This document shows, piece after piece, positions 1 to 64,000 of a stretch of DNA of 64,000 nucleotides. Position 1 is the first letter of the stretch, and each line of letters begins with the position of its first letter. The notes beneath the pieces are model-generated. The model had not been told where the DNA came from and did no database searches. It saw only the letters and a program-made list of their open reading frames with translations. Made by a program: the position numbers and the translations under genes. Origin of the DNA: Planctomycetota bacterium (GTDB lineage: Bacteria; Planctomycetota; UBA11346); contig JBBRLJ010000029.1 in NCBI GenBank assembly GCA_038231435.1, positions 1-64,000 of the forward strand, in the 5' to 3' direction.

Positions 1-28
1 CTTCTTAAAGCCCAGCCACGACCGCTCG

Positions 29-2002
29 ATGATCGAAAATGACGGCATGCCAGAACCATCCGACCATGAGGCGGTGCTGGCGACCGACGAGAACGGGACC
101 ATCCGCGTCTGGAGCCCCGCCGCCGAACTCCTGCTCGGCTGGTCGCGCGCCGAAGCCATCGGCGCCTCAGCTTCGACATGCCTGTCGACGATACCGCGCG
201 AACCGACTACGACGCTTTCAGCGGTGACGAAGCAGGGCATCTCCGTATCTGTGCGGTGCGAAACGTGGGAACAGCGCATCGGCGCCGAAGAGCTGCGTTT
301 CCACGCCTTGACCAAAGCGGTCGATCCTGCTGCGTCCCACGCCGATAGTGATCTGCTCAATCGCATCCTCGATCATCTCCCGATCGGTGTATGGATCGCG
401 GATCGCGCCGGATCGCCCATCATCTGCAATCCCCAAGGTCGCTACTTGCTGACCCTGATCCGTGAGCAGAGCGCCGGCTCGCGCCGGGCATGGTGGTCGA
501 GATCCAGGCGTGAACTGGGCGCGTCCGACTGGCCAGTGGACAAGGCCATCGCCACTGGCGAATCAACGCATCTGGCCGAAGTATCATTCGCGCCCGCGGA
601 AGGAGGCGCAGTCACGTTGCAGTTGTCGGCGGTGCCGTTTCGTGACGAGCATGGCGAGATCATCGGGGCGATCGCCGTGGCCAGCGACATATCCCGGAAG
701 AAGGAACTCGAGGAAAGCCTCCAGCAGAGCAATGATCGGCTCGAGGCGGTGCTGGCATCCATCTCATCCATACTCATCGGCATGGACGCGAATGAACGGA
801 TCATCCTGTGGAATGCGGCGGCTACACGCACCTTCGGCGCGACGGCGGCGGTGGCGATGGGCCAGGACGCCGCCACGGCGCTCGGACGACTTGCTTGGGA
901 TCAGATCGCTGCGCGCGTTCGCCACAGCGAGGTCGCCATTCGGGTGGACGACGTCGGCCATCGTGATTCCGAAGGCCGCGAGCGCCTCCTCGCCTTCGTG
1001 GTCACGCCGATGCGCGACGGCGGAAAACCGACAGGAAGGCTGCTCTGCGGCGCCGACATCACCGATCGTCGCCACGCCGAGAACCGCCAGTGGCAGTCGC
1101 AAAAGCTCCAATCCATTGGAGAACTGGCGGCAGGTGTCGCCCACGAGATCAACACCCCGCTCCAGTTCATCACCGACAACACGCGCTTCATCCAGGATTT
1201 CCTCGGCGACCTGCTCGGCCTGATCGCGCACTACCGCCCGCTGGTCGTCTCTGCGGCGGACGCCCCGGCGTTATCCGAGATCCGAACGCTCGAAGCCAAG
1301 ACCGACCTCGATTTCGTCACCGTCGAAGGCCCGCGCGCCATCATCCAGACCCTCGAAGGGATCGAGCACGTCTCGAGCATCGTCCAAGCCCTGCGCGAGC
1401 TCTCCCATCCGGGGGACGAGATCGCCGACATGGATATCAACCGCGCTATTTCCAGCTCCGTTGCCTTGTCCCGGAACGAGTGGAAATACGTCGCGGATCT
1501 GCGGACCGATCTTGATGAGGGGCTCCCGCCCGTCTTCGGCCTGCGCGGCGGCATCAACCAGGCACTGCTGAACATCATCGTGAATGCCGCGCAGGCCATC
1601 GGCGACCGACGCGATGGAGCCAGAGGCTCGATCGTCGTATCGACCAGGCTCATCGGAGAGGCGGTCGAGGTCAGGATCAGCGACGACGGTCCGGGCATCC
1701 CCGAGCACATCCGCTCGCGGATCTACGACCCGTTCTTCACCACCAAGCCGGTCGGAAAGGGCACTGGCCAAGGGCTCGCGATCGCCCACGCGGTGATCGT
1801 CGAGAAATGCCGAGGCACGCTTAGATGCGAAAGCGAATACGGTAAAGGCACGACTTTCATCATCCATTTGCCAATCGCTCGCCCGGCCGGCGGACGCACG
1901 GCGTCCGGAGATCCGCCCCCGGGCCCGAGCCCTGGAAGCGACGCCGCAGAACCGGCTCCAGCGGGCGTTCGGCCAACTCGACAAGATCCTCGATGTGGCT
2001 GA
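29..2002 (+). CDS. Cytoplasmic multi-PAS sensor histidine kinase (NtrB-like HisKA/HATPase)
   Basis: Three PAS-like segments; H-box [16 protein letters not shown]-box NIIVNAAQA; G1 DDGPGI; F/G2 PFFTTKPVGKGTGQGL; no TM seen. Confidence 0.92.
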   Translation: MIENDGMPEPSDHEAVLATDENGTIRVWSPAAELLLGWSRAEAIGASASTCLSTIPREPTTTLSAVTKQGISVSVRCETWEQRIGAEELRFHALTKAVDPAASHADSDLLNRILDHLPIGVWIADRAGSPIICNPQGRYLLTLIREQSAGSRRAWWSRSRRELGASDWPVDKAIATGESTHLAEVSFAPAEGGAVTLQLSAVPFRDEHGEIIGAIAVASDISRKKELEESLQQSNDRLEAVLASISSILIGMDANERIILWNAAATRTFGATAAVAMGQDAATALGRLAWDQIAARVRHSEVAIRVDDVGHRDSEGRERLLAFVVTPMRDGGKPTGRLLCGADITDRRHAENRQWQSQKLQSIGELAAGVAHEINTPLQFITDNTRFIQDFLGDLLGLIAHYRPLVVSAADAPALSEIRTLEAKTDLDFVTVEGPRAIIQTLEGIEHVSSIVQALRELSHPGDEIADMDINRAISSSVALSRNEWKYVADLRTDLDEGLPPVFGLRGGINQALLNIIVNAAQAIGDRRDGARGSIVVSTRLIGEAVEVRISDDGPGIPEHIRSRIYDPFFTTKPVGKGTGQGLAIAHAVIVEKCRGTLRCESEYGKGTTFIIHLPIARPAGGRTASGDPPPGPSPGSDAAEPAPAGVRPTRQDPRCG

Positions 2003-2146
2003 AGCGCGTATATCCTGCCGGCTCAGTAAGAAGAGAACATGCGGACGTCCATAGCATCACCCGCTAGATCGCCGAGGTCACCGTCGGCCGTGGAGCAAAA
2101 GGCAGGAAACCACGGGCTCCGCCGCTAGCGCGTGCACAGTCCTTGC

Positions 2147-2995
2147 ATGGCCGAGAATGAATTGCCTGGGTTGCCCGCACGCCCGGGCTCCAGCCACAAG
2201 CACGATTTCGGCACCGTCGTGATCATGGGCGGTGGTCCGACCATGATCGGCGCCCCCTGTTTCGCCGCAGCCGGAGCGCTACGCGCGGGCGCCGGAATCG
2301 TGCGCCTCGTCGTGCCTGGCGCGATCATGTCCACTTGCCTGGGGCTGGTCCCCTCGGCAATCGGCATCGAGCTCCCCGCGGATGCCTCGGACACATTCAC
2401 GCGGACGCTGCCGCCGCGCTGCGTGCCCGCTGTCGGACCGGGCCTCGGCACCAACTCCGCCCGGGTGGCCTTGATCGAATCGCTGCTACGCTCGCCGCAC
2501 CCCTTGGTGCTCGATGCCGACGCTCTCGCCTGCCTGGCCACCCTGCGACGCGAATCGCTGCCGAGAGCGCAACCATGCGTGCTCACGCCCCACGCCGGAG
2601 AATTCGCACGGCTCGCCGAACGCTGGGGAGTCGCCACGGCTCCGGCGGATGACGCCGCGCGCCGCTCGGCCGCCGCTGCGTTGGCCGCTCGCACCGGCGC
2701 GGTGGTGGTACTCAAGGGCCATCGCACGGTCATCAGCGATGGGGCGTCGACGTGGACCAACACCACCGGCAATCCGGCCTTGGCGATTCCAGGTAGCGGC
2801 GATGTGTTGACTGGAATCATTGCCGCTTTTATCGCTCAAGGCCTGTCCTGCGTAGACGCTGCCCGCCTCGCCGTGCACGTGCATGGTGGCGCTGGCGATC
2901 TGTGGTCAGAGCGTCACGGGCCAAGCGGGTTGATGGCGATGGGGCTTGCGGACTTGCTGCCTGAAGCATGCGCGCGAATTGCGCGTCGCGACTGA
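2147..2995 (+). CDS. nnrD: ADP-dependent NAD(P)H-hydrate dehydratase (YjeF C-terminal domain only)
   Basis: Motifs HKHDFG, GPGLG, DADAL, TPHAGEF, LKG, GNPALAIPGSGDVLTG; start moved to ATG 2147. Confidence 0.9.
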   Translation: MAENELPGLPARPGSSHKHDFGTVVIMGGGPTMIGAPCFAAAGALRAGAGIVRLVVPGAIMSTCLGLVPSAIGIELPADASDTFTRTLPPRCVPAVGPGLGTNSARVALIESLLRSPHPLVLDADALACLATLRRESLPRAQPCVLTPHAGEFARLAERWGVATAPADDAARRSAAAALAARTGAVVVLKGHRTVISDGASTWTNTTGNPALAIPGSGDVLTGIIAAFIAQGLSCVDAARLAVHVHGGAGDLWSERHGPSGLMAMGLADLLPEACARIARRD

Positions 2996-3090
2996 TCAGC
3001 TAAGGATCCGTCTCGGATAGCGCCTCGTTGTCGAAGCGCACTACGCGGATGAGCCTGGATGCGCGTTCAACCCAGCGCTATCATCTGGGA

Positions 3091-4548
3091 ATGACACCAC
3101 CCGACCAGCGACCAGGACGTGACGTTGATCTGCACGAGCTCGCGAAGCGCGCCATGCGCGAACGCGATCTCGAGCCCGAATTCTCCTCCGCCGCGCTTGC
3201 GCAGGCCCAATCGAGCAAAGCCGCGAGCGATGCGACCGCCGTCGACCTGCGTCCCCTGCCCTGGTGCTCGATCGACAATGACGATTCGCGGGATCTGGAC
3301 CAGTTGACCGTGGCGGAAATCCTGCCGGGCGGTGTGACCAGGCTGCAGGTCGCGGTGGCGGATGTCGACGCGGTGGTGGCCAAGGGCTCTCCGGCCGATC
3401 TGCACGCCATGCGCAACACCACCTCGATCTACACCTCGGGCGGCGTCTTCCCGATGCTGCCCGAACGCCTGTCCACCGATGTCACTTCGCTGAACCCGGA
3501 TCAAGAGCGCATCGCCCTGGTGGTCCGCATCGATCTCGACGGCTCGGGCAAGCTGGTCGATTCTGGGATCGTGCGCGCGCGCGTCCGCAGCCAGGCGAAG
3601 CTCGCCTATCCGTCGGTGAGCACGTGGCTCGATGGCGGTCAGGCTCCTCCAGGCCTGTCTGCCGATGGGCCGGTGGCCGCCACGATCCGCCTGCAGGACC
3701 ACATCGCCGAGGGACTCGGAGAACTGCGTCAGCAGCTCGGAGCTCTCGATCTCGACACCGGCGAGACCCACGCCGTGATCCGGGATGGACGTGTCGTGGA
3801 CATGCGCATGGATGTCCAGACCCGCGCCAACCGCCTGATCGCCGAAGCCATGATCGCCGCCAATGGCGTGGTCGCGCGTTTCCTGGCCGCCAGCGGCGTC
3901 GCCTCGATCCGGCGGGTGGTGCGCCAACCCAAGCGCTGGGACCGCATTGTCGAATTGGCGAAGAGCTTCGGCACGCGCCTCCCCACGGAACCGGATGCCA
4001 TCGCCCTGGAGACCTTCTTGCGCGAGCGCCGACGCCTGGATCCCGCGCGCTTCACCGATCTGTCGTTGTCGGTGGTCAAGCTCATCGGCCGCGGTGAGTA
4101 TGTCCTCGAGCGCCCCGGGCAGGGAACCGGGCACTTCGGCCTAGCGGTGCGTGCGTACACCCATTCGACCGCTCCCAATCGCCGCTATCCAGATCTGATC
4201 GCCCATCGCCAGGTGAAGGCCGTGCTCGCGGGCCTGCCCCAGCCGTACGACGACCGCGCCCTCGCCGACCTCGCCGCGCACTGCACCGACCAGGAGGACA
4301 ACGCCACCAAGGTCGAGCGCCAGATGCGCAAATCGGCCGCCGCGCTGCTGCTCCAGCCGCGCCTAGGCGAAACCTTCGACGCCGTCGTCACCGGCGCCTC
4401 GGACAAGGGCATCTGGGTGCGCATCCTGCGCCCGCCCGTGGAAGGCAAGCTGATCCGTAGCACCCCCGGTCTCGACGTCGGCGACCGCCTCCGCGTCAAA
4501 CTCGTCAGCGCCGACGTCGAACGCGGCTTCATTGACTTTTTGCAATAG
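3091..4548 (+). CDS. RNB-domain (RNase II/R family) exoribonuclease with C-terminal S1-like domain
   Basis: SIDNDDSRDLDQ metal-binding motif, HFGLA..YTHSTAPNRRYPDLIAHR, C-terminal GFIDF; start assigned to ATG 3091. Confidence 0.9.
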   Translation: MTPPDQRPGRDVDLHELAKRAMRERDLEPEFSSAALAQAQSSKAASDATAVDLRPLPWCSIDNDDSRDLDQLTVAEILPGGVTRLQVAVADVDAVVAKGSPADLHAMRNTTSIYTSGGVFPMLPERLSTDVTSLNPDQERIALVVRIDLDGSGKLVDSGIVRARVRSQAKLAYPSVSTWLDGGQAPPGLSADGPVAATIRLQDHIAEGLGELRQQLGALDLDTGETHAVIRDGRVVDMRMDVQTRANRLIAEAMIAANGVVARFLAASGVASIRRVVRQPKRWDRIVELAKSFGTRLPTEPDAIALETFLRERRRLDPARFTDLSLSVVKLIGRGEYVLERPGQGTGHFGLAVRAYTHSTAPNRRYPDLIAHRQVKAVLAGLPQPYDDRALADLAAHCTDQEDNATKVERQMRKSAAALLLQPRLGETFDAVVTGASDKGIWVRILRPPVEGKLIRSTPGLDVGDRLRVKLVSADVERGFIDFLQ

Positions 4549-5009
4549 GGGCTCCGCCCCTACGGCCCTGTCGGGCCTACCCCACGGGCTTTGTCGGGGC
4601 TCGATTTCTACGCTTCGCTACGAAATCGTCGGCGGATCGGCTACGCCGATTGTATCCGCCGACCGCCCCTCGGCGCCCGCCCCATCGCGGAGCGACGGGG
4701 CCCCCGGTTGGATATGGCATCATGTGAAATCTGGGAACTCGGACTCCGGCTCGGGGCGAGCCGATGCAGGGAGGCGCTCTCGTGAATTGGCTTCCGTGGA
4801 CTGAGTCAGGTTTGAGAAACCCCCAGAACCACGCACCACTCAGTTCAACCGGGGGCCCCATCGCTCCGCGATGGGGCGGGCGCCGAGGGCGTTCGGCGGA
4901 TACAATGGGCGTAGCCCATCCGCCGACGATTTCGCCGGTTCTCACCGGCGAAATCGAGCCCGACAAAGCCCGAGGGGTAGGCCCGTAGGGCCGTAGGGGC
5001 GAAGCCCCT
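4547..5009. repeat. Long inverted repeat (two 164-bp arms, 4547-4710 and 4846-5009) made of nested hairpins; REP/REPIN- or MITE-like element
   Basis: The reverse complement of 4846-5009 aligns with 4547-4710 over its full length with few mismatches outside one hairpin interior; terminal GGGGC-nnn-GCCCC hairpins; lies between convergent genes. Confidence 0.9.
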
Positions 5010-5014
5010 GAATG

Positions 5015-5785
5015 CTAAAAATCCCAGCCGACCGACGCGGCGGCGAGCAGGCCTTGCGACTTCACGGTGTGCGTGCCCGCATCGATCGGGCCATGCTGCG
5101 AGGTCTTGATGCGCGAGCGCGTGCCGTCGAAACCGACCATGCCGCCAAGCAGCGGCAGATGCAGGGCGTGCAGGTACAGGCCGATGGTGGCGCCGTACTG
5201 GAAGTAGCTGCCGTGCTCACGGTAGGTCGCCGAGCCGGTCTGGGTCGCGAACAGGGCGTTTGGATTGTTGGCGTACGAGCGGTTCTCCTCGTACTTGGCG
5301 CTGATCGAGCCGACGCCGACGTAGGGAGTCAGCTCGAGGCGCAGGATGCCGATCGACCAGTACGGCCCGACCGCGAACTTCGCGCCGGTCATGCGCGCGG
5401 AGATGGTGCCCTGATCATTGGCGAGGACGTTGCCGGTGCCCGCGCCGTTGTCGGTACCCGTGTCGCTCGAGGCGGAGAACTTCGATCCCACCTGTCGGAA
5501 CACGAAGCTGGGCCCGAACACCAGGCCATACCCTTCGCCGAGCGGACCGGCCAGGTAGACGCCAGGTTCGATGTCGATGCCGGGGCGCTGCGTCTGGCTG
5601 ATCTTGACATCATGAGACGGGTCCTTGACGCCGTTGAATCGCGAATCGTCGATCTTGTCCTCGCTGAAGCCGGGCGCGATTCCCACGCTCAGCCGCAGAT
5701 CTCCGAAACTGTCCGCCACCATGGCTGACAACGGAGCGGACGCGCAGCCGGCGAGCAGGGCGAGGCTGACCACGAGATGACGCAT
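5015..5785 (-). CDS. Secreted protein, probable outer-membrane beta-barrel
   Basis: Signal peptide MRHLVVSLALLAGC..; alternating amphipathic beta-strand pattern; C-terminal VGWDF resembles a BAM beta-signal. Confidence 0.6.
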   Translation of the reverse strand: MRHLVVSLALLAGCASAPLSAMVADSFGDLRLSVGIAPGFSEDKIDDSRFNGVKDPSHDVKISQTQRPGIDIEPGVYLAGPLGEGYGLVFGPSFVFRQVGSKFSASSDTGTDNGAGTGNVLANDQGTISARMTGAKFAVGPYWSIGILRLELTPYVGVGSISAKYEENRSYANNPNALFATQTGSATYREHGSYFQYGATIGLYLHALHLPLLGGMVGFDGTRSRIKTSQHGPIDAGTHTVKSQGLLAAASVGWDF

Positions 5786-6090
5786 GGCGGAGGCTCCGAC
5801 GGAAGTGTGGTGGCGGACTCGAAACGGAGGCATGACGATCCCAGTCTGAAACCTGTGTCTGAAACTCTCTGGAAGTGACTGCGCCACAACGGGGAACAGC
5901 CCTCTTGCCACGGCCGTTCCAAGGATCAAGCAGGTTTCGCCAGTGAGGATTCCCGGTGCCCCAATGACCTCGCGGCGATCGCCCATGTCAGGGCGCGCGC
6001 TGCATCACACAAGCACCACGGCGCGCTGCGTTCGGACGGCTTACCAACAGGGGTTCCGGGGAACTACTGGGGAACACCCTGGGAGCATCC

Positions 6091-6978
6091 ATGTCCATGC
6101 CGCGCACGGTTCTGGCCCTCGCACTCGCCATCGCCCTCCTACCCCAGCTGTCCGCCGCCGAAAAGCCCAAACCGGAGAAGGCGGACAAGGGCGACAAGAA
6201 CGCCGCAGTCAAGGACGGCTACTTCCTGCAGAAGGGCGACACCGTCCTCTGCCTCGGCGACTCGAACACCGAAAACACCAAATGGATGTACCTGCTGTTC
6301 TATGGCGACCTCGCCAAGCAGTATCCCGAGCTGGTCGGCACGCCTGCCCCGCCGTACACGCACGACGCCTTCAAGGGCGGGATCACCATGGTCAATGCCG
6401 GCGTGTCCGGGGATACCGCGCCTGGTGGGCTGTCCCGGTTGCCTGCGCTGCTGACCCAGTGGAAACCCACCGTCTGCGTGGTCTGCTTCGGGATGAACGA
6501 CCGCAAGGACGCCGGGACGCGCGCGAACTTCGCCGCCAACCTGCATGGCATAGTCCAGAAGCTCAAGGAAGCGAAGGTCGAGGTGACGCTGCTGTCGCCG
6601 ACGTCCACGTATCCGATCAACGACGATCTGAAATCGTACATCGCGATCCTCGGTGAGATGAACAAGACCATCCAGCAGGTGGCCGCCGAGGAGCAGGTCG
6701 GGTACGCCGACGCGTATACCCCCTCCGCCAAGTGGATCTCCGATGGCAAACCCGACTACACCTATGGCGACGGCATCCACGTCGGTGACGCCGGTCAACG
6801 CATCATGGTCGACGCCCTGGCGCAGTGCTGGCATTTCGGACAGGCGATGGCCAAGGAAGGTACCGCCCGGCCAAAACAGGAGTTCCCCGCCAAGTCCGAC
6901 AAGCCAGCCGACAAGAGCCCGGAGAAGGGCGCCAACGCCAAGAATGTCCCCGAGAAGAAGGCCACCGACAAAAAGTAG
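6091..6978 (+). CDS. Secreted SGNH/GDSL-family esterase
   Basis: Signal peptide; blocks LGDSNT, NAGVSGDT, FGMND, DGIH. Confidence 0.9.
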   Translation: MSMPRTVLALALAIALLPQLSAAEKPKPEKADKGDKNAAVKDGYFLQKGDTVLCLGDSNTENTKWMYLLFYGDLAKQYPELVGTPAPPYTHDAFKGGITMVNAGVSGDTAPGGLSRLPALLTQWKPTVCVVCFGMNDRKDAGTRANFAANLHGIVQKLKEAKVEVTLLSPTSTYPINDDLKSYIAILGEMNKTIQQVAAEEQVGYADAYTPSAKWISDGKPDYTYGDGIHVGDAGQRIMVDALAQCWHFGQAMAKEGTARPKQEFPAKSDKPADKSPEKGANAKNVPEKKATDKK

Positions 6979-7100
6979 GGGTTTCAGGTGCGCCGCGAAG
7001 TTCATAGCGACATCGCGATGACCCCGCGTGCCTCCGACGCGGTGAGGCTCGCCCAGGCCGTTGCCGTGGCCGGCCGCTGAGGCTACGCTCGCGACGTCCC

Positions 7101-7892
7101 ATGTTCATCAGCACCGGCACCGCCGAGCACCCGCTCGGACACCGCTTCCACCGCGATTCCGGCTTCGCCTTCTGGACGCTCGCAGCCCTGCCAGAAGGGG
7201 CGGTGGACTTCGAGAGCCGGAACGCGCGCTGCCTGATCTCGTCGCCGCGGATCCTGCTGGTGCCGCCGGATACTCCTTATGCGATCGCCCACGGCGGCGA
7301 TGGCCGCGGGTGCTGGCGGGAGACCTGGGTGATCTTCGCGCCGCCCGCGCACTGGCACGATCTGCTCGCGTGGCCGTCCATGATCCCCGGGCTGATGACT
7401 TTGCCCGCTAGCGGCGGTCCGGCCGCCGCCGCTCTCGCGCAGTTCGAGGAAGTGCACCGCATCGCCAGCGGCCCCCTGCCGCATCGTGACCGCTTCGCCG
7501 AGAACGCCCTCGAACGCGGACTGCTGCTGGCCCGGCTCGCCCATCCAGATGCCGGAGCTGGCGGTCCGCTGCACGCGGGTGTGCGGGCGACGCGCGATCA
7601 CCTCGCCACCGCGCCAGCGGGGAAGATCACCATCGCGGGCCTGGCCCGGCGAGCACGCATGTCGCCATCGCTGCTGGCGCACCGCTTCACCGAGCAGATC
7701 GGCGAGACACCGATGCGCTTCCTCGAGCGCTGCCGGATCGATCGCGCCAAACGCCTGCTCATCTCCACGAACCTGCCCATCGCTGACGTCGCTGCCGAGT
7801 GCGGCTTCGACGACGCGTTCCATTTCTCCACGCGCTTCCGGCGTATGGTTGGACGGTCGCCACGCGCCTATCGTCAGGATCCCAAAGCCTGA
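7101..7892 (+). CDS. AraC-family transcriptional regulator
   Basis: C-terminal double HTH: LARRARMSPSLLAHRF...IADVAAECGFDDAFHFSTRFRRMVGRSPRAYR. Confidence 0.92.
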   Translation: MFISTGTAEHPLGHRFHRDSGFAFWTLAALPEGAVDFESRNARCLISSPRILLVPPDTPYAIAHGGDGRGCWRETWVIFAPPAHWHDLLAWPSMIPGLMTLPASGGPAAAALAQFEEVHRIASGPLPHRDRFAENALERGLLLARLAHPDAGAGGPLHAGVRATRDHLATAPAGKITIAGLARRARMSPSLLAHRFTEQIGETPMRFLERCRIDRAKRLLISTNLPIADVAAECGFDDAFHFSTRFRRMVGRSPRAYRQDPKA

Positions 7893-7937
7893 GCCCCGGC
7901 CATGGGCCCAGCCCGATGGGGGCAGCGATCAGTACGG

Positions 7938-8813
7938 TTAGACCGCGAGCGCGGCGTCCTCGAGGCGCCATGCCGGCTCGATGCCGGTGTAGCCTTCGGC
8001 CAGCCTCTGCACGTGCTCCGGAGCGGCGGCGATGAAAGCGCATGCCGATGCCGGCAGAGGCCATGGCGCCTGGATGCGGTGCGAGCGCGGACGCAGGCCG
8101 ACTCCGCACGACAAGCGCGGACCTGGGCCGGGGAACGGGTACGCCGCATGATAGGTGCGTGCGGCGAAGAGGATGAGATCGTTCGGCGCGGTGATCATCG
8201 GCAACATGCCCGGCATCTCGATCGGCGCCGAGCCGTCGGCGCGATGGAAGCTCTGGCGGTCGGCCGTCAGGACGTAGCCCGAGGGCGGCTGCCAGTCGGG
8301 GCGGTGCGAATCCGGGATCACCACCAGACCACCACGTTCCGGGCTGGAGCCATTCAGGTAGAACCACATGCCGTTAGGCCATTCGCCGCTGTTGAGCACG
8401 GCGTTGGCGCTGGTCGGCGGAGATGTCCACGCCGGCATGTCCGTATGCCATCCGCATCCGTCGGATCCCGCGGGACGCACGATTGCGGCGGAGCGGTGGA
8501 TGGTCAATTCATCGGCGCCGAGCAGCGCGCGGTATAGGCGTAGGTACCGCTCATCCGCCAGCAATCGCCAGAGCGACGGCGCGCTTTCGACGAAGGCGCT
8601 CGCCAGATGCCCCGACACCAGGCCCTCGCTGCCCGCCGCGGCGAGCACATCGCGCCGCATCTCCTCGACGAGGTCCATGCCGATCATCTCTTTGACGATG
8701 GCGAAGCCGTGGCCGGCCACGGTGGCCACGATGTCCTCGACCTCGTCTGCCGCGAAGACGTAGCGATAGCCCAGGTCAGGAGCGCAGGTGGTGTCGGAAG
8801 CAGTGGGTGGCAT
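7938..8813 (-). CDS. Phytanoyl-CoA dioxygenase (PhyH)-family Fe(II)/2OG oxygenase
   Basis: GWHTD (HxD), GGLVVIPDSH, RTYHAA distal His, RLS. Confidence 0.85.
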   Translation of the reverse strand: MPPTASDTTCAPDLGYRYVFAADEVEDIVATVAGHGFAIVKEMIGMDLVEEMRRDVLAAAGSEGLVSGHLASAFVESAPSLWRLLADERYLRLYRALLGADELTIHRSAAIVRPAGSDGCGWHTDMPAWTSPPTSANAVLNSGEWPNGMWFYLNGSSPERGGLVVIPDSHRPDWQPPSGYVLTADRQSFHRADGSAPIEMPGMLPMITAPNDLILFAARTYHAAYPFPGPGPRLSCGVGLRPRSHRIQAPWPLPASACAFIAAAPEHVQRLAEGYTGIEPAWRLEDAALAV

Positions 8814-8861
8814 GGGAGCTCCAGGGTTGCACCCCCGTCATACCACATTTCCATCCGCCTC

Positions 8862-8898
8862 CATGAGCCGGACTGCAGAAAACCTGGATATTCCTGCA
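8862..8898 (-). promoter_or_regulatory. Putative AraC-type tandem binding site upstream of the PhyH gene
   Basis: On the minus strand TGCAG-N7-CA occurs twice with 21-bp spacing, followed by TGTGGTATGAC (extended -10-like). Confidence 0.35.
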
Positions 8899-8970
8899 CG
8901 CCGGGGCGTGCCGGTACTGGTTGTCAGTCGTCGGCTTTGCGCTTTCCGCTTGTGCGTCCTCGGCTCCTGC

Positions 8971-9468
8971 TCACCTCGCGGCGGCGAGAGCCTTCGCGTA
9001 ATCGGGCTCGTTGGCCACCTCGCCGACCAGCTCCGCATGGCGGACGATGCCGTCGGCGCCGAGGACCACCACCGCACGTGCCAGCAGGCCCTGGAGCGGA
9101 CCATCACCGATCAGCACGCCGAAATCCTTGCCGAAGGAGGAACGGAAGGACGAGGCGGCGACCACCCGATCGATGCCTTCAGCGCCGCAGAAACGCGAGA
9201 GGGCGAACGGAAGATCCATCGACACACACACCACGCTGGTGCCTTGGCTCTCGGCAATGCGCTTATTGAAGGTGCGCACCGAGGTGGCGCACGTCGCCGT
9301 ATCGATGCTCGGAAAGATGTTGAGCACCACGTTCTTGCCGGCGAATTCGCTCGAAGAGAGCGGAGATAGATCGCCTTTGGCAAGCGTGAAGGCGGGTGCC
9401 TTGGCGCCCACTTTCGGCAGCTCGCCGACCGTGTTGAAGGGATTGCCTTGGAGGGTGAAGCGAGACAT
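8971..9468 (-). CDS. tpx: Thiol peroxidase (Tpx-type peroxiredoxin)
   Basis: FPSIDTATCATSVRTFN, SMDLPFALSRFCGAEGI, EVANEPDY; RBS GAGGAG before ATG 9468. Confidence 0.95.
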   Translation of the reverse strand: MSRFTLQGNPFNTVGELPKVGAKAPAFTLAKGDLSPLSSSEFAGKNVVLNIFPSIDTATCATSVRTFNKRIAESQGTSVVCVSMDLPFALSRFCGAEGIDRVVAASSFRSSFGKDFGVLIGDGPLQGLLARAVVVLGADGIVRHAELVGEVANEPDYAKALAAAR

Positions 9469-9631
9469 GGAGAGCTCCTCGATCCGATGGTAATGGCGAT
9501 GGCGATGGTTGATGGTGATTGAGATGACGAACAGATCATCCGCCACCGGGCGGCGGGCAATGGAGAAAGCGCCAGCGTTGGCGCACCTGCCGGGAGTGGC
9601 GTATGCATGATCCTTGGGTGGATGCCCCGGA

Positions 9632-10090
9632 TCAGGCCAGTGTCGCCTGCAGCATCCACGCGGTCTTGTCGTGCTCGTGGATGCGACCGATCAGCAGATC
9701 CGCGGTGGCCTCGTCCCCGGCGGATTGCGCGACCTTCACGCCGACCGAGAGCCGGCGCGACAAGGTTCGATGGTCCTTCAGCAGTAACGCCACCAGGGCG
9801 CGGCCCTCACTGGAGACTCTCGAATCGCTGGAGTCGGCCGCCCCCTGTGCGAGCTTGGCCAGCTCACCCAGCCCCACGGGCGCCTTGGCGCCGAGCGCGC
9901 GCACCCGTTCGGCCAGATCGTCAGCGGCTTCGAACAGCGCCTCGTACTGCTCGCCGAAGCGTTCATGCAGTTCGAAGAAGCCGCTACCGGTGACGTTCCA
10001 ATGGGCGCCGTGCGTCTTCACGGCGAGGGCGTAGGTCTCCGCCAGGATCGGTATCAGCATCTCGGTGACGGGAGCGGTCTTGGTGGCCAT
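9632..10090 (-). CDS. dps: Dps-family ferritin-like DNA-protection protein
   Basis: KTHGAHWNVTGSGFFELHERF, DDLAERVRALG, HDKTAWML. Confidence 0.95.
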   Translation of the reverse strand: MATKTAPVTEMLIPILAETYALAVKTHGAHWNVTGSGFFELHERFGEQYEALFEAADDLAERVRALGAKAPVGLGELAKLAQGAADSSDSRVSSEGRALVALLLKDHRTLSRRLSVGVKVAQSAGDEATADLLIGRIHEHDKTAWMLQATLA

Positions 10091-10307
10091 GGGAGTATTC
10101 CTTCGGTGTCAGCGGTACAGCCGCATCGTACCGTGAAGAACGCACTCGCATCTGGCCCAGCGACGATCGCCGTGATCGCTCCGCCCTATCAGCTCGGACA
10201 GCATCGGGCAGCATCTGCCATGTCGACGAGCGTGAGTCCCGAGATCGACGCACAGTCAGTTCGCCGATACCCTCAGTGCGCGCGCTCTACCTTCGCCTGG
10301 CGGCAGA

Positions 10308-11735
10308 TCACTTCTTGGCGGCCTTGCCATTGGCCACTGCCACGCGCTCGTCGAACCACGTCTTCCAGGCAGCGATCGGCGACTTGCGCGCGGGCGCCTC
10401 GGCAGCGGGATCGTAACCGAATCCACCGACGACCACCGGCTTGAGCGGCGCGAACAGCAGGCCGCGGATCTCGGCGATGTCCGAGTCGAACAGGGCGATA
10501 GTGGCCTCGAAGAGCGCCGCATCGTCGCAATAGTTGCCGAGCATGGGCAACGGCAGCGCGGCGGCCAGGGCTCCCGCGGCAGCCAGACGATCCTCTTTCG
10601 ACTTCTTCTTGGCGTTCAGCGCGATCTTCGCCAGGGCGATCTGCGCCGACTGGGTATGCCAATTGGCGTGCATGCCCAGGGCGGCGATTGCGGCGGCGCG
10701 CACCTCGCCATCCTCGTCATCGGCGAGCTTCGCCAGCGCCGCGACCGTCTCCTCGCCGGCGAAGAACACGCGCGAGCAAGCCTTGGCCAAGGCGAGCCTC
10801 GCCGGCGTCTCCTTCGCCTTGACGGCGTGCGAGGCCGCCATCCAGCCATAGGCGCCGCCGATGCGCACGATCTCGTTCCAGGTCTCGGGCTTCGAGAACG
10901 CGGCGCCGGTCTTGTCGGCGATCACCTGCTTCAGCCATTTCACATCCTGGTCGGGCAACGCCACCTGCTTGTGCCGGAGCGCATCGATCCACATCGCTAC
11001 GTCGCGCCGCAGCGGTACATTGGGGAAGAAGCTGCCGTGATCGGCATCGTGGATCTCGCGATAGACGCAGCGGAAACCCTGGCCCATCAGGCTGCGGCGG
11101 AACTCGCGCGAGGCATTGACGCTGCAGGTCGGATCGGCGTCGCCATGGATGATATAATACTCGAGCATCGAGGTAGCGGGATCCTTGCCGCCGGGGATCA
11201 GCAGCCCGTACCCGCTCATGGGCGCCGCGCCCGCAAACACGTCGGGATGTGAGCCAGCGAACCATGCGGTCATGTGCCCGCCGTTCGAATGCCCCCACGC
11301 GAAGACGCGCCGCTGGTCGATGGGATACACGGTCTTGAGCCAGTCGACGAACTGCATCAAGGCACCGTCGTCTCCGTCGGCCCAGCCGTTGCCCATCGAC
11401 TTGCCCCCGGCAACAACGTAGTCCTGATCGAGCCCATCCTCTTGGGTGGCGATATGGGCGTAAGTGGTGAGGTTGTTCTCATCCGAATTGAGGCCGTGGA
11501 ACGCGACTATCAGGCCGAGGGTCTTCTTCTCGGGGAGCTTGGTGGGAGCAAACACCCGGTAGCGCATCACCAGCGAGTTCTTGATCGGGTGCTTGAGTTC
11601 GCCCTTGGAATCCCCAGGGGCCCCAGCCGGAGACTTGCTCCAGTCGATGACCTCATAGGTAGGCTTGGCGTCACCGGCCGTGAGCGACGCGGACAGGGCA
11701 ACGAGCAGGGCTATCAACAGGATGGGCAGGCGCAT
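10308..11735 (-). CDS. Secreted alpha/beta-hydrolase (esterase-like) with C-terminal HEAT repeats
   Basis: Signal peptide MRLPILLIALL; AFHG, GHSNGG nucleophile elbow, HGDAD, H; HEAT-like LADDEDGEVRAAAIAALG. Confidence 0.8.
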   Translation of the reverse strand: MRLPILLIALLVALSASLTAGDAKPTYEVIDWSKSPAGAPGDSKGELKHPIKNSLVMRYRVFAPTKLPEKKTLGLIVAFHGLNSDENNLTTYAHIATQEDGLDQDYVVAGGKSMGNGWADGDDGALMQFVDWLKTVYPIDQRRVFAWGHSNGGHMTAWFAGSHPDVFAGAAPMSGYGLLIPGGKDPATSMLEYYIIHGDADPTCSVNASREFRRSLMGQGFRCVYREIHDADHGSFFPNVPLRRDVAMWIDALRHKQVALPDQDVKWLKQVIADKTGAAFSKPETWNEIVRIGGAYGWMAASHAVKAKETPARLALAKACSRVFFAGEETVAALAKLADDEDGEVRAAAIAALGMHANWHTQSAQIALAKIALNAKKKSKEDRLAAAGALAAALPLPMLGNYCDDAALFEATIALFDSDIAEIRGLLFAPLKPVVVGGFGYDPAAEAPARKSPIAAWKTWFDERVAVANGKAAKK

Positions 11736-11837
11736 GGGTTCCCCGAGCATGCACACCATACCCGCCAAGCTCCTCGCCGTTGCCCTGCCCGCGAAAAATG
11801 GACATGAGCCGGTGGGACGGGCTCTCAACGCGCTACT

Positions 11838-14177
11838 TCAAAGCCCTGCTATGGGCAGGCGGACGATGAAGGTCGTCCCCGCGCCCACCTCGGACTCGAA
11901 CTGGAGGCTGCCATGATGCCTGTCCACGATCGCACGGGAGATGTGCAATCCCTGCCCCGTACCGCTTTCCGGCGATTTGGTGGTGAAGAATGGCCTGAAG
12001 ATCATTCCGCGATTGGCTGGAGCGATGCCCGGCCCGGTATCCCGTACCCGGATCTCCACCGCATCCCCGTCCCTCCGTGTCGATATGGTGATGGTGCCGC
12101 GGCAGCCCCCCGGCGTTGCACCCGCGATCGCCTGAGCGGCGTTGACGATCAGGTTGAGGAACACCTGGTTGATCTCGCCCACCACGCACACCACCGGCGG
12201 GAGATCGGCAGCGAATTCGGTGGCCACGTCGGCAGTGTATTTGTACTCGTTGGTGGCCAGCACCAGGGTGTTTTCGAGCTCGCGATTGATGTTGGCCGCA
12301 TGCGTGGCCTTGGTCTCGGGATGCGTGAAGCGCTTCATAGCGGCGACGATCGCGGCGATGCGGTCGAGGCCATCGGCGGACTGGGACATGGCCTTCGGGA
12401 TCTCTTCCAAGAGGAATCCCATGTCCGACTCGCGCTCGAGTTCAGCCATCGACGACGCTGCATTACCGCCAATCATCCCAAGACTTCCGCGGTAGGCGGT
12501 CAGCACCCTCGCCAAGCTGGCGAAGGCATCGCGCAGGAAAACCAGATTGTCACCAACGAATTGGACGGGCGTGTTGATCTCGTGCGCCACGCCCGCGGCG
12601 ATCTGCCCGATCGACTCCATCTTCTGACTCTTCAGCAGCAGTTTCTCCAGCGAGCGTCGCTCGGTGACGTCGACTGCGAGGAGCAGGAACCCTTTACACT
12701 CTCCGCTATCTCCGCGGCTCGGATTGATGACCAAGGATAGCATGCCGCCGCTGCCGTCTGGGCGGAAATACGGGACGTCGCAGTCGATCGAGCGCTCACC
12801 GGATATCGCCTGCGCGATGGTCTGATCCACGCGCTCGTCGTCCCAGTGGATCGCGCACGCGCGCAATGGTTTGGCCAGGACCATCCTCGACTCCACGCCA
12901 AAGGCCTGGGCGGCTGCATCGTTCCAGCGGATGACGCCACCATGGCGATCGACTCCGATGAGAATGGTGGAGATGGCCGACAACAGGCGGTCGCATTCCG
13001 CGTGCGCCTTGAGGATGGCGGCGTCGGCCTTCTTGCGTTGCGATATGTCCTCGATCACGGTCATGAAATAGCCGGCTGATCCAGGAGCCGGACCGACCAC
13101 CGACGAACGCAACTGGACCCACACGAAAGTGCCGTCTTTTCGCACGTAGCGCTTCTCGGTCTCGTAGGTCGATATCTCTCCCATCGCCATCCTGCGCGCG
13201 TTTTCGCGGCTAGCCTCCACGTCGTCCGGATGGGTGAGATCTGCGAAATGTCTGACGTACATCTCGATCGGCAGGTACCCCAGAATGTCGCACAGCTTCT
13301 GGTTCACGAGCAGGAATCGCCCATTGGTGGAGACCAGCGCCACCCCGACAGCCGCCTGCTCGAATGCCGCGCTGAAACGTCGTTCACTCTCGCGGAGCGC
13401 ATTCTCGGTGCTCTTCTGCGAGGTAACGTCGCGCATCACCGCGACGCTGCCGATGGGACGGCGATTCTCGTCCACCTGCGCCATCACCGAAGATTCGAGG
13501 TGGAGTTCACGTCCGTATCTGGTGACCACGAGGTTGTCGCCGCGCCAGCGGCCGGTCTCGGCGAGCATCGAGAGCGCGCGCTCTTCATTCTCTCGTCCTA
13601 GCCAACTGAACTGGACGAGTTCGACAAGGCTGTGCCCAACAGCATCGTCGACCGCGATGCCGAACAGGCGCTCTGCGGCGGCGTTCCAGTAAGTGACCTT
13701 CCATTCCACGTCCAGGCCGAGCACGGCATCGTTGACCTGCGCGAGCATCCGCGCCTCGTCGTCGATTCTCGCCTCGACCTTGCGGAACCTGGTCACGTCG
13801 ACGGCCAGGACCAGCCGAGCCTGACGGCCGCGGAAGACGATGTCCTCGGTGGAAATGTCTACCACGATCTGCCCACCGCCACGGGTCAGGTGTACCCAGG
13901 TTCCCGCGTAGCTCGCTGACGTCCTGCTGGCGCCGACCGCCAGCTGCAACGCGCAACGATCGGCAGGCGGTCGTATATCGGCGATGCTCATGGCGAGGAA
14001 CTCGTCGCGCGAATACCCGTAATGCCGGATGGCCGCCAGATTGACCGCCAAGAACGCCAGCGTCTCGATGTCGAATATCCACATGGAATGTGGATTGCGC
14101 TCGAAGAGCAGGCCTGACGTGCCATCCGGAAACGCCAGTCCGCTCTCGTTACCCAGCGATGGCGATGAGGGTTCCAC
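11838..14177 (-). CDS. Cytoplasmic four-PAS sensor histidine kinase
   Basis: Four PAS/PAC segments; [46 protein letters not shown]. Confidence 0.93.
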
Positions 14178-14356
14178 AGTCTACCGAGGGAGTATACCCC
14201 GGGGATCCCTGGCCTACGACCTCGGCTCGTCTACCCGCTCGAGCCATGGATGTCATGCCACGTCAGATCGAAAACGCGTGCGCCTGGACTGCTAACACTG
14301 TATCAGACTAGGCTTGGGTCTGCGACAGGCCGTTCATCACGCTCGCCCGCGGGCGC

Positions 14357-15841
14357 TCAGGTTCCCAGCCCCAGCCGCGTGAACTGTTCCGGTGGAGCCT
14401 CGCCCCGCCGCATGCCATCCATGAGATGGTCGATCATCATGCGCTCGATGCGCGGATCGGAGAGCGGGCATTGCTGGGAGTAATCGTCGTCGAGATCGAA
14501 CAGTCTGGTGTCGAGTTCCTCGATCCACGAGCCCGTGCGGCCAGGTACGCGCATGACGGCGCAGCCCTTGGTGAAGGCAAATCCCGGGTGCCGTTCCCAG
14601 CCAGCGAGCTCGCTGGGCGAAAACCGGTCGCGCATGTGGGTCGGCATCAAGGTGTAGTTCGACAACGGGCCGTTCTCAGCGCCGGCGGGACCGCGCATGT
14701 ACACGTAGCGTCCATCGGTGACGTTGACGTGTCCGCCGTGGATGCCATAGAGCGCCGCGACCCGCACCCGCGCATCGCTCTCGATGACGTGGCGCAAGGG
14801 CATCCCCATCATGTCCGGCGGGATCGGCTGGCCGAAGAACTCGAGCAGCGTCGGCGCGAGATCGATGGTCTGGACCAGCGCGCCGCGCCGCTCGCCGTGA
14901 GCCGAGCAGCGCGGATCCCAGATCCACATGGGGATGTGGGCGATCTCTTGGTAAAACGGCATGCGGCACTTCGCCCACCAATCGTGCTCGCCCATCAGGA
15001 AGCCGTGATCGGTGTTGACGATCAGCATCGTGTCCTTCCACAGGTCGAGCTCATCCATCAGGTCGAGCACGCGGCCGAGGTGGTGGTCGCACATCGACAC
15101 CAGCGCTGCGTACATGCGCTGGATATGCAGCGTGGCTTCGCCTCCTTCGGTAACTCGCTCATAGACTGGCCAATCGAATTGCGGCCCTTCCCAGGCGTGG
15201 GGATACAGATCCTGGTAATGCGATTGCGTGAAAAACGGTTCGTGCGGATCGAAGGTCTCGATCTGGCAGAACCAGTCGTCGAATCCCCGGTTCTGGCGGA
15301 TGAACTCGAGACCCTTGGTAAAAGTGATGTGCTGCGGCTGATCCTCCTCGCGGCGCTGGTGCTGGCGGTTGATGCAGTCCTGGCGTCGGCTGTGGCGTCC
15401 TCCAGCCGGACGCTCGCGCGGCACGGGGACGAGCAGCGGCGGAGTATCGACCGGTCCCGCCCAGCCGACGTACGGGTCCCCTTCCTGCCCGCGCACGAAT
15501 TCGAAGCTCGAGTAGCGGCCGTGGTAGGTGGCTCCGCCATCCTCCCAGTAGTGCTGATGGTCGGTTACCTTGTGGGTGTGGATGCCGGCGTTGCGCAGCA
15601 ATTCGGGCATCGAATCGTCGAACGGCTCCAGCGGACCCCACGAGCGGTGTAGGAAGTTGTAGCGACCGGTATGGATCTCGCGCCGTGCAGGCATGCATGG
15701 CATCGAACCGACGTAGCACTGGTCGAACTGGACACTGCGCGCGGCCAGGCGAGTGAAGTTCGGGGCGATCACCCAGCTGTTGCCGTAGGGCGGCAGGAAG
15801 CGTCGGCACAGGGTATCGAACATGACCATGATGGCGCGCAT
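14357..15841 (-). CDS. Sulfatase (Cys-type, formylglycine-dependent)
   Basis: MFDTL metal Asp; CMPARREIHTGR (CxPxR); DPHEPF; TDHG; no signal peptide. Confidence 0.92.
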   Translation of the reverse strand: MRAIMVMFDTLCRRFLPPYGNSWVIAPNFTRLAARSVQFDQCYVGSMPCMPARREIHTGRYNFLHRSWGPLEPFDDSMPELLRNAGIHTHKVTDHQHYWEDGGATYHGRYSSFEFVRGQEGDPYVGWAGPVDTPPLLVPVPRERPAGGRHSRRQDCINRQHQRREEDQPQHITFTKGLEFIRQNRGFDDWFCQIETFDPHEPFFTQSHYQDLYPHAWEGPQFDWPVYERVTEGGEATLHIQRMYAALVSMCDHHLGRVLDLMDELDLWKDTMLIVNTDHGFLMGEHDWWAKCRMPFYQEIAHIPMWIWDPRCSAHGERRGALVQTIDLAPTLLEFFGQPIPPDMMGMPLRHVIESDARVRVAALYGIHGGHVNVTDGRYVYMRGPAGAENGPLSNYTLMPTHMRDRFSPSELAGWERHPGFAFTKGCAVMRVPGRTGSWIEELDTRLFDLDDDYSQQCPLSDPRIERMMIDHLMDGMRRGEAPPEQFTRLGLGT

Positions 15842-15913
15842 GGCGATCAGCATCCGCTCAAGCGCGAGACGGCCATGCCCTGGACCAGCCATAATTTGCA
15901 CCAGAATGACCGC

Positions 15914-16750
15914 ATGGGTACAGATGCATCCTGGGACGCATGGCTGGGCGGTCTCGCCGATCCCAGCCGCCGGTTGGACGTCCAGGGCTTCGGGCGGGTC
16001 CACGCCGAGCACTGGGACATGGGCCGCCGCGTACTACCCGAGCACATGTTGCACTTCGTGCTGGCTGGTGGCCATGTGGGAACCGTTGGCGAAGCGGGTG
16101 GCACGCGGAGCGACGAGCTGCGCACCCGCCGCCACTCGCTTGTGTGGATCCCGCCCGGCATCCGCCAGGAGTTGCGCAAGAACCGGGAGCGGGTGTTCTC
16201 GAAATTCTATATCCGTTTCACTGTCGCGGGGCTCGCGCACCCGCCGGTGGAACCGCGCGTCAGGCACGATCTCGCCGAGGCGCTCCCCCTCTTCACCAGG
16301 CTCTACGACGAATGCAGTGCCCAACTGCCGGGCCGCGAACATTCCATCCGCGCGCTGCTGGTGCTGATCTTCGGCGAGTGGCGACGCGCTTCACGCAGCC
16401 ATGACGCCCTCCTCGACGAGCGGCAGCGCGAACGCCTGCTGGCGCGCATCGACCGGGATCCGGCAACGCGGCTGCATCCGGCGACCTTGGCGCGCGAGCT
16501 CAGCATGGCGCCGACGTGGTTTTCCCGCCTCTTCCGCCGGACCTTCGGCGCGGCGCCGCGCGTCTGGCTGGTGCGCCACCGCATCCAGCTCGCCGCGCAG
16601 CGGCTGCTCGAGATCCCATCGCCGGTCAGCGTGGTCGCTGGGGAATTCGGTTACCCGGACGTGTTCCTATTCAGCCGTCAATTCAAGGCGGTGATGGGCA
16701 TGAGCCCGCTCGCATGGCGCCGGCTTCAGTCCCGGGATCGGCGACGGTAG
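15914..16750 (+). CDS. AraC-family transcriptional regulator, divergent from the sulfatase
   Basis: Cupin-like N-terminus; LARELSMAPTWFSRLFRRTFG...FGYPDVFLFSRQFKAVMGMSP; start uncertain (15875 or 15914). Confidence 0.9.
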   Translation: MGTDASWDAWLGGLADPSRRLDVQGFGRVHAEHWDMGRRVLPEHMLHFVLAGGHVGTVGEAGGTRSDELRTRRHSLVWIPPGIRQELRKNRERVFSKFYIRFTVAGLAHPPVEPRVRHDLAEALPLFTRLYDECSAQLPGREHSIRALLVLIFGEWRRASRSHDALLDERQRERLLARIDRDPATRLHPATLARELSMAPTWFSRLFRRTFGAAPRVWLVRHRIQLAAQRLLEIPSPVSVVAGEFGYPDVFLFSRQFKAVMGMSPLAWRRLQSRDRRR

Positions 16751-18861
16751 CCGATACCGGCGAGTGCCAAACCCAGCGACGCGGCGACGCCGACACCACA
16801 GTTGGACTTTCCACTACCGCCAGTGCCGCTGGCGCCAGACGAACCGCTTCCAGTGCCCGTACCGCCCGCGCTTGTAGTTCCCGTACCTGTACTCGTGCCG
16901 GTACCAGCCGCCGCCGTAGTGAAGGTGCTGTCACCGGAAATGAGCAGATTGCCTGCGGCGTCGCGTGAGCGCACCCGGTAATGGTAGAGCGTCCCCGCCG
17001 CCAGCCCGCCGAGCGTGCGGCTATGGCTGGTGACCATGCCCGCCGCCAGCGCCGTGCTGCTGCCGTAAGTGGTGGAGAGGCCGAAGTCGACCTGGGTGTC
17101 CGAGCCCTCGTTGGTGGTCCATGCGATGGTGGCGCCGGATGACGTGACCCCGCTGCTGGCGATCGCGCTCGCCACCGGAGGGGTGGTGTCGGCGATGATG
17201 GTGAAGGTGCGGGTGGCTGATGTACCGCCGCCAGGCGCCGCGATCACGACCGCCAGGCTCGGAGATCCGGGGCTGGAGAGATAGGCTGCTGGAACGGTCA
17301 CGGTGAGCTGGGTGGCGGTGGCTGTCACCGCGGGCAGGTTCGTTTGCCCGCTCCACGAGACCAGCGATCCCGCGATGAAGCCGCTACCGGTGAGCGTGAG
17401 CGTGAACGAGCCGCTGTTCTGCACCGCGGTGCCGGGATTGATCGAGGCCAAAGACGGCGCGGGATTGCCCGCGCCGCCGGACTGCACGGTGATCACCACC
17501 GCGTCGAACGCGGGACAATGCACGCCATCGCTGGCCTTGAGCATCACGGTATAGGTGCCAGCGGCGCTGAAGGTGGCGGTGGTCGAAGTCGACGACGCGC
17601 CCCCGAAGCTCATTGTGCCGGGCTGAGTCGTGAATGGGTAGACGTACCAGAGAGTGGTCAATCCACTGCCGGTGACCGTACCGGCGAGCGAAGCACCAGC
17701 GGCAAGCGTGACCGTCTGGTCGGCGCCCGCATCCGCAGTGGGCGCCCCAGCCGAACGCGGACCGGCGTTGGCAGCGGTGGCATCGATGACCTCGAAGTTG
17801 TTGATGTCGCAGAAGCCGCTGAGGGCGCCGGTGGCGAGATGGTCGAAGCAGTTCGCTGGCCAGCGATCATCAGGGCACGCCGAGATCGAGAAGAACGAAC
17901 CGTTGTCGGCGACGATCGCACCGTACTTCTTCAGCCCCAGCGCGATGGCTGTCTCCTCTTTCGTCCACGATGCGGGGATGGCGAATGACGACTTGAGGCG
18001 CAGGCGCTGACCCATCGCGGGCACGTCCACTAGCGACGTCGACCCCGCCTGGTGCGATGCCGGGTAGATGTAGGCCTGGCGCGAACGCTTGACCACGATG
18101 CGCATGGCGTGCTCGATCATGCCGCGTTCGGCCTCGTCGTAGCGTACCAGCGCCGGAAACATCGGCAGGCCCGCCGCATCGCCGGAGGTCCAGCCGGCCG
18201 GACGCGCAGTATTGGCGACCAGACTGAATTTTGCTCCGTTGGATGCCTGCCACGCGGGCGTGAGCGTGGTCAGCTGCGTCGTCCAGGTCTCCCAGATAGA
18301 ACCCACGCCGGGCATGACGATGATCGAGTGACGATCCCCGCCGTCGCCATTGATGTCCTGCTGCCACTGCGCGTTGCTCAAGCCTGGCTGCTCCGACGGC
18401 CAGGTCTCGACCGGCATGACCGACGGCACTGGCCACAGGCCCCAGTTGGCGTTGCCGGGATCCAGGTCGTCGGACTCGCTCGCGTAGTTGAAGAAGGCGA
18501 TGTCGATCTTCGGCTGCGTGTCAGGCACCAGCACGTAGTTCATCTCCTTGAACACCACCAAGCGCTGGCGGTTCGCGTTCACCACGTCGGCGCGGATGTT
18601 GGCGATCATGGCACCCGAGTTGGCGGCGACGGGCCGTCCGGTGATGTCCTCGTTCCAGGCGCTGTCGCGCGGCATGATCTGCATGGCCGAAACCACCGCG
18701 TCGGCGGCGCCGGTATTGAACAGGATGGGCGCCGATACCGTCGGCTGGGTACCGAGGATGCGACCATCGTGGTTGATGCGCTCGGCGCCCGCGGCGCCGC
18801 CGGCAAGAGCCGCGAGAGCGGGAACGAGCAGCGCTGGGATGAGTCGTGCGAGCATGGTCAT
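16726..18861 (-). CDS. Secreted/surface protein: unrecognised 'WTSxDAAGLP' domain + PKD/IPT-like Ig domains + FN3 + Gly/Ser/Thr linker + C-terminal anchor-like tail
   Basis: Signal peptide; N-domain paralogous to 18892-19962; ADAGADQTV, PSLASINP, GTLYHYRVRSRDAAGN; tail KSNCGVGVAASLGLALAGIGYRRRSRD. Confidence 0.85.
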   Translation of the reverse strand: MTMLARLIPALLVPALAALAGGAAGAERINHDGRILGTQPTVSAPILFNTGAADAVVSAMQIMPRDSAWNEDITGRPVAANSGAMIANIRADVVNANRQRLVVFKEMNYVLVPDTQPKIDIAFFNYASESDDLDPGNANWGLWPVPSVMPVETWPSEQPGLSNAQWQQDINGDGGDRHSIIVMPGVGSIWETWTTQLTTLTPAWQASNGAKFSLVANTARPAGWTSGDAAGLPMFPALVRYDEAERGMIEHAMRIVVKRSRQAYIYPASHQAGSTSLVDVPAMGQRLRLKSSFAIPASWTKEETAIALGLKKYGAIVADNGSFFSISACPDDRWPANCFDHLATGALSGFCDINNFEVIDATAANAGPRSAGAPTADAGADQTVTLAAGASLAGTVTGSGLTTLWYVYPFTTQPGTMSFGGASSTSTTATFSAAGTYTVMLKASDGVHCPAFDAVVITVQSGGAGNPAPSLASINPGTAVQNSGSFTLTLTGSGFIAGSLVSWSGQTNLPAVTATATQLTVTVPAAYLSSPGSPSLAVVIAAPGGGTSATRTFTIIADTTPPVASAIASSGVTSSGATIAWTTNEGSDTQVDFGLSTTYGSSTALAAGMVTSHSRTLGGLAAGTLYHYRVRSRDAAGNLLISGDSTFTTAAAGTGTSTGTGTTSAGGTGTGSGSSGASGTGGSGKSNCGVGVAASLGLALAGIGYRRRSRD

Positions 18862-18891
18862 TCTCTTCCTCCGGAGCCTGCGTTCAGCGGC

Positions 18892-19962
18892 CTATTTCCT
18901 CGTATCCGAGCCAGGCGCGCGCGGGCCTTCGTGTTCCCCGGTGGGAACCACGACTTCGAAATCCGAACCCTTCAGTTGGCGTAGCGCCTCGAGACCCTGG
19001 ATGCGCTCGTCCGGCGCCACCGAGATGCGCCAATCACCGCCGTTGTCGGCCACGAACATGCCATGGGTCTTGAGCGCCTGGGCGATGGCGCGCGCGTGCT
19101 TGGGGAAACCATCGATCGCCACGGTCGCCTTGAGACGGAAACGCTCGCCCATGCGCGGCGCCGCGGCATCGGTGGTATGCCCGGCCTGGTGGGTGGCTGG
19201 ATAGACGTAGGACTTCCGCGAGGACTTGACGGTGAAGCGCAGGGCGTGATCGATCCTGCCGAGCTCGCACTCGTCGTAGCGCACGATCGCCGGGAAGATC
19301 GGCAATCCGGCGGCGTCGGACGACGTCCAGCCCGCCGGCCGCATCTGGTTCGACGAGAGATCGAAGGTCGCCTCGCACGCCGCCTGCCAGCCGCTGTCGA
19401 CGCGCCTGGCCTGGTAGAACTCGTAGAGCTTGGCGGCGAACGGGTCGACGACGATCAGATGGCGGTCGCCATCGCCGTTGCGTTGAACATTGTCGAGCGT
19501 CCCGCCATCGAGCGGCCAGCCTTCGATGGGAGCGTTTGCTGGAACCGGAAACGGCCCGGCGTCGGATTCACCGGGATAGGATACCATCGCCACCGGCACC
19601 GTGGCCTGGCGAGCCGGCACGATGACGAAGGCCATGTCCGAATTCCACGCCAGGTGGCCGCCCTCCCCGACATGGGCGACGATGCGCGCCGAGTCGGGGT
19701 GGAGCGGGCGCTTGGAGATGTCCTCGTGCCACGCGCTGGTCTTGGGGAAGATCTGCATCCCGGACAGGAGCCGGTCCGCCTGCGGCGTGTTGAAGAGGAT
19801 CGGTTGCTTCACCGATTCCTTCTCCCCCGGCAGCTTCGCCGGACCGGTGACAGCATGGTCCGACGCGATCAGCGGCGTGGACGCCATGGTGAGTTGGATC
19901 GCGATCAGCAGCGTTACCTGCGGCACGAGATGGAGCGCGGAGGTCCGAGGCGAATCGGTCAT
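18892..19962 (-). CDS. Secreted protein consisting of the same unrecognised 'WTSxDAAGLP' domain
   Basis: N-terminal hydrophobic stretch; shares PILFNT, SAWxEDI, GDRH, RPAGWTSxDAAGLPxFPA, YxYPAxHQAG, ADNG with 16726-18861; ATGA overlap with upstream gene. Confidence 0.85.
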   Translation of the reverse strand: MTDSPRTSALHLVPQVTLLIAIQLTMASTPLIASDHAVTGPAKLPGEKESVKQPILFNTPQADRLLSGMQIFPKTSAWHEDISKRPLHPDSARIVAHVGEGGHLAWNSDMAFVIVPARQATVPVAMVSYPGESDAGPFPVPANAPIEGWPLDGGTLDNVQRNGDGDRHLIVVDPFAAKLYEFYQARRVDSGWQAACEATFDLSSNQMRPAGWTSSDAAGLPIFPAIVRYDECELGRIDHALRFTVKSSRKSYVYPATHQAGHTTDAAAPRMGERFRLKATVAIDGFPKHARAIAQALKTHGMFVADNGGDWRISVAPDERIQGLEALRQLKGSDFEVVVPTGEHEGPRAPGSDTRK

Positions 19963-21428
19963 TGGCCACCTTGCTCAGGCATGGGTACTGGCTCGGGCAC
20001 GCGGATCCGCGCGTCGGCGATATCGATGACGCCGCCAGGCATGACATAGAATGCCACGGCGCCTGGTCGAGGAGCCGCCGCGGCACCCGGGAGGCGCGGC
20101 AGTTCGACGCCACCCGCGGTGCAATGCAGCTCAGCGCCGTGCTGGGTCAGGCTGACGGCTATCCAGTCGCCCACGCCAGCGGGGATCTCGAAGAACCAGT
20201 TGTAAGTGCCGACCTGGAGTTCGGCGTGCTCGACTCTACCGATGCGCAGGCGGCAGGTCAGCTCGAGATCGAGCAGGTCGCGCGTGCCCAGCAAGCGCGC
20301 CGCGCCGGTCTTGGTGCCCACGCCATGGACGACGCCACCATCCTCGCTCCAGGCGCCATGCTGCTGCACCCAGCCCTCGAGCGCGGCGGCTGGAAACAGC
20401 GGCAGCCACGGGCCCATGACCTGGACGGATGCGGGGACACGCATGGCGGACGTGCGTGGAGTGGCGGCGGGAATCGCCGCCGTGGCCACCACTGGATTGC
20501 GGATGGGAGTGGAGATGGGAGTGGAGATGGGAGTAGCGCTGAACGACTCTCCGTTCGCCACCAGCGCGCTCTCGCCGGAGTGGACCGCGATCGTCAGCCC
20601 GTCGCTCGAACGCGTCATGCGCACGTCTCCGTGCTCGAGCTCCAACCGGGTGCGCGGACCGGCCGGGGATAGTGACGTGGACAATGCGAAGCGAGTGCCG
20701 ATGACCTCGATCGAGGCGTTCGTCGTGGTCAGCACGAATGGACGGCCAATGGGCTGTGGGGCGACTTCGGCATGCAGAGTGCCGATGTCGAGCCGCAGGC
20801 GTTTGCCAGCCTGGCCCGGGAGCACGGTCGCGCTCGCGCCGGAGGCCAGTTCCACCTGGCTGCCGTCCGCGTAGCCGATCAGCACGTCGCCGGTGGCGAT
20901 GACGCGATCACCCGCGTCGAGCTGAGAGCCCTCCATCGCCGGGACCACAGCCCGGACACTTCCGGTAGGCCGCTCGATGGAGGCGCCGGCGCCGGCTCGC
21001 GCGATCCGGCACTCGCCGGCACTGGCCACCCTCGCTGGTTCGCGCGCGATGAACCAGACATAACCTCCGATGGCGATCAGCACCGCTGCCGCAGCGGCCA
21101 CGAGCGGCAGACGCGATCCTCTCGCCGAACGCGCGGACCGTGGACGCGTGCGCGCCGGCAGCGAGCGCTCGACCGCGCGTACGAACGCCGAGGATTTGCC
21201 CTGGGCGTCAAGGCGTTCGTCGACGCTGCGGGCGAAGTCCTCTCCGCCCGCAGCGTCGAGCGCCTGCCCGAGCAGGCCGGCGAACGACAGCAGTTCGCGG
21301 GCGCGCGCCGAGTCGTCGCCGTCTCCGCGCAGCAGTCGCGCAAGCTCGATCGCGCCAGCGGCATCGAGCGAGCCGTCGAGGTAGGTCTCGATCTGGTGCT
21401 CGGTCGGCGTGATCTGCGCGCTACTCAT
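19959..21428 (-). CDS. FecR-type anti-sigma factor with C-terminal DUF1080/ConA-like domain
   Basis: N-terminal helical domain (IETYLDGSL), TM LVAAAAAVLIAIGGYVWF, FecR motif TTNASIEVIGTRF, C-terminal WLPLF...LEGW...GAW..DGGV. Confidence 0.85.
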   Translation of the reverse strand: MSSAQITPTEHQIETYLDGSLDAAGAIELARLLRGDGDDSARARELLSFAGLLGQALDAAGGEDFARSVDERLDAQGKSSAFVRAVERSLPARTRPRSARSARGSRLPLVAAAAAVLIAIGGYVWFIAREPARVASAGECRIARAGAGASIERPTGSVRAVVPAMEGSQLDAGDRVIATGDVLIGYADGSQVELASGASATVLPGQAGKRLRLDIGTLHAEVAPQPIGRPFVLTTTNASIEVIGTRFALSTSLSPAGPRTRLELEHGDVRMTRSSDGLTIAVHSGESALVANGESFSATPISTPISTPIRNPVVATAAIPAATPRTSAMRVPASVQVMGPWLPLFPAAALEGWVQQHGAWSEDGGVVHGVGTKTGAARLLGTRDLLDLELTCRLRIGRVEHAELQVGTYNWFFEIPAGVGDWIAVSLTQHGAELHCTAGGVELPRLPGAAAAPRPGAVAFYVMPGGVIDIADARIRVPEPVPMPEQGGQ

Positions 21429-21435
21429 GGCGAGG

Positions 21436-21984
21436 TCATGGCGAGGTGCCCAGCCGCGCGGCGACGCACTTCATCAACGCCGCCTTCAGGCGCAGGAGCA
21501 TCATCGACACGCCGTTCGGGCTCTTGCCGAGGGCAGTGGCGATCTCCTGCACCGCGACCTCGTCGTGGTAGCGCATGGCGAGCAGCCGTCGCTGGGCGGC
21601 ATCGAGGGCGTCGAGGCAGATACGCAGCGCCGTCAGCTTGCGCTCGGCGCCGTCGTCGTCGCTTGCTGCCTCGCGCTCGATCAGCGCTTCGTCCACCAGC
21701 GCCAATTCGCGCCGCCGCGTCGGCAGGCGGTCGCGCAGGAATCTGTTCACGCGGTTGCGGCAGATGGTGCGCAGCCAAGGCCCGAACTCGCGCTGGGGAT
21801 CGAAGCGCGCCAGGCCCTTCCAAGCATCGATGAAGGCTTCCTGGACCACGTCGTGGACGTCGTCGCGACTCGGCAGGGACAGCGCCACCAACGCGCGCAG
21901 CCGCGCCTGGTGCGCCCGCACCAGGCCCGCGAAGGCCTCGCGATCGCCTGCAATCGCCGCTTGGACCATTGACGCCTCGTCCAA
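21436..21984 (-). CDS. ECF sigma-70 factor
   Basis: GDREAFAGLV, DVHDVVQEAF, FGPWLRTICRN (region 2); VQEIATALGKSPNGVSMMLLR (region 4). Confidence 0.93.
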   Translation of the reverse strand: MDEASMVQAAIAGDREAFAGLVRAHQARLRALVALSLPSRDDVHDVVQEAFIDAWKGLARFDPQREFGPWLRTICRNRVNRFLRDRLPTRRRELALVDEALIEREAASDDDGAERKLTALRICLDALDAAQRRLLAMRYHDEVAVQEIATALGKSPNGVSMMLLRLKAALMKCVAARLGTSP

Positions 21985-22173
21985 TGGAAACCCTCCGCTG
22001 GACCATATCCGCGATGGGCTTGGATCTCACCGACTTTCCCTGTCCCGTCCTCCGAGCGTGCCCCTCTCGACGCCGTGGCCATGCCTGGCAGCGAAGAGCG
22101 AGCGAGGGACGCCGGATCGGGTCCCGGAGCGTCTAGGGGCTGCGCCACCCGCCATGGCCCTTAGGATACGACG

Positions 22174-24321
22174 ATGCCCCCCTCTCCATCGCCATCGGCT
22201 GCCTCGGTCAACGCTGATCCCCGCCCCCTGCACGGGATCCCCTTCCTGGCCGGCGCCTCGGCGGCCGATCCCACGGGCTGGGGTGACGCCGGCCTGCACA
22301 TCGCCGCGTGGAGCGAGGACGGCCCCGACGCGACCCCCTCCAGCGAGTTCTCCACCGAGGCGCGCGTCGCCTGGACCGAGAGCGGCATCGCCGTGCTGGT
22401 GCGCATGCGCTCCGGGGTGCCGTGGCATGAAGCCGCCGACAAGCACAATGCCTTCGAAGCGGATTCGCTCGAGATCTTCCTGCGCCCCGGTTCCTCCAGC
22501 GGCTCCACCACCTCCGTCGCAGCATCACGGGTCATGGTGCAGGCAGTGATCTCGCCGGGCATGGCCTCTGACCAGGGCGCGGCGCGCTCTGCGGTCTGGG
22601 ACCATCGGCAACCGGCAGCGGACTGGTCGGGTATCCCGACCGCGATCACGGTGACCCGCACGAAGTTCCCGGACGGGTGCGTGATCGCGGCACTCATGCC
22701 ATTGGCCCAGGTGCGAGCGACCAGCGGGCGCGGGGTGGTCGTCGAATTCCGCCTTTTGATCAACAAGATTCTGCCGGGGAAAGGCCGCAGGCAGTTCAGC
22801 TGGCGCGCTCCCTCTGGCGATGAATTCCATCGTCTCGAATTCGCCGACCATGCCGGAGCTGCGGTGACCTCCTCAGCCTGGGCCGTCCTCGACGGGTACG
22901 ATCGCCTGGCGATCGCCGCGGTAGTTCCGGTCGTGTGGATGGGGCGCAGCGCAATCGTGACGCAGGCCGGAGTGGTCCTCGCCTCCTCTTCCTTCCAGGC
23001 GTCGACGGGCGATTCACGCACGGCGGTACTTTCCACCCATACGCTGGCCTCGGCGCTGGGGGATGCGAGCCATCCGGTGGAGATCGCGTCCAACGGCGTG
23101 CTGCTGGGCACGAATCGGGTTCAGGATCCGCGCCTGAAGGCGCGGCGCGATCTCGAACGCTCGAGCATGCGCGGCTTCGCCCGCACCGAGCCGGGTGCAT
23201 TCGATCCGCTGACGCGCGTGCGCCCGCGTGTGCCGGTGCTGCTGCGCCGCGGCGCCCTTCCAGCGGCGATCGCTCCTGATGCGGCGATGCTGACGCTGGC
23301 CGGAGCCGGCACGATGCGCACGCGCTGGTTCCAACGTGATGGCACCGAAACGACCGAAGCCATCACCCCTGGCCGCCATGGCGCGGTGATCGCGCTGACC
23401 ATGGACGATGGTAGCGAACTGCGCTTCCATCGCACCGCTGTGCTTCTACCCGAGGGCGCTAAACAGGCATCCGATGCCGTCCTCGAGATCGCCGCGGCTG
23501 CGGTCGGAGACGTCCAGGCCCGATGCTTCCAATCCGCACTGGGAAGAGCGATTGTCGGAGACGCCGCCGTCGACCGCGAATTCGCCTTGCTGGCCGCGGC
23601 GGTTGACGACGCCCGTCGCGATGGCGGCCCCGTTCGCCCCGATTCCCGCGACCAGGCGTGGTGGCATGCGCAGCGCAGGCGTCTCGGCACCGCCACGCGC
23701 TATCCGCGTTTCCGCCTGTTGCCCGACGGCTACGAAGGCGATCAATCACTGCGCTGGCCCGCGATCATCTATCTGCATGGATCGGGCGGTGAACTGCCGC
23801 GCGACTATACGCCATTCTCCAAGCGCTCCGCGAGCACGGATCTCATCGCCTGGGCCACCGGCCGCGCCCTGCCCTTCGCGATCTACGCGCTGCAGGCGGA
23901 TCGTGCCTGGGAACCATCGGCGGTGCTCGACGCCATCGACGAGATCCTCGCCGAGGACCGCGTCGATCCCGATCGCATCTGCATCATGGGCTTCAGCATG
24001 GGCGGCATGGGCAGCTGGAACTGCGCGGTCGATCATCCAGAACGCTGGTCGTGCGTCGTGCCGCTCGGCGGCCGGGGCGACCGCAGCGACGAGGCCGCGC
24101 GAGTGGTCGGCCTGCCGGTGTGGTCATTCAACGGCGACATCGACACGTCTACCACGCTCGCCGATGCGCGACACATGGTGGATGCGATCCGCGCCGCCGG
24201 AGGCGACCCACGGTTCACGGTGCTCCAGGGGGTCGACCACGGCGGCACGCAGCACGCCAGCTTCTCGACCTCGGGCCTGTGGGAGTGGATCGCGCAGCAG
24301 CGCCGCGTGGACGCGCACTGA
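22174..24321 (+). CDS. Multidomain protein: N-terminal CBM9/DOMON-like region and C-terminal alpha/beta-hydrolase (predicted esterase/peptidase)
   Basis: ARVAWTESGIAV..DSLEIF (CBM9-like); IIYLHGSG, VDPDRI..GFSMGG, NGDID, DH. Confidence 0.75.
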   Translation: MPPSPSPSAASVNADPRPLHGIPFLAGASAADPTGWGDAGLHIAAWSEDGPDATPSSEFSTEARVAWTESGIAVLVRMRSGVPWHEAADKHNAFEADSLEIFLRPGSSSGSTTSVAASRVMVQAVISPGMASDQGAARSAVWDHRQPAADWSGIPTAITVTRTKFPDGCVIAALMPLAQVRATSGRGVVVEFRLLINKILPGKGRRQFSWRAPSGDEFHRLEFADHAGAAVTSSAWAVLDGYDRLAIAAVVPVVWMGRSAIVTQAGVVLASSSFQASTGDSRTAVLSTHTLASALGDASHPVEIASNGVLLGTNRVQDPRLKARRDLERSSMRGFARTEPGAFDPLTRVRPRVPVLLRRGALPAAIAPDAAMLTLAGAGTMRTRWFQRDGTETTEAITPGRHGAVIALTMDDGSELRFHRTAVLLPEGAKQASDAVLEIAAAAVGDVQARCFQSALGRAIVGDAAVDREFALLAAAVDDARRDGGPVRPDSRDQAWWHAQRRRLGTATRYPRFRLLPDGYEGDQSLRWPAIIYLHGSGGELPRDYTPFSKRSASTDLIAWATGRALPFAIYALQADRAWEPSAVLDAIDEILAEDRVDPDRICIMGFSMGGMGSWNCAVDHPERWSCVVPLGGRGDRSDEAARVVGLPVWSFNGDIDTSTTLADARHMVDAIRAAGGDPRFTVLQGVDHGGTQHASFSTSGLWEWIAQQRRVDAH

Positions 24322-24395
24322 GGCTGTCCAGATTTCAGGAGTTCCGGGCAGGCTGTAGCCACCGCCGGGATGATCACGAGCACACGGAGTACACG

Positions 24396-25856
24396 ATGCG
24401 ATCACGGCTTCCGACCCGCCTTCACACCTGCATGGTGAGCCTGCTCGCCGCATGCTCCGATGTCGGCGCCGCCGACTGGGCCTACTCCTGGAACCCCGCC
24501 CATGGAGACAAGCCACCGCAAGCAGAGATCTGTCCCTTCAAGTATGGCAAGCAGTGGGCCTACGCGATCGAGATCGACGATGGTCCGAAATGGGCACGCG
24601 GCTTCGCCGTCCCCCTGCTGGCGGGCCATGGCTTCACCGACGCGCCTCCCGGAGTCGCGGGCGGCAAGCGCCTGCCATTCGTCGGCGGCATCGCCGTGAT
24701 CGTCGCCTCGACGGGAGCGAACGACGCCACCATCGACTGGAACGATCTCGCCGCGATGAGAACCGCCGGCTGGGGCGTGCTGAACCACAGCCTGACCCAC
24801 TCTGGCCGTTCCTGGGGCGACGAAGCCGGACGCCTGTCAGACGCGCAGGTGCGAGAAGACGCCTATTGGAGCCAGGCCCTGCTCGCGCACGGACTCGATG
24901 GGCGCGCGCCGACAGCGGCGGTCTACGCCAACGGCTATACCGACTACAACCGCGGCGGCGCCCTTGCGGCCGTCGGCATCCGCATCGCGACCCGGGTCGG
25001 CGGATCGAGCCCGAACGACATCGTCGGGCAGCATGCCGGCATCCAGTGGATGGATTACACGCGCAACTATCTGGATGAAGGCACCTGGGTGAACGACGCC
25101 CACGGCGACGCGCTCGCCGGAATCCCCGGCATCGACGGCGCCGGCGGCGAACGCGGGCGCTTCATCATCGACTTCACCCACGACATCGACCGTAGCGACG
25201 CGTCGGCTAATCAGCAGCGCTGGACCAAGCGCCTGTCCACCATCGAGGAGCGTTGGGGCGCCAAGGGAACGGACACCGTGTGGTGCGCGCCGACCGGCGA
25301 GATCGCCGACTATGCGCGCGGCCGCGAGGCCGCGAAGGTCGCGACCGTGCTGTCGGCGGGCAAGCAGACGCTCACGCTGAGCCTGCCGGACGGTGTGCCC
25401 GGCAGCGCCTTCACCGTGCGCATCACCGGGATCGGCCCCACGGCGGAGCTGGCCGCGCCCCGGGGCGGGGCACTCTACCGCGCCGCGGACGGCAGCGTCT
25501 ACATCACCACTCCCGTGGTCGGCCAGCCCGGCTCACCGGCCCCGACTCCGGCGATCTCGTGCCTCTATGACGGCCCGCCCGGGGACATCGATCTCAAGGG
25601 CGAGCATGCGATCGCGGGCATCATGGTGCACATCGCCGGAGATCTTCCGGAAGGCTTCAGCTACCATCCCGCGCTGAAGACGGCGTCGGGCATGCAGCCG
25701 CTCGCGGAGCCCGCCAAGAAGGCCGGCTGGTTCGTCAGCGGCCAGCTACTGCCCCTGATACCGAATGGAGCAGCGGTCAACGCCACAGGGGTGCACATCG
25801 ACGCGCTCACGCCCATCCCCCGCATCATCGTGTGGGGAACCGCCGCCGCGCCCTGA
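24396..25856 (+). CDS. Secreted polysaccharide deacetylase (NodB/CE4-like) domain protein
   Basis: RBS GGAG then ATG 24396; IEIDDG and NHSLTH motifs; FTH; TVWCAP..EIADY. Confidence 0.7.
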   Translation: MRSRLPTRLHTCMVSLLAACSDVGAADWAYSWNPAHGDKPPQAEICPFKYGKQWAYAIEIDDGPKWARGFAVPLLAGHGFTDAPPGVAGGKRLPFVGGIAVIVASTGANDATIDWNDLAAMRTAGWGVLNHSLTHSGRSWGDEAGRLSDAQVREDAYWSQALLAHGLDGRAPTAAVYANGYTDYNRGGALAAVGIRIATRVGGSSPNDIVGQHAGIQWMDYTRNYLDEGTWVNDAHGDALAGIPGIDGAGGERGRFIIDFTHDIDRSDASANQQRWTKRLSTIEERWGAKGTDTVWCAPTGEIADYARGREAAKVATVLSAGKQTLTLSLPDGVPGSAFTVRITGIGPTAELAAPRGGALYRAADGSVYITTPVVGQPGSPAPTPAISCLYDGPPGDIDLKGEHAIAGIMVHIAGDLPEGFSYHPALKTASGMQPLAEPAKKAGWFVSGQLLPLIPNGAAVNATGVHIDALTPIPRIIVWGTAAAP

Positions 25857-25876
25857 AGACTGGCGGCGGCGGCGGG

Positions 25877-26677
25877 TCACACCGCGCCCGTGGTCCGCCC
25901 GCCGTTCACCTGCAGCATGGCGCTGGTGATGAAGCGCGCGCGCTCGGATGCATAGAACACCACCGCGTCGGCGATGTCGCTATCGGTGCCGCGGTGTCCC
26001 ATGGGCACGCCTCCGACGTAGCCAGCCAAGGCCGCGGCATCGAGTCCGTCCTCGTCCTTGCCGAGGCCGGGCTTGCGGTATTTGGCGCTGATCATCCAAC
26101 CCGGCGCGATCTGGTTGACGGTGATGTTGTCCGGAGCCACCTCCCTGGCGAGACAGCGCAGCAGGCGATCCATGCCACCCTTGCCTGAGGAGTACGCCGA
26201 ACTGCCGCCACGGCATTCGATCACGCATTCGGTATTGATGCCGATGAAGCGGCCCCACTTCCGGGCGCGCATCGCCGGGGTGAAGACCTTCGCCGCCACC
26301 GCCGCGTGCAGCACGCAGGTACGGAACTGATCGACGAAATGCTCGAGCGGTTGGTCCTGCACGCTCAACCACGGGATCTGGCTGACAGCATTCATGACCA
26401 CGATGTCCGGCGCCCTGCCCAATGCCGCGATGCCCGCATCGCGCGCGGCCTCCATGGCTGGCAGGTCGGCGACGTCGCCGGCCACCGCCACCGCGCGCCG
26501 CCCGTGCACCGTACACGCCGCGACCACCGCCGCGCCTTTCGCTGGATCGCTGCGGCAGTGGACGACGACGTCGGCGCCCGCGGCCGCCAACGATTCGGCG
26601 ATGGTCCGGCCGAGGTCGCCGCTGGCGCCGGTCACCAGGGCGATTCGCCCTGAGAGCTCTCCGCTGGCCGCGTTCAT
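25877..26677 (-). CDS. Short-chain dehydrogenase/reductase (FabG-like)
   Basis: VTGASGDLG, YSSGK (YxxxK), ITVNQIAPG, VNGG; ATGA overlap with the PhyH gene. Confidence 0.9.
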   Translation of the reverse strand: MNAASGELSGRIALVTGASGDLGRTIAESLAAAGADVVVHCRSDPAKGAAVVAACTVHGRRAVAVAGDVADLPAMEAARDAGIAALGRAPDIVVMNAVSQIPWLSVQDQPLEHFVDQFRTCVLHAAVAAKVFTPAMRARKWGRFIGINTECVIECRGGSSAYSSGKGGMDRLLRCLAREVAPDNITVNQIAPGWMISAKYRKPGLGKDEDGLDAAALAGYVGGVPMGHRGTDSDIADAVVFYASERARFITSAMLQVNGGRTTGAV

Positions 26678-27549
26678 GACGCCGCTCCCGCGCACAGCCG
26701 CGTGACGTCTGACGCGCCGCGCGCGCCATGCCGGTCGAACCAGGCGTGCAGCTCCTGGTTGTTGGGCGTGAGCACGAAGCGGCCCTCGGCGTCGCGCCAG
26801 CGCATAGGCGTGAGCAGATCGCGCCCGACCGGATCCAGCCTGCGCAGCAGCTCGGGATCCTGCTCGACCCAATCGTCAGGGCGCATCCAGCGGTAGCTGT
26901 AGCCGAAGATCGCGCATTTGCGCACCACCTGGCTGGTGTTGACCGTTGCGGCGTGCCAGGTGCGGTTCTCGAACAGCAACGCATCGCCGGGTCCGAGATC
27001 CGGCACCACTACGTCCGGCGGATCGCCCTGTGAATCGAACGTCGGCTTGGCGGTCCAGCGGTGGCTGCCGCGCGCCACCAGGGTGACGCCGCTCTGGCGG
27101 GTCCGCGCCTCGCTGAAGTAGTAGGCGATCTTGACCTCGAAGCGGCGGTTGCCGTCGTCGCCGAGATCGCTGGGCACGGTATGGATGTCGCGATGCCAGC
27201 CGGGGGACATGGCCTTGGGATCCGCGCCGGGCCGCTCGGGCTTCTTGTAGATCAGCTGGCTGGTGTGCAGCTGCAGGTTGCGGCTCAGCAGCTGTGCCGC
27301 CAACGGCACGGTCGCGCCATTGGTCAGCAGGCGCTCGAACGGTTCGCCGCCGAAGGCGACCACGTTGCGGAAACCATCATAGGCGTCGCCTGGTTTCGAG
27401 CGGTCGGCTACGCGATCGGAGGCGAACAGACGGTCCGAGGCTTGGACGAGGGCCTCGACCTGGAGCTTGGACAAGGCATCGCGGATGACCAGGAAGCCGT
27501 CCTCGTCGAAGCGCCGGCGTGTCGAGTCGTCGAGAGCGAGGAAGTCCAC
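26674..27549 (-). CDS. PhyH-family Fe(II)/2OG oxygenase
   Basis: FDEDGFLVI, GWHRD (HxD), GSH, GDALLFENRTWHA, RK. Confidence 0.88.
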   Translation of the reverse strand: MDFLALDDSTRRRFDEDGFLVIRDALSKLQVEALVQASDRLFASDRVADRSKPGDAYDGFRNVVAFGGEPFERLLTNGATVPLAAQLLSRNLQLHTSQLIYKKPERPGADPKAMSPGWHRDIHTVPSDLGDDGNRRFEVKIAYYFSEARTRQSGVTLVARGSHRWTAKPTFDSQGDPPDVVVPDLGPGDALLFENRTWHAATVNTSQVVRKCAIFGYSYRWMRPDDWVEQDPELLRRLDPVGRDLLTPMRWRDAEGRFVLTPNNQELHAWFDRHGARGASDVTRLCAGAAS

Positions 27550-27625
27550 GGCTGTCTCCTAGGTGCATGTCGAATGACCTGCGTTATGTGCTGAACCATA
27601 CCGTGATACTGTAGACTTCCGCAAG

Positions 27626-27658
27626 TCTTTCACGCTATCGATCCGGCTTTTCTTGCTG
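27626..27658 (-). promoter_or_regulatory. Putative AraC-type tandem binding site upstream of the PhyH-SDR operon
   Basis: Minus strand AGCAAGAAA and AGCGTGAAA are 21 bp apart. Confidence 0.3.
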
Positions 27659-27680
27659 TAGCGCCGCTGTAGGCTGCGCC

Positions 27681-28565
27681 GTGCCCACTGACACCAGCGA
27701 CGATCCCTATGCCGAGCCCGAGGCCGCCATCGCATGCTACGAGGGCTGGAGCGGCATGGCCGTGACCGTGCACGACCTCGGCGGCGCGCTCAAGGGCTTT
27801 CTCGGCCCGTCACGCCAATGGCACGCCAGTATCGCGTGTCTCGCGGTCAAGCGCGCAACGAACAATGTACCCTGTGATCGCTGGGATACCAAATCCATGC
27901 GCGAGTCCATCGCCGCGCAGCCGCGCGGGCGTGTGCAGATCTGCCATGCCGGGTTCGTCGAGGTGGTCGTTCCGGTGCTGCGCGCGGGGCGGCTCGAGCT
28001 CGTGCTCTTCGCTGGGCAGCGCAGTGCGGGACGCGGCCTGCGCGCGCTGCGCGATCCGGCATCAACGCCCGCCGGATCGCGTTCTGGACTTCCGACTGGA
28101 TCGCGCAGGCCGCGCGAGATCGGCGACGAGGAGGCGGCCATAGCGCTGGAAGGGCTGCGCCAGCTCGGCGCGCGCCTACGCGCCTGGCTCGACGAGACTG
28201 TCGAAGGCGCGTCCGCGGCGCGCGTCCCGGAACCCATCAATCGCCAGCAGGAGATCCTGCGCTTCATCCTCTCCGAACATCATCGTGGGATCGGCCTCAT
28301 CGATCTCGCCAACCATCTGCATCTCAGCATCCATCGCGCCGCGCACGTGGTCAGACATGCGTGCGGACGCACCTTCGTCGACCTGCTCACCGAGGCGCGC
28401 CTGCGCTCCGCGTGCGCCATGCTGGCGCATACCGAGCTGCCAGTGCCCGAGGTGGCGTCGCGTTCCGGCTTCGGCGATGCGGACCATTTCCATCGCGTCT
28501 TCCGCAGGCGCATGGGCACCACTCCTGGTCGCTTCCGCAAGGCGCCGGTGGTCCAGCAACCCTGA
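27681..28565 (+). CDS. AraC-family regulator with PocR-like sensor domain
   Basis: C..VK...C and CHAGFVEVVVPV (PocR-like); VASRSGFGDADHFHRVFRRRMGTTPGRFR. Confidence 0.88.
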   Translation: MPTDTSDDPYAEPEAAIACYEGWSGMAVTVHDLGGALKGFLGPSRQWHASIACLAVKRATNNVPCDRWDTKSMRESIAAQPRGRVQICHAGFVEVVVPVLRAGRLELVLFAGQRSAGRGLRALRDPASTPAGSRSGLPTGSRRPREIGDEEAAIALEGLRQLGARLRAWLDETVEGASAARVPEPINRQQEILRFILSEHHRGIGLIDLANHLHLSIHRAAHVVRHACGRTFVDLLTEARLRSACAMLAHTELPVPEVASRSGFGDADHFHRVFRRRMGTTPGRFRKAPVVQQP

Positions 28566-28605
28566 GCCGGCGCTCCAGGCCATCGGGATGACCGTGGCCA
28601 TCGGC

Positions 28606-31600
28606 CTAGGGGACGCTGGGGGCCGGATCCGCTGGTTGGACGCGCGGCTCGTGCGGCTTAGCCGGCAGCTCGGCCCCCTGGAGACGATCGATCGCGCCTC
28701 CGCGCCCATCATCCGGCGCCTCAGGCACGGGCACGGTCACGGGCACGGGCTCCATCTCGACGCCCAACATGGCGGGCGCGGGCGCGGCCGGCGCAGCGGG
28801 TGATGTCCGCGGCTCAGACGGCACGATGCGCGGCGCGGGAGGCTGCGGAGCAGGGATCTTGGCAGCGATCTCGCGCTTGGCCTGCTCGGCGAGCGCGTCG
28901 GCCGAAGCCTTCGCCAGGCGGGCGGCCTCGGTGCGATCCTCGACAGTGCCGCGGCGATGGGCCTGCCGCCAGCAGCACATGGCGAAATCGGCATGGCCGT
29001 TCGCGGCGTAGCAGGTACCGAGCTTGTTCAGGACCGACCCGGCGGAGTACGGCTGCGACGCCACGCGGCGATAGAGCTCGATCGCCTTCGTCGCATCGCT
29101 GGTGGCGAGGCGATCGGCTTGGCGCTCGAGCACCCGCGGCACCGTGCAACCAGCAGCCAAGGCGCGTTGGTCGAGTTCCTGCACGGCCTGGTCCATGCCC
29201 GCGGCGGCGGCGAGCGCGGAGGTCTCCTCGACCAGGGCCGCATCCGTGGGATGGCGACCGATCTCGGCGAACAGCAGCGCGAGCGCGGGTTCGATCTTGC
29301 CCTCGCGCGCCAGATCCCACGCCGAGGCGTAGTCCTTGTCGGTCGCCGCCGCAACCTCGCTCGGCACCTGGAACACCGGGTACACCAGCAGCAGCTGCTG
29401 GCCCTGCAGGTACGGCAGCGATTGGGGGCCGAGAAGCGGCGAGTCCTCGCTGCCCATTTGCGAGCGGTAGCAGTCGTCGAACGGAGCCAGGGCCACCACC
29501 AGCGCATTGCGGCTGGTGCGGTAATCCGGCACCGCCGGCACCCAATCGCCGAAGCGCACACCTCCGAGGCGCCATTGCGCACCGGCGCAGCGGCGCAGGG
29601 TCTCCCCGTAGTACGCGCCCGCGCCCAGCGCGAGCGCCGGCTGGCGGCCGCTGCCGGCGAGCTCGAGGCGCGAGAAGGTGGTCTCGAGCTGGCGCAGCGA
29701 TGCCATGGTGAAATCGAGGCGCACGCCGCAGGCGCGCGCGGCGACCGTGGCGAACGCCTCGGCGATCGCCGGCATCGCCTCGGCCGACGGCACGCAGTCG
29801 CGTGGATCGCCCCCTACCGCTTCGACCACCGCCCGCGCCACCGCCTTCACGCGGTCACGCGATGCGCTCGCAGGATGTAACGGCCTGGAAGCGGTGGCCT
29901 GCTCGAGTTCGGCGGCGGCGATGCGGAAGATCCCGCGCTGCGTCTGCGCGATATCCCAGCCGCCGATCTGCACGGCCAGATCCGCGCCGATCACCCACGC
30001 TCGTTGGATGTGGCCGCAGCGCGTGAGATTCACCGCCGCGCCGGTGGCGACGTCGATGCGGTAGAGATCGGTCTCGCCGCCGAAGCCCACCGCATCCTTC
30101 AGGCCGGGATCGACACGCCGCGTGGCGAATATCTCCGTCCCGTCACTAGACCACGCCAGCGACGCGAAGTCCTCCGGACCCGTGGTGATCCTGCGCAGCG
30201 CGCGATCCGCGACAGTGAGCACGAAGAGGTTGCCACCATCCCCAGCGGTGCGCGGATAATCGCGGTTGGCGATCACGGCGATGGTCTTGCCATCCGGGGA
30301 CGGGGTCGGCAGCGAAAAGCGCGACAGCGGGTAGGCGGCGAGTTCGCTATCGGCACCGCTGGCGGCCAACGCGACCAGGCGGTTGGAGCGCAGCTGCAGG
30401 CCGGAGCCGAGGTACTCGGGATGCGAATTCCAACGGCAGGCGATCAGCCCCTCGCCGGTAAGCGCAGGATCGACCGCGTCCAGGGGATGCTTGTCGGTCG
30501 CGCCGCCGGCCACCGTCACCACCACCACCTGTTTCTGAGCCGCGTAGGCGAGGCGCTTGCCGTCGGCAGACCAGTTCACCGGCGGCTCCGGACGCGGATC
30601 GAGGGTGATGGCGGTGCGGCGGTGGCTGGCGAGATCGAGCACGAAGTCGTCGTCCCCTTCGCGGCATAGCGCGGTCGTCCCGTCGGGCGAAAACGCGATG
30701 ACGTCGGTCCCATCGGCGATCAGCGGCTTGGCGGCGGCGATGACCACCGCGATGTCCTCGTTCGCCGGGGTCTCATCCTCGTAGACGCGAGCGGTGAAGG
30801 CGATATCGGCTTCGGGGCTGGACCGCGACTGGAGGACCAGCGAGCCCAGCATCTGCTCCCAATCGGACTCGGTATCCAGACGTCGGCTGTCGGTGCTCTC
30901 GAGCGAGGCGCGCACCGCGACCCCATCAGCGGCCAGCGTCGCGATGCGGACATGATGCGGTTGGCCCTGGAACTGTCCGCTGATCTCCAGATAGGCGAGT
31001 TGGCGCCCATTGATTTCGGCGGAGCGCTCGGCGGAAGTCACCTTGCCCAGGCGGGTCGACCACCAATGGCGCGCCGACTCCAGCTCGGCTCCCGCATCGG
31101 AAGCGGTGCGCAGCACGTCGATGTGCGCCCAGGCGCCTCCGGCGACAAAGACGAAATCGGCCACGTCCAGGCTCTGGTGGTCCTGCGCCTCGGCATCGAA
31201 GGTAGACTCGCGCCAGCGCGGCTGGTTGAGTTCGGCGCGCACCAGGCCACCGGCGACCGCGATCGGACGCGGGACTCCGACCAGGCGCGCGAGCCATTCC
31301 GGGCGGTCGTGCAGGAAGACCATGCTCTTGATCAGCGCGCGCTGCTCGCGCTCGAAACGGTCGTAGTCGCCACTGTTGAAGATCGAGACCAGGCGGTACG
31401 CGAATCCCTGGTGGCAGAGCGAGATGACCAGCGCGCGCCGGCGGACCCCCTGCTCGATGTAGGGGAACGAAGCGTAGATGGTGCGTTCGCCAGCGGTGTC
31501 GTCACGGTCGTGGCGGATCTCCTCGGGAATCTCGACCGACAACGTGAGCTCATCGATCCAGCTCTTCTCGACATCCTCGGGACTGACCTCGGCCTCCTGG

Positions 31601-31785
31601 GCGCTCATGAGCAGGACGTTCACGCCCTTGCGCAAGGCGAAGAGCGTGATCGGCGAATTGATCGGGTAGGGAACCCATCCCGGAGGCGGACTGATCGACA
31701 GGTTCTTGTCGGCGAAGACCAGTGGACGATCGGCTCCCGCGAGCGAACTCGCGGCGGCCAGCAGGACGAGGATCGCGAAGCGCAT
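28606..31785 (-). CDS. Large secreted multidomain protein (TolB-like beta-propeller, TPR-like region, Pro-rich tail)
   Basis: Signal peptide MRFAILVLLAAASSLAG; repeats FSPDG, WSADG, PSPDG, WSSDG; TPR-like helices. Confidence 0.75.
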   Translation of the reverse strand: MRFAILVLLAAASSLAGADRPLVFADKNLSISPPPGWVPYPINSPITLFALRKGVNVLLMSAQEAEVSPEDVEKSWIDELTLSVEIPEEIRHDRDDTAGERTIYASFPYIEQGVRRRALVISLCHQGFAYRLVSIFNSGDYDRFEREQRALIKSMVFLHDRPEWLARLVGVPRPIAVAGGLVRAELNQPRWRESTFDAEAQDHQSLDVADFVFVAGGAWAHIDVLRTASDAGAELESARHWWSTRLGKVTSAERSAEINGRQLAYLEISGQFQGQPHHVRIATLAADGVAVRASLESTDSRRLDTESDWEQMLGSLVLQSRSSPEADIAFTARVYEDETPANEDIAVVIAAAKPLIADGTDVIAFSPDGTTALCREGDDDFVLDLASHRRTAITLDPRPEPPVNWSADGKRLAYAAQKQVVVVTVAGGATDKHPLDAVDPALTGEGLIACRWNSHPEYLGSGLQLRSNRLVALAASGADSELAAYPLSRFSLPTPSPDGKTIAVIANRDYPRTAGDGGNLFVLTVADRALRRITTGPEDFASLAWSSDGTEIFATRRVDPGLKDAVGFGGETDLYRIDVATGAAVNLTRCGHIQRAWVIGADLAVQIGGWDIAQTQRGIFRIAAAELEQATASRPLHPASASRDRVKAVARAVVEAVGGDPRDCVPSAEAMPAIAEAFATVAARACGVRLDFTMASLRQLETTFSRLELAGSGRQPALALGAGAYYGETLRRCAGAQWRLGGVRFGDWVPAVPDYRTSRNALVVALAPFDDCYRSQMGSEDSPLLGPQSLPYLQGQQLLLVYPVFQVPSEVAAATDKDYASAWDLAREGKIEPALALLFAEIGRHPTDAALVEETSALAAAAGMDQAVQELDQRALAAGCTVPRVLERQADRLATSDATKAIELYRRVASQPYSAGSVLNKLGTCYAANGHADFAMCCWRQAHRRGTVEDRTEAARLAKASADALAEQAKREIAAKIPAPQPPAPRIVPSEPRTSPAAPAAPAPAMLGVEMEPVPVTVPVPEAPDDGRGGAIDRLQGAELPAKPHEPRVQPADPAPSVP

Positions 31786-31883
31786 GCCGGGTGTATACCA
31801 CCAGGATGGTAGAGTAGCCATCGTGCGACCGCCGCGGCACCGGAACACACGCCTCCTCTGGGCAACGGTACGTCGATCACTGG

Positions 31884-34211
31884 TTGCATGTCATTCCCGA
31901 TCCGGTTTCCCGGCATGACAATCAGGCGAACCCCGGGATGCTCGCCACGGTGAACCCCTCCGCGATGAGCCCAATGCCCAGCGGCCTTGCGCCTGGTGGC
32001 GTTCCGTCGAGTGCCTTTCGGCTGGACTGCCTGGCGCCGCATGCGCTCGCGGCATGCGTGGCCGCGTACGTGGTCGCCCACGCGTTGGGCACTCCATCGG
32101 CCTCGGCGCGTACGGCGATGGCGCTGGTGCTGCCGGTCCTGGTGACGTGGCGTCTACCGCGCGATTGGCCGGCGGACCGCTCGATCCTGGCGGCATCATG
32201 GATCGCCTTGGCGATGTTCGGTTGGACGCTCCTCGGCAGCGTGCGATCGGATGGATTGGTCGACATCGGACTCGGTCGCTGCGCCGCGCTCGCAGGTGCG
32301 ATCGTACTGACCTGGTCGGTGATCTGTTCGCCGATCCCCGCCGCGCGCATGATCGCGGTCGTCGGAGCCTCGGCCTCATTCGCCCTCGCCGTTGCCGCGA
32401 TCGGCATGCTCGCGACCGGCTTGCCGCATTTCGGCGCCGGCAACATCAACCATCTGCTCGGTGCATGCTCACCGCCGCTGGTCGGTTGGGCGGCCTGGAT
32501 CATCGGTTCGGCCGTGCAGCGGCGCACCGTGCCGATCTGGCAGTGGCTCGCCTGCGCGAGCGCGCTGGCGGTGTTCATGACGCTCGCGTTCCTGGCCGTG
32601 CCAGGCATGCCGAGGCGCGGCGCGCTGGTGGTGCTGGCGGCGGTGTGCACTTGGTCCATCGCCGATCAGGCGTGGCGGCGCAGCCGCAGGTGGTGCGCGC
32701 TCGCGCTCACCGCCTGCGCGCTCGCCCTGGTCGCCTGGGGGCCGGCCCTGATCGACGCGGTGGTCGGACACCGCGATGAACGCCTGCTTCTCTACGGCGC
32801 AGGACTCGAGGCGACCGTCCATGCACTGCCCTGGGGGGCGGGCCCGTTCGCGATGCTCGCAGCGCAGGATCTGGACGGAGAGTACTGCCGACACCTGACC
32901 GCGGCTGGGCTATGGGCCCTGCACGCGCACAACGAAGTCGTCGAATCGTTCCTCTCCGGAGGTCTTCCCGGAGGCGCGCTGTTCCTTGTGCTGATCGCCA
33001 TCGTTGCGTGGCGCGCGCTGCGCGTGGCCGACCCTGCGCTGCGCGCCGCCGCGTGCGCGATCGCCATCGCGCTCGCCGTGCACGCCATGACCGACAACGG
33101 GTATGATCTGCCCGCGGGCTTGGCGTGGGCGGCGATCCTGTGCGGCGTCGTCCTGCGCTGTCCGCCTCGCGCGCCCCATACCGCGCGCGCGGTGCCGGGA
33201 CTGCGCGCGTGCGCCTGGGCGCTCGCCGGATTCAGCCTGATCGGAGCCCTCCACGAATGGCAGATGCTGACCATGGGCGCGGATGCCAGCCCGCAGCGGC
33301 GCCTGCGCGCGCTGGCCGCCTCGTGGCAGGCGGAAGAACTGGCGCAGCAGTGGCTGGAGCCGCTGCGCACGAGCGTCGACGCCGGGGATTTCGCCACCGG
33401 CGCGGCCGTGCTGCGCGTGGTGGGTCCCAAGCTACGCTGGTCGGGCGGACTGCTCGGCGCCCGCTACCAGCTCGAACGCGAGACCGCCTCGGCGTACCGC
33501 GAGCAACTGCTATGGGCATGCCAGAATATCGCCGCGTCCCCGGTCGACGAGAATTCGTGGCGATCCGCGCTGACGGCAGGTGCGGGAGTCTCTCGCACGG
33601 ACGCCGACGCTGTGCGCTTCCTGCTCGATGTGCTGCATCGGCGCCCGTTCGATCGCGCGAAGCACGCCGAGCTACGCGACCTGCTGTCGCTTCGCCCTGA
33701 TCTCGCGGCACATGTTCCGCCGCGCGTGCTCACGCGCATGGCCTATGCCTGCGGCGATCCGGCGATGGCGGCGCCCGGATTTCCCGCTCCGGATTCGGTG
33801 GAGGCCGGCGCGGATCTCCAGGCCCAGCTCGCCTGGGCTGGCGCGCATCAGTGGCCGGACACCGAGCTGCGTCCTCCGCTCGAGCGCCTGCTCGCGCGGT
33901 ACGGCGACGTCCCCGACGTGCACCTGCTGGCCATGACCCTCGCGCGCGATGCGCCTCCGGGCGCGTACGCGTGGCTGCTCGGAGAACGGCACCTTGTCCA
34001 AGGGACGGAGCTCATTCCGGAGAGCGACTTGCAACGCTTCCTGGCCAGCATCACCACCCACGGTCAGGCGGCCGCGACCTGGCCGCTGCTACGGCGGCTC
34101 GCACCGCGGATCGCCGAGCAGGCGCTCGCTGGAGACGCGGTGAAGAGCTCCGACGCGGACGCCGGCCGGATCCGCGATGAGTTCCGGCGCATCGCCAACC
34201 TCGCCCACTGA
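31884..34211 (+). CDS. O-antigen ligase/O-oligosaccharyltransferase (Wzy_C)-like membrane protein with C-terminal helical domain
   Basis: About 12 hydrophobic segments; FGAGNIN, RRGAL, ERL, PWGAGPFA, HAHNEVVE; start uncertain. Confidence 0.75.
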   Translation: MHVIPDPVSRHDNQANPGMLATVNPSAMSPMPSGLAPGGVPSSAFRLDCLAPHALAACVAAYVVAHALGTPSASARTAMALVLPVLVTWRLPRDWPADRSILAASWIALAMFGWTLLGSVRSDGLVDIGLGRCAALAGAIVLTWSVICSPIPAARMIAVVGASASFALAVAAIGMLATGLPHFGAGNINHLLGACSPPLVGWAAWIIGSAVQRRTVPIWQWLACASALAVFMTLAFLAVPGMPRRGALVVLAAVCTWSIADQAWRRSRRWCALALTACALALVAWGPALIDAVVGHRDERLLLYGAGLEATVHALPWGAGPFAMLAAQDLDGEYCRHLTAAGLWALHAHNEVVESFLSGGLPGGALFLVLIAIVAWRALRVADPALRAAACAIAIALAVHAMTDNGYDLPAGLAWAAILCGVVLRCPPRAPHTARAVPGLRACAWALAGFSLIGALHEWQMLTMGADASPQRRLRALAASWQAEELAQQWLEPLRTSVDAGDFATGAAVLRVVGPKLRWSGGLLGARYQLERETASAYREQLLWACQNIAASPVDENSWRSALTAGAGVSRTDADAVRFLLDVLHRRPFDRAKHAELRDLLSLRPDLAAHVPPRVLTRMAYACGDPAMAAPGFPAPDSVEAGADLQAQLAWAGAHQWPDTELRPPLERLLARYGDVPDVHLLAMTLARDAPPGAYAWLLGERHLVQGTELIPESDLQRFLASITTHGQAAATWPLLRRLAPRIAEQALAGDAVKSSDADAGRIRDEFRRIANLAH

Positions 34212-34218
34212 ACCAGCC

Positions 34219-35517
34219 TCAGCCGGGAGCGGACGCCGCCGATGGAGCTCCGGCCAACTCGTCACGCAACTTCACCATATCGAGCTCGCGCTCAGAACGC
34301 GACACCACGATGGTGGCGACGCCATTGCCGATGAAATTGGTGACCGCGCGCGCTTCGCTCATGAAGCGATCGACCCCGAGGATCAGCGCCATGCCCTCGA
34401 CCGGGATCGCGGGCACCACGGCCAGCGTCGCGGCGAGGGTTATGAAGCCCGAGCCGGTGACTCCCGATGCACCCTTGCTGGTGAGCATCGCCACACCGAT
34501 GATCGACAGCTGTTGGCCGAGGCTCAGGTCGATGTCCAGGGCCTGCGCGATGAACAGCGCGGCCAGGGTCAGGTAGATGTTGGTCCCATCCAGGTTGAAC
34601 GAGTACCCGGCCGGCACCACCACGCCGACCACGCTGCGCGAGCAGCCTAGGCGCTCGATCTTCGCCATCAGCGCCACCAGCGCCGATTCGGACGACGAGG
34701 TGCCGAGCACCGTGAGGATCTCGTCCTTGATGTAGGCGATGAAACGCAGGATCGAGAACCCGCACATCCAGGCGACCGCTCCGAGCACGCCGATGATGAA
34801 CACGCCGCAGGTCAGGTAGAAGGTCGCCATCAGCAATGCCAGGGGCTTGAGCGAAGCGATGCCGTATTTGCCGAGCGTGTAGGCCATGGCCGCGCCAGCT
34901 CCGAGCGGCGCCAGCTTCATGATCATGTTCACCACCGCGAACAGCGCCCGGCTCGCGCCCTCGAGGAATGCGGTCACCGCCCTGCCCTTCTCGCCGAGGC
35001 CCGCGAGCGCGGAACCGAAGAGGATGGCGATCAGCAGCACCTGCAGCAGGTCGCCGTTGGCGGTGAATGCATCGAGGAAGGTCTTGGGGATGATGTGCAG
35101 AACGTAATCCTGCACGCTCATATCGCTCGCCTTCTTGGCGATGGCGGCGACCTCTTTGGCATCGAGCGCCTTGGCGTCGGCATGGAAACCCGACCCTGGC
35201 CGCAGCAGGTTCGCGACCACCAGTCCGATCGCGAGCGCGACGGTGGAGACGATCTCGAAGTACAACAGCGCCTTGCCGCCCACCCGTCCGAGCTTGCGCA
35301 TGTCGGACATGCCGGCGATGCCCAGCACCACGGTGCAGAAGATCACCGGCGAGATCAGCATCTTGATCAAGGCGATGAAGCCGTCGGCGATGGGCTTCAG
35401 TCCGATGCCCACCTCGGGCCAGGCGTAGCCGACCAGGCAGCCGACGAGCACGCCCACAATCACGAACAGGTAGAGCTGTCCTCCACTGGAACGCGAGGCG
35501 GGGGTTTCGGCAGACAT
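34219..35517 (-). CDS. dctA: C4-dicarboxylate:cation symporter (DAACS family)
   Basis: [62 protein letters not shown]. Confidence 0.95.
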
Positions 35518-35749
35518 CAGTACCTCGCGTTAGGCCGCACGGTGTCGTCCATCGTCCGAGGTGTCAACGATCAGCGTGCGGATAGCGGTGGATTGACGAA
35601 CCTCACGACGCTTCTTCGGCTCTCGATCCCGCCGTACTCCGCACGACGTACCCCTGGAATTGTCTGCCGCACATCATTAGCCAATCAGAGCGCGTGTCCC
35701 TGGGCCTCCGATTGCATCCGTCCACGCCCTGGCACCGTGACCTCCCGCG

Positions 35750-37591
35750 ATGGCCCACCCGCTCCTCCGCTGTTTCGGTTTCTACCGGCTGCATCTCGGG
35801 CTCGCCATCGCGGTGACCATGGCGATCGCGGTGGTCAACGCGTCCGCGCCGCTGACCCAGTACATCCTCGGCCGGGCGCTGCACGACATGGAGCTCGGCA
35901 CCGCGGTGACACGCCTGCCCGGCGGCGGAATCGACGCCAGCGGGGCCTGGCGTTGGGCGGCGGTGCTGCTGTCCCTGGCCGCCGCGCGCGGCATCGCGCA
36001 GTACCTGTCGACGGTGCTCGCGGTCGCGCTCGGCCAGCGGCTGCTGCACAGCCTGCGCTCGCTGCTGTTCGGCCGCATCCAGGAGCTCGATGTCGGTTAC
36101 CACCAGCTGCACGGCGCGGGCGAGATCATCAACCGCACCACCCGCGACAGCGACAAGGTGCGCGATGCGGTAGTGGGCGGATACCGCAGCCTGCTCGAGC
36201 TGACCATGATCGTCACCGCCAGCCTCGGCATCCTCGCCTGGTACGATTGGCGGCTGGCGGTGGTGCCGCTGGCCCTGGTGGCGATCGCCCTGGTCATGGG
36301 CATGAGCCAGTCGCAACGCCTGGTGGCGCTCAACCGCACCGCCGACAAGGCCTATGACGACGTGGCCCAGGATCTCTCGGAGGGCGTGCACGGCGTGCGC
36401 GTGATCAAGGCCTTCGCGCTCGAGCGCCGGCGCATCGAACGATTCGTCGGTCATGTCGGTCGCTTCTCAGGCGCCGCGCGCTCCGCGGTGGCGTTCACGG
36501 CGGCGCGCCTGCCATTGCCGCAGCTGGTGGTGGCGCTCGGACACCCGTGGGTGCTGGGCTGCGGCGCCTGGCTGGTGGTGCACGGCGGGTTGAACCGCGG
36601 CGAGCTGATCGCGGCTATGATGGCGATGCAGTCGCTGGTGTTCCGCGTCGAATCGATCGGCCGGCTGGTGCAGACGTTCGCCGACGCGCGTGCCTCGGCG
36701 GCGCGCGTCATCGAGTTGGTCGACGCTCGTCCCGCGGTGCACGATGCTGGTGGGAACCTTCAGACGTCCGACATCCGTCTTCCGTCGTCGGAAGGCCCAC
36801 TGTTCCCGTCCCGCGAGCTGCCGGCGCGGCCGTTCGCGCTGCGTCTCGAGCGCGTCCAGGTGCGCGGCACGGCCGGTGAGGCCATCCTGGCCGGAGTCGA
36901 CCTGGAGCTCAGGCCCGGCGAGGTGGTGGCGCTGGTCGGCGCGACCGGCAGCGGCAAGAGCACCCTGGCGTCGCTCTTGCCTCGGCTGCGCGATCCTGAT
37001 GCCGGGCGGGTGCTGCTCGGTGCGGACGGCGCGTGGACGGATATCCGCTCCCTGCGCCTGAACGAGCTGCGACGCGCGGTGCAGGTGGTGTACCAGGACA
37101 GCTTCCTGTTCTCGGACAGCTTGGCCGGCAACCTGCGCATGGCAGCGCCCGATGCGAGCGATGCCGAGCTGCTCACGGCCTTGTCGGCCGCCGCCGCCGA
37201 GGACGTGCTGACCTCGCTGCCCGCGGGCCTCGCGAGCCGCATCGGCGAACGCGGCGTCACCCTGTCGGGTGGCCAGCGCCAACGCGTGTGCATCGCTCGG
37301 GCGCTGCTGGCGCGTCCAGCAGTGCTGTGCCTGGATGACGCCACCAGCGCGCTCGATGCCCTCACCGAACGCAGGATCCTGCTCGCGCTGCGCGGCGGTG
37401 GTGGTCCGGGTACGACGCCGGTGTGCGCCGTGCTGCTGATCGCCAGCAAGCTCTCCACCATCCGCCAGGCCGATCGCGTGGTGATGCTCGACGGCGGCCG
37501 CATCGCCGCCATCGGCACCCACGAGCAGCTGGTCGCCGATTCGGCCCCCTATCGCGACCTGCTCGGCCTCGAGCCGGGGGACGCGGCATGA
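35750..37591 (+). CDS. ABC exporter half-transporter (TMD+NBD), degenerate-site subunit
   Basis: GATGSGKS, LSGGQRQR, Walker B LDDATS (Asp for catalytic Glu), no switch His. Confidence 0.92.
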   Translation: MAHPLLRCFGFYRLHLGLAIAVTMAIAVVNASAPLTQYILGRALHDMELGTAVTRLPGGGIDASGAWRWAAVLLSLAAARGIAQYLSTVLAVALGQRLLHSLRSLLFGRIQELDVGYHQLHGAGEIINRTTRDSDKVRDAVVGGYRSLLELTMIVTASLGILAWYDWRLAVVPLALVAIALVMGMSQSQRLVALNRTADKAYDDVAQDLSEGVHGVRVIKAFALERRRIERFVGHVGRFSGAARSAVAFTAARLPLPQLVVALGHPWVLGCGAWLVVHGGLNRGELIAAMMAMQSLVFRVESIGRLVQTFADARASAARVIELVDARPAVHDAGGNLQTSDIRLPSSEGPLFPSRELPARPFALRLERVQVRGTAGEAILAGVDLELRPGEVVALVGATGSGKSTLASLLPRLRDPDAGRVLLGADGAWTDIRSLRLNELRRAVQVVYQDSFLFSDSLAGNLRMAAPDASDAELLTALSAAAAEDVLTSLPAGLASRIGERGVTLSGGQRQRVCIARALLARPAVLCLDDATSALDALTERRILLALRGGGGPGTTPVCAVLLIASKLSTIRQADRVVMLDGGRIAAIGTHEQLVADSAPYRDLLGLEPGDAA

Positions 37592-39420
37592 GCGACCTCG
37601 AGCACGAGGAGGAGCTGGCACGCGCGCGGCTAGACCGGCGCATGGCCGGGCGCATGGCATCCCTCCTGCGTCCGGTGCTGGGCCGGGTGGTGCTGGTGGT
37701 TGTCGTCGAGATGGTGCTGGTGGTCTCGGTGTTCGCTCGGCCGTGGTTCCTGCGCGACGTGATCGACAATGGCCTGATCCGCGATGGCACCGGCTGGCGC
37801 GTCGACGTCCACGTTGTGCTGTGGGCGATGCTCGGCCTTGCGGGGGTGTGGTTGGTGCGCTTCGGACTCGGCGGGCTCGGCCAGTTCCTCTCCGGGACCG
37901 TCGCCATCCGCGTGCTGAACGACCTGCGTGCTCGCGTCTTCACCCACGTGCAGGCGCTGTCGGTGCGCTACTTCGACCGCACCAAGGCCGGACGCATCAT
38001 CGCCAGGGCCGACCGCGACGTCGACAGCCTGGAACCCGCTGTGATCAACGGCCCACCGGAGCTGCTGGGAATGGCCTTGCGTTGCATCGGCGCCGGCGCG
38101 CTGCTGTACGCCATCAGCCCACGTCTGTTCTGGATGCTCTCACCGCTCCTGCCACTGCTCGCGCTAGCGATGGCGCTGTTCCAACGCGCCGGGGCGCGCG
38201 TCTGGCGCGACATCGCCGAGGCCAAGAGTCGCGTCACCGCTCACCTGTGCGAAGGCATCGCCGGCGTGCGCGTCATCAAGCAGACCGGCTTCGAGTCCGC
38301 CAACCACGCGCGCTACGACATCTTGCTCGGCGGCCTCGATCGCGCCGCCATACGTGGATCATGGGCGTGGGGCTGGTTCCAGCCGTATTCGGCCGTGCTC
38401 TTCCATGCTGGGCTCGCGCTGCTGCTGGTCGAGGGTGGGCGCGAGCTCGCGCTCGGTCAGCTCAGTGTCGGGCAGCTCGCGCAGGCGATGTTCTACATCT
38501 TCGTGTTCCTCGGGCCGCTCCAGGAACTCGGCGACCTTTACGAGAAGATCGCCACCGCTACTGCCGCAGCGCAGCGCATCTTCCTGCTGCTCGACACGCC
38601 GATCGAGATCGTCGACCGGCCAGGCGCGCGCGTTCTGCCGACGGTGTCCGGCGCGGTGGCATTCGAGCACGTGCGTTTCGCCTACGACCCCGCCGGACCC
38701 ACGGTGATCCACGACTTCAGTCTCGAGGTTCCCGCGGGCGAGACGCTGGCGATCGTCGGGGCCACCGGCCATGGCAAGAGCACGCTGGTGCAGCTGCTGA
38801 CGCGATTCTACGAGCCGCAGGCCGGGCGCATCACGCTCGACGGGCACGACATCAACAGTCTCGCCCAGGACGATCTCAGGCGCCACGTCGCGGTGGTGCT
38901 ACAGGACAACATCCTCTTCTCGGGCAGCATCCTCGACAACCTGCGCCTCGCCGCTCCGCATGCCTCCGACGAAGAGCTGATCGCCGCGGTGCGCGCGCTG
39001 GGCGCCGACGAAGTGCTTGAGCGACTGCCCTCCGGCTACCAGACCGCGGTGGGGCCGGGCGGTGGGAACCTCAGCCACGGTCAGCGCCAGCTGGTGTGCC
39101 TGGTGCGCGCCTATCTCGCGGATCCGCGCGTGCTGGTGCTCGACGAGGCGACCTCGGCGGTGGACATCCACACCGAGGGCCGCCTGCGCCGCGCCCTGCG
39201 TCGGCTCAGCGTTGGGCGCACCGCGATCGTCATCGCGCATCGCCTGACCACTATCCGCGACGCCGACCGCATCGTGGTGATCGAGCGCGGGACCCTGGTC
39301 GAGCATGGGACCCACGTCCAGCTGATGGCGGCGGGCGGGAGATACGCGGCCTTGTACCAGGCCTACGAGCGGGAACAGGATGGCGACCGGGGCCAGAACG
39401 GCAGCACTGGGCTCGGCTGA
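37588..39420 (+). CDS. ABC exporter half-transporter (TMD+NBD), partner subunit
   Basis: ATGA overlap; GATGHGKS, LSHGQRQ, LDEATS, IAHRL. Confidence 0.92.
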   Translation: MSDLEHEEELARARLDRRMAGRMASLLRPVLGRVVLVVVVEMVLVVSVFARPWFLRDVIDNGLIRDGTGWRVDVHVVLWAMLGLAGVWLVRFGLGGLGQFLSGTVAIRVLNDLRARVFTHVQALSVRYFDRTKAGRIIARADRDVDSLEPAVINGPPELLGMALRCIGAGALLYAISPRLFWMLSPLLPLLALAMALFQRAGARVWRDIAEAKSRVTAHLCEGIAGVRVIKQTGFESANHARYDILLGGLDRAAIRGSWAWGWFQPYSAVLFHAGLALLLVEGGRELALGQLSVGQLAQAMFYIFVFLGPLQELGDLYEKIATATAAAQRIFLLLDTPIEIVDRPGARVLPTVSGAVAFEHVRFAYDPAGPTVIHDFSLEVPAGETLAIVGATGHGKSTLVQLLTRFYEPQAGRITLDGHDINSLAQDDLRRHVAVVLQDNILFSGSILDNLRLAAPHASDEELIAAVRALGADEVLERLPSGYQTAVGPGGGNLSHGQRQLVCLVRAYLADPRVLVLDEATSAVDIHTEGRLRRALRRLSVGRTAIVIAHRLTTIRDADRIVVIERGTLVEHGTHVQLMAAGGRYAALYQAYEREQDGDRGQNGSTGLG

Positions 39421-39598
39421 ACGGAGAACCGCCATCGAGCGCGCCAGGTGATACGACGTCCGGTGCGTCGTGTGGTGCGTCGTGTGATGTGGAGCGGTGA
39501 AAATGTGACGCGGAATCGTTGCGCATGATGCAGCGGCACGCGGCTCCTGGAATGTCGAGCGCGGGTGCTGAACATCACGGCACCGTGGAGTCACTCCC

Positions 39599-42133
39599 AT
39601 GAGCCACCTCCGTGCCGCCGCGTCCGTCCTGTTCATCATCGCCCTGACGACGCTCGTCTGCACGCGCGGATGCGGCGCCGACCTCGCGGTCGTGCCGAAC
39701 GCCGACGACTCCGGCAACGGCAGCGCCGAGCGTCCGTTCGCCTCGCTCGCCAAGGCACTCGCGCGCGCCGGCTCCGGTGACACCGTCTACCTGGCGCGCG
39801 GAGCCGTGTACCGCGAGACCGGCCTGGTGTTCAAGGGCGGAGTCACCGTCAAAGGCGCGGGCTCGGGCGACAAGCCGCCGCCGCTGATCACCGCCAGCGT
39901 CCGCATCGAGGGCTTCAAGCCGTGGGCGAAGAACGCCAAGGTGCTCGCCGCTCCCTGCGAGCGCAAGGCGCTGGAGTGCTATGTCGACGGCGCCTTCCAG
40001 GTGCTCGCGCGCTTCCCGAATCTCAATCTCGAGAAGCAGGCCTGGCTGCGCGCGGCCAAGGGCTCGACGCCCGACGTCCTGCTCTGCCCCGAGCGCGCGC
40101 AGGCCCCAGGCGCGGCGAGCGGCCGCTGGAAGGGCGCGCAGGTACGGTGGCGACGTTGGAGCTGGTGGTGGGAGACGCGTCCGATCGGCGAGGATGACGG
40201 CTCGGGCAAGCTCGCGCTCGGCGCCGACGGACGCTTCCACGACGGCTTCACCGGCGTCGGCTCGGCGTTCTACGTCGACAACTGCCTGGCCGAGCTCGAC
40301 GCGCCCGGTGAATGGTTCTGGGACGAAGCGGCGAAGATGCTCTACGTCTATCCGCCAGCGGGATCGGATCCCGCAAAGTTGGTGATCGAGGCGGTGCTGG
40401 ATCCCGCTGGCTGCACCATCGGTGGCGGCATGCTCGACGGTGTAGGCTTCGCGCGTTTCGCCAGCGTGGCCCTCAAGCTCGAGGGCAAGTCGCTGCTGAC
40501 AGGCTGCCTTTTCCAGGACGTCGGTGGCAACGCCATCGTCTCGACCTGGGGCTCGTCGGGAACGCGCATCTCCGGCTGCGCCTTCCGCGACGTGCGCGAT
40601 CTGGCGATCTCATGGAACGAGGATCCCAAGGGCGCCGGCGGCACGGTGATCGAGCGCAACACCTTTGACCGCATCGGCGATCGTCCCGGCTACGGCGGCA
40701 GCGGCTCGTGGCATGGCGCGGGCATCATCGTCTTCAATGGCAAGGGCGTAATGGTCAGGCTCAACCGCTTCAGCGACTGCGGCTACGATGGCGTGATCCT
40801 CAACACCCCTGGCTGCACCGTCGAGCGCAATGTCCTAGTGCGCTGCATGAGCCAGATGAACGACGGCGCGGCCATCGGCGTCTGCGCCAACGGCTCGATC
40901 GTGCGCGAGAACATCGTCCTCGACACCATCGGCAATCTCGAGACCTCGCAGCCGTTCTCGCCGCTCGGCCACGGCATCTGGACCGAGTTCCTCGGCGACC
41001 TCCACGATTCGCAACTGATCGGCAATACCGTATTCGGTTCGGGCGGCTTCGGCATCTACCTGCCGAACAACCGCTCCTGCCAGGTGCGCGAGAACGTGTT
41101 GATGGGCAATCGCCGCGACGGGCTCCATCTCGGCGGCTACGAGAAGGACAAGGGCCCGCAGAAGCACGTGATCGCCGACAATGTGCTGGTGGCGCTCGAT
41201 CCGTCACGCCGGATTCCCGGGCCGGTGAACGGCTCCGAACCGGAACAGCCACGCGGATTGGGCTTCGAGCCCGGAATCGATTACGGGACGCTCAGCGGCA
41301 CCGTCTTCGTGGTTTCCGGCACGGCCCCGGCGATCGGCGGCAAGCAATCGTACGACGATCCCGCAGCCTGGGCCAAGGACGAGCACTGGGGCGATCCCGC
41401 GGCCAAGCTGCAGAAGGCGACGCCCTTGCTGTTGATCAACGACACCGAGCAGGCGCACGATTTCGTTCCGCCGTCAGGCAGCTGGACGGACCTCGCCGGC
41501 AAGCCGATTGGCAAAGCCGTGACGGTGGCCCCCTACCGCAGCGCGGTGCTGCTGCGGCGCGGCGCCGACGGCGGCGCGCTGCCACCCTACCTGACCGCTT
41601 CCGGGATCGACTACCGGGCGCCGTCGCTCGCCTCTGCGACCGAGATCGCGACCGCGAAGGCCGCGAAGGCCACCAAGCCGAGCGCGAGCGCCTCGGCGGC
41701 GATCCACGAGGACGCCGAGGCCAGGCATTCGTATGTCTCCACCAAGCCGAAGTCTGAAGCCTGGGCCCGGTATGTCGGCTTGCTGCGCGATCGTGTATCG
41801 GCCCTGTCCATGGGGCGGAGCCCGGCGCAATTCGAATACAGCGCCATGAAGCAGCGCGTGAGCGTGATCGCGGTGCAAGGCGACCAGGCGACACTGAAGC
41901 TCGGCGACGAGGGCGGGCAGATCACCGCCGCGCTCTTCGGCGCCAAGCTGACCGTCACCGACGCCTGCCGCCTGGCGCTCGACGCGCAGCGGGCGGATCA
42001 GCCCGAGCAGTACGCGCTCGCCGCATTCTTCGCCCGCTGTGCCGACGACGGCATGGCCTACGAGCGCTGCCTGGCCCACGCTGGAGCCCTTGCCGCCGAC
42101 GTCGAATCCGGATTCAGCGATCAGCCGAACTGA
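39599..42133 (+). CDS. Secreted right-handed parallel beta-helix protein (pectate-lyase-like fold) with C-terminal domain of unknown function
   Basis: Signal peptide; GNGSAERPFASL, LDAPGEWF, repeated IExN/VRxN/IGN coils, DGAAI, HGIW. Confidence 0.82.
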   Translation: MSHLRAAASVLFIIALTTLVCTRGCGADLAVVPNADDSGNGSAERPFASLAKALARAGSGDTVYLARGAVYRETGLVFKGGVTVKGAGSGDKPPPLITASVRIEGFKPWAKNAKVLAAPCERKALECYVDGAFQVLARFPNLNLEKQAWLRAAKGSTPDVLLCPERAQAPGAASGRWKGAQVRWRRWSWWWETRPIGEDDGSGKLALGADGRFHDGFTGVGSAFYVDNCLAELDAPGEWFWDEAAKMLYVYPPAGSDPAKLVIEAVLDPAGCTIGGGMLDGVGFARFASVALKLEGKSLLTGCLFQDVGGNAIVSTWGSSGTRISGCAFRDVRDLAISWNEDPKGAGGTVIERNTFDRIGDRPGYGGSGSWHGAGIIVFNGKGVMVRLNRFSDCGYDGVILNTPGCTVERNVLVRCMSQMNDGAAIGVCANGSIVRENIVLDTIGNLETSQPFSPLGHGIWTEFLGDLHDSQLIGNTVFGSGGFGIYLPNNRSCQVRENVLMGNRRDGLHLGGYEKDKGPQKHVIADNVLVALDPSRRIPGPVNGSEPEQPRGLGFEPGIDYGTLSGTVFVVSGTAPAIGGKQSYDDPAAWAKDEHWGDPAAKLQKATPLLLINDTEQAHDFVPPSGSWTDLAGKPIGKAVTVAPYRSAVLLRRGADGGALPPYLTASGIDYRAPSLASATEIATAKAAKATKPSASASAAIHEDAEARHSYVSTKPKSEAWARYVGLLRDRVSALSMGRSPAQFEYSAMKQRVSVIAVQGDQATLKLGDEGGQITAALFGAKLTVTDACRLALDAQRADQPEQYALAAFFARCADDGMAYERCLAHAGALAADVESGFSDQPN

Positions 42134-42143
42134 ACCAAAGACA

Positions 42144-42175
42144 TCGGCGGGCACACTCGCCCGCCGACGATTTCG
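42144..42175. repeat. Hairpin related to part of the 4547-5009 element; probable terminator between convergent genes
   Basis: TCGGCGGGC-N6-GCCCGCCGA stem; CCGCCGACGATTTCG is identical to 4920-4934. Confidence 0.5.
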
Positions 42176-42187
42176 TCGCGATCGCGG

Positions 42188-42565
42188 TCAGTTCTTGCCT
42201 TCATCCTTGGCAGCCTTGGCGGCTTCGATCGCGAGCGCGCGGCGGCCTTCGCGCTCGGTGTAGACCACGTGCAGGCGATCGCCGACCTTGAGCTTGGCGA
42301 TCGCTTCGAGCATCTTCTCGGGCTTTCCCTCGCGGAAGTAGGCACGGTACTCGTTCTCGGCGTTGGTGCCGTCTTCCTTGAGGGTGAAGGATTTCTTCTC
42401 GGCGTTCACTGCGGTCACCGTGCCGGTGGCCTTCGACTTAACGATCTCCTCCGCGCCCTTCTCGTGCTCCTTCTTGGGATGATCGCCAGCGCCGCCCTCG
42501 GCGGCCGAGATGGCGCCGCAAGCGAGCAGCGCGATGAGGGAAGCGGTGATGTGGCGGATGCTCAT
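42188..42565 (-). CDS. Small secreted OB-fold-like protein
   Basis: Signal peptide MSIRHITASLIALLACGAISA; GTVTAVN..KSFTL and LKVGDRLHVVY pattern. Confidence 0.7.
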   Translation of the reverse strand: MSIRHITASLIALLACGAISAAEGGAGDHPKKEHEKGAEEIVKSKATGTVTAVNAEKKSFTLKEDGTNAENEYRAYFREGKPEKMLEAIAKLKVGDRLHVVYTEREGRRALAIEAAKAAKDEGKN

Positions 42566-42810
42566 GGATGATCCTCGGTTGGGGTCTGGTGCGAAGGATT
42601 GGGGTACGAGAGCCTCTGTCGCAACCGGCTCGGACTGTACACCCGAAGTCGCAACTGGTCGGAATCGACGGCCGCCTGCCCGCCATCGTTCACCGCGCCA
42701 CCGGTCTGGATGGCGTAAGTCCATTCAATACGTGGCTGTTCCGGAGCCTTTGCCCCTCTCTTCCGCAGCGGCTGGATGGCCTGTACAGTCGCGGCCAAGT
42801 CGACATACCC

Positions 42811-43380
42811 ATGCACAGCATGGACGAACGCTCACCGCTCACCGCGCCGCCGGCCGACGACGCCCCGATGCGCACCCTGCTCGAGGAGCGCGGGCTGCTC
42901 CTTGGCTACATCAACGTCATCGTCCGCGACCTGCACGCCGCCGAGGATATCCTGCAGGAGGCCCTGATGCTCGCGCTCCGCCAGCGCTTCGCCGATGTCG
43001 GGCATGCCCAGGCCTGGATCCGCGTGACCGCGCGCAACCTCGCGCTCAATGAGGGCCGCCGCCGACAGCGCCGCGCCAAGCCGCTCTCCGACGACATCCT
43101 GGAGCTGCTCGAACCGGCGTGGGATGAGGAAGGCGATGGACCCGCGCACGGCGAGCGCCTGGCCGCGCTGCGCGCCTGCTGCGAGCGCCTGTCCGACGCC
43201 GGCAAGAGGCTGATCGACCTGCGCTACCACCGCAAGCTCGACGGCGCCGGCATGGCGGCAGCGCTCGGCCGCCCGCTGAACACCGTCTATGTCGGACTCA
43301 GCCGCGTATACCGTCGACTGTCCACCTGCATCGAACAGCGCATGCAGCAGTCGGCGCAGCCGCGCATGGGCGAGTCATGA
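42811..43380 (+). CDS. ECF sigma-70 factor
   Basis: RDLHAAEDILQE, AWIRVTARN, MAAALGRPLNTVYVGLSR; ATGA overlap with the anti-sigma gene. Confidence 0.9.
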   Translation: MHSMDERSPLTAPPADDAPMRTLLEERGLLLGYINVIVRDLHAAEDILQEALMLALRQRFADVGHAQAWIRVTARNLALNEGRRRQRRAKPLSDDILELLEPAWDEEGDGPAHGERLAALRACCERLSDAGKRLIDLRYHRKLDGAGMAAALGRPLNTVYVGLSRVYRRLSTCIEQRMQQSAQPRMGES

Positions 43381-44879
43381 GCGGACTCCCCGACGACCTC
43401 GCCGTGCGCTATCTCGAAGGCGCCGCCTCGGCCGACGATGTCGCGGCGCTGGAGAAGCACCTGCGCGCCGACGAGCAGGCGCGCCGCTCCTTCGTGCGCC
43501 TGTCGCACCTGCAGGCGCTGATCTCGGAACTGGCGCGCGAACCCTTGCTGTCGGCCCGGCCGACACCGCGCTGGCGCGTGATCGCGTTCACCGCGACAGC
43601 CGCTGCCGCCGCGATGCTGGTCATCGGCGTATGGCGAGGCTTCGCCATCGGGGCCAGGGACACCGGTCCCACCGTCTCCGGGTCCTCGGGGGAGATCGCA
43701 TGGACCCGCAATGGGCGCGGCCTGCGCCTGGTCGACGACGCGCGGCTCGCGCCCGGCGACCGTCTGGCGCTCGCGGGCGACGCCCATCTGCGCATCGTAT
43801 GGCCCGACGGGGCATTGGTCGCCGTCGATCCCGACAGCGATGTGGCGATCGGGGTCGATGCGTCGCGGCTGCGGCTCGATCGCGGCATGGTGCAGGCGAT
43901 CATCACCCACGACCCCGCGCGACCCTTCACGATCGCGACCGCCGACGGCCTCATCACCGACCTCGGCACGGTCTTCGTCGTCCGGCGCGGTGCCACGAGG
44001 ACCCGGGTAGAGGTCGCCCAGGGCACGGTGCGTCTGACCACCGGCGGCGAGCATGTCGACGTGCCCGCCGGAGCTCACGCGGTCGCCATCGCCGGCCAGG
44101 CGCCGCGACTGCTGGCGCCGCCTCCGCCTCAGGCCGTGCCGAGCAGCGCCGCAGGCTGGAACGAGCCGCTGCCGCTCCACGCGCGGATGGCGAGACTCCC
44201 CGACGCCCTCGCCGTCGCCACTTGGCGGGTACGGCCCGCGCTGCGGCTGTCGCTGCCTACCGCGGGCGCGGCGATGCGCCCGGTGCGGCACCGTGGCCAG
44301 CCGGGAGCGTTGCTCGGCGATGCCCCGGTTCCCGATCTGCGCGGGCTCGAATACGCGATCGGCGGCGCGCACGACCTCATCCTCGTCGATGCGGTCTCCA
44401 AGCAGGCGTGGGAGCTGAGTGAGCCCGAGGGCGGAGCCGGGGGGATCTCCGCGCGGCGCATGACCCCCATCGCCTTCGACGCGGTGCGCGCACTGCCCGG
44501 ACTCGGTGGCTTGCTGACTCCTCGCGACCTGGAGCGCGGACCGCCGCGCGACGCCCAGTCGCCACACACCGAACATGTGCCGCACGCCCTGGTGGTCGCG
44601 GTGCCGGCAGCTGTCCTTGGCGAGCACGGACTGCGCATCGGCGATCGCATCTGTATCGTCGGCGCCCCGACGCCTGGAAACGGCGTGGCCGGCAGCGTCC
44701 TCGCGGAAGTCCTCGCCAGCCATGGTGCGCGCGTGGTCGCGAGCGAGGGCGCGCCGACGCTGTTCGTCGATCCGCGGCTGTCCGATGAGGTTCGCGCCAG
44801 CCTGACCGCGGCCCTGGCGGAGCTCGCGCCCGCGCTGCGGCGCGTCGAGACGGCGATCGCTGACGATCCGGACCAGTGA
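43377..44879 (+). CDS. FecR-type anti-sigma factor with a C-terminal degenerate 'WTSxDAAGLP' domain
   Basis: RYLEG N-domain, TM AAAAAMLVIGVW, FecR motif TADGLITDLGTVF; C-terminal third aligns colinearly with 18892-19962. Confidence 0.85.
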   Translation: MSGLPDDLAVRYLEGAASADDVAALEKHLRADEQARRSFVRLSHLQALISELAREPLLSARPTPRWRVIAFTATAAAAAMLVIGVWRGFAIGARDTGPTVSGSSGEIAWTRNGRGLRLVDDARLAPGDRLALAGDAHLRIVWPDGALVAVDPDSDVAIGVDASRLRLDRGMVQAIITHDPARPFTIATADGLITDLGTVFVVRRGATRTRVEVAQGTVRLTTGGEHVDVPAGAHAVAIAGQAPRLLAPPPPQAVPSSAAGWNEPLPLHARMARLPDALAVATWRVRPALRLSLPTAGAAMRPVRHRGQPGALLGDAPVPDLRGLEYAIGGAHDLILVDAVSKQAWELSEPEGGAGGISARRMTPIAFDAVRALPGLGGLLTPRDLERGPPRDAQSPHTEHVPHALVVAVPAAVLGEHGLRIGDRICIVGAPTPGNGVAGSVLAEVLASHGARVVASEGAPTLFVDPRLSDEVRASLTAALAELAPALRRVETAIADDPDQ

Positions 44880-44910
44880 GGCCTCCAGGTCAGCGGCATC
44901 ACGGACTGAA

Positions 44911-46011
44911 TCACGGACTGATGCGGGGGATCTCGGTGGCGAGCGTGGCCGCGGGCTTGGCGATCCGCCGCAACGCCTGCTCGCGCAACGCCTGCACGGT
45001 GCCGGCATGGCTGGTAAGGGCTGCCATCGGCGCGATGCCATCGAGATAGGCGAGGGCCGCGTCGTATCGGCCGCCGCCGAGATAGTCCTCGTGGATGTAG
45101 CGCTCGATCGCCTGATCGACCAGCGTCGCCAGCGCGGCGCGGTCGACGGTGCCGGATCGGTTCCTCGACGGGTCGCTCAGCGGGGCGTCGAGCATGCGGA
45201 GCAGGTACGGTTCGCGGAAGACCTCGCGCGCCGACATCCGCAGCAGCTCGGTCTCGGCGGCGACGGGCGTGAGGCCGCCTTCGCGGCGCGCCTGGGCCAT
45301 GCGCATGCGTGCGTAGAAGCGGTAGTGCGCGGCCTTGAGATCAGGCATCAGGTCTAGCAGGAACTTGACCGGCACCGCGAACGCCAGGCCCGCCACGGTC
45401 ACTCCCGGCTGGGCCTCCACCACCGAGCTGGTCAGGCCTACGACCTCGCCATCACTGTCGACCAGCGGGCCGCCGCTGTTGCCATGGGTGATCGCGACAT
45501 TCACCTGGACCACGTCGGCGTGGAGGATGTCCACCGCGGCCTTGATCGAATCGGCTCCGCGTAGGGCCGTCACCTGGCCATCGCAGAACGTCCCTTCGTA
45601 GACGTCGCCCTTGTAGCCGGGATTTCCGAACGCGTAGACGCGCTGGCCGACCTTCAGCTCGAATACCGTGGCCAAGGGCAGCGGAGGCGCCTCGAGCCCG
45701 GCGACCGCCACCAACGCGAGATCGTGCTTGGCGTCGAGCACGAGCACGCGCTGGATCGCGAAGGTGCGCTCGCCGCCGATGAGGCGAACCACTCCTGACG
45801 AGAGCTCGGCAAGTACGTGCGCGTTGGTGGCGATGATGCCGGGGCGGACGACGAAACCGCTGCCGAGATGGCCGTGGCGATGGGCATCCGGATAGATGAC
45901 GACGGTCGACTTGGCGAGCGATGCATAGATGTCCGCGGCGGATTCAGCGGCGCGCAGAACACCCACGTCGGCCAGCGCCAGCACCGCCAGCAAGGCAAGC
46001 ATCGGTGCCAT
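44911..46011 (-). CDS. Secreted trypsin-like (S1C/HtrA-type, no PDZ) serine protease with helical C-terminal extension
   Basis: GSGF, TNAHV, DLAL, GNP, GNSGGPL. Confidence 0.9.
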   Translation of the reverse strand: MAPMLALLAVLALADVGVLRAAESAADIYASLAKSTVVIYPDAHRHGHLGSGFVVRPGIIATNAHVLAELSSGVVRLIGGERTFAIQRVLVLDAKHDLALVAVAGLEAPPLPLATVFELKVGQRVYAFGNPGYKGDVYEGTFCDGQVTALRGADSIKAAVDILHADVVQVNVAITHGNSGGPLVDSDGEVVGLTSSVVEAQPGVTVAGLAFAVPVKFLLDLMPDLKAAHYRFYARMRMAQARREGGLTPVAAETELLRMSAREVFREPYLLRMLDAPLSDPSRNRSGTVDRAALATLVDQAIERYIHEDYLGGGRYDAALAYLDGIAPMAALTSHAGTVQALREQALRRIAKPAATLATEIPRISP

Positions 46012-46357
46012 CGCGCTGGAGCCGCGACGCCCAGCGACCGAGCCCAGGGCTCGCCTATATCCATTGGAGGATGATGGGCGGATCGCCACGACCTCATGCT
46101 AGCGCGGGCAATGCTTTCCTGGCCTGGAATGCGGATTTCACGGGGAACGACACTCACACGAGCGACCAGGGCGGATCGAGCCAGCCGGCGGCCACACCCC
46201 GCCCAGGACCAGGCGTTCGGCCGATGCTTGCAGGGAGTTACGGCGATCCGGGCGCGGTCGAGCCACCCCGGGAGAGCGTTTCCCCACGGCGCGGACGCGA
46301 CAGGATCGTGCGACCCTCCCGCCGCTCAGTCCCGGGCACAGCCCACTGGAACACCGC

Positions 46358-48241
46358 ATGCGCTCCATCCTGCCCAGCATCGTCTTCGCCGTCCTCCTCG
46401 CGCTCCGGCTGAACGCCGCGGATCCCGCGACCATGCCGCTGATCGATTTCGCCAAAGACGGATCCGAGAAGCGCGTCGAGGCCTCATCGCCCGAAGTCAC
46501 CTTCACACGCAAGACCGACGGTGCGGCCCCCGAGCTCGAGATCACCTGCGCCCTGGTCAACGGCAGCAAGGACGGCTATCCTGGCGTATCGGTCAAGCCC
46601 GACGGCGGCGCCTGGGATCTCTCGGCCTACGGGCGGATCGATGTGCGCATAGCGAACACCGGGGTACGGCCGCTCACCCTCAACGTCCGCGTCGACAACG
46701 ACGGCGATTGGAAGGAGAGCCCCTGGAGCACCGAATCGGTGTCGGTCGATCCCAACAGCGTGGCCACGGCGAGCGTGTTCTTCGGCTACTCGTACGGCAA
46801 GCGCGCATTCAAGCTCGATCCGGCGAAGATCACCAAGCTGTTGCTGTTCACCGGCAAGACCGAGGCCACGCACTCCTACCGCATCGAAGCGATCGTAGCC
46901 GCTGGAGCGCCGGGCGAGAAACCCCAATCCGATTCTCAGCTCACGAAGCCAAAGGACGGCCTCCTGCTCGGAGCCGGGACAACCGTCGACGCGAAGCAGA
47001 TCGATGCTCGCAAGGCCAAGGCCGATCTCGTCGCTGACGGGGGTCGCCAATCCCTGCGCATCGCCTTCCCGAAAGCCGCCGACGAGACCGGGGCGCTGCT
47101 GAAATCCGGCGCCACGCGCTGGGACCTGCGCCCGTATACCCAGGTCGTCATCAAGGCGCGCGGCACCGGCACGTCTCCGGTTGCGCTGCGCGCGCGGCTC
47201 GAATGCGTCGGCGGCCATACCGAATGGGTCGCCTCGCCTTCGGCCGACGCCAGGCAGGAGATCGTCATCCCGTTCATCGGCACCACGCCCTGGACGGGGG
47301 AAGCGAATTCGGGTTCGCAGTTCGTCAACGACTCGGTCACCGGCGTGACCATCCAGTCGACTGCCGGCGACGACGGACGCCTGCTGATCATCGACGAGAT
47401 CCGCGCCACCGCGCCCCTGCCCGACATCCCCGCTTGGCTGGGCAAGAAGCCGCCGGTCGATGGCAAGTGGACGCAGACGCTCGACGAGAACTTCGACGGC
47501 TCCACGATCGACGCCAAGCATTGGACGGTCACCGGCGATAATTATTGGGACAAGCAGAGCCATTTCAGCAAGGACAACGTCATCGTCGGCGGCGGGGTCG
47601 CGAAGCTGCGCTTCGAGAAGAAGCGCGGCCACGCGAACGACGATCCGGCCAAGCCCGAGACCGACTACACGGTGGGCTTCCTCACCAGCTTCGACAAGTG
47701 GACGCAGCGCTACGGCTATTTCGAGGCGCGCATGAAGCTGCCGACCGCTCCGGGACTGTGGCCGGCGTTCTGGATGATGCCCGACCGCGGCGCCGAGGCC
47801 GGCATCTGGTGGAAGCGCTCGTCCACCGGCGAGGGCGGCATGGAGTTCGACATCATGGAGCACCTCACCCGCTATGGAAAGAACCGCTACAACATCGCCT
47901 TCCATTGGGACGGCTACGAGAAGGACCACAAGTCGATCGGCACCGACCGCATCTATGTCGCGCCCGACAAGGACGGCTACATCGTCTCTGGCCTGCTCTG
48001 GGAACCCGGCCGCCTGACCCTGTTCGGCAATGGCGTGCGTATCGCGACCTGGAGCAACGAGCGCATCTCGAACGTCCCCGAGCACCTGATGTTCACCCTC
48101 CCGTGCGGCGGCTGGGGCGGCAATGAGCTCGACGACACTGGACTCCCTGACGATTTCGTCATCGACTGGGTGCGCGCCTGGCAACGCGACGACTTCGCTG
48201 CGCTGCCGCCCAAGCCCCCGGCCAAGGCCGACGACCACTGA
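46358..48241 (+). CDS. Secreted glycoside hydrolase family 16 with N-terminal beta-sandwich (CBM-like) modules
   Basis: Signal peptide; QRYGYFEARMKLP, GLWPAFW, EFDIME (ExDxxE), IDWVRAWQ. Confidence 0.92.
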   Translation: MRSILPSIVFAVLLALRLNAADPATMPLIDFAKDGSEKRVEASSPEVTFTRKTDGAAPELEITCALVNGSKDGYPGVSVKPDGGAWDLSAYGRIDVRIANTGVRPLTLNVRVDNDGDWKESPWSTESVSVDPNSVATASVFFGYSYGKRAFKLDPAKITKLLLFTGKTEATHSYRIEAIVAAGAPGEKPQSDSQLTKPKDGLLLGAGTTVDAKQIDARKAKADLVADGGRQSLRIAFPKAADETGALLKSGATRWDLRPYTQVVIKARGTGTSPVALRARLECVGGHTEWVASPSADARQEIVIPFIGTTPWTGEANSGSQFVNDSVTGVTIQSTAGDDGRLLIIDEIRATAPLPDIPAWLGKKPPVDGKWTQTLDENFDGSTIDAKHWTVTGDNYWDKQSHFSKDNVIVGGGVAKLRFEKKRGHANDDPAKPETDYTVGFLTSFDKWTQRYGYFEARMKLPTAPGLWPAFWMMPDRGAEAGIWWKRSSTGEGGMEFDIMEHLTRYGKNRYNIAFHWDGYEKDHKSIGTDRIYVAPDKDGYIVSGLLWEPGRLTLFGNGVRIATWSNERISNVPEHLMFTLPCGGWGGNELDDTGLPDDFVIDWVRAWQRDDFAALPPKPPAKADDH

Positions 48242-48293
48242 CCCGACCTCCGCAACCGAGCGCCATCACGACCCACGAGCCCGGAGCCCAGCC

Positions 48294-49454
48294 ATGAATC
48301 GCCCCAACGACCTGCCTATCGCGACGCGCGCCGGATCCCCGCAGCCGGGTACCATGCCAGATGCGCAGGAAACAGCGCGGCTCGCCGCCGCCCTGCAGCC
48401 GTTCGTGGATCGCGGCACGCTCGCCGGGGCGGTGGTCCTGGTTGCGTCGCGCGACGCTGACCTGGGCGTCGCGGCCATCGGCCATGCCGATCGCGCGGCG
48501 CGCACGCCGATGCGCGCGGACAGCCTGTTCTGGATCGCCTCGATGTCGAAGCCGATGACCTCGTCGGCGCTGATGATGCTGGTCGACGAGGGCGCGGTGC
48601 GCCTCGATGATCCGGTCTCGACCTACCTGCCCGAGTTCACCGGCCAGATGCTGGCGGTCGAGCAGGACGAGGAGCACGTGCTGCTGAAGAAGCCCGCGCG
48701 GCCGATCACCGTCCGCGACGTGCTCTCGCACACCAGCGGGCTGCCGTTCATGTCGCGCCTGGAGCTGGGCCGCATCGACACCATGTCGCTGCGCGAGGCG
48801 GTGATCAGCTATGCGATGACGCCGCTCTCCACGCAGCCGGGCACCGCCTATGCCTACAGCAATGCCGGCATCAACACCGCGGGACGCATCATCGAGGTGG
48901 TCCGCGGCAAGCCCTACCATGAGGTGATGCATGAGCGCCTGTTCGCGCCGCTCGGCATGACCGACACCACCTTCTGGCCAGACTCCTCGCAGCTGGCGCG
49001 CTTGGCCAAGGCCTACCGGCCCACCGCGGACAAGTCCGGCCTCGAAGAGATCCCGATCCCGCAGTTCACCTATCCGCTCGACGATCGCCGCCGTGGCCCC
49101 AGCCCGGCCGGCGGGTACTTCTCCACCGCCACCGACATGTCGCGATTCTGCCGCATGATCCTGGGCGGTGGCGCGGTCGCGGGCCGCCGCTTCCTCTCGC
49201 AAGCGGCGGTGGCCGAGATGACCTCGCGCCAGACCGGCGCGCTCGCGGTCTCGCACGGTCTCGGTTGGGGCGTCGACGCGGCGGGAGCGGGTTACGGGCA
49301 TGGCGGCGCGCTCAGCACCGACATGTGGATCGATCCGGCGCACGGGCTGGCGATGATCTATCTGGTCCACCACGCGGGCTACGCCAACGATGATGGCGGC
49401 GCCATCCTGCCGGCGTTCCGGGCGGCTGCGCTCGAAGCCTTCGGCCAGGCCTAG
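48294..49454 (+). CDS. Beta-lactamase-family (class C-like) serine hydrolase
   Basis: FWIASMSK (SxxK), LSHTSG, YAYSN, HGG. Confidence 0.9.
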   Translation: MNRPNDLPIATRAGSPQPGTMPDAQETARLAAALQPFVDRGTLAGAVVLVASRDADLGVAAIGHADRAARTPMRADSLFWIASMSKPMTSSALMMLVDEGAVRLDDPVSTYLPEFTGQMLAVEQDEEHVLLKKPARPITVRDVLSHTSGLPFMSRLELGRIDTMSLREAVISYAMTPLSTQPGTAYAYSNAGINTAGRIIEVVRGKPYHEVMHERLFAPLGMTDTTFWPDSSQLARLAKAYRPTADKSGLEEIPIPQFTYPLDDRRRGPSPAGGYFSTATDMSRFCRMILGGGAVAGRRFLSQAAVAEMTSRQTGALAVSHGLGWGVDAAGAGYGHGGALSTDMWIDPAHGLAMIYLVHHAGYANDDGGAILPAFRAAALEAFGQA

Positions 49455-49473
49455 ATCCGAGCGTTGGGGCCGA

Positions 49474-50601
49474 TCACTTCGACTTGGGTGCGCCCTTGCC
49501 GCTCGCCGGATCCTTGGCATCCGCCGCGGCCGCGTCGTGCGAGACCATGACCGTGCGCGAATACGTGGTGGTGCCGCCCAGGCTGGAGAAGGTGGGGCCG
49601 GTGGCGGAGACGCGCAGGCGCACCGCCTGGTCGGACAGGTCGATCGGACCGAGCGACCATTTCGCGGCGGGGACGAGCTTGCCCGACTGGTATCCCGGCT
49701 GGCCCGAGATGCCGTACTCCCAGGTAAGAGCGGTGAGCGCGGCGATCGGCAGCGCGGTGCCTCCGATCTTGGCGCTCGGCGACGACGTGACCCAGCTCGG
49801 GCCGGCGATGGGCTTGGCGAAATCGACGATCGCCTTGTTCGCCGTGCCGCGCTTCTGCGCGATCATCCACTCGAACAGCGGCGGCGTCTCGTAGGCGACG
49901 TGCCAGATGCCATGCCCCCCGGTTGCGTAGCGCGTGTAGATGGGATCGCCGCCGAGCTTGCGCAGCTCTTCCATCGGCGCGTCGGAGCCGGCGACACCCA
50001 CGACGTTATCGTCCGCGGCGTGGAAGCACCACAGCGGCATGTCCTTGTATTTCTCGTAACCGCCGCAACCGCCGCCCGATTGCGGGATCGCGCAGGCCAG
50101 CAGCTCGGGGTGATGGGCGAGCATCGCGAAGGTGCCGAAGCCGCCGCCAGAAATGCCGGTGAGGTAGATGCGATCGGCATCGATGGGATTCTTGGCGATC
50201 AGCTCGGTGATGATCGCCGCTAGCTGCGTCGTGCGCTTCGGATCCGTCCAGGCGACCTCGACGGTGGTCTGCGGGGCGATGAAGAAGCACTTCTGCTTGT
50301 CCTGATTCTTCTTGGAGAGGAATTCCCAGCTGCCCTGGCACTCGCCCGCGAGCTGGGCGTGATTGTCGGTACCACGCTCGCCGTGGCCATGGAGGAAGAT
50401 GATGAGCGGATACTTCACCTTCGCCTGGAGGCCGGGCGGAGCGTAGAAGCGGTACGGCGTGGTGAGCCCGTCCGCCTGGTAGCTGATCGGCTTGAAATCG
50501 TTCTCGCTGACCGCCGCGGCCTCGGTGCCCAAGGCGAGCAGGAGGAAGGCAGCGAAGGCGATACTGGCGGTGATGGCAGGTCGGATCATGAGGGGCTCCA
50601 T
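49474..50601 (-). CDS. Secreted alpha/beta-hydrolase (predicted esterase/peptidase)
   Basis: Signal peptide; KYPLIIFLHGHGERG, IDADRIYLTGISGGG, FHAADD, GH. Confidence 0.85.
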   Translation of the reverse strand: MEPLMIRPAITASIAFAAFLLLALGTEAAAVSENDFKPISYQADGLTTPYRFYAPPGLQAKVKYPLIIFLHGHGERGTDNHAQLAGECQGSWEFLSKKNQDKQKCFFIAPQTTVEVAWTDPKRTTQLAAIITELIAKNPIDADRIYLTGISGGGFGTFAMLAHHPELLACAIPQSGGGCGGYEKYKDMPLWCFHAADDNVVGVAGSDAPMEELRKLGGDPIYTRYATGGHGIWHVAYETPPLFEWMIAQKRGTANKAIVDFAKPIAGPSWVTSSPSAKIGGTALPIAALTALTWEYGISGQPGYQSGKLVPAAKWSLGPIDLSDQAVRLRVSATGPTFSSLGGTTTYSRTVMVSHDAAAADAKDPASGKGAPKSK

Positions 50602-50825
50602 GAGCTGGACGGACAGGGATCCGGGGACGTCGACAGCAGATTACCTGGATACGGTCGCTGTCACACCTCGTTCGGTGAAATATATCCCATTTCCTTTCGC
50701 AAGCGTGAAGCCCCCCCTCGTGGACACATGCCCGGCCGTTAGCCACCCTCCCCTGCCGGGGATGGCTTCTGTCCAGGGTTGTGGCCGTGGCCTTGCGGCG
50801 CGGCGGAAACAGGCACAACCGGGCA

Positions 50826-52478
50826 ATGCTCATTGGCGCCGCCTGGTATCCTGAATATCACCCCGAAGCGCAGTGGGACCGCGACCTGTCGCTCATGGCC
50901 GCGGCTGGGATCACCACCGTGCGCTTCGCCGAGTTCGCCTGGTCGCAGATGGAGCCCGAGCCCGGGCGCTTCGACACCGATTGGATGGCCCGCGCATTGG
51001 ACGCATTCCAGCGTCACCGCATCCAGGCGGTGATCGGCACCCCGACCGCCACGCCGCCAGCGTGGTTGGCCGAGAGCGATCCAACCACCCTGCCGGTGGA
51101 CGACACCGGCCGCCGCACCGGATTCGGCACCCGCCAGCACCGCTGCTACAACGCTCCAGCGTACCGCGAGCGCACCCGCCTGATCGTCGAGCATCTCGCC
51201 CGGCGGTTCGGCAGGCATCCCGCCTTGGTCGCGTGGCAGATCGACAACGAGATCGGCGGCGAACTCAAGGCCTGCTACTGCGACATCTGCGGCGCGGCAT
51301 TCCAGCGCTGGTTGTCAGGGCGGTACGCCGACATCACCGACCTCAACCGCCGCTGGGGTACCCAGTTCTGGTCGCAGACCTACCTGCGCTTCGACCAGAT
51401 CCCGATCCCGCGCAAGACCGCGATGCAGCTGATGGTGAAGCACAATCCCAGCCTGATGCTCGAATGGATGCGCTTTCAATCGCAAGTCATGGTCGGCTAT
51501 TGCCACGAGCAGGCCGCGGCGCTGCGCGCGTCCACGCCCGCCGCCATCCCCATCCTCACCAACTACGACGCCTTCGAGTGGGGCGAGAACATCGACCTGC
51601 GGCACATGTTCTCTGGGCTCGATCTCGCTGGGCTCGATCTGTACAGCCAGAAGGACCACGAGATCGCCTTCTACTGCGATTTCATGCACGACGTGAAGCA
51701 GCAGCCATTCTGGTTCATGGAGTACGGCACCGGCAGCCCGAAGCTTGCCACCGAGCTCGACGCCATCGCCGGGAGCGGCCACGTCGATCGCCTGCTGTTC
51801 TTCAAGTTCCGTCCCTTCCCCTGGGGCCAGGAGCAGGGCACGCGCGAGCTCCTCACCATCATGGGCACGCCCGGGCCGAACTACCACGCCATCAAGGAGT
51901 GGACGGCTAGGCATGCCGCTCCATCCACTCATCACATCGCGGCCGGCACGGAGACGTCGCGACCGGCGCGGCGCCGCGTGGGCGTGGTCTACGATTTCGA
52001 CAGCTCGTGGTCGCGCTTCCTCACCGGCTGGAGCGGCGTGCCGCAGGATCTCACCTACCCGCGCGGGCTCATCGACCCGGTCTACAAGTCACTCCACGAC
52101 CAGGGCGAACGCGCGCGCTTCGTGCTGCGTCCGGAAGATCTGCGCGATATCGAACTGCTGCTGCTACCGTGGACGGTCATCCACGACCCCGCGCTCGAGG
52201 ACGCGGTGGCTCGCCATGTCGCCGGCGGCGGATCGCTGCTGATGACCCAGGACGTGTTCTTGAAGAACCGCGACAACGTCTTCAACGAGACCCTGCCGCG
52301 GCTCTACCGCGAGTTGCTCGGCTGCGGCGCCGACTTCCTCGACCACGAACCCGCGGGCGCCCATGCCCTGGTGCGCGAGACCCGTGCTGGCGCGGCGCGA
52401 ATCGTGGTCCTCGGCGTGAAGGCCGACCTGGGAGACTGGACGCATTGGGTGCGCGAATTGCTGAGAAAGCGCGTGTAA
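50826..52478 (+). CDS. Beta-galactosidase, GH42 family (short form)
   Basis: AWYPE, EFAWS, GTPTATPPAW, WQIDNE acid/base, CYCxxC, WGTQFWS, WFME nucleophile. Confidence 0.9.
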   Translation: MLIGAAWYPEYHPEAQWDRDLSLMAAAGITTVRFAEFAWSQMEPEPGRFDTDWMARALDAFQRHRIQAVIGTPTATPPAWLAESDPTTLPVDDTGRRTGFGTRQHRCYNAPAYRERTRLIVEHLARRFGRHPALVAWQIDNEIGGELKACYCDICGAAFQRWLSGRYADITDLNRRWGTQFWSQTYLRFDQIPIPRKTAMQLMVKHNPSLMLEWMRFQSQVMVGYCHEQAAALRASTPAAIPILTNYDAFEWGENIDLRHMFSGLDLAGLDLYSQKDHEIAFYCDFMHDVKQQPFWFMEYGTGSPKLATELDAIAGSGHVDRLLFFKFRPFPWGQEQGTRELLTIMGTPGPNYHAIKEWTARHAAPSTHHIAAGTETSRPARRRVGVVYDFDSSWSRFLTGWSGVPQDLTYPRGLIDPVYKSLHDQGERARFVLRPEDLRDIELLLLPWTVIHDPALEDAVARHVAGGGSLLMTQDVFLKNRDNVFNETLPRLYRELLGCGADFLDHEPAGAHALVRETRAGAARIVVLGVKADLGDWTHWVRELLRKRV

Positions 52479-52542
52479 GCTTGCCACGACGGCGTTGCGC
52501 GCGCGCCGCGCTGGCTACCATGGCCGTAGCCAGGAGCTCCAC

Positions 52543-53514
52543 ATGCGTCTCGCCGCCCTCGTCCTGATCCTCACCGCCTTCGCCATCGGCGCGCAAGCCG
52601 CCGTGCCCGAGGTCGGTTCCACCGCGCCGGAATTCGGCGGCACGAAATTCTACAACAGCACCGCGCCCGGACCGGTGACCCTGGCCGGACTGCGCGGCAA
52701 GGTGGTGCTCATCGATTTCTGGGCGACCTGGTGCGGACCCTGCGTGGCGGCGATCCCCCACGTCAGCGAGCTCTACGAGAAGTACAAGGATAAGGGCCTG
52801 GTGGTGATCGGGCACACCGACGGATCGAGCCAGAACCTCGAGCAGTTCATCAAGGACAAGCCGATCCACTACATCGTCAGCGTCGGCGAGAACATCGGCG
52901 ACGTCTACGGCGTCACCGGCATCCCCCACGTCTACATCATCGATCCGGACGGCAAGGTCGCGTGGCACGGCCACCCGGCCTCGCTCGACGAGAAGGTGGT
53001 CTCGGACCTGCTCAAGAACGTGCGGCTGTCGGCGTCTCCCGCGCCAGCGTTCGCGACTCCGTCCAAGGTCGCCAAGGTCGCCAAGCTCGAGGAGTCGATC
53101 GCGCTCGGCAAGGTCGGCGCTGGCGTCAAGGCGCTCGAGAAGCTCGTCGCCGACAAGGACCCCTCCGCCGCCGAGGCCGCGAAGACCAGCCTCGAGACCA
53201 TCTCCGTGTGGAAGACCGCGCTCGATGCCGACATCACCAAGATGCGCGAGAAGGGCGATGTCTTCGGCGCCGCCGAACTGGCCGCATCTGCCGCCACCAG
53301 CTACGCCGGCAGCGACGCGGCGAAGAGCTACCAGGATCTCGCCGCCGAGCTGAAGAAGGACCCCGGCTACACCGTCGGCAAGGAGTTCCAGAAGCTCGCG
53401 TCAAACCCGGCCGAGGCGCGCAAGGACCCGCGCTTCGCCAAGGCCGTCCAGGCCTTCGAGAAGAAGCATCCCGATGGCTATTACGGCGATCAGGCGAAGG
53501 AACTCGTCAAGTAG
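52543..53514 (+). CDS. Secreted TlpA-family thioredoxin with C-terminal helical domain
   Basis: RBS AGGAG; LRGKVVLIDFWATWCGPC; GIP..YIIDPDGK. Confidence 0.9.
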   Translation: MRLAALVLILTAFAIGAQAAVPEVGSTAPEFGGTKFYNSTAPGPVTLAGLRGKVVLIDFWATWCGPCVAAIPHVSELYEKYKDKGLVVIGHTDGSSQNLEQFIKDKPIHYIVSVGENIGDVYGVTGIPHVYIIDPDGKVAWHGHPASLDEKVVSDLLKNVRLSASPAPAFATPSKVAKVAKLEESIALGKVGAGVKALEKLVADKDPSAAEAAKTSLETISVWKTALDADITKMREKGDVFGAAELAASAATSYAGSDAAKSYQDLAAELKKDPGYTVGKEFQKLASNPAEARKDPRFAKAVQAFEKKHPDGYYGDQAKELVK

Positions 53515-54106
53515 CGGAGTCAGTTGGCCGGGTTCCGGACAGCGCTGGGACCTCGACGTGGCTCCGCCAGCGCCGCACCAGCCAGGCAGCCAGCCCGGCA
53601 CCGAGGGTCGCGCATGCGATCAGCCATTCGTGTCGGCCGAAGTCCGTCCACGCGCGCGCGAGCGCGGAACCGGCCGCGAAGCCGCCGAGTACGAACGCCA
53701 GCGTCCACGCGGCGATGCCCGCGAGATCGAGGGCGAGGAAACGCCACGCGCCGATCGCGCTCATACCGAACGCGATCGGTGTCACGGTGCTGGTTCCTGG
53801 GATGAACTGGAATCCCGCCGCCAGCCATGCCTGGTGCCGCTCGACCATCCGCAGGGCCGCGCCTACCCGCGGCTGCAATCGTGGAAATCGCGCCAGCAAC
53901 CGCCGGCCGCAGCAACGGCCGAGAACGAAGCAGACCTGATCGCTGGCCAAGACCCCCATCGCGCCGCACGCGAGCACCACGCGCAGATCGAGGTAGCCTT
54001 CCTGCGCCGCGAGGCCGCCGAGGACCAGCACCGCTTCGCCCTCGAAGAACGTTCCCAGCACGATCGCCGCGTAGCCGTAGTGGTGCACCAGTGACGGATA
54101 ATCCAT
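53507..54106 (-). CDS. DedA-family membrane protein
   Basis: YGYAAIVLGTFFEGE, SDQVCFVLGR, FIPG. Confidence 0.9.
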   Translation of the reverse strand: MDYPSLVHHYGYAAIVLGTFFEGEAVLVLGGLAAQEGYLDLRVVLACGAMGVLASDQVCFVLGRCCGRRLLARFPRLQPRVGAALRMVERHQAWLAAGFQFIPGTSTVTPIAFGMSAIGAWRFLALDLAGIAAWTLAFVLGGFAAGSALARAWTDFGRHEWLIACATLGAGLAAWLVRRWRSHVEVPALSGTRPTDSAT

Positions 54107-54174
54107 CGCTCAGACAATCTCTTCCACATGCGAACTCATTGGCTGTGGAAAATCCATGCACGATTCATGGTCGG

Positions 54175-55248
54175 TCATGGGCGATGGCTCTCCTCGATCG
54201 CCTCGTCCTTGGAGATGAGGCTCAGGACCCGGTGCACGTAGTCGGTGACCGGCGGGCACGCAGGCAGCTCGGCCCCGAGGATCCCGTCGAGCCGATCACG
54301 CGCATAGACAACGTCGGCGTTCAGGAACGGGACGTAGAAGTCCATCGCCTCCCTGACCTGCGCCTTGAGTTTGGTGAGCCTGCCGCTGGTCGGCCACGGA
54401 CCGGCCCCGTGCAAGCGGATCTGGTCGACGAACAGGTCTCGCCGCGCGAGCGCCGCGACCACCTCGCCGCAGGTGGCTGATGCCGATGGTCCGGCGGAAA
54501 CGTGCAGCACCCGATGCCGTGGGGTCGGCCTCATCGCGAGCCGCGCGATCGATCCCGCCACAAATCCGACGGTGACCAGATCGAGCCGCGAATGCGCGTC
54601 GATGGGCACGTCCCCCAGCATCGCCATCGCAGGGATGACCCACAGCAGGCTGCGCGCCATGCGCTTGTCGTTGATGCCTTGGCCGATGACGATGCTGGGG
54701 CGCAGGATCAGCACGTCGAGATCGGTCGCCGCCACGTAGAGGGCCTCCGCGGCGCGCTTGGATTCGATGTAGCCGTTGGTGAAACCGTCGAACGGATCGT
54801 CCTCGCGCACCGTGCCTCCGGCGTGCGGGATGCGCACTGACGCGGTGCTGACATAGATCACCCGCGGCGCGTGATGCATGGAGCGCGCCAACGCGATCAC
54901 CCGGCGAGCCGAGAGCAGGTTGTCGCTCCACCCCGGCTCGTCATCCTTGAAGGCGGTGCTGCCCGAACAGTGGACGATGTCCGTGACCCCGGCCAGCTCC
55001 CCCCGGTCGAGACCCAAGGAGGGCCTGGTGGTATCGCCGAGGCAGGTCCGGATGGCCTCGGGATCGACCGATGGCGGTGCCACGTTCTTCGCCAAGCGCT
55101 CCATCAGGCGATGCCGCGCCGGTTCGAGCGCGTCACCGCGCACCAACGCCCGCACCGAAGCGCCCCGCCCGACCAGTTCCGGGATCAGGCTGCCGCCGAT
55201 GATGCCGGTGCCTCCGGTGACCAGGATGGTGCGACGGCCGTGGCCCAT
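54175..55248 (-). CDS. Extended SDR, fatty-acyl/thioester reductase (male-sterility/R-domain-like)
   Basis: LVTGGTGIIG, GD...PSLGL, IVHC, YVSTA, NGYIESKRAAE, RPSIV. Confidence 0.82.
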   Translation of the reverse strand: MGHGRRTILVTGGTGIIGGSLIPELVGRGASVRALVRGDALEPARHRLMERLAKNVAPPSVDPEAIRTCLGDTTRPSLGLDRGELAGVTDIVHCSGSTAFKDDEPGWSDNLLSARRVIALARSMHHAPRVIYVSTASVRIPHAGGTVREDDPFDGFTNGYIESKRAAEALYVAATDLDVLILRPSIVIGQGINDKRMARSLLWVIPAMAMLGDVPIDAHSRLDLVTVGFVAGSIARLAMRPTPRHRVLHVSAGPSASATCGEVVAALARRDLFVDQIRLHGAGPWPTSGRLTKLKAQVREAMDFYVPFLNADVVYARDRLDGILGAELPACPPVTDYVHRVLSLISKDEAIEESHRP

Positions 55249-55408
55249 GCGCGCATCCGACCGTGCTGCATGCGCGACGCAAGTCCGTCACGCGAGCATG
55301 GTCAGGCCGACTCGCGAGGTGACGTCGGAGCGGGCGGAAACTTTCGTACGCTCCGGGCAAAATCTCGTCTTTCCCCGCCGCGATGGCGCCTGACGATGTC
55401 ACCAGACC

Positions 55409-55672
55409 ATGGAAAAGACCACCTCAGGCAATGGCTCACTCGAAGGCCGCGTGATCGCGAGCATCGCTTCGGTCCTGGGGAAGGATCCCGCGGAACTCTC
55501 GCCCGACCAGCGCCTGGTAGAGGATCTGAAGGTCGACTCGGTGGACAAGTTCAGCATCCTCATGGGCCTCGAGAAGGATTTCGATCGCGAGATCCCCGAC
55601 CAGGATCTCGCGTCCTTCGCCACCATCGCTGACATCCTCGCCTACGTCGGGAAGCTGACCGAGCATGGGTGA
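55409..55672 (+). CDS. Acyl carrier protein
   Basis: 87 aa, acidic; LVEDLKVDSVD phosphopantetheine Ser; LEKDF..EIPD. Confidence 0.9.
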   Translation: MEKTTSGNGSLEGRVIASIASVLGKDPAELSPDQRLVEDLKVDSVDKFSILMGLEKDFDREIPDQDLASFATIADILAYVGKLTEHG

Positions 55673-57065
55673 TTCCGGCCGTGTATCGGCACGGGGTCGA
55701 CGCGTGGTGATCACCGGCCTCGGCGTGTGCAGTCCCTTCGGCATCGGACGCGAGATCTTCTGGCGCGGATGCCTCGCCGGCCGGCGGGTGATCGCCCCCA
55801 TCCCCTCGGCATGGAGCCGCTACGCCGCGCACCGCTCTCGCCACTGGGCGCCGTTGCCTCCGTATGACCCCGCCGCCCATGGCATCTCGCCGGGCGAGGC
55901 GATGCGCCTCGATCCCGCATCGATGCTCTGCCTGATCGCAGCCGACGAGGCCATCGCGGACGCCGGGCTCCGGCTCGAACCCACCGCTCGCAAGCACGCG
56001 AGCAGCTTCGTCGGGATACCGCCCGCGCGGGCGGGTTGTGTGATCGGCAACGGCGCGGGCGGGATCTCGTCGCTGCTCATGAACCACCTCAGCCATCTGC
56101 ACGAACACCGCAAGGAGCCGCTCAAGCGCATGGCGGCCGAGGGCGCCACCGTGCTCGCCGGACCGCGCGCCGAGTCGGTTCTCGGGGATGTGGTGGCCGA
56201 CATCGGCACGGTACCGCGCTTCAACCCCTTCGTCGTCACCATGCAGATGCCGAACGCGAGCGCGGCGCAGCTGGGCCTGAGGTATTCACTCCAGGCGTCT
56301 ACTACCACGCTGAGCATGGCCTGCGCCTCGGGAACCATTGCGATCGGCCACGCCTACCGTGCGGTCGCTGGCGGATACATGGATCTGGCGCTGGCCGGAG
56401 GCACCGAGTCGCTGGCCGATCCCTCTGGCAGCGTCTTCCGTGCATTCGACACCGTGCGTACGCTGACCTGCATCGCCGATCCCGATGCTCCGGGCGGCGG
56501 TCCCTTCGACCGCGATCGCAATGGCTTCCTCTTCGCCGAGGGCGGCAGCGCGGTGCTGACCATCGAGAGCCTTGAACATGCACGCGCCCGTGGCGCGCGC
56601 GTGCTCGCCGAGATCGTAGGCTTCCAGGAGGCAAGCGACGCCCACAGCATCATGGCCTCCGATCCGGGCGGCGGCATCGTCGAGGCGATGGTCCGCCGCA
56701 CCCTCGAGGACGCCGCGCTGGACCCTAGCCGCATCGATTACATCAATGCCCACGGCACCGGAACCACCGCCAGCGATGAGATGGAATCGGCGGTCATCGA
56801 ACGCACCTTCCCGCATCGGCCCTTCGTCAATTCGACCAAGTCGCTGATCGGCCACACCATCGGTGCTAGCGGCGCGATCGAAGCCGCGGTCGCCTGCCTC
56901 GGCCTCGAGCGGCAGCGCCTCCACCCCAGCGCCAACCTGGTAGCCCCGGTGCGAGACCTGAATTTCGTCACCGACGACCGCGAGCGTCGCATCCGCACCG
57001 CGCTGTCGCTGTCCTTCGCGTTCGGAGGCCACAGCGCGGCATTGCTGCTGGCGGCGGCTCCCTGA
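55665..57065 (+). CDS. FabF-like beta-ketoacyl-ACP synthase with an internal insertion
   Basis: RRVVITGLG, MACASG catalytic Cys, PFDRDRNGF..AEG, INAHGTGT, KSLIGHTIGASG, SFAFGG. Confidence 0.92.
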   Translation: MGDSGRVSARGRRVVITGLGVCSPFGIGREIFWRGCLAGRRVIAPIPSAWSRYAAHRSRHWAPLPPYDPAAHGISPGEAMRLDPASMLCLIAADEAIADAGLRLEPTARKHASSFVGIPPARAGCVIGNGAGGISSLLMNHLSHLHEHRKEPLKRMAAEGATVLAGPRAESVLGDVVADIGTVPRFNPFVVTMQMPNASAAQLGLRYSLQASTTTLSMACASGTIAIGHAYRAVAGGYMDLALAGGTESLADPSGSVFRAFDTVRTLTCIADPDAPGGGPFDRDRNGFLFAEGGSAVLTIESLEHARARGARVLAEIVGFQEASDAHSIMASDPGGGIVEAMVRRTLEDAALDPSRIDYINAHGTGTTASDEMESAVIERTFPHRPFVNSTKSLIGHTIGASGAIEAAVACLGLERQRLHPSANLVAPVRDLNFVTDDRERRIRTALSLSFAFGGHSAALLLAAAP

Positions 57066-57153
57066 CATCGCCGACAACACGGCGCGGAATTCCCATGGCT
57101 GGATCCGCCACGGATGGATACCATGCGCCGATCACCCAGACCCAGGAGTTCCC

Positions 57154-57252
57154 ATGTCCAAAGAGAAGACCACCAAGCGCGAAGGCAAGAAGGCCCCGGC
57201 CTCGACCATGAAAGAGAAGCGCGCCGCGAAGGCGGCGAAGCGCTCCAAGTAA
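57154..57252 (+). CDS. 32-aa Lys/Arg-rich small protein MSKEKTTKREGKKAPASTMKEKRAAKAAKRSK
   Basis: AGGAG 5 nt before ATG; GC3-biased codons; TAA stop; downstream terminator; below the ORF-track length cutoff. Confidence 0.75.
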   Translation: MSKEKTTKREGKKAPASTMKEKRAAKAAKRSK

Positions 57253-57299
57253 TCCCCGCGCTCATCGACTTTCCCCGCGCCCAGAGGCGTGGAACGACC

Positions 57300-57330
57300 A
57301 AGCCCACCGCATCCGCGGTGGGCTTTCTCG
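57300..57330 (+). terminator. Intrinsic terminator-like hairpin
   Basis: AAGCCCACCGC-ATCC-GCGGTGGGCTT perfect 11-bp stem followed by TCTC. Confidence 0.7.
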
Positions 57331-57473
57331 TGTTGAGAACGCCTTGCTCCAGTGATCGGCCGCCTGGAGTCGGGACGAGCGGCATAGGCCACCCTGGGCA
57401 GCTCTGACGTCAGGGAAACCAGCGGTATCCAACGATTTCAGCGGACGTAGGCGGATACCCACAGTCGAAAGCG

Positions 57474-60080
57474 ATGGTGGGGCGTTGCCTGGATCGCGGG
57501 ATCCTCTCTACTGCCGGCGTGCCGGCTCCCGTGAATACCCGCGTCTACCTCCTGAGTCTTGCGCTGCACGAACGGAGGACGATCGCCTGGATTTCCCTCT
57601 GCTGCTGGCTGGCCATCGCGAGTTCGCTGGCGGCGGCCGAGCCGGCACTCGATCTGTCCGAGGCCGAGCGCGGTTGGGTCGCCGCGCATCCGGTGATCCG
57701 GATCCAGATGAGCGACTGCTCGCCCCCCTTCGAATTCCGCGAGGACGGTGTCTGGAAGGGACTCGCCTTCGACTACCTGGTCGAAGCCGGGCGGAGGCTC
57801 GGGATGCGCATCGAGCCAACGGGGATCTCGTGGGCCAACGCGCTCGAGCACATCCAGGGTCCGGGAGCGAAGGACGTCGACCTGCTGCTCGCGGTCACGC
57901 GCGGAACCGAACGCGAGCAGCAGATGCTGCTCACGCGCAGCTACGTCGCATTCCCGCAGGTCATCTTCGCGTCGAAACAGCATCCGTTCATCGCCGGCCT
58001 CAAGGATCTCGCCTCCAGCAGGATCGCGATCGAGGACGAATACGTGATGCAGGACTGGCTCAAGCGCGACCTGCCCCAGGCGCATTTCACCGTCGTCCGC
58101 GACACCGGAGCCTGCCTCGTGGCACTGTCGTCTGGGCAGGTAGACGCGTACGTGGGCAATCTCGCGGTCGCTAGCTTCCTCATCGAGAAGCTCGGCCTGG
58201 TCAACATCGAGGTCGTCGCGCCTTCGGGCTACGGCGACGAGGAGTTCTCGATGGGCGTGCGCAAGGACTGGCCCGAGCTGGTCGTGGCTCTCGACGCGGC
58301 CATCGCCTCGATACCGCCAGAGCAGCAGCAGGCGATGCGCCAACGCTGGCTGTCGGTACGCTACGAGCACGGCCTGCGCACCGCCGACATCGTCAAGTGG
58401 GTGGTGATCGTCGCGCTGGTGGCGCTGGTGTTCATCGTCCAGTTGCGGCGCATGGTCAATCGCCGCACCGCCGAGCTCAAGCGCGAGGTCGAGCTGCGCC
58501 GCGCGCAGGAGGCGCACCTGTCGGAGGCCCAACGCATCGGCGGGCTGGGTAGCTGGACGCGAGACATGGCGAGCGGCGCGATCACGTGGTCGGACGAGAC
58601 CTACCGCATCTTCGGCTGGCCGCCCGGGCAGGCGTTGACCCTCGAGCGCTTCCTGGCCGTCGTCCATCCGGACGACCTCGAGGCACTGCGCGCGCACCAA
58701 TCCCGTGCGGCCACTGGTCAGCCGTTCGAGGCCGAGTACCGCATCATCCGCCCCGACGGCGCGCTGCGCCACCTGCTCGAACGCTGCCGCTGCGTGACGG
58801 GAGCAGACGGGCGCATCGTGAGGCTCGAAGGCATCGCGCTCGACATCACCGAGCGCAAGCGCGCCGAGGACGAGCGCGCGAGGCTCGAGCGCAGCATGCG
58901 CCATACCGAGAAGCTGCGCCTCATCGGCCAGCTCGCGAGCGGCATCGCCCACGACTTCAACAACCAGCTCGCCGGCATCACCGGCTACGCCGACCTGCTC
59001 AAGCGCGCGATGGCGAACGCCCCCGGCTACGGCGAGCCGCAGCCGCGCTACGTGGACAGCATCCTGTTGGCCGCCGAGCGCGCCGCGGCGATCACCGCGC
59101 AGCTGCGCATCTTCTCGCGCAGCGAGGAGCTGGTCCGCGGTCCGCTCGATCTCCACGGTCTTATCCGCGAATCGGTCGAGCTCGCGACCCACGGCAGCGG
59201 CGGCGCCATGGCGGTCGAGCTGTCGCTGCGGGCCGAGCCGAGCACGGTCCTCGGCGACGCCGCGCAGATCCAGACCGCGCTGGTCAATCTCGCGCTGAAC
59301 GCGCGCGACGCGATGCCTGGAGGTGGCCAGCTCGCGATCTCGACCAGGAACGTCCACCTCCATGCCCCGATCCCCGGGGGGCACCATGTCGATTTCCGTC
59401 CTGGTCCGTTCATCGAGGCCGCGATCGCCGACGCTGGTACCGGCATGGACGACAAGGTGCTCGCCATGCTGTTCGAGCCCTTCTTCACCACCAAGGAGGT
59501 CGGCAAGGGCACCGGCCTCGGCCTGGCCAACGTCTATAGCTGCATGAAGAATCATGGCGGAGCGATCGTGGTCGAGAGCCAGCCGGGCGTGGGATCGACT
59601 TTCCGCCTCTACTTCCCGGCCGAGTTCGCAGAGGCCGCGGCACAAGCCGCGCCGCCCAACGCCCCGGTGCGCGGGCACGGATCCATCCTGCTCGTCGATG
59701 ATGACGCCACGCTGCGCAAGGTCACTTCCGAGATGCTCGAGCAGCTCGGGTACACGGTCACCACCGCTGCTGGCGGCCATGAAGCGGCCGACCTCGTAGC
59801 CGCCCGCCCCGGCGCCTTCCAGCTCGCCATCATCGACATGATCATGCCGGGCCTGGATGGCCGAGAGAGCATCGCGCTCATCCGCCGCCATGACCCGCAC
59901 ATGCGCATCGTGATCTGCTCGGGCTCATTCCGGAACGAGCCCGCGTACCGGATTCCCGAAGCCGACGCGTTCCTGCAGAAGCCGTTCATGCTCGCGCCGC
60001 TATCGCGGCTGGTGGCTGAGATGCTCGGCCGGGCGGACGCAACGCGAGCAGGCGGTACTGACCATCCCGATCGCGCCTAG
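57474..60080 (+). CDS. Hybrid sensor kinase: periplasmic solute-binding domain, TM, PAS, HisKA, HATPase, REC
   Basis: PPFEF, GLAFDY, GQVDAYVG, MGVRKDWPEL; GIAHDFNN; NLALNARDAM; GKGTGLGL; LLVDDD, IIDMIMP, KPF; start uncertain. Confidence 0.93.
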   Translation: MVGRCLDRGILSTAGVPAPVNTRVYLLSLALHERRTIAWISLCCWLAIASSLAAAEPALDLSEAERGWVAAHPVIRIQMSDCSPPFEFREDGVWKGLAFDYLVEAGRRLGMRIEPTGISWANALEHIQGPGAKDVDLLLAVTRGTEREQQMLLTRSYVAFPQVIFASKQHPFIAGLKDLASSRIAIEDEYVMQDWLKRDLPQAHFTVVRDTGACLVALSSGQVDAYVGNLAVASFLIEKLGLVNIEVVAPSGYGDEEFSMGVRKDWPELVVALDAAIASIPPEQQQAMRQRWLSVRYEHGLRTADIVKWVVIVALVALVFIVQLRRMVNRRTAELKREVELRRAQEAHLSEAQRIGGLGSWTRDMASGAITWSDETYRIFGWPPGQALTLERFLAVVHPDDLEALRAHQSRAATGQPFEAEYRIIRPDGALRHLLERCRCVTGADGRIVRLEGIALDITERKRAEDERARLERSMRHTEKLRLIGQLASGIAHDFNNQLAGITGYADLLKRAMANAPGYGEPQPRYVDSILLAAERAAAITAQLRIFSRSEELVRGPLDLHGLIRESVELATHGSGGAMAVELSLRAEPSTVLGDAAQIQTALVNLALNARDAMPGGGQLAISTRNVHLHAPIPGGHHVDFRPGPFIEAAIADAGTGMDDKVLAMLFEPFFTTKEVGKGTGLGLANVYSCMKNHGGAIVVESQPGVGSTFRLYFPAEFAEAAAQAAPPNAPVRGHGSILLVDDDATLRKVTSEMLEQLGYTVTTAAGGHEAADLVAARPGAFQLAIIDMIMPGLDGRESIALIRRHDPHMRIVICSGSFRNEPAYRIPEADAFLQKPFMLAPLSRLVAEMLGRADATRAGGTDHPDRA

Positions 60081-60102
60081 CGCGGTCGCTCATCCCAGCG
60101 AC

Positions 60103-61014
60103 TCATCCCGGTAATGCCGGTCGGCGCTCGATGAGGGCCTCTGGGCCCTCCCCGCCGCTGCGCGCGCGCCGCTGGAACTCGCGCGGCGAGATGCCGAGGA
60201 AGCGGCGGAACTGCGCCGAGAACGCGTAGGGATCCGGATATCCGAGCATGCGCGCGGTGGCCGCGACCGTGCTGGTGGTGAGCGAGAGCTGGGCCGACTC
60301 GAGACGGCGGCGGATGCGGTAGTCGGCGGGCGCATAACCTATCTCTGCGGTGAAGCGCTTGCGGAAGGCGGCGTACGAGACCCCGAGACGGCGAGCGATC
60401 GCCGAGACGCGCACGCGCTCGTCGAGATTGTGCTCGAGCAGCAGGCAGCCGTCCTCGAGCGCCTTGGTCCAGCGATCGACCACGCGGTTGCGGCGCGCAC
60501 GGTCATAGAGCCCGGCGACGAACGAGACCGCGGCGAGCAGCACGTGGCGCGAAGACAGCTGCGGCTCGGGCGTGCGCACCAGGGTCACCAGGTGCCGGAA
60601 CTCGTCGAGGATCACCGCGTCGACGCCGATGTCGTGCACCGGGGTCGACGATAGCGCGCCGGCGCTCACCAGGCTCGTCCCGGTTGCGGCGTCGAAGACC
60701 ACGAAGCACTCGGCGTAGTCGCTCGCAGGATCGAACCAGGTCGCGTGCGTCGGCCCAGGATACCGGTGGAAGAGCACACCTGGGCGCAGCTCGTGCGTCT
60801 TCCCCTGGGCATCGATGTAGCGCCCGCCGCCACGCAGGACCAGGTTCACGCCGAACATCGCCGCGCCGTGCGTGTAGCGCTCGACGCGCTTGCCGTATTC
60901 CTTGGCCTGGACCACCAGCACCTTGGGAGCGCCATCGAGGCGCAGGTCGCGCGTGGCCTTCAGCTCGAGGAATGGTCTACGCAGGTCGAATTGGCCGGGC
61001 ATCTTGGCGCCCAT
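60103..61014 (-). CDS. AraC-family transcriptional regulator, divergent from a PhyH-like gene
   Basis: IARRLGVSYAAFRKRF...LGYPDPYAFSAQFRRFLGISP; start uncertain (61002, 61014 or 61086). Confidence 0.9.
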   Translation of the reverse strand: MGAKMPGQFDLRRPFLELKATRDLRLDGAPKVLVVQAKEYGKRVERYTHGAAMFGVNLVLRGGGRYIDAQGKTHELRPGVLFHRYPGPTHATWFDPASDYAECFVVFDAATGTSLVSAGALSSTPVHDIGVDAVILDEFRHLVTLVRTPEPQLSSRHVLLAAVSFVAGLYDRARRNRVVDRWTKALEDGCLLLEHNLDERVRVSAIARRLGVSYAAFRKRFTAEIGYAPADYRIRRRLESAQLSLTTSTVAATARMLGYPDPYAFSAQFRRFLGISPREFQRRARSGGEGPEALIERRPALPG

Positions 61015-61141
61015 CGTATCATTTATCACATCTTTTGTCCATCCCCGCCATGGCTCGTTCGCTGGCAACGTGGTAGAGTCCGTCATCAGCATCCAAACCA
61101 CTCACAGCCACGTGTCAGATCATGCATCCCAGGAGCCAGCC

Positions 61142-61945
61142 ATGGACGATCACGAACGCTACCTCTTCGACCTCAATGGCTATATCACCGTGCCGGACGC
61201 GCTCGATGCCGGGCAAGTCGCGCGGGTGAATGAGCTCATCGATCGCCATATCGCCGAGCACGACGACCCGGCCGCGCCGCAGCTCGCGTTCAGTTCCGTC
61301 CACGCCTGGCGTGGCGCCATGACCCCGCTGATCGACAATGAACGCATCCTGCCATACCTCGACGCGCTGTTCTCGCCCCCGCCCTTCGCCGGCCCCGAGC
61401 GCGGGCCGTTCTTCCGTCTCGACCACACCTACTCCATGGTGCTGCGGCCCCAGGCGCATGACGTCGGCGCCTTCGTCCTGCATGGCGGAGGCACGCCGTT
61501 CGATCCGGGTCAATTCTACCGCGTCAGCGAGGGCCGGCTCTACAACGGCCTGGTGGTCGTCGCCTACAACCTCGCCGACGTCGGCGAGGACGACGGCGGC
61601 TTCGGCTGCGTTCCCGGAAGCCACAAGTCAAACTTCAGGCTGCCATCGGACTGGAGCGATTTGCGTCGCCCGAACCCGATCGCGCGCGCGGTGACCGGAC
61701 GGGCTGGCTCCGCCGTGATCTTCACCGAGGCGCTGACCCACGGCACGCTGCCTTGGCGCGGCAGCCACGAGCGGCGCACGGTGTTTTTCAAGTACGACGC
61801 CTACTGCACGGCCTTCAGCGGCTCCTACCCGGGGCAGGCCACCGCCGACTGGCCTGAGCTGAGCGAGCGCCAGCGCGCCATCCTCGAACCGCCCAACTCC
61901 CGCAACGCGGTGCGCCCGTGGCGGCGCGAGGCGCAGCCGGCCTGA
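61142..61945 (+). CDS. PhyH-like Fe(II)/2OG-fold oxygenase with HGG in place of HxD
   Basis: RBS AGGAG; YLFDLNGY, LHGGG, GGFGCVPGSHK, IFTEALTHGT, ERR. Confidence 0.85.
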   Translation: MDDHERYLFDLNGYITVPDALDAGQVARVNELIDRHIAEHDDPAAPQLAFSSVHAWRGAMTPLIDNERILPYLDALFSPPPFAGPERGPFFRLDHTYSMVLRPQAHDVGAFVLHGGGTPFDPGQFYRVSEGRLYNGLVVVAYNLADVGEDDGGFGCVPGSHKSNFRLPSDWSDLRRPNPIARAVTGRAGSAVIFTEALTHGTLPWRGSHERRTVFFKYDAYCTAFSGSYPGQATADWPELSERQRAILEPPNSRNAVRPWRREAQPA

Positions 61946-62220
61946 TGGACGGACGGCGATCCATGGTCGCTGATAATGAGCTGTCGTGGCTGACCCGAGC
62001 GATGCCCTGGATGCGCTGAGCGCCCTCGGCCATCGGCGAGTGTCGACCAGGTGCCTGGAGACGAACGGAAGGCGGGAAGGCCTGGAAAGGCCTGGGCTGG
62101 AGTAGGCTCGGCTCACCCATCCAGGCCCGAGCACGCGCCCACATCAACACGCACTATCGAGCATCACCGTGCATTGCCCCCCTCACGTTCTCGGGGTATG
62201 CAAGGAAGGGCGCCCGCGCG

Positions 62221-64000
62221 ATGACCGTCGATCCATCCCGAGGCCCGCCGCTGGCGAAGGACGACCCCACGTTGCCGCTCCCTCCTGGGCCTGTTCCGCC
62301 GCTGGCCTCGGGGGCGGCGCCTGGCGAGGCTGAGACCCTGCCACCCGAACGCGACCACGACCATGACTCGGATCCCGCGACGGTGGCGACGGGCGCGGGC
62401 TCGGCGCCGCGCCCGAAGACGCGCGTGCTCGGTCCCTATACCCTGCTGCGCTTGCTTGGCCGCGGCGGCATGGGCGCGGTGTGGGAGGCGGTGGACTTCC
62501 GCCTCGACCGCCGCGTCGCGCTCAAGGAGATGCTGGCCGAGACCTCGCCCGAGGGCGTCGAACGTTTCCGTCGCGAGGCGCTGAACTCGGCGCGGCTACG
62601 ACATCCCAACATCGTCGCGGTGCATGACGTCGGCTCGGACGACGGGCGGCAGTACCTGGTGATGGACCTGGTCCAGGGTGTGACCCTGGGCGAGGCGCTG
62701 CGCGCTGGTCGCTGGAGCTACCGCGACAAGGCCGCGCTCCTCGAGAAGATCTGCCGCGCCGTGCAGTACGCGCACGAGCAGGGCGTGGTCCACCGTGATC
62801 TCAAACCCGCCAACATCATGCTCGATCGCTCGCGCGCATCGCCTGCTCTCGCCGACGAGGGGCCCACGGTCACCCACCCGATCGGCGAGCCGGTGGTCAT
62901 GGACTTCGGTCTGGCCAAGGACACCACCAGCGATTCGACCTTGAGCCGGAGCGGCCAGGCGATGGGCACGCCCTCGTACATGCCGCCCGAACAGGCCGAG
63001 GGCCGACTCGACGAGGTCAGTCCGCGCTCCGACGTCTACAGCCTCGGCGCCATCCTCTACGAGATGCTCACCGGGCGCCCGCCCTTCACCGGCGAAAGCG
63101 TGATGCAGGTGCTCAGGGCGGTGCTGCACGACGATCCCGTGCCGCCCAGCCGGATCAGCCCCGATGTCAGCCGTGACCTCGAGACCATCTGCCTGACCTG
63201 CCTGACGAAGGTGCCCGAGCGACGCTACGCCTCGGCGGCCGCGCTCGCCGACGATCTGCGCGCCTGGCTCTCTGGCGACTCGATCAGCGCGCGACCGGCG
63301 ACCTGGGTCGAACGCGGAATCAAGCGGGCACGGCGGCACCGCGCGGCCTATGCGACCGCGGCCGCGGCGATCGCCATCCTCATCGGCAGCTCAGGCGCCT
63401 TCGTGTGGAAGTTGAGCGCAGAACGCGACGCCGCGCTGCGATCCGAGGAGCGTGCGCGTGAGGCGCTGACCGAGAGCAACGCCTCCCGCGCCCAGGCGTC
63501 CCGGGCCGAACGCGTGCGTCGCGACGAGGAGGCGCGGCGACGAGCGCTCGAAGCCGAGGCCGAGGCGGCGTCGCGGCGCGAGTGGCGGCTCGTGCTCGCC
63601 GATGATTTCTCGGATCCGGCCGCCACCGCACGAGCGTGGCGGTTGTCCAGCGATACGGCGACAGTCGCCAACGGCGTCCTACGCACCACCGCCTCGGCGC
63701 CGTGCGTCCTGATCCTGCGCCAGCGCATCTCTGGCGATGTGCGCCTCGAGTGGGACTGTCGCTTCGAGGGTCAGGACCTGGACGATCTCAGCTGTTTCCT
63801 ATCCGCGGACGACACCGCGCCTGAGACCCGCATGCCGAGCTCCGGCTACGAGCTCAAATGCGGAGCCTACGGCGACACCAAGGACATGCTGCTGCGCGCG
63901 GGCGCCGAATTATTCGTTGCCGCGCGGCACAGCCTCGAATCGGGACATACCTACCATGCGCGCGCGGAGCGTCTGGGTCGCCACGTGAGCCTGGTGGTCG
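62221..64000 (+). CDS. Hanks-type Ser/Thr protein kinase with TM and C-terminal beta-sandwich domain; runs off the window end
   Basis: Read by hand from ATG 62221: LGRGGMGAVW, VALK, HPNIV, HRDLKPANI, DFGLAK, GTPSYMPPEQ, DVYSLG; TM AAAAIAILIGSSGAFVW; no stop before 64000, so missing from the ORF track. Confidence 0.93.
   Translation, partial: MTVDPSRGPPLAKDDPTLPLPPGPVPPLASGAAPGEAETLPPERDHDHDSDPATVATGAGSAPRPKTRVLGPYTLLRLLGRGGMGAVWEAVDFRLDRRVALKEMLAETSPEGVERFRREALNSARLRHPNIVAVHDVGSDDGRQYLVMDLVQGVTLGEALRAGRWSYRDKAALLEKICRAVQYAHEQGVVHRDLKPANIMLDRSRASPALADEGPTVTHPIGEPVVMDFGLAKDTTSDSTLSRSGQAMGTPSYMPPEQAEGRLDEVSPRSDVYSLGAILYEMLTGRPPFTGESVMQVLRAVLHDDPVPPSRISPDVSRDLETICLTCLTKVPERRYASAAALADDLRAWLSGDSISARPATWVERGIKRARRHRAAYATAAAAIAILIGSSGAFVWKLSAERDAALRSEERAREALTESNASRAQASRAERVRRDEEARRRALEAEAEAASRREWRLVLADDFSDPAATARAWRLSSDTATVANGVLRTTASAPCVLILRQRISGDVRLEWDCRFEGQDLDDLSCFLSADDTAPETRMPSSGYELKCGAYGDTKDMLLRAGAELFVAARHSLESGHTYHARAERLGRHVSLVV

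Follow-up and report, generated by a model that had tools for sequence, protein, structure and literature searches.

An apparent degenerate copy of an uncharacterised domain forms the tail of a FecR-type anti-sigma factor in a planctomycete and may serve as its sensor

What does an anti-sigma factor sense when its outer part looks like the remains of an enzyme, and how did it acquire such a part? The question is raised by a gene in the window, by which we mean the whole stretch of 64,000 nucleotides analysed here, the start of contig C29 in an 88% complete genome of 5.2 Mb from an uncultured planctomycete. The window holds two pairs of an ECF sigma factor and a FecR-type anti-sigma factor, one on the minus strand (21436-21984 and 19959-21428) and one on the plus strand (42811-43380 and 43377-44879). 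The first sigma factor scores 136.6 bits with TIGR02989, above the cut-off of 124.55; this model is also the best match of the second, at 100.7 bits, below the cut-off. The second anti-sigma gene lies at +1 of its sigma gene, which overlaps its start, and encodes 500 residues. According to hydropathy and domain matches (FecR, E 1.2e-13; PF04773, 51.7 bits against a cut-off of 24), these comprise an N-terminal part, a hydrophobic helix from residue 68, a FecR domain (residues 134-219) behind this single transmembrane helix, a proline-rich linker and a C-terminal tail, in which the initial annotation recognised a degenerate form of a domain encoded twice elsewhere in the window.

We use the label domain X for this unnamed domain, which is common to the products of 18892-19962 and 16726-18861, both on the minus strand and both following the first sigma/anti-sigma pair in what we call the X operon. 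The former is an intact stand-alone X protein of 356 aa with an N-terminal hydrophobic stretch. In the latter (711 aa), domain searches place an intact X before PKD, a CoaZ repeat, an Fn3-like domain and a C-terminal glycine-rich hydrophobic/basic tail. The two copies are 42% identical (BLAST E 3e-78). The FecR-domain anti-sigma of the X operon itself ends in a different tail of about 150 aa (z about 1 with X), which relatives conserve at 39-59% identity. A purpose-built FecR profile matches 20 open reading frames of the genome; about 17 are anti-sigma-like, and the tails vary. The absence of a TonB-dependent receptor, remarked on at the outset, holds for contig C29 (PF00593); three matches lie elsewhere in the genome, on C12, C20 and C32. 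Misassembly of the FecR/X junction is unlikely: single contigs from two sequencing runs, both of which may themselves be the source of this DNA, span it without differences.

The X-like region covers the C-terminal half of the second anti-sigma (44118-44852, residues 248-492 of 500) by whole-domain profile scores, and is thus more extensive than the C-terminal third (about 44130-44879) first proposed. The blocks reported earlier all occupy the places and the order described, namely QAVPSSAAGWNEP at 44130, DAPVP at 44319, HDLILVD.. at 44370, ALPGLGG.. at 44490, VPHALVVAV at 44577, LRIGDRI at 44631 and VLAEVL.. at 44697, which is also their order in 18892-19962. Identity to X is about 20% over the full domain length. 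Standard comparisons are unconvincing, with pairwise BLAST E values of 0.44 and 2.2, local HMMER E values of 0.04-0.1 and an hhalign E of 0.023 (probability 2%). Because the claim concerns colinearity, scoring was glocal, that is, global in the model and local in the sequence. With a profile of 103 X members, the tail then reaches z 5.6 (0 of 3000 shuffles as good); with local-window shuffles z is 5.2 (again 0 of 3000), and Viterbi scoring gives 0 and 3 of 3000. The tail ranks tenth among 12,000 genome windows (sampled from 22,921) when composition is left uncorrected, and has the best z of the 17 top windows once it is corrected. Among 134 anti-sigma tails of at least 150 aa, drawn from ten relatives as well as this genome, it leads with z 6.7, the next having 3.7.

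Further evidence comes from a profile of eight divergent X members from which the query was left out, four of them bacterial (G003, G070, G157 and G185) and four from phages. Here the tail attains z 8.3 (no shuffle of 1000 as good; local E 3.6e-5, taken as one comparison), its HAL and barrel motifs come into register, and in the 134-tail control it scores 8.4 against 3.5 for the next, with z 6.9-10.1 on leaving out one member at a time. Twelve depth-matched profiles of the main X subfamily give z 3.9-6.0; since greater diversity alone raises profile sensitivity, this contrast does not by itself place the copy. A default genome-wide hmmsearch with the divergent profile does not list the tail, and the best single relative, chosen as best of 311 tried, is equalled by 0 of 5000 shuffles. 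Overall, these scores make it very probable that the tail is a real, if remote, homologue of X, and the colinear likeness to both intact copies claimed in the initial annotation is borne out (whole-domain z 5.6-8.4).

The residues that the copy has lost and kept may be read against 20 aligned X members of both branches, numbered as in 18892-19962. H239, P255, A256, G272 and G301 are invariant (20/20), and D166 and D306 (19/20 each), E231 and P141 nearly so. The copy retains equivalents of H239 (its His403, in the HAL motif), G235, G272, G301 and P141 and has Asp at the position of E231, but is without D166, D306, the P255-A256 loop and the greater part of the WTSxDAAG segment. The losses described earlier in GDRH, WTSxDAAG, YxYPAxH and ADNG are real, with the qualification that His403 is kept and that two acidic residues, Asp333 and Glu457, stand one or two residues away from the sites of the missing aspartates. 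Because of these neighbouring acids, loss of catalysis is likely rather than certain, and we regard the copy as a likely inactive enzyme. Its reading frame is open, its GC3 (0.84) is that of other genes and its codon bias is normal. The predicted structure, obtained with a family alignment whose barrel part was out of register, has a mean pLDDT of 58.5 and a pTM of 0.45; confidence is limited to the insert region and last helix (residues 41-130, pLDDT 65-91; residues 143-188, below 50), and a fold search with it returned helix matches only. The tail would be located in the periplasm.

What, then, is X? The family is large, with 7645 matches among 7999 candidates and 7171 representatives at 50% identity. 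It has no match in Pfam, NCBIfam or the PDB sequences, and 30 of 30 Atlas matches are without a common family, which agrees with its earlier description as uncharacterised. The X operon is conserved: 13 of 29 other loci have an orthologue of 19959-21428 directly upstream of X. An N-terminal hydrophobic stretch is present in 224 of 249 Met-starting X homologues, against 12 in a control window, so that X looks to be mostly exported or secreted and surface-bound. Among 77 proteins scanned, fusion partners include SLH, CWB2, dockerin, cohesin, malectin, LamG, GDSL and SASA esterase domains; such fusions are frequent, with partners that serve as wall anchors, Ig-like spacers, carbohydrate-binding modules or esterases. 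Structure prediction for 18892-19962 gave a confident model (pLDDT 90.8; 298 of 356 residues at 90 or above). A Foldseek search of it against the PDB gave no match. A wider aligner gave only weak matches, but of its 19 top structural rows 16 belong to MltA-type transglycosylases, expansins, cerato-platanins, YuiC, kiwellin or barwin. The best of these is weak (MltA, Z 4.3, rmsd 5.9 Å over 180 residues; none at Z 5), and its alignment covers both ends of X (residues 74-341) with an insert between them. In addition, five phage models match the X fold (Foldseek E 7e-14 to 2e-10), one of them a named minor tail protein and PHROG 17388 among the annotations, and Gordonia minor tail proteins show a weak sequence match to X; a scan of viral contigs with a divergent X member found none.

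On this modelled structure, X weakly resembles the MltA/expansin barrels, and a shared fold in itself says nothing of function. MltA, RlpA, GH45 and expansins are the top structural neighbours of X but differ from it in that Z is only 4.3, identity is 8-16% and sequence and Foldseek searches give no match. X also has motifs of its own (GDRH, HAL, PA and ADNG), and we only infer that it is catalytic. This group goes by the name of double-psi barrel. Within its fold class, E. coli RlpA is described as an inactive member in which Asp is replaced by Ser (PMC9712689). Given its export, fusions, structural neighbours and phage matches, X may be read as a glycan-binding or glycan-cleaving surface protein of the MltA/GH45/expansin type; the enzyme or binding fold suggested in the initial annotation is supported in so far as X is enzyme-like.

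The relatives of the second sigma/anti-sigma pair provide a different view of the tail. A query with the whole anti-sigma in 47 genomes of the family yielded three close pairs, whose sigma factors are 62-65% identical to 42811-43380. All three orthologous anti-sigmas end in a domain of about 100 aa that is 49, 43 and 28% identical to the product of 42188-42565 (minus strand), a small protein with an N-terminal hydrophobic stretch and a domain that is OB-fold-like by eye, with weak CusF and DUF1344 matches. In two of the three orthologous loci, the small OB gene and the sigma gene share a strand, with the OB gene directly upstream; in the window the OB gene is divergent, and the third locus showed no such gene within 16 kb. 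Sigma-based scans gave, in metagenomes, one close locus of 48, cut off shortly after the sigma gene and without a tblastn match for the other genes, and, in genome contigs, three close loci of 14, which are not counted as further orthologues. We infer that the X tail replaced an OB-fold-like tail in this lineage, the direction resting on three relatives against one in an unrooted comparison.

A promoter-like motif appears to connect these genes. GTACAGT-N11-CGACA (42783-42805, plus strand) lies just before the start codon of the sigma gene and GTACAGT-N12-CGACA (42617-42640, minus strand) upstream of the OB gene, and GTACAGT-N12-[CG]GACA precedes the OB gene, its L054 and L056 orthologues and its C59 paralogue. 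The motif was derived from the four OB-gene upstream regions, and the sigma site was added by eye. The pattern has three sites in 5.2 Mb, at the sigma gene and the two OB genes, and five wrong spacers give 0-1; because the motif was built from these same sites, the three genome matches are no independent test, for which conservation and absence elsewhere have to serve. The sigma factor is thus predicted to be autoregulated and to act on itself and two OB-like genes, as in its relatives, and it is likely, on these sequence comparisons, that the tail was exchanged while the same target genes were retained.

Did the tail come from the X genes nearby? In a 22-row tree, the copy falls outside the supported clade (99/97) to which both window X genes belong; its branch is long and its composition odd. 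Placing it as sister to either gene is rejected (AU p 0.009 and 0.002, in a 16-row subset in which long-branch effects are possible), and it probably does not derive from 18892-19962 or 16726-18861. It would instead be an old, degenerate member of the X family, and its position 24 kb from the X operon may be due to chance. The motif of the second sigma factor is absent from the X operon, even with two mismatches at the 12-base spacer, so the tie between the two ECF operons that had been proposed is not supported in either respect. Searches for relatives of the tail were blank, which does not amount to absence: a region query of the protein collection recovered only the tail itself among 7994 candidates, a whole-protein query gave 2 of 7995 and no relative of the tail, the Atlas gave no usable match, the best E in 60 related genomes was 0.017, and 327 pattern matches in the metagenome scan left none confirmed. 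A profile search for other FecR fusions, proposed with the initial annotation, likewise found no second X-bearing anti-sigma among 133 other tails and no FecR domain on 269 X homologues.

The wider FecR family was surveyed in 149 matches from ten genomes, with 140 regions taken (a few G064 matches were omitted) and 20 regions added. Its 152 tails of at least 60 aa fall in 59 clusters and include PA14, LamG, CBM11, NPCBM and beta-helix domains. Eleven tails, in 7 of the 59 clusters, match a non-FecR open reading frame of the same locus, against 1.5 by chance (0 of 10,000 permutations; kin are not independent); 41 match other loci only (38 after three artefact targets are dropped) and 100 match none. 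In one example, beta-helix tails are 35-42% identical to an adjacent exported protein; in another, a tail and the malectin-type module encoded next to it share 44% identity. As a rule for the present genome, copying of a neighbouring gene by the tail was rejected (0 of 16 by sequence). Two beta-helix tails in this genome adjoin beta-helix genes.

The explanation that we prefer, and to which we give roughly an even chance, is that the degenerate X tail, at the position of the OB-fold-like tail of the orthologues, is a non-catalytic glycan sensor that releases the sigma factor 42811-43380 onto its predicted targets. The tail of 43377-44879 would be a periplasmic binding module, a disabled enzyme without catalysis; its predicted ligand would be a glycan of the cell envelope or the environment; and binding would lead to release of the sigma factor by proteolysis, the mode of other anti-sigma systems. 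The freed sigma factor would then transcribe its own gene and the two OB-fold genes, in a TonB-independent ECF switch, similar to ECF46, with input through an exchangeable outer domain. The homology, residue losses, differing orthologue tails and motif sites are the firm parts of this explanation, to which sensing by the tail and proteolytic release would be added; that the predicted targets are not glycan enzymes counts against it. A bolder version, possible but doubtful in our estimation, would make X an undescribed superfamily of glycan-cleaving enzymes, with an MltA-like barrel and a new insert, on bacterial surfaces and phage tails, and the locus an ECF circuit rewired by cassette exchange, in which promoter and targets were kept and a copy of the circuit's own target was replaced by a dead X enzyme as input.

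The tail could also be an interchangeable folded cap, the system responding to envelope stress or proteolysis, such that any stable domain protects and the origin in X is uninformative about a ligand. The tolerance of an unrelated tail in the orthologues, the 100 of 152 tails with no detectable counterpart among non-FecR open reading frames of the sampled loci, and the small exported proteins as predicted targets are all in keeping with it, as is the trypsin-like serine protease encoded next to the anti-sigma gene (44911-46011, minus strand and convergent, a domain match with an N-terminal hydrophobic stretch). However, no counterpart of this protease was seen in the orthologous loci, and its functional link to the anti-sigma is unproven; carbohydrate-binding or enzyme domains can be recognised in many tails, and the same-locus copies exceed expectation, which leads us to hold the cap unlikely. 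It is improbable that the tail is the decaying remnant of an old fusion, no longer folding or sensing, as a very long branch (2.84), biased composition, a partly unconfident model and the lack of a second example found might suggest, because it is full length with an open frame and codon-position bias, retains structural glycines despite about 20% identity and has its losses clustered on polar invariant positions. Quite improbable, too, is a protein sensor pairing with X-family proteins, its own or those of phage tails, or with their partner. Two orthologues do carry a copy of an adjacent exported protein, a possible pairing partner, X occurs in phage tail proteins and the copy scores higher with the branch that includes them; but a profile search of this genome, which is 88% complete, found no X gene belonging to the divergent branch, and the X operon is without the motif. 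Finally, a chance likeness, with the tail an expanded ancestral OB-fold-like domain or an unrelated fold, is very improbable: a joint alignment puts three short tail blocks on the OB domain and no local search reaches significance at the scale of a database, but an OB origin was rejected (the OB profile gives E 0.07, and pairwise z with six OB sequences ranges from -1.8 to 2.8), and X profiles score z 5.6-8.4 over the whole length with matched spacing.

The preferred explanation, that of a non-catalytic glycan sensor, would by analogy have precedents in ECF46 and in RsgI6-GH10. ECF46, from Planctomycetes, Proteobacteria and Verrucomicrobia, is described as having at +1 an anti-sigma with one transmembrane helix, FecR and an outer domain, and periplasmic carbohydrate sensing has been proposed for it; its neighbouring genes encode glycan enzymes (PMC7826278). 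The one-helix FecR-like anti-sigma at +1 is shared by 43377-44879, a likeness of layout, the sigma factor having been compared with TIGR02989 only. The outer domain of ECF46 is typically LamG, unlike here, where it is a degenerate X with no Laminin_G_3 match, and OB-like in the orthologues; LamG is present in other anti-sigmas of the sampled FecR family. In addition, ECF46 promoters are reported not to be conserved (PMC7826278), whereas a conserved motif precedes the sigma gene here. Further literature searches found nothing relevant, and the supplement of that paper may still describe such tails.

In the SigI/RsgI systems, variable C-terminal modules stand on one scaffold (PMC4711584; PMC6852018). 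The outer GH10 domain of RsgI6 of Clostridium thermocellum, although its activity is very low, is reported to retain polysaccharide binding and has been interpreted as a sensor (PMC4711584). An enzyme-derived outer domain on an anti-sigma would be common to both cases; here, the residue loss is seen by sequence and binding is predicted. The sigma and anti-sigma families differ, with no match to the RsgI N-terminal domain or to sigma-I in our case, and the GH10 of RsgI6 is reported to share 57% identity with an enzyme that it regulates, whereas identity between the present copy and X is about 20%, and no X gene is among the predicted targets. An ECF sigma with a co-encoded FecR-domain anti-sigma (PF04773 above cut-off) is likewise reminiscent of FecI/FecR/FecA, but the contig lacks a TonB-dependent receptor, the anti-sigma has an extra C-terminal domain, and the full-length FecR model gives 30.9 against a cut-off of 385 bits.

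If only the modular-tail part holds, the locus is one more example of a precedented pattern. Beyond this, orthologous anti-sigmas with differing tails and a shared target motif constitute a natural domain-swap experiment, which bears on the question of whether the tail provides the input of FecR-type proteins that have no TonB partner, something only proposed for ECF46 in the available account. The degenerate copy, in turn, marks residues likely to be needed for catalysis and not for folding. With 7171 representatives, no solved member, a confident model and invariant residues, X is directly testable as a new glycan-active family of bacteria and phage tails. Most of the value would lie in the undescribed X superfamily and the exchange of tails between orthologues, with the X family as the larger lead.

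Among the FecR anti-sigma factors of the source genome, two (contig C22, 68051-70318, and contig C40, 27548-29734) have in common a tail of ~400 amino acids that is 37% identical between them; this tail has no Pfam match, and visual inspection suggests the barrel of a glycoside hydrolase. In two loci, the anti-sigma tail is a beta-helix and adjoins an exported beta-helix protein: in L119, the tail has a Pfam match (731-2392; neighbor at 2968-4656), and in L129, it was recognized by eye (6859-8955; neighbor at 4754-6859). Pairwise similarity between these tails and the adjoining beta-helix proteins was not detectable. Separately, one FecR anti-sigma factor on contig C32 of the source genome (53344-54870, +) is apparently spread across two reading frames, which appears to reflect a frameshift or an assembly error.

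The second sigma/anti-sigma pair of the window is flanked by an exported beta-helix protein with a weak match to a GH141 insert (39599-42133, +) and by a GH16-like protein with a match to an agarase-type CBM (46358-48241, +). In the segment 42783-42813 (+), only 5 bases separate the end of the promoter-like motif from the first ATG of this pair's sigma factor, so that the transcript would be leaderless or nearly so. The same motif is present at one small exported OB-like protein elsewhere in the genome (C59, 13595-14046, -) and absent at another (C32, 48034-48693, -).

Domain X also has phage members, namely minor tail proteins of Gordonia phages and one protein of a Microcystis phage (L278-L281; BFVD A0A411B1R7 and A0A977KNX9); one record among these phage proteins has the gene name "glycosylhydrolase". 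In genome G064, an X gene of the divergent branch (L262, 2406-4700, -) lies closely downstream of a FecR anti-sigma factor.

The order sigma factor, FecR anti-sigma factor and one or two X genes, as in the window (16726-21984, -), is found again in 13 of 29 other loci (L019-L043). The anti-sigma factor of this recurring operon has a conserved, beta-rich tail of ~150 amino acids, which is DUF1080-like by eye and without a Pfam match. Two proteins are encoded divergently from the window operon (22174-25856, +): one is an alpha/beta hydrolase that carries a CBM9-like domain, and the other resembles polysaccharide deacetylases. For the function of X, the recurring sigma/anti-sigma/X operon is the better way in.
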